From Schizochytrium sp. TIO01 (taxonomy: Eukaryota > Protista > Bigyra: Labyrinthulomycetes): a stretch of DNA of 64,000 bases. The notes under the pieces were generated by a model. It was not told where the DNA came from. It searched no databases and worked only from the letters and a program-made list of their open reading frames with translations. The stretch spans positions 310,001 through 374,000 of the forward strand of contig SMSO01000008.1 in assembly GCA_004764695.1 (NCBI GenBank), read 5' to 3'. Positions 1 to 64,000 of the stretch are shown here, one piece after another; positions within the stretch are counted from its first letter, which is position 1; every line of letters starts with the position of its first letter. Made by a program: the position numbers and the translations under genes.

Positions 1-503
1 AAAGCCCGATCCAGCCCGGTCAGACTACTCCTACTCCTTGCCAGCAGCTTCAGCGGTGGCGTGGCGCTTCATAAGACCGGTGTCCACAAATACCGTGCCA
101 TTTTTTGTACAGCGACTGGGTCACGGTCTGGTGGTGGACGTGAAGCTTGGAGATTGGAGTTTGGAGTTCAAGATTTGAGTTGCCTTGTTTCCTTGTTTCC
201 TTGTTTGGTGCTGTTTGGCTGCGGTTTGGCTGCGGTCTGGCTGCGGTCTGAGCAACGTTCACTACCTACCAGGCTAGAGCTGGCAAGGAGAAGGTCCCTG
301 TTCAGCAAGTACTTTTGACACGAAAAATAAAGAGGGACCACTTTTTCTAGCACGAACGATCGGCACTAATTCTTCGGGGTGAATTTGATTCACGGATTCT
401 TCGTTACGCTGGATTGATTTTGATTTGGCTAGAGGGTTTCTAGCTGAGAAGACGGAACTGTTGCAAACAAATCCGTATATCGGAGTGAATTTAACCAGGA
501 ATT

Positions 504-3479
504 ATGACGCTTGAGAGCGGCCTCGCAAATTTAGGAGGGCTTGAGGAGCTTCTGGCAGTTTATGATGAGCTGGGCGGAGCTGCAGAGCCTGAATTAGAGG
601 ACTTAGTCAGCCCTTATCGAAGGTGCCTGGGTGCTTATGAAATATTGCTGAAAGAACCACCCTTTTCACAGTCTCTTGGTGATGAGGCAAAATGCTATCT
701 CATGAATGATGCCATCCTCATCGGGCTCGACACTAAAATGACTGGGAAGACCGCTAGACAAAAACGTATGGGCACACTAGACAAAAAGGACAAGAAGAAC
801 GGACACTTGGAGATCAAAAGGGGGGCGCTCTCGCGCTTCAAAGGTAAATTCAAGCTGCTCCATTACCTTGATCTTCACAATTGCAGACTACGTGATTGCG
901 GCACAAACGAAAGTGGTTTTGTTGGATTGCAGCTGACACACGTTTGTCGCGACCTTGAATCTGCACCCAAGAAACGGAACGGTACATTTAAGATTGTCAC
1001 TAAGATTGCAAAGCTTGAACTTTGGTTTCCTACTGAAGATATGGCCAATGAAATGCATCAGCTTTTTCTTGAAGCTGTTGCAGAGAGCCTTGCAGAAGAC
1101 GAAGATGAGGACGATGGCGAGGATGTCGAAGCTGTTAGCTTGGGGGGTAGCGGCTCGGGTATTATCAAACGTTTCTCTTTCCGACGTCATTCAAATGCCT
1201 CTGGTCATTCAGGCAAATCTGGTTCATCTTCTGCTACTGGTGGCACCTCTGCTGGTCGCCAGCGCAAGTGGGCAGTAAACCGTTCTCGTCATGCCACACT
1301 GGAAAAATCGAATTCACAAGGTGGTGTCAGTGTTGGAGGGGCTCTTGCAAAGAAAGAGTCCGCGGCCCATCTTCCCCGCAACGCTTCCTTCGCGTCCAAG
1401 GGTGCCGGAAGCCAAAACGGAGATAGTGTAGGCGGTGGATTGCAGCTCTCTGATTTAGAGGAGCGTTACAACGTCACTCTTGCTGAAGTACCAAAGTCGC
1501 ATGACGGTGAGGTAGACACTAGCTCCTTTGATGTAGAATTTGGAGAGGGTCGACTTGGCCTAAGCCTCGCCAGTGGACCAGGAGTTGGTGTTATTGTTGG
1601 ATCTCTTGCCGAAGGTGGCTTTGCTGAAACTGCTGGTATTCTCGTCTCAGATCGCGTTTGCGCCATTAACGACGAAACAGTTGGCCTTGACGACCATTGG
1701 CAGGATGTCTTGCAAAAGCTTAAAGATTACGATCGTCCTGTTCATGTTCGTTTTGAGCGTTTCGCTGCGCGTACACATCAACTTATCGCTGAAAATGAGA
1801 AGCTTGCCTCCGTACGTTCCCCTATCGGCAAAGGCACTGATACCTCAGCTGCTAGCCTGGCCAAGGCTAGGGAACTGGAGCGAATCTTGCAAAAGACTGA
1901 ACGCATTCTCAATCGCGGATATGAAATGCGAGATCTTATCGTCAACCTTAAGGATGCACCATCCGTAAAAGACAACACGGAAGCCCGTGCCGCGGCCAGC
2001 GTTCTGGATGAGCTCTTTCGTACAGAGCTTTCTTATGTCCGCGACATGCATAATTTGGTTGCTACATACGTCTTACCCCTTCGTAACAAGCGCGTTCAAT
2101 GTCGTTGCCGTGACATTGAGGGCGGAAGTGTCATGTGCGAACATGGACTTCGGAGCACGTGTCGTCAGTACTCCAAAGATCTTCAACCCATGGTCACCCG
2201 AGACGATCTCAAAGGTATTTTCCTTAACGTTGAAACCCTTATGTTTGTCAACGTCGAGCTGCTTCGTATCTTGGAAATGCGTCTCGGTGAGTTAGCTGCC
2301 GGAGGCAAAGAAATCACTCTCGATGGAGTTGTTAAAGTTTTTGCCAAATCCTTCCTCGATGTTCTTCCTTTTTTCAAACTCTATTCAGAGTTTTGTCATC
2401 AATACACTCACGCGGTTGATCGCCTTTTGCTGTTGCGTAATACAAACTCAGCAGCAAATGACTTCATCAAGGATATCGAGCGCACACAAGCTGAGGAGCC
2501 AGACCCCTCAAAGAGAACTCTTACCCTCTCCAGCTTGCTTATTAAACCTGTGCAGCGAATTTGCAAGTACCCTTTGCTCTTCAACGAGCTTATCAGGCAT
2601 GCCAAGCCATGTGTAAATGATCTGATTGACCTCGAATTGGCTGCGACTGAGGTGCAAAGGATTGCAGAATCGGTGGATGATCAAGTAGGTGAAGGAAAAC
2701 AATTCGAAGCCTTCATGGATGTTTATCGCAGCCTTGGAGGCGAAGCCCAAGTTCCAGACCTGGTGACCCCAGCTCGTCGCTTTGTAGGCGAGGCCCTCAT
2801 TATGTTTAAGATGGCGCCTTTCAGCAGCACCACAGCAGCACCCCGCACCCTTTTCATTTTCAATGACTTGGTTATTGTTGCCAGAGATAGCGCATCAGGA
2901 ACTTCGACGCGTAGACGTTCAACCAGACGGATTTCCATGTCTCGTCGCTCCGTCATTCGCACAGATGGCAGTGGAGGAGACGAGCAATCCGTAACTCGCT
3001 CTATTGCTCGTTTCTTCTCCAATATTTTCACTAGCGATGAAAGTGAGCACAAGGGATCTCGAAAAAATCTGAGTTCCGGCCATTATTACAAGATAACGAA
3101 CCAATTCGAGCTTCATCGATGCCAACTTGGTGAAATGCAAGTCACTGGAACTGACTCTCGTCCTGAGTGTTCCTTTGTTGTTACATCAAAGGAGAGAGTG
3201 CTGGATACTGATGGTAAGTCAACCATGTCTAGCAAAAGCTCAAATAGCAATGGCTCTGGTAAAGTACGCACCGAAGTGAGTCGGTACATGCTTATCTTTG
3301 ATGATGAACATTACATGGAGACTACTTACAACATTTTGCAAGACTCGATCAATACATTACAACATCGAGCCAAAGAAGTCGCCCGTGGTCGTCAAGAGTT
3401 CGGGGCACGCCGTGAACGTCGCAACTGGGCCAAAAAGACCAACGGTGCCCTAAAAGCGCGTGTTCACGGTGATACCTGA
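504..3479 (+). CDS. Dbl-family Rho/Rac guanine nucleotide exchange factor, PH-PDZ-DH-PH architecture
   Basis: 991-aa ATG-initiated ORF. PDZ-like segment FDVEFGEGRLGLSL...GVIV..LAEGGFAETAGILVSDRVCAINDETV (~1527-1760). DH hallmarks VLDELFRTELSYVRDMHNLV, IFLNVETL and LSSLLIKPVQRICKYPLLFNELIRH (~2000-2600). Following PH domain LVTPARRFVGE...RTLFIFNDLVIVA, plus a second PH-like unit at the N-terminus. An upstream exon cannot be excluded. Confidence 0.9.
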   Translation: MTLESGLANLGGLEELLAVYDELGGAAEPELEDLVSPYRRCLGAYEILLKEPPFSQSLGDEAKCYLMNDAILIGLDTKMTGKTARQKRMGTLDKKDKKNGHLEIKRGALSRFKGKFKLLHYLDLHNCRLRDCGTNESGFVGLQLTHVCRDLESAPKKRNGTFKIVTKIAKLELWFPTEDMANEMHQLFLEAVAESLAEDEDEDDGEDVEAVSLGGSGSGIIKRFSFRRHSNASGHSGKSGSSSATGGTSAGRQRKWAVNRSRHATLEKSNSQGGVSVGGALAKKESAAHLPRNASFASKGAGSQNGDSVGGGLQLSDLEERYNVTLAEVPKSHDGEVDTSSFDVEFGEGRLGLSLASGPGVGVIVGSLAEGGFAETAGILVSDRVCAINDETVGLDDHWQDVLQKLKDYDRPVHVRFERFAARTHQLIAENEKLASVRSPIGKGTDTSAASLAKARELERILQKTERILNRGYEMRDLIVNLKDAPSVKDNTEARAAASVLDELFRTELSYVRDMHNLVATYVLPLRNKRVQCRCRDIEGGSVMCEHGLRSTCRQYSKDLQPMVTRDDLKGIFLNVETLMFVNVELLRILEMRLGELAAGGKEITLDGVVKVFAKSFLDVLPFFKLYSEFCHQYTHAVDRLLLLRNTNSAANDFIKDIERTQAEEPDPSKRTLTLSSLLIKPVQRICKYPLLFNELIRHAKPCVNDLIDLELAATEVQRIAESVDDQVGEGKQFEAFMDVYRSLGGEAQVPDLVTPARRFVGEALIMFKMAPFSSTTAAPRTLFIFNDLVIVARDSASGTSTRRRSTRRISMSRRSVIRTDGSGGDEQSVTRSIARFFSNIFTSDESEHKGSRKNLSSGHYYKITNQFELHRCQLGEMQVTGTDSRPECSFVVTSKERVLDTDGKSTMSSKSSNSNGSGKVRTEVSRYMLIFDDEHYMETTYNILQDSINTLQHRAKEVARGRQEFGARRERRNWAKKTNGALKARVHGDT

Positions 3480-5339
3480 AGATCGTTTTTGGATCATAGC
3501 TTGTTGAGATGGGCTAAAGATTTGGTACACTATGCCTCCAGAGCTGCACCGTTCATTGCAACCTCCCAACTTCCTCCTTACTGTTTCCCCACCTATTTGA
3601 GGTGTAGTACAGTATTTTTTTAATTCTAAAGCAGCACAGCCCTTGCGCTTGTCTTCTTTTATTCTGCAAGGCTGCTGCTTGCATCTGTCTATTTCTTTCA
3701 TTCTGATTTGAATATTATGAATCATAAAAATAATGCTATCACGAAATTTGTTGATCTTGATTGCTTGACCACCTTATAAGTTATGTCTTGTTTTCTTTTG
3801 GGGGCATTTTGATTTATGATTTCTCAAATCACCAACATCAAACCAGCAGTGAAACACATGTTCATTGATTGTACCGAGAACCTATCCACTCGCAATAAAT
3901 TTGATAAATCTAAATTTGATACTTCCAAAATATATATATGCGTACAAACTTGGGTCCGTGCATCCTTTATGGATTGCAAGAGTAAAGTAACTGTATGACT
4001 AGCTGCTTCCACAAATATGGGCTGCTGTTCAAGGGAACTTAACTGTCAATTGCGTAGTTGCTTGGGGGGATCTCTTCGCGAATACAAATCCCGTGCTGCG
4101 AGTCAATCAAGAATATTGACAGTTCCCTGTCCGGGAGAAGACGCACTTTTATCACACTATCTCGCCCATGCGATACACTCGTTTTATCTCTTCAACGAAA
4201 CAATGAACCTGGAGCGGATAGGCAAATTTTCATTGAGTAATTTTACTTTTACTTATTCTATAGATCATGGTGAGATCATCTATGTTCCTTTTCTTCCCTG
4301 GCATGCAGTATCAGTAACCTTTAAAAGTGGTGCTGGTGATGATCTTGAGTGTGGATATATGTCCATCAGTGTTTGTTCGCCTATGGTGTAACTAAGAATG
4401 GTCAACAGAACAGATGGTCTTACAGTGAAGCATAAGCCTTTAATTACTTTTTTTCTCCTTGAAGCTTTAAACCATTAATAATAATAATAATAATTATAAT
4501 AATAATAATTATAATAAGTAAGACCATGGGACATATTATTCGAACAGAAACAAGCTTAAAGCTTTACAGGATTATTATTTGAGTGAACATAACTTTGGAT
4601 GAGTTTGCTCATACTCACCGGAACTGTGTCCTTTCAGTCTCCAGTGACTGGCGATGTACGTATTACGAAAAGGCCTTCACGATGAACATCTTCGATGCCA
4701 AAAGGTTACTCTACAACTGAGAAGGGATGCTGATACATCATTACGACGTGACTTTGCAAGGCTTAAAGGAACACCTCTTTGACACCATGACGCGATTGCA
4801 GATGCTTAACACCATGACGCGTTTGCATCCAAGGAATGAAGGAAACAAGACAAGTGTCGAGAGGAGTTTGTAAAATAAATGAGACAGCAGACCCGAAATA
4901 CCCCAAGCGATCAGAAGCATTTGAATATACTTAAGCACAGTCCACAAGACAACCGACAATCCTAGTCCCAGGACTAACTAACATCTCAGAAATTTCCTCA
5001 ATTATCTCTAAGTAATCATAACTACGTCTCATTCGATTAAGGGCTCAAGATAACTCATTTGAAAATGTCACAGCAAGAAAAACCTTAACCTCCTCGTCTC
5101 AAACGGACGAGACGACCGATAGTAACCAAGGAAAGAAAACGTTCCTTTGTGAAGCTAGCTTTGATCAAACACGGTTCGATATACCTCCAGTAAAGGTTAA
5201 GGGAATACGTACCTAGATGATGGCCCGTGCAAAAGCACTTACGCATATGAAAATAAGGGTTAAAAACCATACGAGCATGTACGGACCCAGAAACTAAGAG
5301 TGATTTAGACTCAAAGTTATTTGACTTTCTAATACAGGC

Positions 5340-8300
5340 AGCGAAAGAAGAAGAAAAGATGATCACATTCCTGCTCGAAAGCAACGACGACATGTCAGGT
5401 CTCAAGGCGTGGGATATTCTCGAAACACATTATTTACTACCAAATAATGCAGGAGCCATAACTTTGATCAAAATATTCCGAACCATAACCTCGAAAAGGG
5501 AGTCACAACGAAACTTCAAAAGGGAAAAGCAGGCATCAAACTCCTTTATGCCCAGGCATCAGAAATCTGGGAAGAACTAGTAAAATCTGTGGACCCAAAC
5601 AACACGTTGGAAGAATTGTTTGCATTTTCTATGCTTGCTGCTTTTGATAAGACGGATGAATGCCCACCCACCTACTTTGGAGTTCAAGACATTACTCGCG
5701 GGTAACAGAAATAACGCAGATCTATATTCAGAGGAATTAGCTAACGCAACACTCGAGATAAATGAGCATCTATACTCAGTTACCAGTTAAATAATCAGCC
5801 ATAGTGCCTCAAGGTTCAACCAATCAACAAAATAACAGACGGTACAATCGGAAACGTGCGTACCGTAGTACGATTGTAGGCAAAAGGTGCGGTTAGAATG
5901 GACACTATGGCAATGAATGCAGAACCAATTGAGAACCACAATCGCATCAACAGTCTTGCTGAAAGGTGATACTGATTAGCGTGAGGTTGACTGTAAAGAT
6001 GAAGGCAAGAAGCTTGATGAAGGTTATAAGAAGATTGATTTAAGTGTTAGCGAACTGCTGTCCTGGGGAATGAATTCCAGGACAGATGGATTCATGTAGT
6101 AATTAGGGAGATTAAGACATTCTTGAATGTGGTTAGAGATAATCGATGGGGTTAGGTTATCCAACCTTGTCCAACCATCGATCCAAGCTAAACCAAGCTT
6201 GGTTGTCGGTAATATGCGTTCACACTTCTAGTTCTTGGCTTCAGCAGCCACATGAGTCTGGCTGCCTATTCTTGTTCTAATGTAAACCTTATCTCTATTG
6301 GGTTTTACAAAGAATTCTAGCAATGTCTTGTCCACTAGTTCCTTCGATTGGAGATCTCAGCAGGTCTACACATTCTCGCGCTACTCGACCGTGTCAAAGA
6401 CGTTCACACAACGCTTAGCAACCTTTCCCACCATCAAACAATCGAAATGAAGATCTAGCCTTGCGAAACACTCATATTTCCACAGGTCCTACAATGCCGA
6501 CAATTCCTACAATTCCTACTCCGAACAACTTCGATACTTATGTCAATGGTTACGGCTTTCATGTGGGACCTCCATAACCTTCCAACATGGCTATCTTAGA
6601 TATGGGATACTCCAAGACAATCACTGCCAATCGCTCTACATTTTAATAATTTGAAATTTTCCCGACACAAGTCGCGTGGAAGTGACAGGAGGCTCACACC
6701 GTAGAATTACCCTAGGTGGAGTCGCACTCTTTGAAGTTACAACCACCGAAGGAATAACTGCGGAGATTCGCCTCGTTGCAAACTACTGCCCAGATACGAA
6801 ATCAATTCTCATATCTACAGGAGATCGTATTAAACAGGGCTTTGATATCCACTTACGGCAACCAACTTTGGACACCCCTAGTACAGAACAAGTCCTGTTA
6901 GGCTCATTTTGTAGATCCCCAAGGCCCACGTGCAGTATCAAACAATATGTTTTGGCAACAACAAACGCCCAAGTCAATAACAAAGAATGCATTTACGTGT
7001 AGGTTATCCTACCATACGGATGTCACATACATTATGCATTCAGGTGGCCACAATCAACTTTAAATACCCTCGATGCATGCTCACTAATATTAAGATGAGA
7101 CTTTTCCTACATGGACCAAACGAAGAACGCTCTCACAAGCTAAAACAAGCCGCTACACTCGATGTAGGAGGGCCACTTCCTGTAGACGGTTTACCTAGGA
7201 AGATTCGATATACATTAATAGCCCGAGATTTAGCTTCAGATATTGCATAACCATACGAAATGACCACTCTGAGTGAAGCGTCAATCGCTCTCAAACGATG
7301 GCATGCAGACTGCCCCACGGCCGCTATTCAATATTTTATCACTTGCTCTAAATGAACCAGAATTGAGTTCCCTCTTTCATGAGGACGGGCAATGATGAAA
7401 ATAAACATGATCAAAATGCATCAGCTAGAACGTCATTCCACAATAAAGGAAAGACTCAAACTTACACCGAAGACAATTATGAAAATGACAACGATAAAGA
7501 TATAAATCTACACAGAAACCTGCAATAACAACAGGCGTCCGGTGCGGTAGTCGTGTATGAACTCCAGTAACACATGTTTAAACATAGATTCTGAAACTGC
7601 ATTGGCGCAGCAAATAGACATACATATAGTGCAGTGACTACACATGTAACCCGGATGAGGAAGCAGTCCCGTTCAGACCTCTTAGGAACGGGGCCACATT
7701 TCACTAGCAATCTTTTGGAAGTAAATGATTCAAATTACGAAAATCTATTACTTTCACCGATCCTGGACTAAGCTAGGGCGAGGCTATAACCTGCGTGTGA
7801 ACATCATTTAGTTCACAATGGTTCAGGTTCTCCACTCACATAATCAAAAGTGACAGCCGCATGATCGCTGGTCACTCTTCCAAGAACTAAGGACTGGCTC
7901 AACTCCAAAATACTTAAGTTCGAAATGAGATATGAGATCACCAATTAAAGGATCACATGGACAAAACATTGCTAGGGTCTTTGGCATACCATTTTACATT
8001 TTCGGATACCAAGTTATATTTGAAAGGGAAACCAGAGCAACTGGATAAATTGTTGAGAACTCAAGAAATTCAAGGTCACAATCTTACTGCCATCTCCAAC
8101 AGAAGGTGAGTAGTAGAGCCCCAGATTGATGGTCAGTTAGACATAATAAGGGAAACCTGTTTACTTCTGCGTTATACAGATAATGTTGGTCATAGTCTTC
8201 CAATTCACTTTACAATGAATCACTTCATATTATAGTTTGTTTCTTAGGATAGCAAATTGCCAACTCTAAACCTATTTTTACAAAGCCTCTTTAACGCTTA

Positions 8301-8812
8301 TTTAAACTATCTAAAATATTGTCTTCATTATAAACACCCTTTAGCTAGCAAGATCACAGCTTTCTTTCAGGGAATTAAAAAAGACGGAAATGTTCATACG
8401 AATGTCATCGGAAACAATCACGATCACCAAGCTTCTGAAGCAGTCTCCACTTTTGAAGTGTAACTTCGGCCTGAGATTTATTGACGCAGAATCAATAATT
8501 TCTGTCTTTGAAAAATACACCTCATACAAAAGAAAATTATCCATCCCAAACTTCCATGACGAATTATTGGCGTGACCTATATCAGAAAATTAAAGGCGTT
8601 GTAGCACATTTAACAACCATACAGAAAGTTAGGATTTATCTATGACTAATTCGCGACGGGAGACCACAGAGCGATAGGAATCTAAGTTTACATGCCTTCA
8701 GCATATTATAGCAAATCTTCTAACAAAGCACCTCGAACCAAGCCATAACAAGTGGTGATTGATACTTGATAGCAATGTGGAGCGAGCCAATACAATATCC
8801 TAAGGAGGGAGT
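5340..8812 (+). mobile_element. Degenerate Ty1/Copia LTR retrotransposon relic (gag-PR-IN-[RT]-RH fragments)
   Basis: Motifs occur in Copia order, broken by stops and frameshifts. Gag-like SGLKAWDILETHY (~5395). Decayed zinc knuckle GKRCG*NGHYGNEC (~5880-5920). Protease-like AILDMGYSKTIT (~6590) and YCPDTKSILISTGDRIKQGFDIH (~6790). Pre-integrase HLRVGYP and integrase TLDVGGPLPVDGLPRKIRYTLIARDLAS (~6990-7240). RNase H end IANLLTKHL (~8708-8734), then purine tract AAGGAGGGAG (~8802-8811). RT is barely recognisable and no LTR pair was found. Confidence 0.8.
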
Positions 8813-9299
8813 TCTTCACAACATCAGCTATGCAATTTGTGCATGAGACTCGGCAACTGACACTCCTCAATCATGTGTCATACTAATCCTTGTGAAGTCG
8901 CTAAGGCACTCAAGAAATCCAATCTTAGAATGAAAGGAATCATATGTTGTCCAGCACGGGTCTGAGCATTACATTCACACTTGGCGTTGAAAATGCCAAA
9001 CATAAAACTAGTATTTTCACTCTTGGGCAGGCTTTGTTCCAGGGTTTTCGATCTACTAGTTTCACTAAACCTTTAGAAATTCCTAAAAAGGATCAGCTTT
9101 GAGGATACGTTGCACGTGTTTCCTAAAAGAATATAGTGGTCTGCAGATTGGTAGAGGTATAATCTCTAAATTAAATAGTGCCTAGACAACATATCAAAGT
9201 TAGTGCGAACTTCTGTAACTCATTCAACATCCATCCTCATCACTTACTGTACTGTTAATTTAAAAACTGATGTCCTCATGCTCTTGTTGATTGTAGAGA

Positions 9300-9935
9300 T
9301 TTTTAGCACGAGGAAGCATTTCGCAACAGAAACAAATCTTGACCATCCGCGATCGTTTCGGATTCATAACAGTCAACTGACAATACTACCTACCACCTCC
9401 AGGTTCTTCCACAAATGTGGTCTTGTTATCCTACTTTACGCTTTAAGTTTTTCCTTCAATTGGGATACTCGCTGGAAGACAATTTCAGGGAAGTCAGATC
9501 CTCATCCAAATCATCATGGAATACATATATTGTCGTCCCCAGAGCCAGCAAGCCAGCAAGTGAATAAAAACTCGAAGCTTAACAGCCTTTTCATTGCCTT
9601 TTCCCAAAGGAAGGTTGACTTCGAAAGACCAATCATGTTTACAAACCCATAGTACTTATTAGGTAGGTAATATTACCTGCTAGCATAACCAGATCTTAGA
9701 CGACAAACCATTGACGCACTCATCGCAAACATCCAACAGCAGATTCGTGAGGGCTGGCTGTTCCGGGTTGAACCAGTCTGCGAACATTTACAACTTGAAG
9801 GTGGGTGAGGGTCAGGGCTGCCAAGAACATGTATTGCGCAATCCACAAAGATAACGCCAATCGATAACGTAGGTCACCTAGCGAGGTCTACAAGAACCGT
9901 CGCAAATCAACTTCAATCAAACTACCCATATTCCC
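9300..9935 (-). mobile_element. Second Copia-like integrase relic, opposite orientation
   Basis: Minus-strand translation from 9929 gives MGSLIEVDLRRFL*TSLGDLRY and then, after a frameshift, GVIFVDCA. This matches the Copia integrase L-x-H-x-D-L-x-GP...SLGG-x-RY-x-x-x-FVDD pattern. A weaker FLWEKA match lies further downstream. Confidence 0.5.
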
Positions 9936-10664
9936 AATCTCAGACGCCACGATCGCTGTCATCATGAACACTTCTTTCCACCATCAAATCTCTCTCTGAG
10001 TCACACGAAGAGGCCCTCAAAGCGATACCCCCCGATCCAGACTGCTCCAGTCCATGGAGAGAATAAAGCCCTCAAAGAACCTCCTTCTTCAGAGCTTTCC
10101 TCGCGCGGTCTCTCTTAGGTTCACAGGGGTTTTAATTCGCGCTAAACGAGCTGTTCTTTTATTCTTTAAGAGTGAGACTAAGACTAACTCATGATGCTAC
10201 CTACTACACTTCCAATGATCATTCATTCACTTATTCATTGGCTCACCTGGTCAGTTGGTTAGAAGAAGCGCTGTTGCTTCATCTTTATATTTTACATTAT
10301 ATAGTCCTTGAAGTTTAGAGTCACTCGTTGATCGATATAATTCCGATGAATACAAACCCCAATAAATAATGCTAGTTACCCACTGAAACCACTTGTAGAA
10401 TAGAAGAGTAGAAAAGGTGTCTACGAACTGCATCATAAACTCAGTGTCTGCCACCAAACTAGCGCCTCACGACTGGCCTTTGCGTGTCCAGTGGCGGCGC
10501 AACAGCTCCGGAGCTCCTGCCGGCGCCTCGTGCTTGCTCACTCTTCACGCATGGGCCGCCGCAACATCGATCACGCCTGCCCCCGTTCTTTTCTGTGTAA
10601 CCCAGCCATCGCAGGCGTCGCAAAGCCTTATCACGGTGGGCCTGAGGACCGTGCTGGCAGCACC

Positions 10665-12581
10665 ATGGACTCTGTGTGGGGTGAGGAGGATGACCTGGTG
10701 CTAGCTGAGCTGGCCGAACTGGACGCCCTTATCTCTGGTAACCCAATCTCTGCCGTTGACTCAGATGCCTCTTCATCGGCAGCTGGGAGCGGCGCAGGTG
10801 GTAGCTTCGTCAAGGTTGAGCACACTCAGGACCCCAACAGCGCCTCTGCTTTGAGAGCGACTCGCGTTGGAGTAAATGGAGGAGTTCGAGCATGCCCCGG
10901 CGAAAACCCAGCGTCCAACTTCGGTATTGGATCAAGTCATGGTTACGATGTTGACCTCGACCCAGTAACTGGTAGTAGCCATAGAACGATTCTACACCAG
11001 AATTCTGCACCAACGGAGCGTGAAAATACAAGTCTTGCACGTGGGAAAACAAAGAATACGCAAACTCCTCCGCCTGCCAAGAAGAGCACAAGTACTGCAG
11101 AACCAGGGCCCAAATCAGTTTCAAAAGCAGCTCTAGCAGCATCAGGTTCTGATGCTGATTCCTTTGGAGTCGATGTAAAGAAGTCGAAAGCTAGTGTGGG
11201 CAATTATGATGATGATGATGACGATGATGATGATGACGATGAAGATGACGATGAAGACCAGGGCTCGAAGAAGAAGAAGAAAACGAAGCAGCCAAGTGCG
11301 GATGCCAAGGCTCGTAGACGTAACACAAATGCAGAGGCGTCTAGGCGTAGTCGACTCAAGCGCAAGGCAGTGATGGAGAAGCTTCGTGAACGAAATGATG
11401 AGCTTGAGCAGGCGCGGAGTCTGTACCTTGAGCGAATTGCAGAACTTCAGCTTGAAGTTTCGACGCTTCGTCATGCAGGAAGCATCGACGTTGCTCGCGA
11501 AAACGAGTTGCTCCGTGCGGAGATCCGGAAACACAAAATGTTTATTTCTAGTATAGTTAGGGCCACTCGTCAAGCACCACAAATGTTACTGGAGGAGCGC
11601 GTACGCTTGCTCAAGAATGGCATTGATAGCACACTTGGCCAAATTGTTGGCCTTATTCATACGTCTACAGATTGGCAAGAACATCACTTTACGTCTCCAG
11701 CGCCTCAGCATGATATCAAGTACCGGTTCACATACCAATTTCTACCTGAAGGAGCGCGCGGGGAGGAAGTGAAGCGGATTAATATGCGTGTTGAAAGCTT
11801 CTTTCTGGACTTGGAGGCAAAGTCCGTAGCAGACGGACTTTGGGATGATAAATTGGCTGAGTCATGGCAAACGAGGAAAACAATGAAAAATTCTGAAATT
11901 GACGGCGTACAGCGAGAGTGGAAGACTTTTTTCTCAGAAGAGTTTGAGGAGGCGCTCAATGAGCTCGGTGAGCATCTTGATATTTCTACTTACGCTGAAG
12001 CGACTGAAAATGAAGATGGTAGTGTAAATAAGATCCGTGCTCTCTTCGCACGGACATATGCATGGCGAAGTCTTGTTCCCTCAGCCTTTTTTGCTACGGC
12101 AGAGTCCTCAGAGATCGACATGAATGAGGTTCGGGAGTCTATTACAGACGGGGTGTCAGCTTGTCCAATTATTGCCACAAGTGAGTTCTCAAAACAATTA
12201 GAAAAGGCACAGATCACTGTGCCACAAGACCATGATAACAACAACGAAGAAATCCGCCGGGTTGATACATCAGTGATGCACGGGCATGTGCTCATTCCAG
12301 CTCTTGATAGCTCAGGGTGTCCTCGAAGCCACCACATAAGTGTCATGTCGCTTCCGGTGGGTTACTTTGCCGGCTCCAAGTCAATCGAGACAGCTGCAAC
12401 GAGCGACGGTGGACTCACAGACTCATTTGCACGATATTTCCTCGATGATTGCCTATTGCTACTGAAAGAAGTCCATTCAGTAGCCTCAAATTCTCTTAAT
12501 CCCCGACCCACATCATATAGCACCCCAGGTTCAAATGGTACCGGAACATCTGGGGACACTGGGCTCGGCTTAACCAATTAG
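10665..12581 (+). CDS. bZIP + conserved C-terminal (START-like) domain protein, paralog A
   Basis: ATG in CACCATGG context (an in-frame ATG at 10551 is an alternative). N-x7-R-x9-L signature NAEASRRSRLKRKAVMEKL (~11328), leucine heptads and ENELLRAEI. Family C-terminal motifs EERVRLL...QIVGLIHTS..W, LP..EVKRINMR and GHVLIP...HISVMSLPVG...DGGLT. Confidence 0.9.
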   Translation: MDSVWGEEDDLVLAELAELDALISGNPISAVDSDASSSAAGSGAGGSFVKVEHTQDPNSASALRATRVGVNGGVRACPGENPASNFGIGSSHGYDVDLDPVTGSSHRTILHQNSAPTERENTSLARGKTKNTQTPPPAKKSTSTAEPGPKSVSKAALAASGSDADSFGVDVKKSKASVGNYDDDDDDDDDDDEDDDEDQGSKKKKKTKQPSADAKARRRNTNAEASRRSRLKRKAVMEKLRERNDELEQARSLYLERIAELQLEVSTLRHAGSIDVARENELLRAEIRKHKMFISSIVRATRQAPQMLLEERVRLLKNGIDSTLGQIVGLIHTSTDWQEHHFTSPAPQHDIKYRFTYQFLPEGARGEEVKRINMRVESFFLDLEAKSVADGLWDDKLAESWQTRKTMKNSEIDGVQREWKTFFSEEFEEALNELGEHLDISTYAEATENEDGSVNKIRALFARTYAWRSLVPSAFFATAESSEIDMNEVRESITDGVSACPIIATSEFSKQLEKAQITVPQDHDNNNEEIRRVDTSVMHGHVLIPALDSSGCPRSHHISVMSLPVGYFAGSKSIETAATSDGGLTDSFARYFLDDCLLLLKEVHSVASNSLNPRPTSYSTPGSNGTGTSGDTGLGLTN

Positions 12582-15219
12582 TGGTTGAGCCTGCCGTTGA
12601 GATTTAGGGGTTACAAACCTCAAGAAGGCATCGCGAATGGATGCGTGAAAGTTGAAAGCGAAAGCGCAACTTGGTTTCCTTTTTTCTCTGGAAGTTCTGT
12701 CGTGCCGTTCTTATATGCTAAGAACCTCCTCCCCTCAATTCTACCCAATCGGGGAGAGGATTAAGGGGTTCCACTTATCAGTGCCGCTCCTCTGTTTCAA
12801 TGGTGCATGTAAAGCTTGTGTGCTTTGTTGAACCTGAGGAACTTTGGGCGCTAAGTTGAAGTTTACACGTTTGACGGTCATTGTAGTGCGCGTCTTACTC
12901 TAGCCTTACTCTAGCTAGGCACACTATCATGGCAGAAAGAAAGGTCATACTGTTTATGGCGGCGATATTGGACGTAGCAATCAGAAAGATGCCTTGAAGT
13001 TGATATCAGTGTCTTCTTTCTGCGTTTCAGGGTACTACTCGATTAACTTCATTGTCCTCGATCATTTTTTGGTTACATTTCCTCTGTTGTTATTTTCCTC
13101 TCTCGTTCCATGACGTTAATTCTCTGATATCATAGCTTAACTCTAGATTGATCATGTAAAGACGCTCAAGTTTTCAAAGTTCTGAGCACGTGCGTCTTTT
13201 TTTCTTATTTGATATAAGAGCAATGAGCGCTATTGAAATTAACCTATTTTCGCGCTCATTGCTTAATTTTTTTTCTGTCACTTCCGGAAGCTCGTGCCTT
13301 ACTATTATATGATAACCAAAGTACTCTATCTATATACTTTCAATAATTTCTGATCTACTATCTAAGTTTTCGCAAGTTGCTCTCTAGAGAAAACTCTCAC
13401 TCATCTTGCGTGTCAAAAGTTTCGTAGTGGTACCTAGCAAATCTTGTTTCTGCGAGTAGGTGGGTAGGTAGTGCGCTCTTGTTTGTCTCCCAATTAGTAA
13501 CTAGTACTCCTCTTCCCAGCTTTCATTCTTCTCAGGCATGTCTTCGGGGTGTGCACAAAATAAGCTTTCCTATTCAACTTGTAACTTGAACTCAAAGCAA
13601 TGTCTTCTTTCCGTCGCACTGTAAATCTTCACTTGTGTTGAACATAAGCGAGTCTTGTTGATCGCTGACTAGTTCCTACGTAGGTACTCCCTCCCTCTTC
13701 AACTAGCTACTGGAATGGCTCGTCTCTCCGCCAACCAATATTATCACAAACATACCTGAGGCTGTCCATCATAGCAGCTAAAACCAGTTCCCTGGCTTCT
13801 TCTACCTACTAGCTAGTATCAGATGCAGGAGATATCTTCCCTACTTTCGATGGATTGATAGATGGGGTAACTTTCTTTTCGACCTCGAAAGTGCCCGGAG
13901 AACCTCAACAAGTTCCAATACCCAGTACTAAGTAGGTAGGTACCAGCGCTATCCGAAGGCCTACATACATTTGTAGTGGTTCTTGCTTGGCGAGGAAGTT
14001 CTTCTTGGCCATGCATCCTGCAGCTACTTTCCAGGCACAGCTAATTCCTCCTCGTTGCACGTGGCATTTCCGCCGACCAACCGCGGTGAATCGAGTCATC
14101 AAGCCCAGGAGCGAGCGCTCCAGTGAACCAATCTCCAGGCCGGCCTGGCCTGTCCCTCCCTATTTTCACGACCGTCGACTGCCCTGCTGCAAGTTGCTTC
14201 GTAGCAGCAGTGGTGCTACTACTACGTCCTATCTCGTCAACGGCTCGTGCGTGTGGTTTCGTTTCGCATGATGGCACCTCGCGAGCTCAAGAAGCCTGTC
14301 TGTACCCGGATTTCCACCCCCTTCCGCCCAAATGATGAGGACCTGCCGCTTCATGCCATGCCACTCCAGCTTCAAGTTTCAAGCCTCAAGCTTCACCCCG
14401 GCAGGCAGCGAGGGAGAACTAAGACAGCGGCTGGCACGCTTTACGAACTAGTAGCATCGCAGAAGCCGCTTTGGCGAGCTACGTCGTCATAGACCGAGGT
14501 TCAGGACGACGTCGGGTACTTTTCAGCTCGCACCTCTAAAACTGCCAAGACGTCCACGGTCACGACGCCCAGCACCACGGTTTCCGCTCCTGCTTCCCGG
14601 CGAGCTCTCCTTCTCCTTCTTCTTCTTCTTCTGCTGCTGCTGCTCGTGCCTTCTGTCTAAAGCGCCACGCCACGCCCTCTCCAGCAGTCCCGCGCCCTTC
14701 TCCTCGAGCTCTTGCGGAGATCCTCGCTCCCAGGACTTCGAATTCCTCTTCTTCTTCATTCATTCATTCATGATATCTATCTATGAACGTATGTATGTAT
14801 GTATCTAATATGTATGTATGGATGTATTTGAATATCCACGCATCCATGCATCTTTCTTCGCATGCACGCACGGCCCTGCGCCTGCCTGCGCGCCTTCTCG
14901 CGGCCCAGCGAGCGCCCCCTCGGCCGGGAGCGAGCTCCGCCGCCTCAGGCAGCGAGCGAGCGCAGCCATCATCGCCAGACAGCGCCGTTCCCGCGAGCGA
15001 GCGAGCTCGCTCGACCCTTCGAAAGAAAGAGCTCTGCGTGCGAGATTGTAAGAACGTGGCGCAAATCTTTTTACGGACCAGCTAAACATTTATTTATTTC
15101 ATTTATTACATTTAGTTCATTTATTTCATTTATTTCATTTATTAGTTCCCTCTTCCTTTCTGTCGCCTTCCTCTAGGCACTAGGAGGCGCTAGGCAGCCC
15201 TACTGGGAGCTAGCTCCCG

Positions 15220-15259
<40 letters not shown>

Positions 15260-15454
15260 TTGGGGATCTTCTCTCAATCTCTCTCTCTCTCTCTCTATCT
15301 TCCGCAGCATTGGGAAGTTCTGCCTGAGACACCCTGCGAGGGTCTCTCCGGAGGCAGCTGGATGGATGCATTGGGGAGGAAACAACATTTGTTAGTTTAT
15401 TTTCCATTTGGGAAAGAAGGGTTTTACTTTGTTGCAAGATTTTGGAATCAATGA

Positions 15455-15500
15455 AAAGTAAAGTAAAGTAAAGTAAAGTAAAGTAAAGTAAAGTAAAGTA
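15455..15500. repeat. (AAAGT)n microsatellite
   Basis: About 9 tandem pentamers, read directly. Confidence 0.9.
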
Positions 15501-17119
15501 GACAATTCGAACAGGTATTACTCTAGTCTACTCTGCTCTGCTCTACTCTTTCGTTCGTTCTTTCTCTACACTTCCGCAAAATCATCGTCATCGCCGTGCA
15601 TGCAGCATTGGTATACATAGGGAGAATGCAGATACACATGCAATTCATGCCAAGCAACGGCGGGGCCGGAGAGGAGGCTGAAAAGGAGGCGGTAAGCGAG
15701 GCTTTTGCAGAGCTTGGCCAGGGTTTTGAGGCTTTTTCTTCTTTTTCTTCTTTTTCTTCTTCTTTTCTAGTCCAGATGTTACTAAAACTGAAGGTGGATT
15801 AAAAAAAAAAGAAAAAGAAAAAGATGAATAGGATAATAATGTTTACAAAAACATAAGAGGGTTATTATTCATTCCTTTTGGGCACTATCTGTAGAAGTAA
15901 GTAGTTCATAAAAGAAAGGCCAAAGAAAAGAGAAAGAAAATGTTTTAATTTAATAGTTTTCTTATATAATTCAATTCGATTGCCCTTGAGAGGACTTGAG
16001 GAGAAGAAGGATAATGGTTTAAAAGCGCCTCAGGCAAATGGCAAGCGTGAACAATACAAGCAATTTAGTCCTTGCAGACTTCAGGCTCCTGCTTTGATAA
16101 ATCAATCAAAGGCTAAATTATAATGAGTGGGGGCTAGCAATGAGTTTATCGTATTGCTTTACTTCGAGTTGGTCTTCCTAAGTAGGTTCTGCCTAAGAAT
16201 TTCGATTCCAGCTCTTTAAAATGCTTACAGAAAGGTTGCCACGGAATCCAAAACCCACGTCGAAAAGTTCGCAAGGAGGATCTTTTCGATCCAGAGGAAA
16301 GCCACAAGCCCTGATGCGACCAAAACTCTTGCCAGATAGCTTTTCTTCTTGCTTGCAGGTATTGTCGATATCGAATTTGCATTTACTCGGCATTCGACCT
16401 CCTTCGTTTCGTGTAATTCGCCACATCAGCTGCTTCCTTTCCCGCGAGGATAATCGTCATGAAGATCGATAACTTCTTTAGAACATCTCAGCATCCCACT
16501 TTATACTATCTGCGAAGCTGTTTCGTGTCTATATCCGAAGCTCGAAGACTCGAAGCTTGTTCGTTTCCAGCTTTTTCTTTTTTATTTTACTCTCCACAGA
16601 AATAAAAGATTAGCGAGCAAAACGAACGTAGTAGATCAACAAAAGTAAAATGTAAAATACACCAGCTACCTAGGTGCTATGTTACTCCTACTTCCTTTTG
16701 TTTACCTTCAAAAAAACGAAAGATAGATAGAAAGAAAGGAGCAAAGATCCTCGTTTTAACCCAAGGAAGTAGGCGCATCGTCATGAAGGAAGATCCGCTC
16801 GATGCTACCATGGGCGCAAGTACTAAAGTAAAGCAAAGCAAAGCAAAGAAAACCAGCCTTCTTTCTGACGTTGGCCGTTTCGTCCATGTCCGAGATATCT
16901 ATCATAATCCACACACTGGAGAACGCGCCATGACCAAAGGCGGCTTCTGGAGGGCCCGCGGGCAATTGAAAAGGAAAGCCCACAGACGTTCATTTATTCA
17001 CCTCACCACTTCTTTTAGCAAACAGAACAAATGTGCTTGGAAAAAAGGCGGTAAAAAGTTCATCTCTCAATGAGAATAGGACATTATAGCTAGCCGCTAT
17101 AATGTGCTTCGGAAATGGT

Positions 17120-17240
17120 TTTGTTTGTTTGTTTGTTTGTTTGTTTGTTTGTTTGTTATTTGTTTGTTCAAGTTTGTTTGTTCTTTGTTCAAGTTTGTTT
17201 GTTTGTTTAATATTTGTTGAAGTTTGTTTGTTCAGTTTAT
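17120..17240. repeat. Degenerate (TTTG)n tract
   Basis: Read directly; interrupted by TTCAAG units. Confidence 0.85.
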
Positions 17241-20200
17241 TTGTGAAACTGAGACGTTTTGCAAATCGAATCGAAGAAGCTTGCAAAGCCTGCGGCGTTC
17301 AGGATATCATAGGTTCAGGAGAGCTTATCAGTGGTTGCATCCACGCCTCGGCACGCTCTTGAGGAAGCCGCCTGCCCCATTAATAACGAAGCGGTACCGG
17401 GCGCTTGGCTGCATACCCACGAAGAACGAAGAGGCCTCTCAATCATTCATTCTACTCACTGCTACTTCTTCTTTGTTCTTTCCCCATCATAAACATATCA
17501 TCATTCAAGTTGTTTATTTTCTTTCTTATTTTTCTTGGGTTAAATAAAATGTATTCATGAAACAGAATAAACGACAGGCAGGCAGGTAGGTAGGTTAGGC
17601 AAACTGCTACTGTGACTTTTCTTTCTTCTTTTTCTTTCTGCTGGATCTCAAGCGTTGCATTTTCGAGCTGGCAAAGCCCTTTCTGGAGCCCTGCAGTGCC
17701 CAGATTTGCCTCGAAGGCCTTCTCAGACCTAACCGGCTATCGAATATCTGGAAGGACCCGACTTGGCGGCGTTAAATTTACCACGCGCCACACAAGGGTC
17801 AAGCGATGCTTTTCCTCTGGATGCGCAAAATAGTTAAAAACAAACAAATATACAAACTCAAACAGACAAATAACAAACAAACTTGAGCAAACAAATACTA
17901 AACAAACAGAAACCAACAAACCTCGTAATTTCCGAATCAGAACGAATGAATGATTCGTTCTTTCACCCACCATCAAAACTCACGTTCATCCACCGCACCG
18001 CCTCGAGACCGTGGCGGCGGGCCTTCCCTCGACACGGGTCTTGGCGTCGGTGCCTAGAGTGCTCAACTGTCACTTGTTCATTTCTTCGGGTGTGGGTTCT
18101 AGCCGTGGTCCATGCCCATATCGAACCGGGCCAGGCACAGACGGATCCATGCACCCTTCTGTGGTGCGCCAATCTCATTCTCGACTCATGCATTCATGCA
18201 TTCATCCATCCATCCATCCATCCATTTGTTCATTCATACATTTCTCCAGAGCTCGCCTCGGCGGAGTTGAGCTGCGCGGCTGAGCACCTTGGGGTTTGCT
18301 TGTTTGCTTGTTTGCTTGTGCGACGATCGTTCACGATGATGGCGGCGATCTCGTTTGTGGCCACGCACGGTCTCAATGAGACTGTACCTAGCTAGAAAAT
18401 AATAATAATAATAATAAAATACAAAAACAAATAAATAAATAAGTAAATAAATAAATAAATAGATAAATAAATAAATAGAAAGTACTAGCGTATGCCACCA
18501 AGTTACCTCGTGCGTGCTGCGTGCGTGGGTGCGTGCGTGGGTGCGTGGATCTCTGCGACCAGAGCAGCTCCGGCGCCCGCCAAGGCCTCGTTGGGAAGGT
18601 CGAAGCGCCTGCGCCCCGCCCACATCGTCAAAGCCGATGAAGAGACCGCGCGGGGGCCCAGATGACGGGCTTCTGACGCCGCAGAATCCGGCCACGAGCG
18701 CTTCGGCTCACGAGACAACGCTAGCTGGCGTTACCACAGTCCTAGTGACCCCCACTTCAAGGAGGACAGCAAAAAGACAGGTTCTGTGTTGTTGGCCTTT
18801 CGCGCAGTTAGAGCAGGCGAACCGGCAGAGTCCTGGGGGGAAAGGGATAGCTCTCACTGCCCTTCTTACTTCCCCTGGAGTTGCTGCTCGCCGCGGATTT
18901 CCCACGGGCCAACCGAATAAGCGGCGAGATCGTACACGTCGTCCGCCTCGTGACACGCTTTTCGCCTCAGAATCGAAACAAATTACAGGGCCTAAAAGGT
19001 GTTGCAATCCAATGGTAAGTTCTCATGGGCAGAAGTAGATCTCGAGTTCTGGGGTGGTGGCCAGATTTGTCCGCCTAGGTTGGAAAGTACTGATTCTTTA
19101 GGCACAGGTACGTGTTAGGTAGGTATTTACTACTGCTACTATTACGAGGCTTTAGAAAATCGAAACAGAAACCGAAGATGGAAATGCATTCTTCGGGTTC
19201 TTTCGGAAAAGGTTAACTTAAGGTAACTACTGTATTTTTATCCCCTCCCAAGAGGGAAATAAGAGAGAGAGAAAGTCTAATTCCCAAAAGTTTGTGCTCT
19301 GAAAAGAATAGTTGAGGAAATGGATGAAAAGGTGCAAAAGAAATGCCCATTTCTTCCTTGCTATACAGCAAAATGCCCCGTAGTACTAACAATACAAAAA
19401 TTACATTTATAGTACTTTTTTTTAATTTTTAAAATTAATTTTATTTTTAAGGTCAAACAAATAACTCAAATAATCATGGGAATTAGTACGAAGAAAGGAA
19501 GAAAAAGAAGAAGAAGAAGAACGAATGGAATAGCGTGAAGGAAAGAGACCATGAAGAAGACGAGACGGAGGCGGAGATGAGCGCCGCACGACGGGGCGAA
19601 CCTGCTCAGCGAACGCAAGGACGCCCACCGTGCAAACTGGTCGTGACCGCCTCGCAGACACTGATGCGGCGGATCGTCAAGTCACTGGGTACTTCCACTC
19701 CCCTGCCTTGGTTGGCAGGAGGTCTGGCTGGATGAAGAGAAACAAGCGCAACGTCAACTTGCACGGATGTCGTCCTCGAAGGAGCACCAGCAAGACAGCA
19801 AGACAGCAGAGAGACCGGCCAAAGATCGACGGCCTGCCCAAGAGCACTACCGCATCGAAGAGTGAGTGGAGTGTAGAGGAACTTGGACGTCCACAACGTC
19901 AAGTTCAAGTTAGAGTTGAAGTTGAGCTTGAAGTTGAAGTGGAGCTTGAAGAGTTAAACTGGAATGGCACGTTAAATCTCCACTTCTTCAAGCTGAGACC
20001 AGAATGTTTGTTTGTTTGCTTGCTCTGCGGCCTTTGAAAGCGGCTGTGTAATTCGTATCAATCTCGAAACTCCGACTTCATTGCGCAGGAGACTTGGACC
20101 GAAGTGAACTGGTGGACTTATAGCTCAGCGATGATCTGCTTTGGGAATCGAATGACTCGATCATCAGAGTTCTCCGTTTCAGAAGCTACCTTATACTATA

Positions 20201-20711
20201 CTAGTGTCCTAACCTGTTGGGTTGTGAGTGTCAATATTATATTTTATATCTCCATTTTAAAAATTAAATAAATGATCTACAATGAAAACAAAAACAATTA
20301 AAACTTTGTAATTATTTAAAGGCGTATATTCATAAAGAGGCGTTTTGGAACGAGACCACTTTTATTTAGGACAGAAGCAAAATCATCTTCAGGAATGAGG
20401 GAAAAAAGAGAAAAGAAATAGGGCCCACGGTTCATCGAATCGAGGTTCGCCATCCAAACAGTCGAACAAACAGTCCCTCCTTTCAAGCACACACCTGCCA
20501 GGGCTCGTTTTAATCTCAACCCGGTCTGTTTCGTCTCCTGCGTATGCGACGAGCGTTCTCAACTCCATTCGCTCCCCATGTCTACTCTTCAATCTTCGTC
20601 TGCCTTGTTTCTCCCTCATTTATTTCATTTCTTCTGTTTCTCTGGTTGTTCTTAGTTTCTTTCCTTCTTTCTCATTTCTCAGGCGCATTACCATCCACAC
20701 TCATGAAAGGG

Positions 20712-20845
20712 TCATTCATTCATTCATTCATTCATTCATTCATTCATTCATTCATTCATTCATTCATTCATTCATTCGTTCGTTCGTTCATTCATTCGTT
20801 CGTTCATTCATTCATTCGTTCGTCCATTCATTCATTCGTTCGTTC
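20712..20845. repeat. (TTCA)n/(TTCG)n microsatellite
   Basis: Read directly. Confidence 0.9.
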
Positions 20846-22412
20846 GGAGATTCGGACATCTATTTCCGTGGGTGGGATTGGAATAGAAGGAAGGAAGCAA
20901 TGAATGCTCAATCAATCGATGAGGATACAGACTAACAGATCGAACGAACAGCAGATTGAATGAAGCGCCACTTTGTGGCTTTGCTCTCAACTTCGATCCT
21001 TCGAAGCCCGCACAATTGAACTAATTGATTGATTGATTGACTGATTGATTGAATTGATTGAGTGATCGTTTGATTTTTGGCCGACCTGAATGGATGAGGC
21101 TAATAGGCAATGGATGCAGAAACAAACACACAGACCGAGGAAACCATATGCTCGAGGAGGAAGCAACGACGCTGTCCATGGTCGCCTTCATTGGCTCACC
21201 GATCGAGCGTCGCGTGCGTTGTAGCTACCTAGTAGGTCTTCATTCATTCATTCATTCCTTCATTCATTCCTTCATTCATTCATTCACTGTTCCTTCATTC
21301 CGGATTGGCGTATATGATTTAAGTGACACTTATGTACTATGATAAAGGAAGGAAGGAAGGAAGGAAGGAAGGAAGGAAGGAAAGAATGGATTTGTAAATG
21401 AGCGACGCAAACAAAGGCGAGAGGACGACAGGCAGACAGACAGACGGTCAACGTTGCTGGCGATGCACGAGAGCCCTCTCCAACGCCGCCGCGCCTTCGT
21501 CGACAGGGTTTCGAAGGGGCCACGGTCACAGGGTCCATCTCCACCTCACGCTCTCGTAAGAGATCCTATTCGTTCATCTTCACTCCTCCATGAACGCATT
21601 TTGTTGTTGAATAAATAAGCTATGAACGAATAAGTAGATTGATGTGCTGACTTCGAACCACCGTGTGATGAGTGAGACATGCGATGTTTCCTAATAAGTA
21701 AATGAATCAACGAATATCAATAAACCAATAAACCGAAACTCCTGCAAAACGAAGCACATTGCGAAAGAAAGCCCGAAAGCTCATCCACATTGAAGGTTCC
21801 GGCCGATGAGCTATTATTATTTTCAGAATATTAAAACCTGTACATCAATAGATAAACAGACGTTGATAAATAAATACAGTACCTACCTACCCCGGTCAGC
21901 TAGCTAGACACTAGCACCTGCCCAGAAAGAAAGAAAGAAAGAAAAAGAGAGAGAGAGAAGTAGACAATGAATGAATGAATGAATAGTGAATAGTGAATGA
22001 ATGCTATCCAAGTAAGAATAAAACGTTTACAAGAAATACCTTTGTTTACAGAGCTGTGGCAATCAGTGTTACGAGTCCGGTATCTACCTCGCAAGAAAAG
22101 ACGCATGGACTGCCCTGTGCAGAGACCGACGCGGCGGCCAAAGAATTGAATTAGAGGCCATCGGCTGAGAGAGTGCACTATACTAAGGATTCATTGGCGA
22201 GCGATGAATGGGATGGACAGAGAGACTGCGGAAGTGAGCAAGTTCTTTATTTAAAAAAACAAAATAAAAAATCAGTGATGATAATTATAATGTGTAGAAA
22301 GAATGTCGCATTGTAATATGTGAGCACTTCTAGTTACTATGTGTTTCTGTGTATTTCAATTTCAATCTGTTCTAAATGTTATTATATAAATAAGTAGAAT
22401 TTACAACACATT

Positions 22413-22416
<4 letters not shown>

Positions 22417-22448
<32 letters not shown>
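22417..22448. repeat. (AT)n microsatellite in a very AT-rich block
   Basis: Read directly. Confidence 0.9.
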
Positions 22449-22452
<4 letters not shown>

Positions 22453-23370
22453 TTTATTTAAATTATATTATATTAAAAAAATTAATAAGAATTATAAAGG
22501 GAGTTCGTCTTCTTTGAAAAACAATTTCTTCCTTCAAGTCACAACTTGGGAGGAAGAATTACTAAAATTGAACTGACCATAGGCACTTTGAACCAGATAA
22601 TTTAAATTTAGTTTTTCCTTTCCTTTCCTTTTTTATTTGATTTGTTCTACAACTAAATTGACTTTTAAAAGTACTATTTAAGAAGAAAAAAGGAGCTGAG
22701 TGATGTAGTAAAGTTGATAAGTGAGAAGAAGAGTGAACGCGAGAGAGATAAAAAGAAAAACCTCCGCGTGCCGCAAAGCCGGAACTGTCCCGAGGCGGAC
22801 TCTACGCGAGCGGCAGCAACGGAGGACCTGTTAGGCGAGCCAACTACAGTACCATCCTAGTGGATAGCCTCCCCTGGTGCTTGGTTGGTCGTCAGCCAGA
22901 GCCACTTTCCTCAAACTTTCATTCGAACACTGCAAAATTCACACGGTCGACGGTATATACTTGGAGCAGTGGTCACCGGCTTGAACGAAACTTCAACGCG
23001 TGACAAATACTCGCGTTAGGAATATCTCGAAGGGTGTTCATATCCTCATCAGGGAGTTGACGTGTGCACATCCACCTGCCTTTGATTCTTGCAATAATCC
23101 TTGACCTGGAGGACGTGCACGAGCTTGGGAGCATAAAAACGTCTCGAAAAATTGAGCTTCTTTGGTGCAAATCAGTCTATCTTCAAGGAGCGCTGACGCC
23201 CCCTATCCTTCAGGGAGTTTTGCGCGCACATCACAAAGGTCAAGTTCTGCGAGAGTCTTGAAAAATTTCAAGGAACACGAGCATAGACTTTGTAGTATTG
23301 CATAACAAGGACGACGTCGTCCAGATCTCCAAGACCCTTGGCCGGGTTCAACGAGGCCTTCTGCGGTGAT

Positions 23371-24729
23371 ATGGCTAGCTCAGATAGTACTGAATCTGCC
23401 GCAGAATGTGGCCCGGCCAGGGAATCATCTAAAAAGCCACCAAGGAAACGACCTCGCGTGGTGAAACAGGAACCAGAGGAAAGCAACTTTGCATTAAACG
23501 GAATATCGACTAGCTCGCAAAACGATGGGAGCAAGGATGACGATGATGATAACGATGACGATAAAACACCAAGCAAAAATGCAGAGGCTTGTAGACGCAG
23601 TCGTATGAAACGCAAAGCAATGATGGACTACCTACGAAAGCGGAACGAGGAGCTCGAGGAGCAGAGACACATATATCTGGAACGTATCGCAGAGCTGCAA
23701 ATGAGGGTGTCATCCATGCACCACGCACACGGTTATGATATTTCTCGCGAGAACGAGTTACTGCGAATTGAAATTGCAAAGAACAAAGCCTTTGTGGATT
23801 CTATCGTCGCAGCAACTTCGGCAGCACCGCACGTTCTTGTTGAAGAGCGTGTTCGTCTGCTTAGATCAGCAATTGAAGCCAAAGTTGATCAAATTGCAGG
23901 TCTTGTGCACTCTTCAGCAACATGGGTTGACTGCGGTAAATACAAGACGCCGTCGGGATTTACCTTTTCGATGCGCTATCAGACGCTTCCTTACGGTGTT
24001 CCAGTCTCTCAAGCCAAGCGGCTGAGTTGGCGCGTTGAATGGTTCAATGTTCCGATTCACTCTGAGGAGTTTGCAGACCGCTATTGGCGTGCCAAGAAAA
24101 ATATTTGGGAAGCAAAATTCATCGCAGAGGGGAATCGCGATGGTATTTTGCGTCGCCTCACTACCTATGAGCCGGACGAGATCATGGAGGCAATGCAACA
24201 CATTGGCAGCAGCAATCTCTCTTGCCAGAGATATCACGAGACAGAATTTAAGAATGGTGAGGTTTCAAAGAAAACTCTCTCGATGTTATCGTTTGTTCGG
24301 TCTTCTCGCAAGGTCGAACCTAAAGACGTTCTCGGATCTGAGGTTTCGCCACCTCCTCCAAAAGGTTTGGTAAACATGCCACTCTCAGTGTATTCTGACT
24401 TTTTAAAGGAACTTCAGAGCATCGAGCTGCAGCCCACAGACGAGCCAGACTCTATCCTATTGACCTCACCTTTCGAGTCCGGCATTGCGCTTATTCCAGG
24501 CAAGACCAAACCTGACGGAACACCAGTGTGTCATCTTATTGATATTTACTCGATGCCGATGGGTTATTATCACAGCATACTTACAGCCAAAGACCTCGAG
24601 GAGAACAACGGTCAGCTTGTGAAAAAAATGATGTCCACCAACATTGAACTCATGTGGAAACTTGCACTTCAAGATGACGCCTTGCAGGATCCTGCTATGG
24701 CGTATGCGTCTTTGAACTCAGTACCATAA
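23371..24729 (+). CDS. bZIP + C-terminal (START-like) domain protein, paralog B
   Basis: First ATG after the in-frame stop at 23293. NAEACRRSRMKRKAMMDYL (~23578), YLERIAELQ, RENELLRIEI, EERVRLL, GIALIP...CHLIDIYSMPMG. Confidence 0.88.
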   Translation: MASSDSTESAAECGPARESSKKPPRKRPRVVKQEPEESNFALNGISTSSQNDGSKDDDDDNDDDKTPSKNAEACRRSRMKRKAMMDYLRKRNEELEEQRHIYLERIAELQMRVSSMHHAHGYDISRENELLRIEIAKNKAFVDSIVAATSAAPHVLVEERVRLLRSAIEAKVDQIAGLVHSSATWVDCGKYKTPSGFTFSMRYQTLPYGVPVSQAKRLSWRVEWFNVPIHSEEFADRYWRAKKNIWEAKFIAEGNRDGILRRLTTYEPDEIMEAMQHIGSSNLSCQRYHETEFKNGEVSKKTLSMLSFVRSSRKVEPKDVLGSEVSPPPPKGLVNMPLSVYSDFLKELQSIELQPTDEPDSILLTSPFESGIALIPGKTKPDGTPVCHLIDIYSMPMGYYHSILTAKDLEENNGQLVKKMMSTNIELMWKLALQDDALQDPAMAYASLNSVP

Positions 24730-24939
24730 TTATCACTCCACACAGCACCCCAAGAAAACCAATTACAAAGGAAGGCAAAATAATAGACTAGATTATTGTA
24801 CGACCTCGTATGTGCACATTGGCTTTTCCAACAATTGGACAGCTCTGGAATAGCCCCCATCTTTATTTTCTGTAACAAATTAAGGCTTTGCATGAATCAA
24901 ATTTAATATTGTATAATTTTTTAGCTGACTTCTCATTTT

Positions 24940-25860
24940 CTTAGTATCTATAAGAAATTTTGTATTTGTAGAGTAAGTCTGTATAAAGTGGTAAATATGA
25001 GATTCCATCAGTATCATAGATTGCGAGGTAATCTTTGAGGATAAAGAAAATATATTCAGCAGTAAATGTCTGATAGAACATTTCAAAGTTGTTTTCTTCC
25101 TTATCGAAGTATTTATTGAAAAGCCTTCGCCACGATTCGCTAGGAGGTTACATCTTTCTGATCCATCAATTCGTAACCTTTAATGCGAGCAAGAATTTCG
25201 TTGAAGTTAGCTATCTTTTTGGATTCGATGTCTTCAATGACTGTGTCGATGTATTCGTCGAAGTCACCGCCATAGACTACGCGAATGATATTTTTCAAAA
25301 ACTCATCATAATGATCGTGACGAGTGCCAAACTCATTCGTATTGGATGGCGTAGTTTGCCATCTTAAATTTGTGGCAATGTGATCTGGTGGAGCGTGAAG
25401 TGGTAAAATTGAAGTACTTTTGGAAACGGATTCGAAGCAACTATTAATCATGCAATAAACATGGGCTGCAAACTTCAAGTTTAATCCTGTTTCATTAACC
25501 ATAAGGAAATTATCAAGATTTGGAAGTCCTAATTTCTCCTTTGTGTGGTCTTTTGTGATTGCCCAAACCATAATCATAGCTTCAATGTGTTGTAGCTCGC
25601 TTAGAATGGATTGGATACTAACATTTGTTGGCATTCTTTCGTCGTTGTCAATATGTTGGAGATCAGATAATGTATAAAAGATGATATTGAGGATCTCCCA
25701 AAATTCTGCAACTGTTAAATTATGGAGAATAATTTGTGAAAACTGATTTGGAAAGTAGTGTTTGGTTAAAAAGCTTCTCAATGCATGTAGAATGGAATGT
25801 AGTTTGTCTATATCTTTAAGAAGTGCGAGTATTTTGCGGAACCCAGAATCAGACCTTGAT
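24940..25860 (-). pseudogene. Decayed AT-rich gene of unknown origin
   Basis: 213-aa open frame (25140-25781) with no ATG near its 5' end; the frame stays open upstream to a TGA near 25860. After the stop, a shifted frame continues as protein-like sequence (NKYFDKEENNFEMFYQTFTAEYIFFILKDYLAIYDTDG...). Composition is AT-rich, unlike the host genes. Confidence 0.45.
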
Positions 25861-26036
25861 CAGTCGTTTGTTTTTTGAAAATCGCGTAAGTCAAAGGTTG
25901 TGCAGACAGGCAGAGAGATAGAAGAAGAAAGAGACAAGAGAAGAGCTATTCTAATAGAGCTTGACGAGAGACATCATGGGACGAGTTGATGAACCAAAAT
26001 TTGACATTCAACAGACCCGAATCTAACTTTGACAAG

Positions 26037-27399
26037 ATGGATCAGTCGGTTCAAGATTCGATTTATCGATTACCTAGTGTCAGGAATACAGAGCGAGATT
26101 GGATTTCTAATGTTGTTACTTTCATTGAAGATATAGGACCAGTATATGCTTCAGATGCAGAACTCCGTGATGCTCCTATTTTTGTTGCGGAACGCTTCTT
26201 GCGCAATTTGTCTGCTTCTACAGAAGATCCTGAGTATTTTTTGACCCTGAATGACGTTTTTCCCATGACTTTGAAAGACCGTATTGTTTGCCGGCCTTCT
26301 CCAACTTTTGACACTGACTTCCAGTATGTGATTTCCCCTCTGACAGAAGGTTCTTTCGAATCGGTAGAAAGGTTTATTCGTGGTATCTATAATGGCGTTG
26401 GTAGTCCGCAGCTGATGGATCTTGAGACTTTTTTGACGCAATGGGTCACAGACGGATTCTGTTACGCATGGTGTTTTCTAGTTACACATATGGTGTTTGT
26501 TCCAGTTGATTATACTAATGCTAAATCCAAAGTAGGATTCAGAAGAGTATTTGGAGAAGCTTCTGATGAAACTTCTTTGCGTGACAGGTTTGACATCACT
26601 GCCAAAAGTTTTGAACCTACTCTTCTTTTCGATCGATTTGTGAATTTCCAAAAATTGTTCAGGCGAATTTATGGGGCATACTTTGTTGCGCTTCGCTAGT
26701 TTTATTGCTAAATATGATTAAACTCTCATTCGGGAACTTGCTGTCTTTGGCGATCCGATAGAATTTGATGAGGGTGACTCTAGAACATTATCTGAAGCGC
26801 TCATTCCTGTCCGGCTGACTTCACTGATAAGTCCTTACTTTGAGCATGTTGAAATTTTATCGACTAGAATTTCCATTACTTTGGGAAATGCTGTTCCCCC
26901 CCCAAATGTAATTGATATATTGTCTCATTCAGTCCGCAACGATTCAGTTGAAGCTCCATGGTCCTTGTCTCGTTATGCACAAATGGTCATCGTCATAGGT
27001 CAGCATGCTAATGCTCTATTGTACTTGATGCTTTCTCCGCGAAAGAAGCAATTGAGTATTCAATTCACCTCCGTTAGTCTCTTGCAGCGCATTCCTATCG
27101 ATGAAAGTCTTGATCGAGAAATTGAAAACTATGGTAAGGGTAAATGGAAGAGACAAGTGTTAGATGTGAAACAATTGATTCCAACTAGTTCAATAGTTAC
27201 TGGTTTTACATTGAATTATGATTCCTCGAAATTAACCACTATTGAGCGTCGTTTCCTTACCATTTTATTGCAAGTTTGGTTGTTTTATATTGTTCACATT
27301 TTGAATCCTCAAGTCGATGGTGGGAACTTGTTAGAAATGGAAAAGTTGAAAGATGCAAATTTAGATGATTCTGGCCTGCGGTGGTTAAGTTTGAATTGA
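26037..27399 (+). pseudogene. Decayed gene of unknown origin split by a frameshift/stop near 26700-26720
   Basis: The 237-aa ORF ends at 26699. The frame of the 26881-27399 ORF is open back to 26722 (TLIRELAVFGDPIEFDEGDSRTLSEALIP...), which suggests one interrupted gene of roughly 450 aa. No domain recognised. Confidence 0.5.
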
Positions 27400-28590
27400 A
27401 TCGAAAAGATGCTTTAAAAAAGGCGCTTAAATCAGACAGATTTAAGATGCTCTATAGGTTCAGGAAAAGTGCCTTTTCAATACATAGTGAAACAATTCAC
27501 TTTATGAATTCACTAAGATTTAGCTGCTGTTGCTATTGCTATAGCTACTACTGTTCTGCTTATCTTGCTGCTTGGCATAATCATGAATGTCAGCTTTCCA
27601 AAATCAGTTCATCGAGGTTAGCAGTCACCCGCACTAGGCTATGCACACCTACGATAGGGGCCCACCAAAATGCTCAAAGGCTGATGGTCCATAAACAGTT
27701 GACAATGTTGAACCACTCATGCATATATGCATTCGCCCTCCATCCAAGCGCGATTTGATTGGTTTTATGGTCACAAAGTATGCGCAGTGTATTGAGCTCT
27801 TTTGAAGAGTTGGACATACTTAGCTCCTTAATAAAATCACTGTACCCACACCAAGGCTCCTTCTATCTGGGGTTGTAAGTAAGTTGGCAAAACCAGCTGT
27901 TGCCTCCTCCAGGCCAAGTCTCGATGAGCTTTGTCTTCAAAGAAATCAATGCTTTCTCTCTCGAACTCCTCCAGCGAATGGTGTCAGTTTCTGAATTACA
28001 AATGAACAAAAACAATGGACGAAGAATACTTGTTGATTTCGGTAGAATACAGGAGAAAGTGGTAGAATAAATGAACAATTAAATGAACGTGCTTCACAGA
28101 ACACGCAGCAAACCAAATGACACTTTTCTTCTAGTGCGTTTTTTATTGAAGCAAACCTGGTTGACACTTGTCGTGAATAAAGCACGCGTGAGAGAGTGTC
28201 CTTGGCCTGCGGTGAGGCTGTAGGTATTACTGGTAATTTGTTTTCAAGTGGTCCCATACCGTCTTGGTTTGACCTTGTTTTAGTTTTGCCTTGTGAGCAA
28301 ACTCTTGTTCTTTCTATAAAACTATTGTTTTACATAGAAAGGTGCTATATATAAAAATTTGATGTGCTTATGTTACAAAAAGAATTTCAATAAAAGTTCA
28401 TCGCAGCGCCAAAGCGGGATCTCTCTCTCCAAGCAACTGTTGTAGGACATTCTCGCGAGCAGCTTGCTCGCTTGCTGAAGCACTTGCAGATCCTTGCTAG
28501 TCTGTGTGCAACTGGAGTGAGGCATGAGCAAGCAAGGCCCTGCTGCGAACTGTTTATCTTGCAATAGCAGTGGCAAAGGTCTCGGCAACA

Positions 28591-30225
28591 ATGCAGCGGG
28601 AACAGCAACAGCGGGAGCAGCAACAACGACAGCAACGTGCAGCAACGAGCAGCAACGGCAGCAGCAACAGCATCAGCAGTCAGAGCTTTGTTGCGCTAGG
28701 GCAGCCCTGGCCAGCGAAAACATATAATTCATTTACGAGAATGGTGGGCCTGAATGAAGGCGAGATTGGAAAACAGGTCATTGCGGAGATTGAGACAGGC
28801 GTGCACATGCCGGAATACTTCAGGCCTCACGCTGATGATGATGGGGAGCACTCGCACGAGAAACTACAACATACGGGCCTCCAGTCTCTTTTTGCAGGAA
28901 ATCAACCTGAGGCTACAAGCCACGATTCCGACGAGATCAAATGGTCTAAACTCAATGGAGACATCGACGGATTGTTGAGAGCAGATCTTGGCGCCCAAGA
29001 AACTCCTGTATCTTCGAAAGTATCAGATTCGCGCAATGCAGATGCATGCCGTCGTAGTCGGCTTAAGCGAAAAGCTGATATCAAGGACTTAAAACATCGC
29101 AACGCAGAATTAGAGAGACGAAGAGAAATATACTTAGAGCGAATTGCACAGCTTCAAGTGGAGGTTGACGCGCTAAGACATGCTAACTGTATTGACGTCG
29201 CAAAAGAAAATGAACTTCTCCGCGCTGAGATTGAGAGACATAAAATTTTCATCTCGCGCATCATACATGCCATGGATGAGGCACCTAATATGGTTCCTGA
29301 GGAGAGAGTTCGGCTCTTGAAAACAGGTATCGAAAGTGCTCAAAGTCAGGTCATAGGCATGCTCTACACGTCTACTTGTTGGCGGCCCATCTCACCAATC
29401 AAACTAAATGGAGGTGTTGAAATTCTTTTCTATTATCAATTTTTACCTGTAAATGCGGCTCCTCATGAAATAAAGCGATGGAACATGCGCTGCGAGATTT
29501 ATAATATCAATGTCCCGCCAGCTTATTTAAATTCTGAAGCATGGAAGAAATGCGGCGATCTTGAAACCCTTCGAAGGCTAGAGAAAGACCGTTCCAGTCT
29601 CGATGGGGTTCGTCGAACCATCGAACCGTATCTGGCTCCGGCGTTCCAAGAGGCCCGAGATATGCTCCCGGGCCATCTTGAAGCATTCCAAATAACTGAA
29701 AAGCATCCTCTCTCGAAGCGTTTGCCTTCTGGTGTATATCCTCCAGATGCGTCTGTTCTGCGCTTTTGGGTTGCCGCCACAATGCGTGAAAATGAGGTGT
29801 ACCCTCGTTCATTCATATGTGCAGAAGGATCAAGGTCAGATTGTGTGAAAACCATTTCTGCGGAGTTTTCTGATCAGCCTATCAAATGTAAGATTACGAC
29901 CTATACAGAAGTTGGGCGAGCGTTGGTGAGCGCAGGCATTGTTCCTTCGCAAAAGGACGTCCCGAACGTTCGTCATTTAAACTCATCGGCTCTCTCAGGG
30001 CATATCGTCATCCCGTCCAAGCAGGGGGCGTCATGCCATGTAATCTCTGTCGGGTCCGTTCCCATTGGTACTTTGGGTACAATCGGAAAGCCAGAGAATC
30101 TGGTCAATCATGATGGCTCTCTAACGAAATCTTGCTTAGAGCATCTTCGTTTTCGCACCAAGCTTTACTGGGAGGATAGCATAAGAGTTGCGCGTTTGCG
30201 TGCGCAAGACGGCGTATTACAGTAG
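28591..30225 (+). CDS. bZIP + C-terminal (START-like) domain protein, paralog C
   Basis: NADACRRSRLKRKADIKDL (~29035), YLERIAQLQ, KENELLRAEI, EERVRLL, EIKRWNMRCE, GHIVIP...CHVISVGSVPIG...DGSLT. Gln-rich N-terminus. Alternative start at ATG 28741. Confidence 0.88.
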   Translation: MQREQQQREQQQRQQRAATSSNGSSNSISSQSFVALGQPWPAKTYNSFTRMVGLNEGEIGKQVIAEIETGVHMPEYFRPHADDDGEHSHEKLQHTGLQSLFAGNQPEATSHDSDEIKWSKLNGDIDGLLRADLGAQETPVSSKVSDSRNADACRRSRLKRKADIKDLKHRNAELERRREIYLERIAQLQVEVDALRHANCIDVAKENELLRAEIERHKIFISRIIHAMDEAPNMVPEERVRLLKTGIESAQSQVIGMLYTSTCWRPISPIKLNGGVEILFYYQFLPVNAAPHEIKRWNMRCEIYNINVPPAYLNSEAWKKCGDLETLRRLEKDRSSLDGVRRTIEPYLAPAFQEARDMLPGHLEAFQITEKHPLSKRLPSGVYPPDASVLRFWVAATMRENEVYPRSFICAEGSRSDCVKTISAEFSDQPIKCKITTYTEVGRALVSAGIVPSQKDVPNVRHLNSSALSGHIVIPSKQGASCHVISVGSVPIGTLGTIGKPENLVNHDGSLTKSCLEHLRFRTKLYWEDSIRVARLRAQDGVLQ

Positions 30226-33200
30226 AGTTACATCTACTACAACGTGCTTCTTTTTTCTTTTCTTTTTTTCCAATTACTAGCTGTCCTGTTCGACATATTT
30301 CGTTTTGTGCAAAATTTTGTGGGAAAGGTCTCTTTTTCTTTATTTCTAGGCCACATGTATATTGCGCTATTCGCTACTGCTTATTCGCTTTGCATGGTTT
30401 TGCATGGTTTGTCAACATATTACATTAGTATAAAGATACATGACACTCGAACGAAAAAATCCACCAGTCTTGGAGTTTGCATATCCTGTTTAGGTCTGTT
30501 AAATAACTTGATATATCCTGACTATCATGCTTCTTTCTTAGAGTATTTGCAAAATCATCTCAAGGTACTTGGGATTGTCACTCTTGTCGCACAGTTATAT
30601 TATTATTAGTCAATTCGCTGTTTTCCACTCCTTCGTTTTCTTAACACGATGTTCATTTGACCTCTCTACAACACATTATAAAGATCTCTTATCTACAAAT
30701 GAGACATTGACTAACATAAAATGTTTTTGACACATTGAGCGGGGATCTTCTTTATACATATAATCAATCAGGTATACTCTACTTAACACACTGTAGAAGA
30801 AGGAGGAGGAACCATTGTCTCATGGTAAGTACCTACCATGGTAAGTATAGATGTGGAGGTATATAGTAGTAGTATTTCCCCCCAACCCTCATCCTAGCCA
30901 GTTTCAAGTTTCTAACCTGGTATGCACAGATTTCTAAAAACCAAAACTGCACTGACTAGGTACGTTAGTATAGTCTACTACCCGACTCCGACTCCCATCT
31001 TAGGTGCAGTTGCTACCGTTTCTACCGTTGCTACTCTCGCCGTTCCTGTTATGCCTGCTTTTGAAACCCGAGGCCACTTCACGTGTTGACAGCGCTAGAG
31101 AGGCACCAGATAACAACAGCTTTCATGGAGACATTGGCCAGCACGCAGTAGTTCAGTTCAGAGAGTGTTTCTTGTGACACCAATCGTTCTGTCCCTGATG
31201 CTGCTGAGAACTCAGCTGCAACGCTGCCCGTTGCTAAGTGCAAATTGATTTGTGCATATTTGTGCCAGCCGTGACCAAGTCTACGACCTTTGCATGGCCA
31301 CTCCGGAAGAGTCTTCTTCCACATCTGACTGATGAGAACCCGCTCCGCATCTAGTTCTCGAGCACTTGTGGGCTTACAGCTACTTTTTAAAGAGAGTGAA
31401 TCCAACGACCATCACTCATGGCTTGCAGCACTCAGGCCTATTGAGCATATTCTCTCTGCAAGCTCTGATCGCTGTGAAGACATAAAAGCTAGGGGAAAGG
31501 GGGTTTGCACGGGCGTCTCTCCTTTATAGCATTGGTTTGTTGCAGGACTGTAGAATCTAATAACCCCTCGATTAGCCCAAATTCATTTCACTGAAGCTGC
31601 ACGGACGCCTTGCCTTATCTTGTCTTGTCTTGTCCTGTCTTGTCTCGTCTGCGTTGCAAAGCACGCATGCCTCTTCATGCACCTCAACCCATGTTGTGTC
31701 CGCACAAGCCAATCACACGACTCCATAAAACGGGAGTGAGTGTGTCAAGAGTCTGGAGGCTGACATGAGGGAGTCTTACTGTGTAGTATTGATAAGGCGC
31801 GATGAAACACAAGCGTCCGCCCTGTTGTCCCACTATGTGACAAAGGCAACTCAGGGTTATGACGCTCTGTTCGATGTCTTCAGAGGAGTACAACCGTAGT
31901 GCAAAGGTGCTTTCGCTCGTGTAAAGCAATTCATATACCTAAGACGTCGTACGTGAATATCTATATATCTATATATAACTACTTACTGCACGCGTCTCAA
32001 TTTAGTGCAATGCGGGCCAATTTGACCCCGAGAGACTCCTTCATCATGCGCGGACGTCTTGGAGACGCGATTAAACCATCGATCAGCAAATTTGATTTGT
32101 ATAAGATCTCTCGTAGGATGTCACAACTTGTACACTCGACTTGTACACTCGAAGCACAAAGGAAGAGGTTTTCCGTTGTCTTTCTGTTCTTCCCTTCAAG
32201 TTGTTCCTGTGGAGGTAAACAGTATCACTTAGGTACCTACACAGCGCAGAGTGAGAGAAAGTACAGTAAATCGCGCTCCTTCATGTTCCGCAGCCGAGTC
32301 CACGCCGTCATGCTTGTCAACAAAACCTGCATATCGCTCACCCTCACTAGCTGCCATTTCGATTGTTGTCTCCGTCCATTCATGACAGCAGCGTCGATTC
32401 TTTCACTCGAACCTGACCTGATAAGCTTTCGATAATCTCGTAACCTTCGATCCATCCCATCGGAGCTGCGGAGACTGAGTGACCTTCGTTCCTTTTCTGC
32501 TCCGCGTTCTTCAATCGAGTGTTCTCTGGCGCCAATACTTTCATTACCCACTCAATCACTCATTCACTCATTCACTCTTTCCTTCCTCTGTCCATAATGT
32601 GATGGCAGAAATATGTGCCTTTATAAAAAAAAAAAAAAAAAAACCAAAAAAACAAAAACAAAAAAACTTGAAGACATAACTAACTAGCATGGATATGCAC
32701 AGCCTACATAATTACAAATTACTTTTAACCAAAACAGCACACAGAGCGAAACTCGTTCATTTCAACGCCAAGCTCATTTCTCGTGCACGAGGTATGCAGG
32801 ACCGCGTCCAGCTGGGACTGGCTGTTCCTTCTCGCGGTTCGGTCTTGAGGTTGAGATTGCCAGGCCATTTCGAGGCACGCGGAGCAAGTCTTCCCCACAA
32901 CAACTGTGACTGGGAACTGAGTTCGTTCCCGCCTGAGCGACGACTCCACTGCCCCTACCGCTGCCTACCTGGGTGCTACTGCCTTTCCAACGAGTCTACG
33001 ATCAACTTCTATTCATTCATTTAGTTTTAAAATTAATTTATTTAGTTTTCACATTTATTTATTTATTTAGTTAGTTAGTTTATGTATTTAGTTTATGCAC
33101 TTAATTTATCTGTTTCCCCCCGAATTCTTCGATTTCTTCACGAATTCGCCCATGAACTTGAACATCGCCAAAACCCATTCGCTCGCGCACGTTCTCGTTT

Positions 33201-35044
33201 TAAAAGGCGCCTTAGAAGAAGAAGAAGAAGAAGAAGCCAGCCACAGCTTCCTCCCTCCCCACAGAAGCTTTTCCTTGGTCCTGCTCGCGGATAGAAGCAA
33301 AGAAATAAAGTACTGAACGCGTCTCGAGCCAATCAAATTGAAAAGGCCGCTCGTCTCCGCGAGGACCGCCCTCCACAGATGAAGAAGTCTCGTGTTGAAG
33401 CGGCGAGGAGGACCGCGCGTCGCGAAAGCGGAGGCTAGCTAGGTTTCAAGCTAGGTTCCACGGGCGCGAGGGCGATTGAGCAAGTGGACTGACTGATTGA
33501 CTGACTGACTGTTTAGGCTCCATAAGTATTTGCAGCGGCAGTAAAGTAAAGTTCAAGTTTTAATGATGATGGGGTTAAAAATAAAATATTAATTTGTTGT
33601 TGATTTAAACTAATTGACAATTGAAAAGCCAATATCGTATTGAAACAAAAAAGTAAAAAAGTAAATGAATAAAGTAAATAAATAAAATAAACATATTGTG
33701 AACTTTTTCATCTTCTTTGAGATGACAGGCGAACTGGGCATCGAGATGGAAATAAATGAAATAAGCAAGCTCTGGCCTCACTTACTTACTTGTGCTTCCT
33801 GATGTGAGGCAAACCAGTGCTAACCAGATAAATCATTTGTGAAATTGGGAAGAAGAGACCAACGTTGCTTGTAAAAGGGCAATCTACAACATGAATGAAA
33901 GGCACACTGTTCCCTCACTCTCTATCTAAGTACGACTACAACGTCCTCTTCTAGCTCGGTAACGTGCACTTTGGCGCTCACTTCGCGTCTCGCGGCTGCA
34001 AGTGAAACAAATAAGGTGTTACAAGTGAACTTTTATTCGGCACAAGTAGAGTATATGCATGTAAAGTGGAGTATTAGCCAGAACAAGTGCAGCAAACGGT
34101 CGCCTCGCCAGTCTCCTCTGAAGAGAAGAGACGGAAAGGAAGTTGGATGGTTTAGTTAGTGAGTTAGTGAGTTAGTTAGGTGATGCAAGAAAAGAACGGT
34201 CGCTCGAATGGGACAAAAGAACTCAGAGTACCAGCTGCTTAAAGTTATTGGGTGATGTGGTGGTAATCAGCGTTGATGTCAGGTACAGTGAGGGAATGGA
34301 AGGCGGCCATTTCGAAGAGCTAAGCCTTTGGTGACTTGCTTTAATTGCCGTTGTTCGCGTGGACCATAAGTTGCTTTTCATGTTTTTGTTTTTGTTTATT
34401 TAAAACACCTTTTTTATAATGTGTAACTATAAATAAATTTTAGAGAAAGTTTATTTATATCGAAGTTCAGGCACATAGCACATATAATGATTGTTGTTAT
34501 TCTTTGGAAAAGATCTCTGGATGTGATTCCTATTTTGGTTTAACCTGTCGCGTGCTGAGCACTCACGAATTGTATGTTCAATCCATACTTGAGAGTACCT
34601 CTGCGCAGGTATACACGTGTTTTGATGATTCCTTCGAATGATAACTCCGAGCTGGGCTGGAATTTTGACAAATCATAACTGGTCATAACTCCCTTCTTTC
34701 ATCTTCTGATAGAAAACTAAAGAGAAATTAATTGTTTATTTGTTTTCTTTCTAATGCAGAAAAGAACACAAAAGGAATTAGAAAGAAACCACGAAAAGCA
34801 AAGCCGCAACACTTCCGAAGAAGACGCTTCGCTGCAGAACACTGCCGTTCGCGCGGTCACGCGGCCGGGAACTCCGGAACTCGCTGGGGAGGGGCTTCGG
34901 AGAAGCCCTCGCACCAATTGTCCTTCGTCCTCGACCTCTTTGACGGCGAGTCTTGCTCTCCAAGTCTCGTCTTCGTCATCTTAGTCGTGTTCTTTGCCAA
35001 AGTAGGTCTCCAGCCTAAGTTGACATAACCTTGGCGCCAAGGAG

Positions 35045-36451
35045 ATGTTTGCGAATGGCTATGAGGAACGCGTGGGCGTGAGGGACTACGTTTTCGCTGC
35101 TCTGGATGAGTCAAGTGCCATCGCCTTCCTCGACGATCCCTGGTTGCACGCTGCGAGACCAGAGGATGCGGCAAGTCGATCGTCAGGAGCACACAGCAAG
35201 TCTAGCAGCGAAGATGCTTCGGGACTCACGAGTTGTGTGCAAATTGGAAATGCTGAGGACGATGACATTGATCTTGGTGGTACCCAAGGTGATAGGCAAA
35301 AACGTAATGCAGAGGCCTGCCGAAAAAGTCGCCGGAAACGCAAAGCTGCAATGGAAAATCTGCGTAAACGCAACGAAGAACTAGAAGAGGCTCGTGACGT
35401 CTATCTCGAGCGCATTGCAGAGCTGCAGCTCGAGCTCGGGTCGCTTCAACACGGAACTAGCGTGGACATCGCTCGGGAAAATGAATTGCTTAGGGCCGAG
35501 ATCAACAAGCATAAGGCATCGATTGCGAGAATCTTAAGAGCCACACAGAAAGCCCCAGAAATGCTGCATGAAGAACGAATCAGGCTCCTAGAAACCGGCA
35601 TTGAAAATAGTCTTGGGCAAATCCTTGGACTCACACACGTATCTTCAGGATGGCCAATGCTGCCTGTGTACAAGTCAGACCTCGGCATCGAGGCATTTGC
35701 ACGACAGCAGTTCTTTCCGGAAAACGTGCCTGTTGACGAAATGAAGCGCTGGAGTGCTCGAATCGACTTCTGTAATTTGCCTGTCGAGGCAAGAGATATT
35801 CATGAACAACTCTGGAACGCAGAAATTAATCCTGAAGAAAAGAAAAAAATCCACGAGGGTGACTGGTGTGATGGTGTAAAGCGTACTGTCGAGGCATTTC
35901 CCGTGCTTGACAACCAGCCCGATATCAGGAGGGCTTTTGGAAATCGGCTGGTGTTTACCAAGTATACTGAAACCGCTGCAGATGACCCTGGCCCAACTGA
36001 CTTTATCACCATGCGTTGCAGTAACACAAGGGCAACGAAGGTCCTCGTACCACGCGCGATCCTCCCAGACGATCAGGAGTGTCTTTCCTTGCAACAGGTA
36101 TATGATGAGCAGCCTGAGGGCACGCGCAGTTGTTATGTAACTTCAACAACAGAATTCACCAAAGACTTGCTTCGCGCAAGACTTTTGCCGACCGTCAATG
36201 ATTATTCAAAAACTGGTCTCATCTGGGGATACACCTGTGTTCCATGTGAGCCTGCCATCGATGGCACCCCGCGCTGTCACGTCATTCTCATCTTCTCTGC
36301 AATGCTTGGCCACCTGAGCCACATGGATGGTGCGGAACATCTAATGCCGCAGAACGGATCTCTCCCGCCAAACTGGGAGCGTTTCATGGACTATAATGTT
36401 GCTGCAATTCATGATCGAGTCTCAAAGGTGTTTGAAATTCATCAGATGTGA
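35045..36451 (+). CDS. bZIP + C-terminal (START-like) domain protein, paralog D
   Basis: 468-aa ATG ORF. NAEACRKSRRKRKAAMENL (~35306), RENELLRAEI, EERIRLL, GYTCVP...CHVILIFS, NGSLPPNW. Confidence 0.9.
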   Translation: MFANGYEERVGVRDYVFAALDESSAIAFLDDPWLHAARPEDAASRSSGAHSKSSSEDASGLTSCVQIGNAEDDDIDLGGTQGDRQKRNAEACRKSRRKRKAAMENLRKRNEELEEARDVYLERIAELQLELGSLQHGTSVDIARENELLRAEINKHKASIARILRATQKAPEMLHEERIRLLETGIENSLGQILGLTHVSSGWPMLPVYKSDLGIEAFARQQFFPENVPVDEMKRWSARIDFCNLPVEARDIHEQLWNAEINPEEKKKIHEGDWCDGVKRTVEAFPVLDNQPDIRRAFGNRLVFTKYTETAADDPGPTDFITMRCSNTRATKVLVPRAILPDDQECLSLQQVYDEQPEGTRSCYVTSTTEFTKDLLRARLLPTVNDYSKTGLIWGYTCVPCEPAIDGTPRCHVILIFSAMLGHLSHMDGAEHLMPQNGSLPPNWERFMDYNVAAIHDRVSKVFEIHQM

Positions 36452-37617
36452 GACCACACTTCCACGTCTGAAAGCACCGTGGAGCTTAATGTTTGTTTCC
36501 AAGCCTCACCTTATTATCACGCAACACTCATTCGTTCCTGTGCCCTGATTTGCGCGAATGGCCACTTCAGCTCTCTTCTCATATAGCTCGTTCTTCTACA
36601 GATCTGCATCTCCTCTTGTTTAGTCCCATAGCGACTACAGCAAGATTATTCTGAGCTTGTTCTTTCTCGGTCCGTGTGCTCACAATGTACTTTTATCCTT
36701 CTGGTGCGCGGAGGCTGATCGAAGGCGAAGAACAATATTTTCCCCTCGCATGCACCATTTGTCTAGATTTATCTTGACAGACATATCGGTGCAGCAATTA
36801 CGGCGAGAGCCTTACGGTTTAATCTTTATTTTTTAATTCTGCCGTTCTAACAAACTGTTCCCTTAGCCTTTACCTTCAGCAATCATCATTATTACTTTGA
36901 CCAAATCTTCTGATACTATAGTTTATTGATCTACAGATTAATTGTGCACAATTTTCGTCATATTTTAGGTTCATGGAGTCCAAAAATGTTAAGAATAGAA
37001 TATTAGAACCTGAGAGTTATCAACAATCAAACATGAGGGTGTGCCACTGCTCCAACTCAAACGAAAGCATATTATGGTTCCCGCGTTCCCACAGCAAATA
37101 TTTATGCTCCACAATCCTTTAGCCAGCCAACTTTGAACACAAGATTGTAATGAAACAGTTGATGTCTCAACAGACCTAGGCTATTTTCTATATGCCATGC
37201 TCAAGTCACGATGTCAGAGAGCTCTAGATGTTAATAAGTGCAAAGTGGGATTTGGCATTAATAGCATTCGATCTCATTTTGTTTTTGTTTCTTTAGAAAT
37301 ATTGTTGGGTCAGGGCTTTCGCGTAGCTTAATTAGCTTCTTCTCAAACAAACAAATGTTCTATGTATATGTACGGTAACCTAGCACCATTAAACTAAATA
37401 TGTGGAACATTATTGTAATTTGATTATCTTGGCTCTTGGCTTTGGGAAAGAGCAGGAGCGTTTAAACAATACTGATTAGGGTGCAATGTGTAAATTCTTT
37501 ATTAGGGTTTCTGGTAGAATTTGCTAGCATGACGAATAGAGAAGAATCGCGTGCTCGTTCACAGCACGTTCTACCTTGCCAAAGACTAAACAAAGAACCT
37601 GACAACTACTTTTGATC

Positions 37618-39147
37618 ATGGGAGACCTTCACGCACTCGACAGTCTACTTTCTCAGCCCAACTTGAGCCCTCAAGAAGTCTCGTGGCGAGGCATGCAGAA
37701 TATGAAACACGTATTAACAGCACCCTTGCCCCAAGATGAAGATGGCACCAGACTCATCGACTTCTCACAAACAGATCCTCTCTTAATTGAGGGTGATCTG
37801 GATGGGTTTTGGGACAATGATTTCGCAAGTGACATCCCCATCTCAAGACAGCAGAACTCAGCACCAGTGATTGCACCAACTGCAACGAGACTCAGGGGAT
37901 ACATGGTACCAATACCGAAAACCTCATCTGAAGAAAAGGGCCACAACGTGCCAATCAAAGTCGCACAGAATAATGAAGGCAAGAACAATGATTCGTGTAC
38001 CACATTGGCTGCAAGTAAGCGTAATGCTGATGCGTGCCGTCGCAACCGGCTAAAACGCAAGGCTGACGAGGATAATCTTCGCAAGAGAAATGAAGAATTG
38101 GAGCAGAACCGGGGTTTCTTTCTTCATCGCATCGCAGAACTGCGATTTCAGGTTGATGTTTTACGCATGGCAGGTTCCGTTGACTTGCGCAGAGAAAATG
38201 ATCTTCTTAGGGCTGAAATAAGGAGGCACAAAGCTTATCTAAAGGATGTGGTGCAAGTAGTAAAAAAACATCCTCGTATCTTACTTGAAGAGAAGGCAAG
38301 GCTCCTGCAGTCGTGTCTTGATGACTGCATGTCACAAGTAATTGGTCTTACATACCATTCAAGGCAGTGGGCTCGGCTCCACACAATTCGTCGTGGCAAC
38401 CTTTCGATGAATATTTACTATGATATGCTACCCAAAAACGTTCCTCTTAGTGAGGTAAAGCGGATCAATCTTAGATACGAAGTTTTGAATGCTCCTGCTT
38501 CTGCAAAAACCTTTCACCACGTTTTGAGGATGTTCGACGACAACAATACGCAGAACAACCGATTAAAGGAGATTGCTGAAGCAGAAGTATGCTCACGCTG
38601 GCAGGTCAATCAACTCGTATCTCCTGAACTTGAAGAGACCCTTGCTGTGTTGTCTCCTGAAGGCAATGTACAGATCTCCACCTATTCTGAACATCAAGAT
38701 GATAAGGCCCGGATACAAACAACGGTGATTGCCTGTTCTTTGGAGGAAAGAAAGAAGCTTGTACCTCAAGCCCTTTTTGAGAAACATGAGGAAGATATTG
38801 TGAGGTGTAATATTATTGGACGCATGTCAAGTGAAGTTGTGCCTGTTTATATGCACGGGATGACGAATTGCGACAAAGAGTTAGCACAGGCGAGGATTCC
38901 CTTTCAAACTAGTGCAGAGGTGAACTTCACCAAGGGCCATATAATTGTTCCCCATCCTGACGATCCGAACGCATGTCACGTGATTGCCGTTTCAACAATC
39001 CCAATTGGCAACTTTCCTAAGCTCCTCTCACCGAGCGATTTTATCACAGAAGATGGTCGGTTGGCCGATGCGTATGCTCGTCTATCGGCTCAACAATTTG
39101 ATTTTTTTGTTGAAGAGATGGCTTCATATAATGAAACAGTGGAATAA
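37618..39147 (+). CDS. bZIP + C-terminal (START-like) domain protein, paralog E
   Basis: NADACRRNRLKRKADEDNL (~38023), MAGSVDLRRENDLL, LPKNVPLSEVKRINLRYE, GHIIVPHPDDPNACHVIAVSTIPIG. Confidence 0.9.
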   Translation: MGDLHALDSLLSQPNLSPQEVSWRGMQNMKHVLTAPLPQDEDGTRLIDFSQTDPLLIEGDLDGFWDNDFASDIPISRQQNSAPVIAPTATRLRGYMVPIPKTSSEEKGHNVPIKVAQNNEGKNNDSCTTLAASKRNADACRRNRLKRKADEDNLRKRNEELEQNRGFFLHRIAELRFQVDVLRMAGSVDLRRENDLLRAEIRRHKAYLKDVVQVVKKHPRILLEEKARLLQSCLDDCMSQVIGLTYHSRQWARLHTIRRGNLSMNIYYDMLPKNVPLSEVKRINLRYEVLNAPASAKTFHHVLRMFDDNNTQNNRLKEIAEAEVCSRWQVNQLVSPELEETLAVLSPEGNVQISTYSEHQDDKARIQTTVIACSLEERKKLVPQALFEKHEEDIVRCNIIGRMSSEVVPVYMHGMTNCDKELAQARIPFQTSAEVNFTKGHIIVPHPDDPNACHVIAVSTIPIGNFPKLLSPSDFITEDGRLADAYARLSAQQFDFFVEEMASYNETVE

Positions 39148-40092
39148 ATGAATTGTGAAACACATAATATCAATAAATGTTAAATTACACAAACGTTCTC
39201 TTGAAAGCCACAAACTAAATAGATTTTCTGTAGAACAAAGGTTTATTATCTTCTAAATTCTTATTCGACGAATAGCTTGCAAGCCATTTTGGCGACCTCC
39301 TCGTGATACATGAAACACGTATTCCTATGCAATGCGTGTGGATCCCATTCTTGATTTTCAAGATGGTACGTTATTTCTTTTTCCATGAATTGCATCGAGC
39401 TCACGCTATTCAAATAGAGCTACCATCAATTTGATCTAGGACAGCACCACGAAGCCCTAAGCTTCTTTCATATGCATTTTTTTTTCCCCTGTACATATTG
39501 CTGGCATAATCCAGGAAGGGTACTGAAGTTGCATATAAAAGCCCAAATTAGGAAATATAATTATATGTGCATCTCATCTCACTTCGTGGAGTGCTGGCCA
39601 CAGAAAAAGAATGCAACGATCATGTTGTACCGGAAATCTTTTAATACATAGAGCTCAAGTCACCTCCTAAACCTAAACTGCTCAGATATGGCACTGTTAT
39701 TATGTTACATTTTTTTTTTCTCTTATGAATGACCTCTTGCTGATATTTCCGAAATTCTGCAGAGCTCGTCATTCTATAATTCTTTACAACATTCAACTTC
39801 TTACAGTTTGACCCTTCGCACATCTTATCATTTATTCCAGGCAGGTACCATATTATTCGTGTTTACTTCGACTCCAAAACTCAGACTATATCTTGGCTAT
39901 CCCTTGCAAAATATCATACTTGCAGCCGCTGCGTGTTGAACTATATGTAACCATGTGTAGCACCACCGTAAATACACTGGGCAGTCCATTTGGACACACT
40001 TTGATTATATGAATTTAGTATTGATCAGGCAGTATGGTTAGTCCCTTCCTCTTTACCAACTCAGAGACAGCAAACTCTATCGCAGATCCGTG

Positions 40093-41649
40093 ATGGAAGA
40101 CTTCGACAGCTTGGATGACTATCTCTTGCAACCGGAGATGGGCTTTGACGAGCTCTCATGGCTGCGAGCGTCTCCTCACGGGCGGGGGGAGCCTCCATCT
40201 ATGGAGTCCTCGATGTTGGGCTTAATTGAGTCATTTGCGGAAACCACGAAACCGCGTACCTTGAACGAGTTTGGAGACCTCAGCAACAGCGAAACGACTG
40301 AAGGTTTCGTTGAACAAAAGCTCGGTACAAGTCAAAGTAAACTTGGGCCCGAGGGTAGCTTTGGCGATATCTTGGCAAGCTCACAGATGGTTTTGGGATC
40401 TCGCAGATCAACGCATAGTAGCACGCAAGGTTCTTCATCGAGCCAGAAAAGCTCAAATTTCCAAGCAGATAATTCAAATGAAGGAGCACTGATATCTGTG
40501 AATAAGAGGAATGCAGAGGCATGTCGCCGCAACAGGCTTAAACGCAAAGCAGACGAAGAGAACCTGCGAAAGAGGAACGAGGAACTGGAGGGGAACCGAG
40601 GGTTCTTTCTGGAGCGCATTGCGGAATTGCAGTTCCAGGTGGATGCGCTGCGTATGGCTGGATCGATTGATTTACGCAAGGAAAATGAATTCTTAAGGAA
40701 AGAGATCGCCTTGCATAAGTCATATCTAGATGATATGGTGAAAGCCGTTAAGAAGCATCCAAAAATTTTACTTGAAGAACGTGCAAGGCTGATTAAAACC
40801 TTCCTGAACGACTCCGTCGCCCATGTTGTTGGTCTTGCATATTCCTCGGCAGGGTGGCAGTACTTGCATACTACTCGGCATGGAATTTTCTCTATGCGAA
40901 TGCACTATGATGTACTGCCAAAAAATGTTCCTCTCAGCGAAGTAAAACGAATTAATATTCGTTGCGAACTTTTGAACGCACCTGCGGGGGCCAAAGCTTT
41001 TCACAATTTTGTGTCAAGCTTGTGGCATGATCAAGGTCGAATGCGTCGGTATAAGGAAGCTCTTCAGGTTATGTCCGAAGCTGATTGGAACATTGATACT
41101 ACTAATATGTCCTCAGAGCTCAAGGAGGCCTTATCAGCGTTGCCTACGGAGGACAATGTACGCATTGCTACCTGCACAGAATATGAGAACAACCGAATTC
41201 AGCTACAAACTACAATGTCTGCATGTTCTGCCAAACAAAATTTGGTCCCGCGTGCTCTCTTTGCTAAAGACGATAAAGATGCAGAACGGGACTTAGTTAT
41301 CGATAGTATGACAAGTGAAGCAAAACCAGCATTCATCCATGCAATTACAAATTGCGACCAAGAACTTGCCGAAGCAAAAGTACCAACCCCTTACATCGCT
41401 CCGTTTAAGTTCACAAATGGTCATGTGATTGTTCCTCATGATACTGATCCGAATTCGTGCCACGTTGTTGCCGTCTCGACGATTCCTATTGGGACCTTCC
41501 CGACATTACGAACTCCAGCTGATATGTTTACAAAGGACGGACTTCTGACAGACATGTACATTGAGTCGTTCAGTGCCCAGCTCGAGTTTTTCATGGAGGA
41601 GGTTACTGCATTTTGTGAAGCGCATGCCTATAATGTAAACGTTGGTTAA
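40093..41649 (+). CDS. bZIP + C-terminal (START-like) domain protein, paralog F
   Basis: NAEACRRNRLKRKADEENL (~40510), MAGSIDLRKENEFL, LPKNVPLSEVKRINIRCE, GHVIVPHDTDPNSCHVVAVSTIPIG. Confidence 0.9.
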   Translation: MEDFDSLDDYLLQPEMGFDELSWLRASPHGRGEPPSMESSMLGLIESFAETTKPRTLNEFGDLSNSETTEGFVEQKLGTSQSKLGPEGSFGDILASSQMVLGSRRSTHSSTQGSSSSQKSSNFQADNSNEGALISVNKRNAEACRRNRLKRKADEENLRKRNEELEGNRGFFLERIAELQFQVDALRMAGSIDLRKENEFLRKEIALHKSYLDDMVKAVKKHPKILLEERARLIKTFLNDSVAHVVGLAYSSAGWQYLHTTRHGIFSMRMHYDVLPKNVPLSEVKRINIRCELLNAPAGAKAFHNFVSSLWHDQGRMRRYKEALQVMSEADWNIDTTNMSSELKEALSALPTEDNVRIATCTEYENNRIQLQTTMSACSAKQNLVPRALFAKDDKDAERDLVIDSMTSEAKPAFIHAITNCDQELAEAKVPTPYIAPFKFTNGHVIVPHDTDPNSCHVVAVSTIPIGTFPTLRTPADMFTKDGLLTDMYIESFSAQLEFFMEEVTAFCEAHAYNVNVG

Positions 41650-42621
41650 TTCTTCTGTTGCTTCCTATTTAATGTCCTTCTTAAATGCGCTCTCATCAGT
41701 TCAGTTAATGCACTCCTTGGAAGATTGTTTCCATTGAACTCATCCTTGTATTTGTGAGCAAATCATCGGATCGATATTACAATCATAAATGATAATAGAT
41801 TTTCAATTTCTGCATGTAGCAAGGTTCGCGTTTCGCAGATGTAAGGGATTCATCGTTAAAGCTATTGATATTATAGCTGAGGTTTGTGCCATTTTTTAAA
41901 ATTCGTTTTATAGTTGTGGTTGCATGCCTCTCGCTTCAAATCATGATATCATTAGGAGTTGAACAGCTTAATCTAATTATTCAGGTATATTGAGGAATTA
42001 GCTGATCAAACACTCCGGGTGATTTTGTACAAGATTGATATCTGGTGAGTCTGTGGAGTCAATTTCTTATGCTTTGCATAGAAAGCACTTCTGAGCTAAG
42101 AGGCGTCTCATAAGCTATTGTTTCCTTCAATCTTGCAAAGTTACGCTCTTACTAAATAAATTGTAGCTACTGGACAAGAGAAGCGTCCAGAGCGCTGAGA
42201 CAGACTTGTGACCCTTGAACTCTCTTGGTCTAATCGTTTTAAAAATGGTGATAGTTTTAATTTTTAACTACAAGTTTGCTCGCTCCATTCTCCTTTTCTG
42301 ATGGTCATTGTTTCAGCTTCAAATTTAGCAAAAGTCTTCCTTTATTCGTGCATTTTAACTTTTTTCTACCTGTTTCCTTGCAAATTTATCACTTCAGTTT
42401 CTTCATTTGTGTAACTCCATAATTACTAAACCCCTTGGTTTGATCACATTCTTCTGGCCATTTACGAACGATTTGGATTTCTTAAACAATTTCAGTGTAT
42501 TACTTTCTATAGTAAATAATAGTAATAGTAAGTGTGTACAATTACAATAGTATCAACATGTACATCAAGTTGACTGTAGCACTGGAACAGAAAAGAATCA
42601 ATCTCGAAGTGAGGAACCACA

Positions 42622-44262
42622 ATGGAGGATCTCGACAGCGTATTCGACGATATTGTATCTCTGCCAGAGCTAGGCCTTGATAACCTCTCTTGGCTTCAGG
42701 CTTCTCCGCAACCTCGCGGAACTACAAGTTTTGAAGATGCTGGAGGTGCCAGCTGCTGCTCCGAACAGCCGAATGAATCCTACACGAGAAGTAGCAAAAG
42801 CGAAAGTATTTTCGATGGCAGCAGCAAGACCGGTCACCCTAATACTAGCGGTATCAGCAGCAGCAGCAGCAGTAGCAGCAGCGATAGCAGCAGTAGCTTT
42901 TATAATGGTTGCAACAGCTCCAATAGTAATAATATCGTACTAAATGGCTGCTTTGGCAATGTCTTCTCAACTTCAGAAATAGATTCACAGCAGCTCCCAG
43001 TAAGTGTCTTAGCGTCAGAATTACCGCGGAGAAATAGGAATAAGTCGTGTGCTAAAGCATCTGTGACACCGCTGCAATCCTTGTCCAAACCAAACTCAAG
43101 CACCGCGTCATACTTGAACAAACGCAACGCAGAGGCTTGTCGACGCAACAGACTCAAACGAAGGGCCGAGGAGGAATTTCTTCGTAATCGTAACGAGGAA
43201 CTGCAGCAAAATCGCGCTCTTTATATGCAACGAATTGCAGATCTGCAAAATCAGGTAGATGTCCTATGCATGGGTGCAGACACTATTGACTTAAGAAAGG
43301 AGAACGAGTTCCTGAAGGCTGAGATAGTACAACAAAAGGCATACCTAGATGGAATGGTCAAAGCTATCAGAAGACACCCATCTATTTTACCAGAGGAACG
43401 AGCAAGGTTACTGAGGTCTTGTTTAGAAAACTCTGTAGCATACGTGGTTGGACTGGCCCATTTATCTACTTCGTGGAGACATATTTATTCTGCTCAATTT
43501 GAGAAGTTTTCTATGAACTCGCACTACGATACGTTGCCGAGAAATGTTCCGCTTGGTGAAGTACGAAGAATCAACATCCGATCGGAATTTGTAAATGTTC
43601 CTGTTTCAGCTTCAAAATTTCATGAAATTATGATATCTATGTGGAACGATAGAAACCGGGCATCTAGGCTTTCAGCAGCCCTTAAAAGAACCTCCCACTG
43701 GGATTGGCGTGTAGACCCATTGAGCTCCCCAGAACTTGACGAATCTATCTCAAATATGCCCCCAGATGAGAAGGTATGTATATCTCGCTGTCTAGAAATT
43801 CAGGAAGGTACTTATGAACACAAGACAACAATGTCTGCATATTCAACGAAAAAAGACCTTATTCCACGTGCAATTTTCAGACAGGATGGGGATGGAGATA
43901 TAGCAGACGGGTGTACAGCCACTTCCCATTTGGCTGATCAACATGTTTCAGCATATATCCATGCGATGACAAACTGCGATGCGGAACTGGAACAAGCCCA
44001 AATCCCCACAGGAATCAAGGGTCACTTCAAGTTTACCTCTGGGCATGTCGCTATCCCAGACCAAAATGATCCGAACACATGTCATGTGGTTGCTATTGTT
44101 TCTATTCCAGTTGGGGAATTTCAAACTGTTCGTTCGCCTTATGACATGATCACAGAAGAAGGAACTCTCACTGAATCATATGCGCGACTTTATCACGCTC
44201 AGGTTGAGTACTTTTTGGAAGAGGTTTCAGGTTTGTGCGAGGCAACTGCAGTTGAATATTGA
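42622..44262 (+). CDS. bZIP + C-terminal (START-like) domain protein, paralog G
   Basis: 546-aa ATG ORF with an AGC-encoded poly-Ser tract. NAEACRRNRLKRRAEEEFL (~43126), LPRNVPLGEVRRINIRSE, GHVAIPDQNDPNTCHVVAIVSIPVG. Confidence 0.9.
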   Translation: MEDLDSVFDDIVSLPELGLDNLSWLQASPQPRGTTSFEDAGGASCCSEQPNESYTRSSKSESIFDGSSKTGHPNTSGISSSSSSSSSDSSSSFYNGCNSSNSNNIVLNGCFGNVFSTSEIDSQQLPVSVLASELPRRNRNKSCAKASVTPLQSLSKPNSSTASYLNKRNAEACRRNRLKRRAEEEFLRNRNEELQQNRALYMQRIADLQNQVDVLCMGADTIDLRKENEFLKAEIVQQKAYLDGMVKAIRRHPSILPEERARLLRSCLENSVAYVVGLAHLSTSWRHIYSAQFEKFSMNSHYDTLPRNVPLGEVRRINIRSEFVNVPVSASKFHEIMISMWNDRNRASRLSAALKRTSHWDWRVDPLSSPELDESISNMPPDEKVCISRCLEIQEGTYEHKTTMSAYSTKKDLIPRAIFRQDGDGDIADGCTATSHLADQHVSAYIHAMTNCDAELEQAQIPTGIKGHFKFTSGHVAIPDQNDPNTCHVVAIVSIPVGEFQTVRSPYDMITEEGTLTESYARLYHAQVEYFLEEVSGLCEATAVEY

Positions 44263-45175
44263 CAATGGCTTGGTGATTTTTGACTGAAGGTGTCGCTTCC
44301 CTTGCCTGTTTGATCTAATGATGTTTGGTTATCGTCTCCTTCTCCATCTCGTCGTAGTAGTATTTCTGCGGTATGGTTTGCACGGATTCGTCCCAACGTT
44401 CTTGATCTCTTCAGATGGAGAGGATTTGACTTGCAAGATAATCAAAGAAATGAATATGAGGGTCTCATCTTAAGAGTCCGCTCACAGGGCAGTGGCCGCC
44501 CTAGCAACATTTACTTAAGCTCCTGCGATACGCTTTCTAAGATTCTGTCATAAGAGCAGAAATTGAGTTATGTATTCTATCACCATGAGCGATGGTAAAA
44601 TTTGTATGCATTGTTAAAAAATAAATACGGATAGAAGGTTTCAAAATTGCACCCGTTAGTTTCTTCTTCAAGTTTCTTCTCTCAAGAAGTATTTGAGAAC
44701 CAGCAATCATTTTAATACTTGGTCTGCCCACCCAAGGACAAAAGACCGTCTCAAGACAGATTTTCTACCCCTCGCGCAAAACCAATATCCAACAAAGCAA
44801 ATATCCTTTGCTACACATTCCTCGCCACATCGACCTAAATAGTTGAAGTCTACAAGAACTCCAGCATGCTCCAGCGCACAGCACCTCGAATTTGGTGTAA
44901 TGCAGTAGATAGCTAAGCTACCTGCCTCTAGCTAGTAGAAATGTACTCTCAAACACCGCTGACTGCAGCAATGTTTATATATATGTACAGGGTTACAAGG
45001 ACTAGTAGTAATACCCCTACTTCTTGCTATTCTTAAGAACATGTCCAACCTTTCCCTACGTTCTTGGTATCTACTCCTATGGTGACCTCGAACCTCTCAA
45101 TTACGATGAAAAGAAGTTTGCTTGTGTCTCACCAAACTCCAATGCTGCGGGCGCCGTGGTGCGTGCAAAGCCACC

Positions 45176-46729
45176 ATGGATGCGCTGGATGAGCTTTGGG
45201 AACCCGATCTGGGGTTTGAGGACCTCGCGTGGCTGCGTGCAGCGCCACAGGCCCGGTCCGAGCCCCGCGTGAGCGTCGGGAGATCATGTATTCGGATCCA
45301 GGCTGATGACGACTACGATGAGGATCACATGTACGAACAAAACAAAGTTCAAGGCGCCGCGTTCTCAGGCAATAGAGAATATGGAAGTTTTCCGATGTTT
45401 CGTGTCGACGCCCATATGCGTGGCAATGAAGTTACGTTTAATGGTCGTTTTGGAGATGTTTTCGTGTCCGCTCAAGGTGAAGTGCCAAGGTACAGGCCGA
45501 CAACACTTGCCGAGAGAGCTGAGGCTGTACAAAGGAAACGTCTCGAAGTAACACAAACACCAGAACCTATGGGAGTTAATATACGTAATGCAGAGGCATG
45601 CCGCAAAAATAGGCTCAAGCGGAAAGCAGATGAGGAGAACTTGCGAAAACGGAACGAAGAGCTTGAGGAGAACCGTGGTTTCTTTTTGGAACGAATCGCC
45701 GAACTGCAATACCAGGTCGACGCCTTGCAAATGGCAGGATCTATTGACTTACGTAAGGAGAATGAACTTTTGAGGATTGAGATCAGCAAGCACAAGGCTT
45801 ACTTAGATGATATGGTCAAGGCTGTCAAGAGACACCCGAAAATTTTGCTAGAGGAACGTGCGAGATTGCTTAAGACATGCCTTGATAATTCTGTAGCACA
45901 CGTGGTTGGACTTGCGCATCGGTCTACATCATGGCGCCATTTGCATACAACACGGCGTGGAGAGTTCAGTATGCGCACGCATTATGACGTGTACCCGAAA
46001 AATGTGCCGTTCGGTGAGATCAAAAGAATTAATATTCGCTCGGAGCTATTGAACGCGCCTGCACCTGCTGGAGTTTTTCATAAGTTTGTCAGAACTATGT
46101 GGCAGGACAAAGAGAGAATACGCAAATTCAAGGAGGCCATGTCGTCCCTGAACGATGTAGACTGGGAAATTGATGAATTCAGATCGCCAGAGCTTGACGA
46201 GACACTTTCTTGTTTTCCGCCTGAAGACCAGGTTCAATTGGCTTTATGTACCGAAATGGAAAACAACATCGTGCGTTTGAAAACGACTATGTCAGCGTGC
46301 ACAGCCCACCAAAATCTGGTTCCACAAGCACTCTTTGCAAATGACGACTCAGATCCTGAGAGAGAAAGGACCCTATCAAATATGCCAGATGTTGCTATTC
46401 CAGTTCATATCTATACCGTGACAAATTGTGACGAAGAGCTGGCGCAAGCGAAGATCATTACTGGGCATAGTTCCTCTGAACGGTTTAAGGTCACAAACGG
46501 TCATGTTGTTCTGCCAAATGAGAAGGATCCTAATTCATGTCATGTAGTAGCTGTCTCATCTATTCCGATCGGACACTTCCTACCGCTGCGTACGCCGCAT
46601 GATATGATGACAGATGACGGGGTTCTGACTGAGAAGTATATCAATATGCTGAACGCACAGCTCGAGTTTCTAGCTGAAGAGGCTACTGCCTTCTGTGAAG
46701 CAACTGTGTACGCCACAAGCCTTGAATAA
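45176..46729 (+). CDS. bZIP + C-terminal (START-like) domain protein, paralog H
   Basis: ATG in GCCACCATGG context, with an N-terminus homologous to F and G. NAEACRKNRLKRKADEENL (~45587), GHVVLPNEKDPNSCHVVAVSSIPIG. Confidence 0.9.
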   Translation: MDALDELWEPDLGFEDLAWLRAAPQARSEPRVSVGRSCIRIQADDDYDEDHMYEQNKVQGAAFSGNREYGSFPMFRVDAHMRGNEVTFNGRFGDVFVSAQGEVPRYRPTTLAERAEAVQRKRLEVTQTPEPMGVNIRNAEACRKNRLKRKADEENLRKRNEELEENRGFFLERIAELQYQVDALQMAGSIDLRKENELLRIEISKHKAYLDDMVKAVKRHPKILLEERARLLKTCLDNSVAHVVGLAHRSTSWRHLHTTRRGEFSMRTHYDVYPKNVPFGEIKRINIRSELLNAPAPAGVFHKFVRTMWQDKERIRKFKEAMSSLNDVDWEIDEFRSPELDETLSCFPPEDQVQLALCTEMENNIVRLKTTMSACTAHQNLVPQALFANDDSDPERERTLSNMPDVAIPVHIYTVTNCDEELAQAKIITGHSSSERFKVTNGHVVLPNEKDPNSCHVVAVSSIPIGHFLPLRTPHDMMTDDGVLTEKYINMLNAQLEFLAEEATAFCEATVYATSLE

Positions 46730-47066
46730 TTTGGATCTTCTAGTTGCAGATTTCGTGCTGATATTCTATTCCTTATGGACTGTCCTACTCTCGAAGCGAC
46801 ATTTCAAAAAATTAAATGATGGACATAGTAAAGGGGTACGAGAGTGATGTGTTTTCTTCTTCATTATCTGCCTAGTTTCATCTAGAGATCATATGGTTGC
46901 TTAATACAATGTCGGAAGACTACATTGCACTAGCACTCAACTTGAGTTTGTCCAGCCCTGAGGATACAATGGATTTTGAGTAGACCTAGGTGAGGCGCAT
47001 CTTTAGGCGTCTCAGCATGGCAGTCACAGACTGCCAGAGTTGCGGTGAGAGATTATAGTGAGGTCA

Positions 47067-47418
47067 ATTCGCGTTTGGAAGTATTCTTTCTAAGTTTCGC
47101 TATTACTTCTAGATCATTATGTATATCTATATATTAATATTTGTAATCTAGACCAGATTTCTTTTTGAGCTGTATGGCTGTCTTCTAGCTTTCAATCTAC
47201 ATCTTAGGAACGATCATTGCAGTGAAATCCATTCGCGTTTGGAAGTGTTCTTTCTAAGTTTCTCTATTACTTCTAAATCATCATGTCATTATATATTATT
47301 TATTTATATAATTTTATTATTATATATTTTTTGGTAATCTACTACTAGTAGATTAGATTTCTTCTTGAGCTGTATGGCTGTCTTGCAGGTACCAATCTAC
47401 ATCTTAGGAATGATCATT
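47067..47418 (+). repeat. Imperfect tandem direct duplication (~150-190 bp units)
   Basis: ATTCGCGTTTGGAAGT.TTCTTTCTAAGTTTC.CTATTACTTCTA...AGATTTCTT.TTGAGCTGTATGGCTGTCTT...CAATCTACATCTTAGGAA.GATCATT occurs at ~47067-47218 and ~47231-47418. Confidence 0.9.
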
Positions 47419-48731
47419 CGTTGAATTTTTCTTATCTACATCGCTGGCGTATGGACCTCATCTCGTCATTTCTAGTAGCCAAAACATTCAGTGCTTGCAT
47501 ACAGATGGCCAAGTCTCTTTACCTCAAACATGAAAGCGTGTGCATATGACAGACACGTTCGAGCTTGTCTCTATGCTTGCGACAGCTTGATGAAACTACT
47601 CGCGTTACTTAGCGCGAGGTCGAAAACATCGAGTCTCAATACAAGAGCTTGTTCAGTTCAGTCTAGTAATGACATTGCTCCTCTCAATGGCACCGCAGAC
47701 GGTCTATCTATGTCCACCCGAGCTCGTCATCAACGTGAGCAGAGCATTCCATGCAAACAACTCGAACTAGGAGGAACAAGCATGAGAGTGCGAGATTTTT
47801 TTTTGTACCTTTATTTAGGGCCGCCGAGCGCGTGCACAACCACGTGCGAATTCATTCAACCCGTTCTCTTCCGTGCATTCTCCTGCAGCTGATTCTAGTG
47901 GGCAGGCAGGCACATACATGAGATCATCTCGTCACCCCCCCCCCCAAAAGAGCTCTTGTCGCACCTCCAGCTCGCTGCCCACCATCCACTCCAGCTTTGC
48001 CATCGCCCAATCCACCACCAACTTAGTCCAAACTTTCTACTACAGCTCACAGCCTGTACAGTGTGCGCCCTTACGACATACCTAACCTAAACCATAGCAC
48101 TCGGCCTTCATCTGTTGCATCCTTCGTAGCTCCTACCGTTGTCCATAGCCATACTGACTAGCAGTCACCTTAGCACTTGGCTACCTGTGACTAGCCCAAC
48201 TGGGAGATTCATGGGTACTATCTATGAGTACCCAAACTGGGTACCGATGGGAGCGAGAGGAGCCACTTAGCTACCGCGGTCCCTGAACGCTAAGAAAGAG
48301 GAAAGACCTTTGATGAGAATGAATGATTCAATCAATCAATGTCAATGAATGAATGAATGAATGAATGAATGATCGATTGATTGAATGAAGGAATGAAGGA
48401 CTGAATGAATGATTCAACCTATGAATGTCAATGAATGAATGAATGAATGATTCAATCAATTAATGTCAATGAATGAATGAATGAATAAATGGAATGAATG
48501 AAGGAGCCAATCCACCCCTGCCTCTTCAAGAAGGGCGTGAGGAAAGCCATAGGCCAGGCAAGGAGCTGGGGCAGCGCCCGTCGCGTGGCCCTGTCTGTGC
48601 CAGCTTCCCGGCAGAGGCCCGTGCTGAGGAGCGTGCACAGGTCTTGGCACTAGGTAGTAGAAGGAGTTCACTTCTTCTTCTTCTTCTTCTTCTTCGATTC
48701 TCATTGATGTCACGGTATGAATGTCATTTGA

Positions 48732-48733
<2 letters not shown>

Positions 48734-48779
<46 letters not shown>
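48734..48779. repeat. poly(T) homopolymer, ~46 nt
   Basis: Read directly. Confidence 0.9.
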
Positions 48780-51700
48780 CCGACGGCCTGTCTGTCTGTC
48801 TCTAGTCTATGCTAAAGCTAGCTAGTAGGCAGGCCGTTTTCTTTCTCTTTTTCTATCTCTTTCTGCGAATCTTTTAAAAGAGATAAAATTGAAGTAAAAT
48901 GATCTTTCATGCTTGCCTGTCGTTTGCAAGTAGAAAGTTAATAAAAATAAATAAAAGTAATTTTTAATGTAAATTTATTTAAAACTCATCAGTACTGCTT
49001 TCTCCAACCGAAAAAAATAAAATAAAATAGATACAAAGACAACTTGCGATGAGCCCTAAGTTCTTCGAACATGAATAAAAAAATACATTAAGAGGGCCAT
49101 CCTCTGCATAAATCATCGCCCGGGCCACGGACGAGCTTCTTCAAAGGCCCCCAAGCACGAAAATCCAAGCGTCTCATTTCAATCTCGAAGAAAAACTGAG
49201 TTTCCTGACGTTCAACTTCAAATAATCGCGCCCCGAAAGGCCTCGAAGGCCTGCAGAGCGCTCAAATCGCAGCTCTGAGTATCTATCTGCCAATCGATCT
49301 GTTCGTCTATCTACCTCAGAAGCGAACGTCGGAACTCGCCTTCATCGCGAAACAATCGACGATAATCTCATAACCCACGCAGAAATCTCGAGGAAATCTT
49401 GCAGCGAGCCAAGCTCGCAGATCTATCAGATGCAAAGGGGCCCGTCGCAGCAAAAGAGTTCCCTGACTCCGCCGTCGAAACCGGTGCCGCGGGAATCGAT
49501 CCGCGGCCGAGCCACTCGCTTCGACGAACTGTCCAGCCGGAGCCAATTCTGAGGAATCGAACGTGAAATGTCGGTCGCCGTATCAAGAATTCCCAAGCTC
49601 TTGAACCTGCAAAACCCGGGGGTTCCAGGGTTACGCAGAAGGACCCCGCGCTCGCTCTTGGTTGCGTGTGCATGCCGCAAATCGAAGTCATTGAACAATG
49701 TCAGAGGGACATGCATGTTCTGCTGGAGATCTTGAACGATGCAGAGGTGGTCTGCGGGAGATCAAATCAGGAGCGGGCCGCTGGGAAGACGCTCCGCAGC
49801 CATGTTTGTGCGGACCCCGAACGTCATATGACGATTTTGAAGAAACCAATTCACGTGCCATGACATGACATGGCATGAGATGAGATGTTCTCTTTTCTCT
49901 TTTCTTTCCAAGCTCCAGTTTAATTTTAAAATCCAAAAAGTACGCTTTCCAAGGAAGGAGATTTCAAAAGTTTTTAGAAACTTAAAAAACAAAAAAAAAC
50001 AGATGCCATCATTTAAAATAAAAATAAAAATGAAAATAAAAATAAAAATAAAAATTATAACTATAACTATATATTTCTTTATATACAGAGTGAACAACAG
50101 ACAACAAGCGAAAAATAATCAGTAACAAAACGTTGGTGAGAGTCTCCTCGCACTTGACGAGAACATCATACATCCATCAGAATATGGGCAGACATCGAAA
50201 GTTTTGCCTCCGCCCGCTTCGAGAGGACCGTTGTTTCCTTGAGCGTTTCCCAAATCTCTCTCATCCTGAGCTGAGTTTTCAATTAAACTACATATTCTCT
50301 TTCCCTCGCTTCCAGAATCCATCGTTCAACGCCTTCTCCTCGCAACCTTGTCATTCATTCCAATGCGGGAGGAGAGGGAGCGGTGCCCACTCGCCCCCCA
50401 CACCACCTTTGATTCGGGGGTATCCAAAGCAATATGCGCGTGCCGACGGGCACCTTCGTCGCTCGCTGTGGTAGGTGTCTTCCACCGCCAGGACGATGGA
50501 GGACCCACAGTGACCTTCCGAGGAAGGGGTTCTGCCTGTGCTGAGCGCTCTTCCCCCCAGACAGAGCGGCACTTCATTTCTGCTATTTACTACTTCATCT
50601 TCATCAATTAATCGCTTTATTTTCAAGTTTAGTTTACTGATTTATACACCATGATATACATTTATTTGCTTATGCATGTGCTCTGAAAAGTCAAAATCCA
50701 AACAAAACTACGCGTGTGTGTGTATATCTTCTATCTATCGATCTACCTATCGATCTATCACCGTAGTAGGTCTCTCCGCGCAGATTCGGCGCATGGCAGG
50801 AACAGCTTTCGAGAGCTCTGAAGAAAGAAGGGGAAAGAGACAAAGACCGTCCCTGTGCCGAACCCTCTCTCCAACCTCAGCAGGTGCTTCAGGTGGGAGC
50901 TCTGATGGTCCATCGTTCCACTGACTGCATCAAGAGAACGAGCGACTCATCGAGTGAGTGATTGATTGACTGAGTGATTGATTGATCGATCGAATGACAG
51001 ACAGACAGAGTGACTGAGCGAAAGCAAGAATAAAGAAACTTAAAACAGACGGACGCAGCGAGTCTTTCTTTCTCTTTTTCTTTCTTTCTTTCTGTATAGT
51101 TCTTTCTAGATCTTTCTAGATCTTTCTAGCTAGCGATCTTTCCTCCTCACTTGATTGCCCCGCAGGCGCCTAGCGGGCAGGTAGCGACTGGTAGCGGGTC
51201 GAAAAGGCGTTGCGCACCTCGCGAGATTGAGTCGGGGACAGGATAGAAGAAGCAAGCAGCTCCGCAGAGAGGACCCTGAGCCCCTTCAGAAGCTAAGCTT
51301 AGCTTGGCTCAGCTCTGCTTTTCAAAGCAAGCTCAGCGAAGACCCTTCAGGAAGAAAGACGCGGCGCCTGAGAAATCCTCCGCAAAGGCACCCACCGATG
51401 CAGGAGTTTCTTTTTTTCTTTCTTTTTTTCTTTCTTTCTTTCTTTCTTTCTTTCCTTCCTTCCTTCTGCTCGAGAGAAAAATGCGCTCATTTCGTGCTCT
51501 TCCCCCATACAAAGGCAGGCCCCCCTTTCTTTGTCGGCGAGAAGCCGTGAACGCAAAGCGGGAAAGGACCTCTTTCGCGTGGCGGAATCTGCGATCGAGG
51601 TTCGACCCCAATGTACGTGTTGGCTTTTCAATTTCAATAGTTATTTATTCAACATAAATAATTTTAAAAAGAAAGAGAAAAGAAAAAGAGCAGGACAGCT

Positions 51701-51903
51701 CTAGTTTTCCGTCTTTGTCTTTGATTTCCTTTTCTAATCAAATAAACCAAACAAAAAAAGGCAAAGCAAGATTCGCAAGATTGCATTGGAGGCACCTCCA
51801 CGAAGTAACCCGGCTCTCCAGCAGGTAGAGGAGGCGAGGCAGGCGCTTCGGACGCTCTCCAGAGACAGATTCCTCAACGCCCGCGCGGCGATCCCAGAAC
51901 TGG

Positions 51904-52036
<133 letters not shown>

Positions 52037-52425
52037 TTCATAATGGAGTTGTGAGACCTCTCAACTATGGTGGAAAGGGGGAAAAGCTCTGCGTTGATGT
52101 GTGGAAGCAGCTTTGAGAGAGCTTTTGGTGCACACTCTCAATGAATGAACCAGAGGATGGAAGCATCGATGGATCAATCGATGGTGCAATCGCTCACGAA
52201 GGCAGACGAGGCAGACGGACAATTGGGTGGATGGACGAGAGGCGGGTGGATGAAGAAACCTGCACACGGTGCGAGAGATGGAAAGAGCACTGTCGCAGTC
52301 GGTTTGCTGATTTATTTCATTCATTTTCATTCATGCAGTCGCTGGTTCTACTCTGTCAGTTATAGGGCACCAGGTACTAGTAGTCAGAGGTAACGAGCTG
52401 ACGTCTTTTAGCTACTTTGGTAGAG

Positions 52426-52671
52426 AAACAAACAAACAAACAAACAAACAAACAAACAAACAAACAAACAAACAAACAAACAAACAAACAAACAAACAAA
52501 CAAACAAACAAACAAACAAACAAACAAACAAACAAACAAACAAACAAACAAACAAATAAACAAACAAACAAACAAACAAACAAACAAACAAACAAACAAA
52601 CAAACAAACAAACAAACAAACAAACAAACAAACAAACAAACAAACAAACAAATAAACAAACAAACAAACAA
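52426..52671. repeat. (AAAC)n microsatellite, ~61 units
   Basis: Read directly; two AAAT variants at ~52557 and ~52653. Confidence 0.95.
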
Positions 52672-54805
52672 TCACCTCTTACTGCTGCTTTAGATTTTCG
52701 TACTCTTAACATTTCTATATTTTTATTTTATTTTATCTTTTAAAGCTGTGTTCAATTAAGCAGTTAAACAATGAAGCTCTAAAAATAATAATCACTCCGA
52801 AGATTGGAAGTGAACAAATATGGAAAATCGAGCGAAGGTCTGTGAAAAAGCAATAATGCGGGGAAAGCGAAATGACAGACAGAAGGATCGAACGGCCAAG
52901 AGAAGGCTTCGAGGAGGAGGCCTCGAGCGCAGCGCTGTTATTCGTAGAAGCTCAGTGAGCGGCGCTGCTTTGGCCTATCTAAAACAGGAACTCGCGCCTA
53001 CCTCTTCATGCACGTAAAGGCAGGTTTCTAAAGAGGAGGCTCATCGACGAAGAGACGCCGTGAAAGCGATCGGAGGTCCTCTGCTCATTTTTGGTACCTC
53101 TGCGCCTGATTATTATTTCTCATTTATTTTATTTTATTTTACTTTATTTATTTATTTGCGTATTTATTCGCGTGGTTTTACAGTCGCTCCCGCATACTCT
53201 AAACCAAACTTGAAGAACTGCTCCAATTGTTGACTAAAATGGCAATAAATAATAGAACCTCAGTTCAACATAGGACACTGGCGAAGAGAAAAAGGAACGG
53301 CTCCGTAGTTAGGCAGGAGCTATATAGGGCTTATGAAAAGAGAGAAAAGAGAAGAGAAAGATAGGCCACCTCAGCGTGAATTTCTTTGGCAAGACTGTGT
53401 GTGCTCTTGAAATATCCCCTCTCGAGCCGCGGGCCCTGTTTCCGGAGGCAGGGAGGCTCTTCGAGGCCCCGTGCCTTCGAAAGCTTGCCCATTGCCTGAT
53501 ACTTCTGTTGGCCTTCTTCGCTCCTCAAAGTTCAAGTTTACGCATCAAGACTGTCTATCCTTCTATTCCACTTGGCTGTTCATTATTATTTTACAACTAA
53601 AAGAGAAGATCGAGAGATTGGAAAATTATATATAACTTTTGAAAGTGAAGAAACGTAGGCCATTCATGCATTCATTCATTCATTCATTCATTCATTCACT
53701 CCAACCAATAGAAGGCTGAGAGATTGCAAAATGCGAAGCAACTCGAAAGAAAAGTAGAGCTTACTTGAATAGTTTGGCTTCTGGTTGGACGATACGCGCG
53801 CCTACGCAGGTGCTAGCCAGTTAGAATCCGCCGCTTTCCTCAGCACAGGTGCGCGATATGGCGAAAGCAGCGGAAAAGTTATTGGAAGATCTAGCCGGGG
53901 GAAGCAAGATAGATAGATAGATAGATAGATAGATGAATTTCTTTCCCTCCTTCCACTCAAACAAAGGCGCTGCGAGTCAATCAATCGATCGATCGATCGA
54001 TCATTGGACTCCGTCTCTGAGAAAATGCACGCTTTGGGCTCCTTCTGTTGGTACTTGTGTTCTGCGAAGTCTCGAGCTTCAAACAGCCCAATGCCAACCA
54101 AGATCTGCATGCATTCGATGCCTTGCGTGCATCCATCCACTCGTCTCGAGACGGCGCAGAGCGAGCGAGCGAGGGAGAGAGCGAGAGAGCCAAGGCAGAG
54201 CTGCACTGGCACTGGGACTCGAACCGGTTCTACTCGCTTGGGGTCGAGATCGAGATCGACGTCGAGATTGAAATTGCGAAGGTTGGAATTCATCGCGATT
54301 CGCCCAAAACTAAGCAAACAACGAACGAACTAACTAACTAACCGACTGATTGACTGATTGACTGACCGACTGACTGACCGACTGACTTGCTGGATGGCTC
54401 CCGCTGCAGCAGCTTCCGCCGCAACCTGAGCTCCCGCCCTCGCAAGCGCCTGCGAGAGCCAAGGCGTCTTGGCTTCGCTCGCGCTTGTCTGTCTGAGCCA
54501 AGGTCTTTGGCGGAGTCCACACAGAAGAAGCAGAAGAACCAATCTCGCGCGTCTTTTGCATGTGCGTAGGTAGCCGCTAAGCACTCCTAGGCGTGCATTA
54601 TATGCATGCGCACGTGGGAACGAAAAGGCCATCATCGATCATGGCGGCGAGAATATGAGATAGAGACAGAGACAAAAAGGCCTCGCGAAGGCGTCCTCTC
54701 CGCCCAAGGATCCCAACCGAAGGCCACGCAGCGAAGGCCGCCTCTGCCCGGCTCCTCTCCTCTCGCGATCTCCATCTGCGTCGATTGGTGCGAAGGTAAA
54801 GGTGG

Positions 54806-54826
54806 GAGAAGAGAAGAGAAGAGAAG

Positions 54827-54913
<87 letters not shown>

Positions 54914-54916
54914 AAA
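54806..54916. repeat. (GAGAA)n + (AAAG)n compound microsatellite
   Basis: Read directly. Confidence 0.95.
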
Positions 54917-55273
54917 GAGGCTCTTCGAAAGGAGAGATCACATTCATTTGAGCGCTTATTGCGCATGGCAGAAGGACACGGAGAGAAAGGGAGGCTTGGA
55001 GAGGAAGGGAAAGAAGGATGCACGGTAAGCAGGCGACTTGCTGGCTGGCTGGCTGATCAAACGAAGGGCGGTCAGCGAATGCCGGTGTAGGCTCCCTTTG
55101 TTTCTTTGCGGACTGCAGCGCTCCGGAGGAAACGGGGTCGATGCAAGTACGGTCTTGCTTGTTTCTTCATTTCTTCATTTCTTCATCTATCTATTCATTC
55201 ATTCATTCATTCATTCATAAATTCATTAACTAACTCATTCTTTTTCATTCATAAATTCATTCACTCATCAATG

Positions 55274-55313
55274 TGATTGATTGATTGATTGATTGATTGA
55301 AGCTGTTTGTTTG

Positions 55314-55350
<37 letters not shown>

Positions 55351-55352
55351 CT
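55274..55352. repeat. (TTGA)n/(TTTG)n compound microsatellite
   Basis: Read directly. Confidence 0.9.
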
Positions 55353-56106
55353 AATTGGTTGATTGCCGACTTGACTCGACTTCGGCGAGGCCCTTGGCGG
55401 AAGAGGTCTCGTCTCCTCTGCGAAGCCCCTGGAACTCGAGCCGCCTGGGATCGCGAAGGATCAATTGGAAGTCGTTCGGAATGCATTGTATGTTTTGTTG
55501 GCTTTTTTCTTTGGTTTCATATATTTTAATTCTACTTGTTAAAAAACAAAAATAAAGTTTTAGAATGCAGGTAATTGAAGTTGAAATTGAAAGTTTGAGG
55601 TATACATGCGTGAATGGAGTGGAACAGAGGGATAAGGAGAAGAGAGAGTCCGTTTCGCTCGAATGCGGTTCGTAACAATCGCACAGTTCTCATGGAATAA
55701 GGGGGGTCCATATTCTGGGCCCTTCGCGTGGAGGCAGAAAGTTCTTCGGGTCCGCTTCCCCCTTTTTTAATCGAAAGAATGAAAGACAATTGAAACTTTT
55801 AAATGAAAAGGTAAATTGTAAAATATTTAATAAATATATATATATTGAAAAAGAAAAGAAAAAGAGACGCACTCATTCGCTTCTTCCGCTCGTCGATATC
55901 TGACCTGCTCATGAATACTTACACAACTACTACCTGCTATTTTAAAGTTAAAAACAGAACAGATTCATTGATTTGTTTATTTATTTTAAAGTTTGAAAAG
56001 AGAGAGTAAATGAAAACAGAGTGGGCACCGCCGTACCAAAAAAGCCTACCGACGGACTAACTAGAGATGTGCATGAAAATAATATTTCATTTAATTTTAT
56101 TCAATT

Positions 56107-56107
<1 letters not shown>

Positions 56108-56146
<39 letters not shown>
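56108..56146. repeat. (AAT)n microsatellite
   Basis: Read directly. Confidence 0.9.
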
Positions 56147-56415
56147 GAAGTAAATGGTTATTGCTTTCGAGTCTTATCTGTACATTAGAGTTGCTTTTCA
56201 AACATAAATAACGAATCTCAAGTTAGCTATTGATTGGAAAAAAGGTGAAAAAGGAGGTACCTGCATACTTACAGAAAAAAGGAGCGTAGGTAAGATTCCA
56301 CTAATGGGGAGACAGAGTATATACTATAGACTCAGCTTTCTATTTTTTTTTTTCTCTGAGTTAGTTTCATGTTAATTTAAATCTATAAATACATTTTTGT
56401 ACATATCAATCGCAG

Positions 56416-56453
<38 letters not shown>

Positions 56454-56516
56454 GGAGAAGAAGAGGGGACGAGAGAGCGAAGCAATTCCGCTCCACCTCA
56501 AGTCGGTGCGTGGGCG

Positions 56517-58721
56517 ATGAGTTGGGTGGGAACCTCGCGCGCGGCGGAGCTAACGCCGCGGCGCGTGATGATCCCCGGGTCAAGGTCGTGCCGCGGCGGC
56601 GCCGCGGACGGCTTCCTGGTGCCGGATGCCGTGCCTCTTGGAGCCTCATCGGCCGGCCGAAGGACGCCCGCGCTGGCGGCGAACACCTTGACGAACGGCA
56701 ATAACGAGGAGGAGAAGGAGCGCCAAGGCGGAAACAACGACGAAGTGGAGCGCGCTGACCACAGGGCTCCGGAAAGTGGTTTCAATGGCGGCGCAGGGAC
56801 TGACCCTCAGCGCTATTACCATCAAGGGGGAAACAGCAAACCTGTCAATGGTAATGGCCGCGTCTCCAAGACCAGGTTTGGCGAGCTGATGAATATTGAT
56901 GGTCGTGAACTTGGAGATGGAGGAGAAGAAGCTCGCGAGCTGGGACTCTACAGCAGCGACTTGAAAGATAATCGCACTGAAGGTTTCCAACGTAACAGTA
57001 TTGACGGCATGAAGTTCAAAGTCAGCAATATGGCCACGATCGGGAGCGACTACTGGAGCAGGGGCATGGCTGGGCAAGGTCTCGGTTATAATGCCCTTAT
57101 AAATAATCGCATGAACTCAAGTTATTCGAACGCGGCATACTGCGGAGGCATGATACCTGGAGAAATCGCAAGCTCAGTAGCGGAATCTCGTAAAAGGCCT
57201 CGACCACCAACACTTGGAAACAGGCACTTCTCAGGGGAAGAAGCTGGGTTTGATTCAACAGTGGCCGGGAGTGTAGGTTCAACTGGTTTCGCAGGGTCCA
57301 GAGGCGTTTCTGAGGAGAGCTTTGCACCCCAAATTGTGCGAAGAGCAATAAAGAAAAAATCAATCCCACTTACAAAGAAATCCACTCTGGCTTCGCAATC
57401 CACACATCATCGTAAACGCAAGCTGGAAGATCAGCAAAAGGTTACTCGTGAAGAGGAAGAGAGAGAAGAAGGCGAGGATGACGACGACGACAACGACAAC
57501 GACAACGAGGATGGCGACGGCGACGGTGAGGAAGATGACACGCATACCATAAACTCTGTGTCAAGAAAAGTAAAGCAAGAGCGACTCGTGAACCGACGCA
57601 ACGCTGAGGCCTGCCGAAGGCAGCGTCAAAAACGCAAGGCAAATGAAGACAACTTACGAAGACAACACCGTGAATTAGAGGCAAGCAGAGAGCTTTTTTT
57701 GAAAAGGATTGCCGAGCTCCAGTTCGAGGTGGACACCTTATGTATGGCGGACAGTATTGATTTGCGTAAAGAGAATGAACTTTTGCGCATGGAGATTGCG
57801 AAACACAAAGAATTTATCCAGGAACTTGTGGACACTGTGCATAGGCAGCCATCTGTTCTCATGGAAGAGCAGGTTCGCGTGCTCAAGGGCGTCGCAGACA
57901 GAGCCGTCTCACAAGTGGTTGGCATGGTTCATACATCTGCTAACTGGCGCAAAGTGCACGTGATTCGTCACGAGAGTATGCTAGAAATGCATATTTATTG
58001 TGAATTGCTGCCTCGCAAAGTACCCATAAACGAGGTCAAGCGCATCAACATGCGCTGTGAGGTGCTTTTTGCACCCGCTTCATCACAAACGCTGCATCGG
58101 GTGCTTGCGTCCGAGTGGGCAAGTGGCGAAATTATGCAGAGTTTTTGTGCGCCTTGGCTCGTCCCCCCTGGTCCTGCATGGGCTGTGTCCAGTCTCAACT
58201 CCCGGCAAGTCAATCACGCCATGATGGCACTGGCCAAAGATAAACTTCGCGTTTATTCTTGGGAAGAACAAACTCATGGGCAAATTACTTTCAAAGCAAG
58301 CCTTGCATCATGTACTGCAGCACGTGAGCTTGTTCCTTCAGCTTTTATGGTACAACATGATGAACATGAACGACGTGACCAAGCCCTTGCCTTTGTTGAT
58401 GAAGGCCTTGTTCCGTGCCGCGTTCACGCTGCAATGACTTGCGATGAAGCTCTGGCAAAAGCAGACATCAAGACGCTCTCTTCCTCCAAATCAAAATGTA
58501 TTTATGGCTATACAATTGTACCTACAACCACGAACCCAGCTTCGGCACACATTATTACTGTTTCATCTTTGCCAGTCGGCGAGTTCTCCAAACTCAGAAA
58601 AACGAGCGATATGTTCTCAGAAGATGGATCTTTGACGGAAACCTTTGTTCGCGTCTTTCAAACACAGCTTGATTTCTTTGCAAACGTCCAACAACCATGT
58701 GCTGATCCAAGGTTTGTATGA
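56517..58721 (+). CDS. bZIP + C-terminal (START-like) domain protein, paralog I (long N-terminus)
   Basis: First ATG of the open frame; the true start is uncertain. NAEACRRQRQKRKANEDNL (~57600), MADSIDLRKENELL, LPRKVPINEVKRINMRCE, GYTIVP...AHIITVSSLPVG...DGSLT. Confidence 0.85.
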   Translation: MSWVGTSRAAELTPRRVMIPGSRSCRGGAADGFLVPDAVPLGASSAGRRTPALAANTLTNGNNEEEKERQGGNNDEVERADHRAPESGFNGGAGTDPQRYYHQGGNSKPVNGNGRVSKTRFGELMNIDGRELGDGGEEARELGLYSSDLKDNRTEGFQRNSIDGMKFKVSNMATIGSDYWSRGMAGQGLGYNALINNRMNSSYSNAAYCGGMIPGEIASSVAESRKRPRPPTLGNRHFSGEEAGFDSTVAGSVGSTGFAGSRGVSEESFAPQIVRRAIKKKSIPLTKKSTLASQSTHHRKRKLEDQQKVTREEEEREEGEDDDDDNDNDNEDGDGDGEEDDTHTINSVSRKVKQERLVNRRNAEACRRQRQKRKANEDNLRRQHRELEASRELFLKRIAELQFEVDTLCMADSIDLRKENELLRMEIAKHKEFIQELVDTVHRQPSVLMEEQVRVLKGVADRAVSQVVGMVHTSANWRKVHVIRHESMLEMHIYCELLPRKVPINEVKRINMRCEVLFAPASSQTLHRVLASEWASGEIMQSFCAPWLVPPGPAWAVSSLNSRQVNHAMMALAKDKLRVYSWEEQTHGQITFKASLASCTAARELVPSAFMVQHDEHERRDQALAFVDEGLVPCRVHAAMTCDEALAKADIKTLSSSKSKCIYGYTIVPTTTNPASAHIITVSSLPVGEFSKLRKTSDMFSEDGSLTETFVRVFQTQLDFFANVQQPCADPRFV

Positions 58722-60107
58722 TATCCGAATGGCGTACGTCCCTCTGAGCAATCGCATGCCGTTGCGTAGCCCATGCAGCCTTCGTCTTTGCCCGCGTTCT
58801 GTGAAGTTCTTGCTTGTTTGACTAGGTCAGGACTGCTCCTGATGATCAGAATTTAAGGGACTGTTTTAGGTCATGCCTTTAATCTCTTGTGAAGTCTCCT
58901 TCTCTTCTGCTGTAAATTTTTTGCAGCTTTGCTCAAAGTGGTATTGATTGTGATTGCTTGCCATGATGTACATTTGAAGAGTGCTTTGCAGCTCACTCAC
59001 GGGCTTGATGTCCATTTGTTTTCTGCTCAAAACATAGAATGTCTCATAAAGCAGCTTCGAGGTTCACGTACAAATGAGAACTACGAGGAACAATACCAGC
59101 GTTACCGTCTGAGCTATTGTAGACTTCATTCCCAATATCCGTGATCTCAATGGACACAGTTCATTGGAGCCCCCTGTGTTCACAGAGCAACTTTATCTAA
59201 ATCATTTGTATTAGTTATGTATGAAACGTTCAAGATTTTGCAACAATATGTTCTAAAGTACTCTTCCGCTGAACCTTACGATTCAAAGAAATAAAATTGA
59301 CATGCACATTCTACGCATCAACACTGGTAGGTAGGTACCTTCTCAATTGATCCAAAATTTTAGAAGTGCACATGAACTAGGTAGTCATTAAGTAATCTCA
59401 AAACAACATCAAAATAAACTTCTCCCGCGACATTAACTTGATGAAAATGCTGCAAATCAACCAAGAATTTCCCATTTGATCGTTTCTGGAATCAAAACAT
59501 TGTTTTAAAGAGAGTGGCGTAAATATCCTCTTATTTTACGCAGCCGCCATCAAAATTAATAACAAAGATACAGCATGCATGCACATTATCATCCTTTCGA
59601 TGTAAGATTGCGATCTGAAATTGCAGGAGAAGGCAGACAAGTTGCGTTAATTCTCATAGAAATATACTTTGAACAAATTTCAGGGGAAATGAGATAACTT
59701 GCGTTGATTCTTTTTTTAAAAGCGTCTCTATTTGTTTTTCAAAGTTATAGGCGTGGACCTCTTCTATAATATTACCTGAATCACTATAGCAAGCAGGTAA
59801 ATGGAGACCGCAAATATTCGCCAGGTTTTCATTTCATAGTCATAAACATCAGGCCTAACAACTTCATAAATTTTTCCATAGCACTGATTATTCGCTTGCA
59901 CTGTGTGTCTATTAAACATCAAAAGCATCACTGGGAGAATAACCATATTTGAGGAGCGCGAAAGGAATCCAAGAAAGAGGGAAATCGACGGCTCTAATCC
60001 GTTTCACCAGCCGCCTCTTTCTTTTCTTTTCTTTTACATATTTAGGTAACAAGGTTTAGGCATGTAAAAGTTAACGTCGAGCACCCATGGGTCTATAGTG
60101 GCCTGGC

Positions 60108-61661
60108 TCAAATATTTTCAGTTTCTGCAAATCCCATGATTACATCGGCAAAAATCTCGAATTGGCCCACTATTGAACGAGCGAACTCCTTCGTCAGGTC
60201 GCCACTGTCAGAGACAATGTCAAAAGACCCACTCAAAGACTCAAACTCGCCAGATGGAAACGAGAATGCCATAATAGCGTTTGATTGATTCACATCTATC
60301 TTGGACGGGACACAGACGTGTCCATAAACCATTTTGCCTTGCAAAATGTTCTCCGATTCCACTTTTGCAAACTCAAGGTCTTCGTCGCTGGATACGCTTG
60401 CATACATTTTGCATGGTACGACTCCATCATCTACGCTTGCGCAAATCTCATCTCGAAGAAAAGGATCATCGCCAGATGCGATAAAAGATCGAGGAACTAA
60501 GTCTCGCGTTGAGATGCAGGATGTAAAAGTGAATTCAACCACTGTATTATCTTTGTTGACCTCCTGCCCTCTCAGGAAGTAGACTTGCTCGTCAACAAGA
60601 GCTTCAGTAGCTTCCTGGATCTCAGGACTAATGACAGGTTCCATTCGAAGTTCGTGCGAATCAGATGACGCCAGGGCACTATAAAAGCTTCCCATCTTTT
60701 CAGGATCTGTCCAACACGATGTCAGAGCCAGGTGAAGTGCGTTGTCCGAGAGTGGGGCGCCAAGAATCTCATAGCGAATGTTCATACGCTTGACCTCACG
60801 TAGAGGAACACCTCGCGGCAGAAACTGTAAGCACATATTCATTACCATGCCCGATGGGTGTTGTACTGTGTAGTGACGAGTCCATTGCGAGGATGTGTAG
60901 ATCATACCAACAACCTGTGAGGTGGCTGAGTCAATGACATTCTTAAGCATACGAACTCGCTCGGACAGAACAAGGCTTGAAGACTTTTCGATGGATTTGG
61001 TAATGTTGGTCAAATAAGCTTTGTGCTTCGAGATTTCGACACGAAGCAACTGATTCTCCTTTTCCAGGTTGATCGACCCAGACATGCGTAGTGATTCAAC
61101 TTCTTGCTGGAGCTCAGCAATACGTTTGAGATAGAGTGGTCTCTTGCTTTCAAGCTCCTGGTTGCGGGTCTCGAGCGCTTCACGTTCAGCTTTCCGTTTC
61201 GCTCTGCGGCGTCTGCATTTAACCGCATTTTTACCCATGTCAGGCCCATCTTTAGGCGCAGTTTCACCTTGGCTCGATGCCTTGGAGGTAGCTCCGGTAG
61301 TCGCTGATTTAGACAGAGCTTTAGGGGTTTCTCGAGATTTGTTTTCATCATTTTCGGAGGATTCCTCTTGAGATCTTGAGCCTCGATCATCAGACGTCAG
61401 CGTCGCGGTGACACTGTCAGAGTTGCAAGCACGCCTTTCAACCTCATTATCAGAAGCGCCAGAGATGTTCGCAGGGTTGCCGGGAGCTGTAGCATTCTCT
61501 GCATCGTTATCGTCGTCCTCCACATTCCCGTCTTCCTCAGCAAGATCCAGGTCGAGCCATGGGTCTTCGTTGTCACCAATAGCGGCTTCCAGTTGATTGC
61601 CACTCAAGAGAAAGATATCCACGAGGTCCGAACTGAAGATGTTCACATCGTCGGATTCCAT
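60108..61661 (-). CDS. bZIP + C-terminal (START-like) domain protein, paralog J (inverted, divergent basic region)
   Basis: 517-aa ATG ORF. NAVKCRRRRAKRKAEREAL, YLKRIAELQ, KENQLLRVEI, LPRGVPLREVKRMNIRYE, GHVCVP...FSFPSG...SGDLT. Confidence 0.9.
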   Translation of the reverse strand: MESDDVNIFSSDLVDIFLLSGNQLEAAIGDNEDPWLDLDLAEEDGNVEDDDNDAENATAPGNPANISGASDNEVERRACNSDSVTATLTSDDRGSRSQEESSENDENKSRETPKALSKSATTGATSKASSQGETAPKDGPDMGKNAVKCRRRRAKRKAEREALETRNQELESKRPLYLKRIAELQQEVESLRMSGSINLEKENQLLRVEISKHKAYLTNITKSIEKSSSLVLSERVRMLKNVIDSATSQVVGMIYTSSQWTRHYTVQHPSGMVMNMCLQFLPRGVPLREVKRMNIRYEILGAPLSDNALHLALTSCWTDPEKMGSFYSALASSDSHELRMEPVISPEIQEATEALVDEQVYFLRGQEVNKDNTVVEFTFTSCISTRDLVPRSFIASGDDPFLRDEICASVDDGVVPCKMYASVSSDEDLEFAKVESENILQGKMVYGHVCVPSKIDVNQSNAIMAFSFPSGEFESLSGSFDIVSDSGDLTKEFARSIVGQFEIFADVIMGFAETENI

Positions 61662-64000
61662 GATGATCCTTTCACCCAGAAACCCTCCGTTCGCAGTTTG
61701 CCAGTGTCTGTTGCACGCCAGACAGAACCTTGGCCTCTAGATCAGTCTTTGTGAAAAATACAAAGTCTGACTCTGTTTCATTATTTCTCTCTTTTTTTTC
61801 TTTCTTTTTCTTTTTCCACCCCTATATTTCAGCCAACCTTTATTCTAACGCTACCTACCAAGTAACAAGAAGGAAGAAGAAAGAAAGAGCGACTCATAAT
61901 AATCGATAACGTTTTCTCAATTAGTTGGAATTTTGTTCTCCCCAGCTACTCATTTATATATATATTCCTTTTCATAAGTTCATCTCATCAGTTCCCGCAT
62001 AGATTTGCAGTCATAGGCAGACATGTATATCACTTTTTATCTTTATGAAAAAAAAACACTTTGAAGTAGCTACCTACTACCTACTACCTACTACCTACTC
62101 ACTAGTACTGGCAGCTGTTTATTTATATATTTTCTTTCTGTACTGCTGCCTTAAAAAAAAAGGTTTTCTTTCTCGAGTAGGGAATAGAATGGAGTGATTC
62201 TGATCATGGCTCATGAATCGCGCCGACGACGCTCACGAGATCGCAAACAGCGAGCTACTTGGTGAGGGAGAAATGACCTGCCTGGGCGCTGCCCACTTGC
62301 TGCTTCCCAGCTGTCAAAGGACTTATTTATTTATTTAGTTATTTATTTATGGATTGATTTATTCCTCGCTTGGGAGGTCTCCTGGGAAGCTCCACGCATT
62401 TCCAGCTGTGGCCCTCTTTTATTATATACTATATTTAATACCTGAGATATGCTCAAGTACTTTGCTCACGTACGCAGTCCAATCCTCTTCAGATGAATTC
62501 CATTAAAGCATCAACGCGAGTTGGACTTAGGGACTGCAGAGCTCATGGAGATAGATGTCTTCTTCTTCTTCTTCTTCTTCTTCTTCTTGCGGCACGTTAG
62601 TGAGCATGTGCGTCAAAAGGAGAATTGGGCTTTAAGGTCGGGCGAGGTACCTCGACAGTGCGAAACAGTTCACTGCCGTCTGCAGCTTTTGGGATTCTGT
62701 GTACATACATACACTTGGCATGCAGTGCAGCCTTTTCGACTCCGAGTCCTTCTATAAATCCACAAATCCGCAGCTCTCTGGAAGCAGACTGCGTGCTGGA
62801 ATCATGAGGTAAAGGTAAGTACGTCTCTCAATGATCACCATTAACTTCGTGGACTTTGGGTACTACCTCTATAGTGGTGTTTCTTCACCAGAGCCAACGA
62901 ATTGTGCAAACAAAGAAACAAACAAAGAAACAAACCAACAAACAGCGGTCTGACATGAAGGAGGTGAAACAATGCCTTTCCGGCTTCCGGCTTCTCGACG
63001 ATCTTGGCCGACTTATCGCACCTCGACCTCTTCTTGAAGCAGGTACAACGACTTCAAGGTGTTTGTTTACCTTCACTTAGACTACTTCGTCCAACCTCAC
63101 GTTGCATCGGTTGTAAACCTTCCCTGCAATCAAGCACGCAGAAGGTACCTGAAGTGCCCTGCGCAGCGCAAGTTCATTGGCGTGAACCCTGGGCGACCGG
63201 GGGGTAGAGCAGAGCAGGACGCAGCGAAACTAACGCGACGCGAGAAGAATTAATAAACAAATGAGTTCATAGTTAATCTAATCGAAGAGACTTAAAAAGA
63301 AGAATATCACAGTGCTTCCTACAGAAAAGAGCAGAAGAATGAAGAAGAACTCAGAGATTGGAAGCGAAGAAAGAATCGGCACTTCAGTCTCTCGAGCCTG
63401 GAGCTCGCTCGCATCGATGGGCTTCTTTCGTCCACTGGCTCGTGGCCAGTGCTGGCTGGAGCTGGAGCTCGCTCGGGTGCGAGCTAGCCCGTCTGCAGCT
63501 GAAGCGTGGCAGAGCAGGCTGCGCGAATCGATCGATGCCAGTGGGGTCTTGAAGACCAGCTCGGGCAAGCTGTCGCAAGTTGGCAACTTCGAGCGGAGCT
63601 CAGCACTCGAGATTGCGCTACAGAGCGCAAGAAACAGCTCTGCGGCTGTCGCCAACTGTAAGCAAGCCTCGGATCGCGACTTTTGCGAGCCACGAGTGCG
63701 CGGGTGGCCTCGCGAGGAGAACTAGCAACACGCCAAAGTCAAGCTTAAGCTCCTCAACCGCTTCGCTCGCGACTCATCAGCGATGCCTTGGGCAACTTGG
63801 ACTTGCAGCGGCTGGCTAGCTCGAGCTTGACAGCCAGACAGCCAGCCAGCCAGCCAGCCTCTCCGTCAACGCAACCACCACGAAGCGACGCATGCACTCT
63901 CGAGTCCGTCTCGCTCGATGACCATCGGCCAAGGCCGTTGGACATAGATGTGCTCATGCCCAGGTACCTACAGATCTCTTCACCCGAGGCTGAGTTCGTT

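What the first reader, a model, noticed from the sequence alone, without database searches (positions are those of the whole stretch)
10665..61661. Tandem array of ten bZIP + putative ligand-binding-domain transcription factors
Seen: ten intact, uninterrupted ORFs over ~51 kb share one architecture (variable N-terminus, bZIP, conserved ~300-aa C-terminal domain), and no other clearly intact gene lies among them. They are strongly diverged yet none is pseudogenised, which implies long-term selection on each copy. Established: bZIPs act as homo- and heterodimers, and large tandem TF clusters are uncommon in unicellular eukaryotes. Inference: this may be a combinatorial sensor-regulator system, in which diversified ligand pockets are coupled to related DNA-binding zippers, functionally analogous to a nuclear-receptor family. 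It would be of particular interest if the host is an oleaginous thraustochytrid.
Basis: partly seen in the sequence, partly recalled or inferred. Interest (0 to 1): 0.9.

Follow-up and report, generated by a model that had tools for sequence, protein, structure and literature searches.

The report
Tandem bZIP–START transcription factor array
Ten neighbouring, selectively maintained genes in a thraustochytrid (Aurantiochytrium-like) genome each join a DNA-binding leucine zipper to a cryptic START (lipid-binding fold) domain. This design was known until now from plant HD-Zip factors, so these are good candidates for lipid-sensing gene regulators in an oil-producing protist.

Summary
The window has exactly ten intact paralogous ORFs and no broken copies. 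Each has a variable N-terminus, a GCN4-like basic region plus five-heptad zipper, a conserved second helix, and a ~290-aa C-terminal domain that Pfam does not recognise.

The copies are old: synonymous sites are saturated. They are also constrained: allelic dN/dS is about 0.26, p = 5e-9, and all alleles are intact. At least z04 has an MMETSP transcript record, and z05–z07 are probably transcribed too.

The array runs past the window, with 15 genes in 85 kb. The genome holds at least 35 members. Named relatives are almost all Labyrinthulomycetes. z01–z04 have syntenic Hondaea orthologues. z05–z10 belong to a lineage-specific 12-gene clade.

Ligand binding, DNA binding and heterodimerisation are untested. 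First readers noted the same family on other windows of this genome. I found no publication on it.

The parts
10665..12581 (+). z01: bZIP-START gene. The ORF opens at 10491 and an alternative ATG lies at 10551.
   Evidence: bZIP 11319-11480; C-terminal module 11481-12578. Orthologue of Hondaea FCC1311_094012.
23371..24729 (+). z02: bZIP-START gene
28591..30225 (+). z03: bZIP-START gene
   Evidence: bZIP 29026-29187; C-module 29188-30222. Orthologue of Hondaea FCC1311_095252. Allele intact, omega 0.29.
35045..36451 (+). z04: bZIP-START gene
   Evidence: bZIP 35297-35458; C-module 35459-36448. MMETSP transcript P0008 is 99.6% identical. Orthologue of Hondaea FCC1311_095272.
37618..39147 (+). z05: bZIP-START gene (lineage-specific clade)
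   Evidence: bZIP 38014-38175; C-module 38176-39144. Contigs of putative RNA runs end 46-59 nt after its stop codon.
40093..41649 (+). z06: bZIP-START gene (lineage-specific clade)
   Evidence: A 1698-nt contig of run X14 spans 40084-41781, collinear with the genome, so there is no intron. Allelic omega 0.08.
40501..40662 (+). z06 basic region and five-heptad leucine zipper
   Evidence: Basic region N-A-E-A-C-R-R-N-R-L-K-R-K, with the first zipper Leu 18 residues after the Asn. The d positions read L, L, F, L, L.
40663..40779 (+). z06 post-zipper helix (E-N-x-x-L motif, invariant across the family)
   Evidence: Model helix 4-31. E7, N8 and L11 are invariant in 27 and in 40 family sequences.
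40780..41631 (+). z06 START-fold domain
42622..44262 (+). z07: bZIP-START gene (lineage-specific clade)
   Evidence: bZIP 43117-43281; C-module 43282-44259. Covered by contigs of four putative RNA runs.
45176..46729 (+). z08: bZIP-START gene (lineage-specific clade)
   Evidence: bZIP 45578-45739; C-module 45740-46726.
56517..58721 (+). z09: bZIP-START gene with a long N-terminus (the ORF opens at 56397)
   Evidence: bZIP 57591-57752; C-module 57753-58718.
60108..61661 (-). z10: bZIP-START gene, the only copy on the minus strand
   Evidence: bZIP 61077-61238; C-module 60111-61076.

Best explanation
The ten genes are one segment of a 15-gene tandem array of 'bZIP-START' proteins, a family that, among named records, is almost confined to Labyrinthulomycetes. 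Shown here: each protein has a GCN4-like basic region at the canonical distance from a five-heptad leucine zipper. A short loop follows, then a second conserved helix, then a ~285-residue domain predicted with high confidence to have the START helix-grip fold of lipid-transfer proteins. The copies are ancient, individually constrained, and at least some are transcribed. Inferred: the proteins bind DNA as zipper-mediated dimers. Because the a/d/e/g zipper positions are nearly the same in all copies, homodimers and heterodimers among paralogues both look feasible. The START domain would hold a hydrophobic ligand (fatty acid, sterol, carotenoid or phospholipid). Its occupancy would change dimerisation, DNA-binding competence, localisation or stability, as reported for the START domains of plant HD-Zip III/IV factors. 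Conserved DNA-binding parts joined to diversified START domains would then let different lipids feed into related promoters. My odds: bZIP plus START-fold architecture under selection, about 0.9; function as transcription factors, about 0.75; START domain acts as a ligand sensor, about 0.45.
Against: No sequence method recognises the domain as START. Pfam gives no hit at E <= 1, and a profile search of PDB sequences finds nothing. The assignment therefore rests on predicted structures. I had no coordinates and could not measure a cavity. A shared fold does not prove ligand binding. The homodimer prediction gave no verdict. Canonical bZIP sites are not enriched upstream of the genes, so there is no sign of autoregulation. 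Three copies (z07, z09, z10) have no Pfam bZIP match at all. The basic region has Cys where bZIPs usually have Ala (N+4). Much of the wider family replaces the DNA-contacting Asn by V, I, M or A, so DNA specificity, or even DNA binding, may be atypical. The runs laid are only guessed to be RNA.
Confidence: 0.6

Rival explanations
1. These are transcription factors, but the START-like domain is not a ligand sensor. It would serve as a ligand-free dimerisation, cofactor-docking or stability module, and its divergence would reflect partner specificity rather than different pockets.
For: Fold similarity alone shows no function (notes). The sequence motifs of ligand-binding START families are not detectable. 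In plants the GL2 START domain also mediates dimerisation and turnover (bioRxiv 10.1101/2021.11.23.469727, listed).
Against: The whole helix-grip scaffold, including the long C-terminal lid helix, is retained at high model confidence in two copies only 23% identical. The best structural matches are lipid-bound START domains rather than degenerate SRPBCC proteins. In plant HD-Zip factors, dimerisation and lipid binding coexist.
Confidence: 0.27
2. These are not transcription factors. They would be dimeric coiled-coil lipid-transfer or lipid-droplet proteins, and the basic stretch would serve membrane binding or nuclear import rather than sequence-specific DNA contact.
For: Pfam bZIP scores are mostly below the curated cutoffs, and three copies have none. 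Many relatives lack the DNA-contacting Asn. Some members lack a basic region altogether: the C7:377 kb copy and the C31:689 kb copy.
Against: In all ten window copies the basic region keeps N, A, R and the K-R-K cluster in the GCN4 register, with the first zipper Leu exactly 18 residues after the Asn. It is the most conserved part of the proteins, at 60% identity. No transmembrane or other targeting domain was found.
Confidence: 0.1
3. The array is a set of redundant or decaying duplicates with no individual function.
For: It is a tandem array with long, repeat-bearing spacers. One fragment with stop codons lies outside the window.
Against: All ten copies and their alleles are intact although synonymous sites are saturated. 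Allelic omega is about 0.26 (p = 5e-9). Four copies have syntenic orthologues in another genus.
Confidence: 0.03

Closest known systems
Plant HD-Zip III / HD-Zip IV transcription factors (e.g. PHABULOSA, GLABRA2, PDF2)
   Same: The order of modules is the same: a DNA-binding domain, then a leucine zipper (in class IV a zipper-loop-zipper), then a START domain. Both are multi-gene families. The plant START domain binds lipids and controls dimerisation and DNA-binding competence (PMC13590234; PMC11564692 and bioRxiv 10.1101/2021.10.20.465175, listed).
   Different: The DNA-binding module here is a bZIP basic region, not a homeodomain (no homeobox match). The START domain is too divergent for PF01852. 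There is no MEKHLA domain. The family occurs in heterotrophic stramenopiles, whereas HD-Zip III is described as plant-specific. The resemblance is most likely convergent.
Expanded oomycete bZIP families with altered basic regions (Phytophthora sojae, P. infestans)
   Same: Both are stramenopile bZIP expansions by tandem duplication, and the conserved basic-region Asn is replaced in many members (PMC4046829). The wider family here shows V, I, M or A at that position.
   Different: The oomycete proteins are reported to have no extra domain, apart from one bZIP-PAS protein. Here a START-fold domain is the hallmark of the family.
Aureochromes (bZIP-LOV) and oomycete bZIP-PAS factors
   Same: Both are stramenopile bZIP factors with a small-molecule-binding sensor domain C-terminal to the zipper, so sensor and effector sit in one polypeptide (abstract of PMC13737086; PMC7273347).
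   Different: Their sensor is a flavin-binding LOV/PAS domain, not a START fold. No PAS match was found here.
Animal START lipid-transfer domains (ACOT11/STARD14, CERT/STARD11, STARD3, StAR, STARD4/5, PCTP)
   Different: Sequence identity is only 5-12%. The domain here is about 285 residues, with extra helices inserted. It is attached to a DNA-binding zipper rather than to thioesterase, PH or membrane domains.
Nuclear receptors
   Same: The concept is the same: a paralogous family of dimeric DNA-binding factors, each carrying its own lipophilic-ligand pocket.
   Different: There are no shared domains: no C4 zinc finger and no helical-sandwich ligand-binding domain. This is an analogy only.

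Membership tests
bZIP transcription factors | Basic region with the signature N-x2-(A)(A)-x2-(S/C)-R and a following basic cluster | tested here: met
   All ten copies have N-A-[ED/V]-[AK]-[CS]-R-[RK]-x-R-x-K-R-[KR]. The second Ala is replaced by Cys in nine copies and by Ser in z01.
bZIP transcription factors | A leucine zipper in register with the basic region: heptad Leu repeats, with the first Leu about 18 residues after the Asn | tested here: met
   The first Leu is at N+18. The d positions read L, L, F/Y, L, L, and an Asn sits at an a position.
bZIP transcription factors | Match to Pfam bZIP_1 or bZIP_2 above the curated cutoff | tested here: inconclusive
   Only z02 passes (bZIP_2 25.3 bits against a cutoff of 22.3). 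Six others match below the cutoff. z07, z09 and z10 have no match at E <= 1.
bZIP transcription factors | Sequence-specific DNA binding as a dimer | not testable with these tools
   The homodimer prediction gave no verdict. No binding assay was possible.
START (StARkin) domain | Helix-grip fold: an N-terminal helix, a curved antiparallel beta-sheet and a long C-terminal helix over the sheet | tested here: met
START (StARkin) domain | Sequence match to Pfam START (PF01852) or to solved START sequences | tested here: not met
   No START match at E <= 1 in any of the ten copies. A 27-sequence profile finds no START chain in the PDB at E <= 10.
START (StARkin) domain | A hydrophobic cavity that holds a lipid ligand | not testable with these tools
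Plant HD-Zip III/IV | Homeodomain N-terminal to the zipper | tested here: not met
   No homeobox match in Pfam. A bZIP basic region occupies that position.
Plant HD-Zip III/IV | Zipper directly followed by a START domain | tested here: met
   The order is zipper, short loop, second helix, START fold. This is an architectural analogy, not homology of the whole protein.
Aureochrome / bZIP-PAS | LOV or PAS domain after the bZIP | tested here: not met
   No PAS or LOV match. The fold is START, not PAS.

The most novel reading that the evidence does not exclude
Labyrinthulomycetes would have independently invented a nuclear-receptor-like system. It would consist of dozens of bZIP factors per genome, many in tandem arrays, each carrying its own diversified START lipid pocket. 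These would dimerise combinatorially through near-identical zippers, with basic-region-less members acting as built-in inhibitors. The system would couple the cell's fatty-acid, sterol or carotenoid state directly to transcription in oil-accumulating thraustochytrids.
Probability: 0.3. Interest if true: 0.85.

Novelty: new variant of a known kind. Interest (0 to 1): 0.7.

Why it matters
Transcription factors with a START domain have been treated as a plant invention (HD-Zip III/IV). A second, independent fusion of a zipper-type DNA-binding domain to a START fold would be a clear case of convergent evolution of lipid-gated transcription. Here it has expanded to at least 35 genes per genome in heterotrophic stramenopiles. 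Thraustochytrids such as Aurantiochytrium are industrial producers of DHA, squalene and carotenoids, and their transcriptional control of lipid metabolism is poorly known. A family of candidate lipid-sensing regulators gives concrete, genetically tractable targets. The domain is invisible to Pfam, so these proteins are currently annotated only as 'hypothetical' or 'bZIP domain-containing'.

Tried and rejected
- **Pfam on the ten proteins:** no family covers the C-terminal 300 aa.
- **Profile of 27 domains against PDB sequences:** no START hit.
- **ESM Atlas:** no usable hit.
- **The search for homologous proteins with the domain profile:** only 6 hits, because of the word and length filters. 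The exhaustive profile search was the informative one.
- **Complex prediction, homodimer of z06 residues 130-518:** score 0.22 against a mark of 0.32. This is no verdict, and it is not evidence either way.
- **Canonical bZIP sites (CRE, AP-1, ACGT-core, G-box) in the 800 nt upstream of the ten genes:** not enriched over shuffles, and no shared 8-mer beyond A-rich words. The idea of autoregulation is therefore unsupported.
- **dN/dS between paralogues:** not computable, because synonymous sites are saturated. Allelic comparison was used instead. The allele alignment of the C7:390 kb copy failed on an indel and was left out.
- **Hondaea 'sterol glucosyltransferase' with the START-like domain (GBG24283):** considered as a domain-fusion clue to a sterol ligand. 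In this genome the two parts are separate neighbouring ORFs, so the fusion may be a merged gene model.
- **The look-up of encoding contigs:** Hondaea synteny therefore rests on locus-tag order and shared contig lengths only.
- **MMETSP header TAXON_ID 87120:** it maps to a fungus in NCBI taxonomy, whereas A. limacinum is 87102. Naming the host species therefore partly rests on my memory of MMETSP0958-0961.
Full report
**1. The observation**

The window (G000:C7:310001-374000) contains ten long ORFs of one family: nine on the + strand and one, z10, on the - strand. A tblastn of all ten proteins against the window finds these ten places and nothing else, so the window holds no decayed copies.

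The multiple alignment (A1) shows a shared plan:
- an unalignable, often acidic or low-complexity N-terminus;
- a basic region, R/K-N-A-E-A-C-R-R-x-R-L-K-R-K-A;
- a leucine zipper;
- a short Gly/Ser-containing break;
- a second helix with the motif E-N-E-L-L-R-x-E-I-x-K-H-K;
- about 290 further residues that align throughout.

Mean pairwise identity is 16% in the N-terminus, 60% in the bZIP, 52% in the second helix and 28% in the C-terminal domain.

Between the genes I found no recognisable gene. Open frames of 110 aa or more have no Pfam match. The gap 24730-28569 consists of pieces of a dispersed repeat, 84-90% identical to at least ten other loci. The two ~10-kb gaps share only short satellites and tetranucleotide microsatellites with the rest of the genome.

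**2. What the parts are**

*bZIP.* Pfam gives weak bZIP_1/bZIP_2 matches for seven copies, and only z02 is above the curated cutoff. Read directly, however, the region is canonical. The Asn, Ala and Arg of the N-x7-R signature are present, and a K-R-K cluster follows. The first zipper Leu lies 18 residues after the Asn. That this is the same register as yeast GCN4 is from my own knowledge. Five heptads have L, L, F/Y, L, L at the d positions, and an Asn sits at an a position. The unusual feature is Cys at N+4, where bZIPs normally have Ala; z01 has Ser there.

*C-terminal domain.* No Pfam family matches at E <= 1. A 27-sequence profile finds no solved START sequence.

The fold assignment is therefore robust for a prediction. 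Membership by sequence signature is not met.

**3. Are the copies functional?**

Between paralogues, synonymous sites are saturated even for the closest pair (pS 0.76-0.96), while pN is 0.07-0.5. The duplications are therefore old, and yet every frame is open.

The assembly also holds a 60.5-kb allelic haplotig (C11). It is collinear with window positions 24131 onward at 96-99% identity. Over z03-z10 the two haplotypes differ by 39.5 synonymous and 35.5 nonsynonymous changes, on 2917 and 10141 sites respectively. That gives dS 0.0135, dN 0.0035 and omega about 0.26. The deficit of nonsynonymous changes has binomial p = 5e-9. All alleles are intact. Substitutions run at 0.58% in coding against 1.44% in non-coding DNA, and indel positions number 1 against 255.

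On expression, an MMETSP transcript (P0008) is 99.6% identical to z04. In four runs from four studies (only guessed to be RNA), assembled contigs break at or near gene borders:
- Run X14 has a 1698-nt contig at 40084-41781 (z06 ORF 40093-41649). It has another contig ending 59 nt after the z05 stop, and one starting 344 nt before the z07 ATG.
- Runs X5 and X6 lack most of the z06-z07 spacer.
- Neighbouring genes differ several-fold in contig depth.

This pattern fits transcripts, and it shows that z06 has no intron. It is not proof, because raw stranded reads were not available.

**4. Extent and evolution of the family**

The genome has at least 35 intact members. The array continues beyond the window to C7:405.6 kb, with five more genes and one fragment with stop codons. 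A second array lies at C32:2.454-2.470 Mb.

An exhaustive profile search of 1.84 billion representative proteins finds 250 clusters at E <= 1e-3. Of 158 sequences retrieved, 133 carry the bZIP-like region in front of the domain. Those without it are mostly short or truncated.

Named records are:
- Hondaea fermentalgiana;
- Mucochytrium quahogii;
- Aplanochytrium stocchinoi;
- MMETSP0958/0960 libraries, which I recall to be A. limacinum;
- two odd records filed under Durusdinium trenchii and Batrachochytrium salamandrivorans BASA81, which may be contaminants.

In a FastTree phylogeny of 138 sequences, four window genes pair 1:1 with Hondaea genes at 99-100% local support:
- z01 with FCC1311_094012
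- z02 with FCC1311_094002
- z03 with FCC1311_095252
- z04 with FCC1311_095272

By locus tag and contig length, the first two are adjacent on one Hondaea contig, and the last two are separated by one gene on another. The left part of the array therefore predates the split of the two genera and has kept its order.

z05-z10, with six further C7 copies, form a 12-member clade (99%). It has no member from another organism among the sequences retrieved. This is a lineage-specific tandem expansion, but an old one, given the saturated dS.

**5. Mechanism**

The best-supported reading is a family of dimeric bZIP transcription factors whose activity is modulated by a START domain. The closest working precedent is the plant HD-Zip III/IV family. 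There the START domains bind phospholipids and control dimerisation, DNA-binding competence and target choice (PMC13590234; PMC11564692, bioRxiv 10.1101/2021.10.20.465175 and 10.1101/2021.11.23.469727, abstracts).

The near-identical zipper core positions make heterodimers plausible, but I have no evidence for them.

The invariant E-N-x-x-L of the second helix places an Asn at an a position and a Leu at a d position. That would suit a second coiled-coil segment, a 'zipper-loop-zipper' as in HD-Zip IV. This is inference from the heptad pattern only.

Copies that keep the zipper and START fold but lack the DNA-contacting half of the basic region exist outside the window: at C7:377 kb and C31:689 kb. 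They could act as inhibitory partners.

**6. Rivals**

- A ligand-free START scaffold used for protein contacts (0.27).
- Dimeric lipid-transfer proteins that are not transcription factors (0.10).
- Decaying duplicates (0.03), contradicted by the selection data.

**7. Novelty**

Full-text searches combining bZIP, START domain and stramenopile, thraustochytrid, Aurantiochytrium or Schizochytrium found no description of this architecture. Databases call these proteins 'hypothetical' or 'BZIP domain-containing'.

Tandem bZIP expansion and altered basic regions are known in oomycetes (PMC4046829). bZIP-sensor fusions are known as aureochromes and bZIP-PAS proteins. START-bearing transcription factors are known in plants. 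The combination and the lineage are new, so I rate this a new variant of a known kind.

First readers of this scan flagged the same family on other windows of this genome. Those notes are unchecked, and I did not use them as evidence.

**8. Limits**

- The single dimer prediction gave no verdict.
- The tree is FastTree only, because the IQ-TREE run did not finish.
- The runs laid on the window are contigs of uncertain library type.

Noticed in passing
window 24730-28569: The spacer between z02 and z03 is made of rearranged pieces of a dispersed repeat, 84-90% identical to at least 10 loci. At other sites the pieces span about 12-13 kb, for example C7:823-836 kb, C35:483-496 kb and C13:3.251-3.264 Mb. 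Its three open frames of 225-244 aa have no Pfam match. The element type is unknown.
   Followed up: partly
G000:C11:1-60536 against window 24131-64000 and onward: Contig C11 is an allelic haplotig of this locus, collinear at 96-99% identity. The organism is therefore heterozygous here: 1.4% substitutions in non-coding DNA and many indels.
   Followed up: yes
G000:C7:399337-399645 (outside the window; L002 about 7337-7645): A short family fragment matching the zipper and second helix, with one TGA and one TAG inside. It is the only decayed copy seen in the array.
   Followed up: partly
L001:3274-4794 (G000:C7:377274-378794): This array member keeps K-R-K-A, the zipper and the START-like domain. 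The DNA-contacting half of its basic region is replaced by an acidic, Pro-containing stretch. It is a candidate inhibitory dimer partner.
   Followed up: partly
L019:1994-4072 (G000:C7:385994-388072): The two alleles of this copy differ by 0 synonymous and 11 nonsynonymous changes plus a 12-nt indel. This contrasts with the purifying pattern of the window genes.
   Followed up: no
L034:1213-3021 (G000:C31:689212-691020) and C31:693291-695564: A 602-aa member with zipper and START-like domain but an acidic stretch in place of the basic region lies 2.3 kb upstream of a sterol-glucosyltransferase-like ORF. The Hondaea record GBG24283 ('sterol 3-beta-glucosyltransferase', 1320 aa) joins the two parts in one model. 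Either the adjacency is conserved or the gene model is merged.
   Followed up: partly
L005, L022, L006 (G000:C32:2.454-2.470 Mb and 2.528 Mb): A second tandem cluster of the family has Val in place of the basic-region Asn (V-A-A-A-S-R-x-T-R). Across the wider family V, I, M or A at this position is commoner than N.
   Followed up: partly
L007:1848-3567 (G000:C30:8.6388-8.6406 Mb): This family member is split into two overlapping open frames, one with the bZIP half and one with the START half. The cause may be a frameshift, an intron or an assembly error.
   Followed up: no
window 504-3479: An unrelated 991-aa ORF lies upstream of the array. By eye it resembles a signalling protein with PDZ-like and RhoGEF-like stretches. 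It was not tested.
   Followed up: no
window 20712-20845, 48317-48502, 51905-52035, 52426-52671, 54807-54915: Long tetranucleotide microsatellites (TCAT, GAAT, CAAT, AAAC, AGAA) lie in the two large spacers. The same spacers hold short satellite units found at many loci in the genome.
   Followed up: partly
window 37618-37720, 40093-40200, 42622-42730, 45176-45270: z05-z08 share a short N-terminal motif (M-x-D-L/F-D-S/A-L ... P-E/N-L-G ... L-S/A-W-L) that the other copies lack. Its function is unknown.
   Followed up: no
database records: Family members are filed under Durusdinium trenchii (CAK8989359, on a 9-kb contig, with two bZIP units in one model) and Batrachochytrium salamandrivorans BASA81 (KAH9255822). 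These may be labyrinthulomycete contamination or mislabelling. The MMETSP0958/0960 headers carry TAXON_ID 87120, which is a fungus in NCBI taxonomy; A. limacinum is 87102.
   Followed up: no
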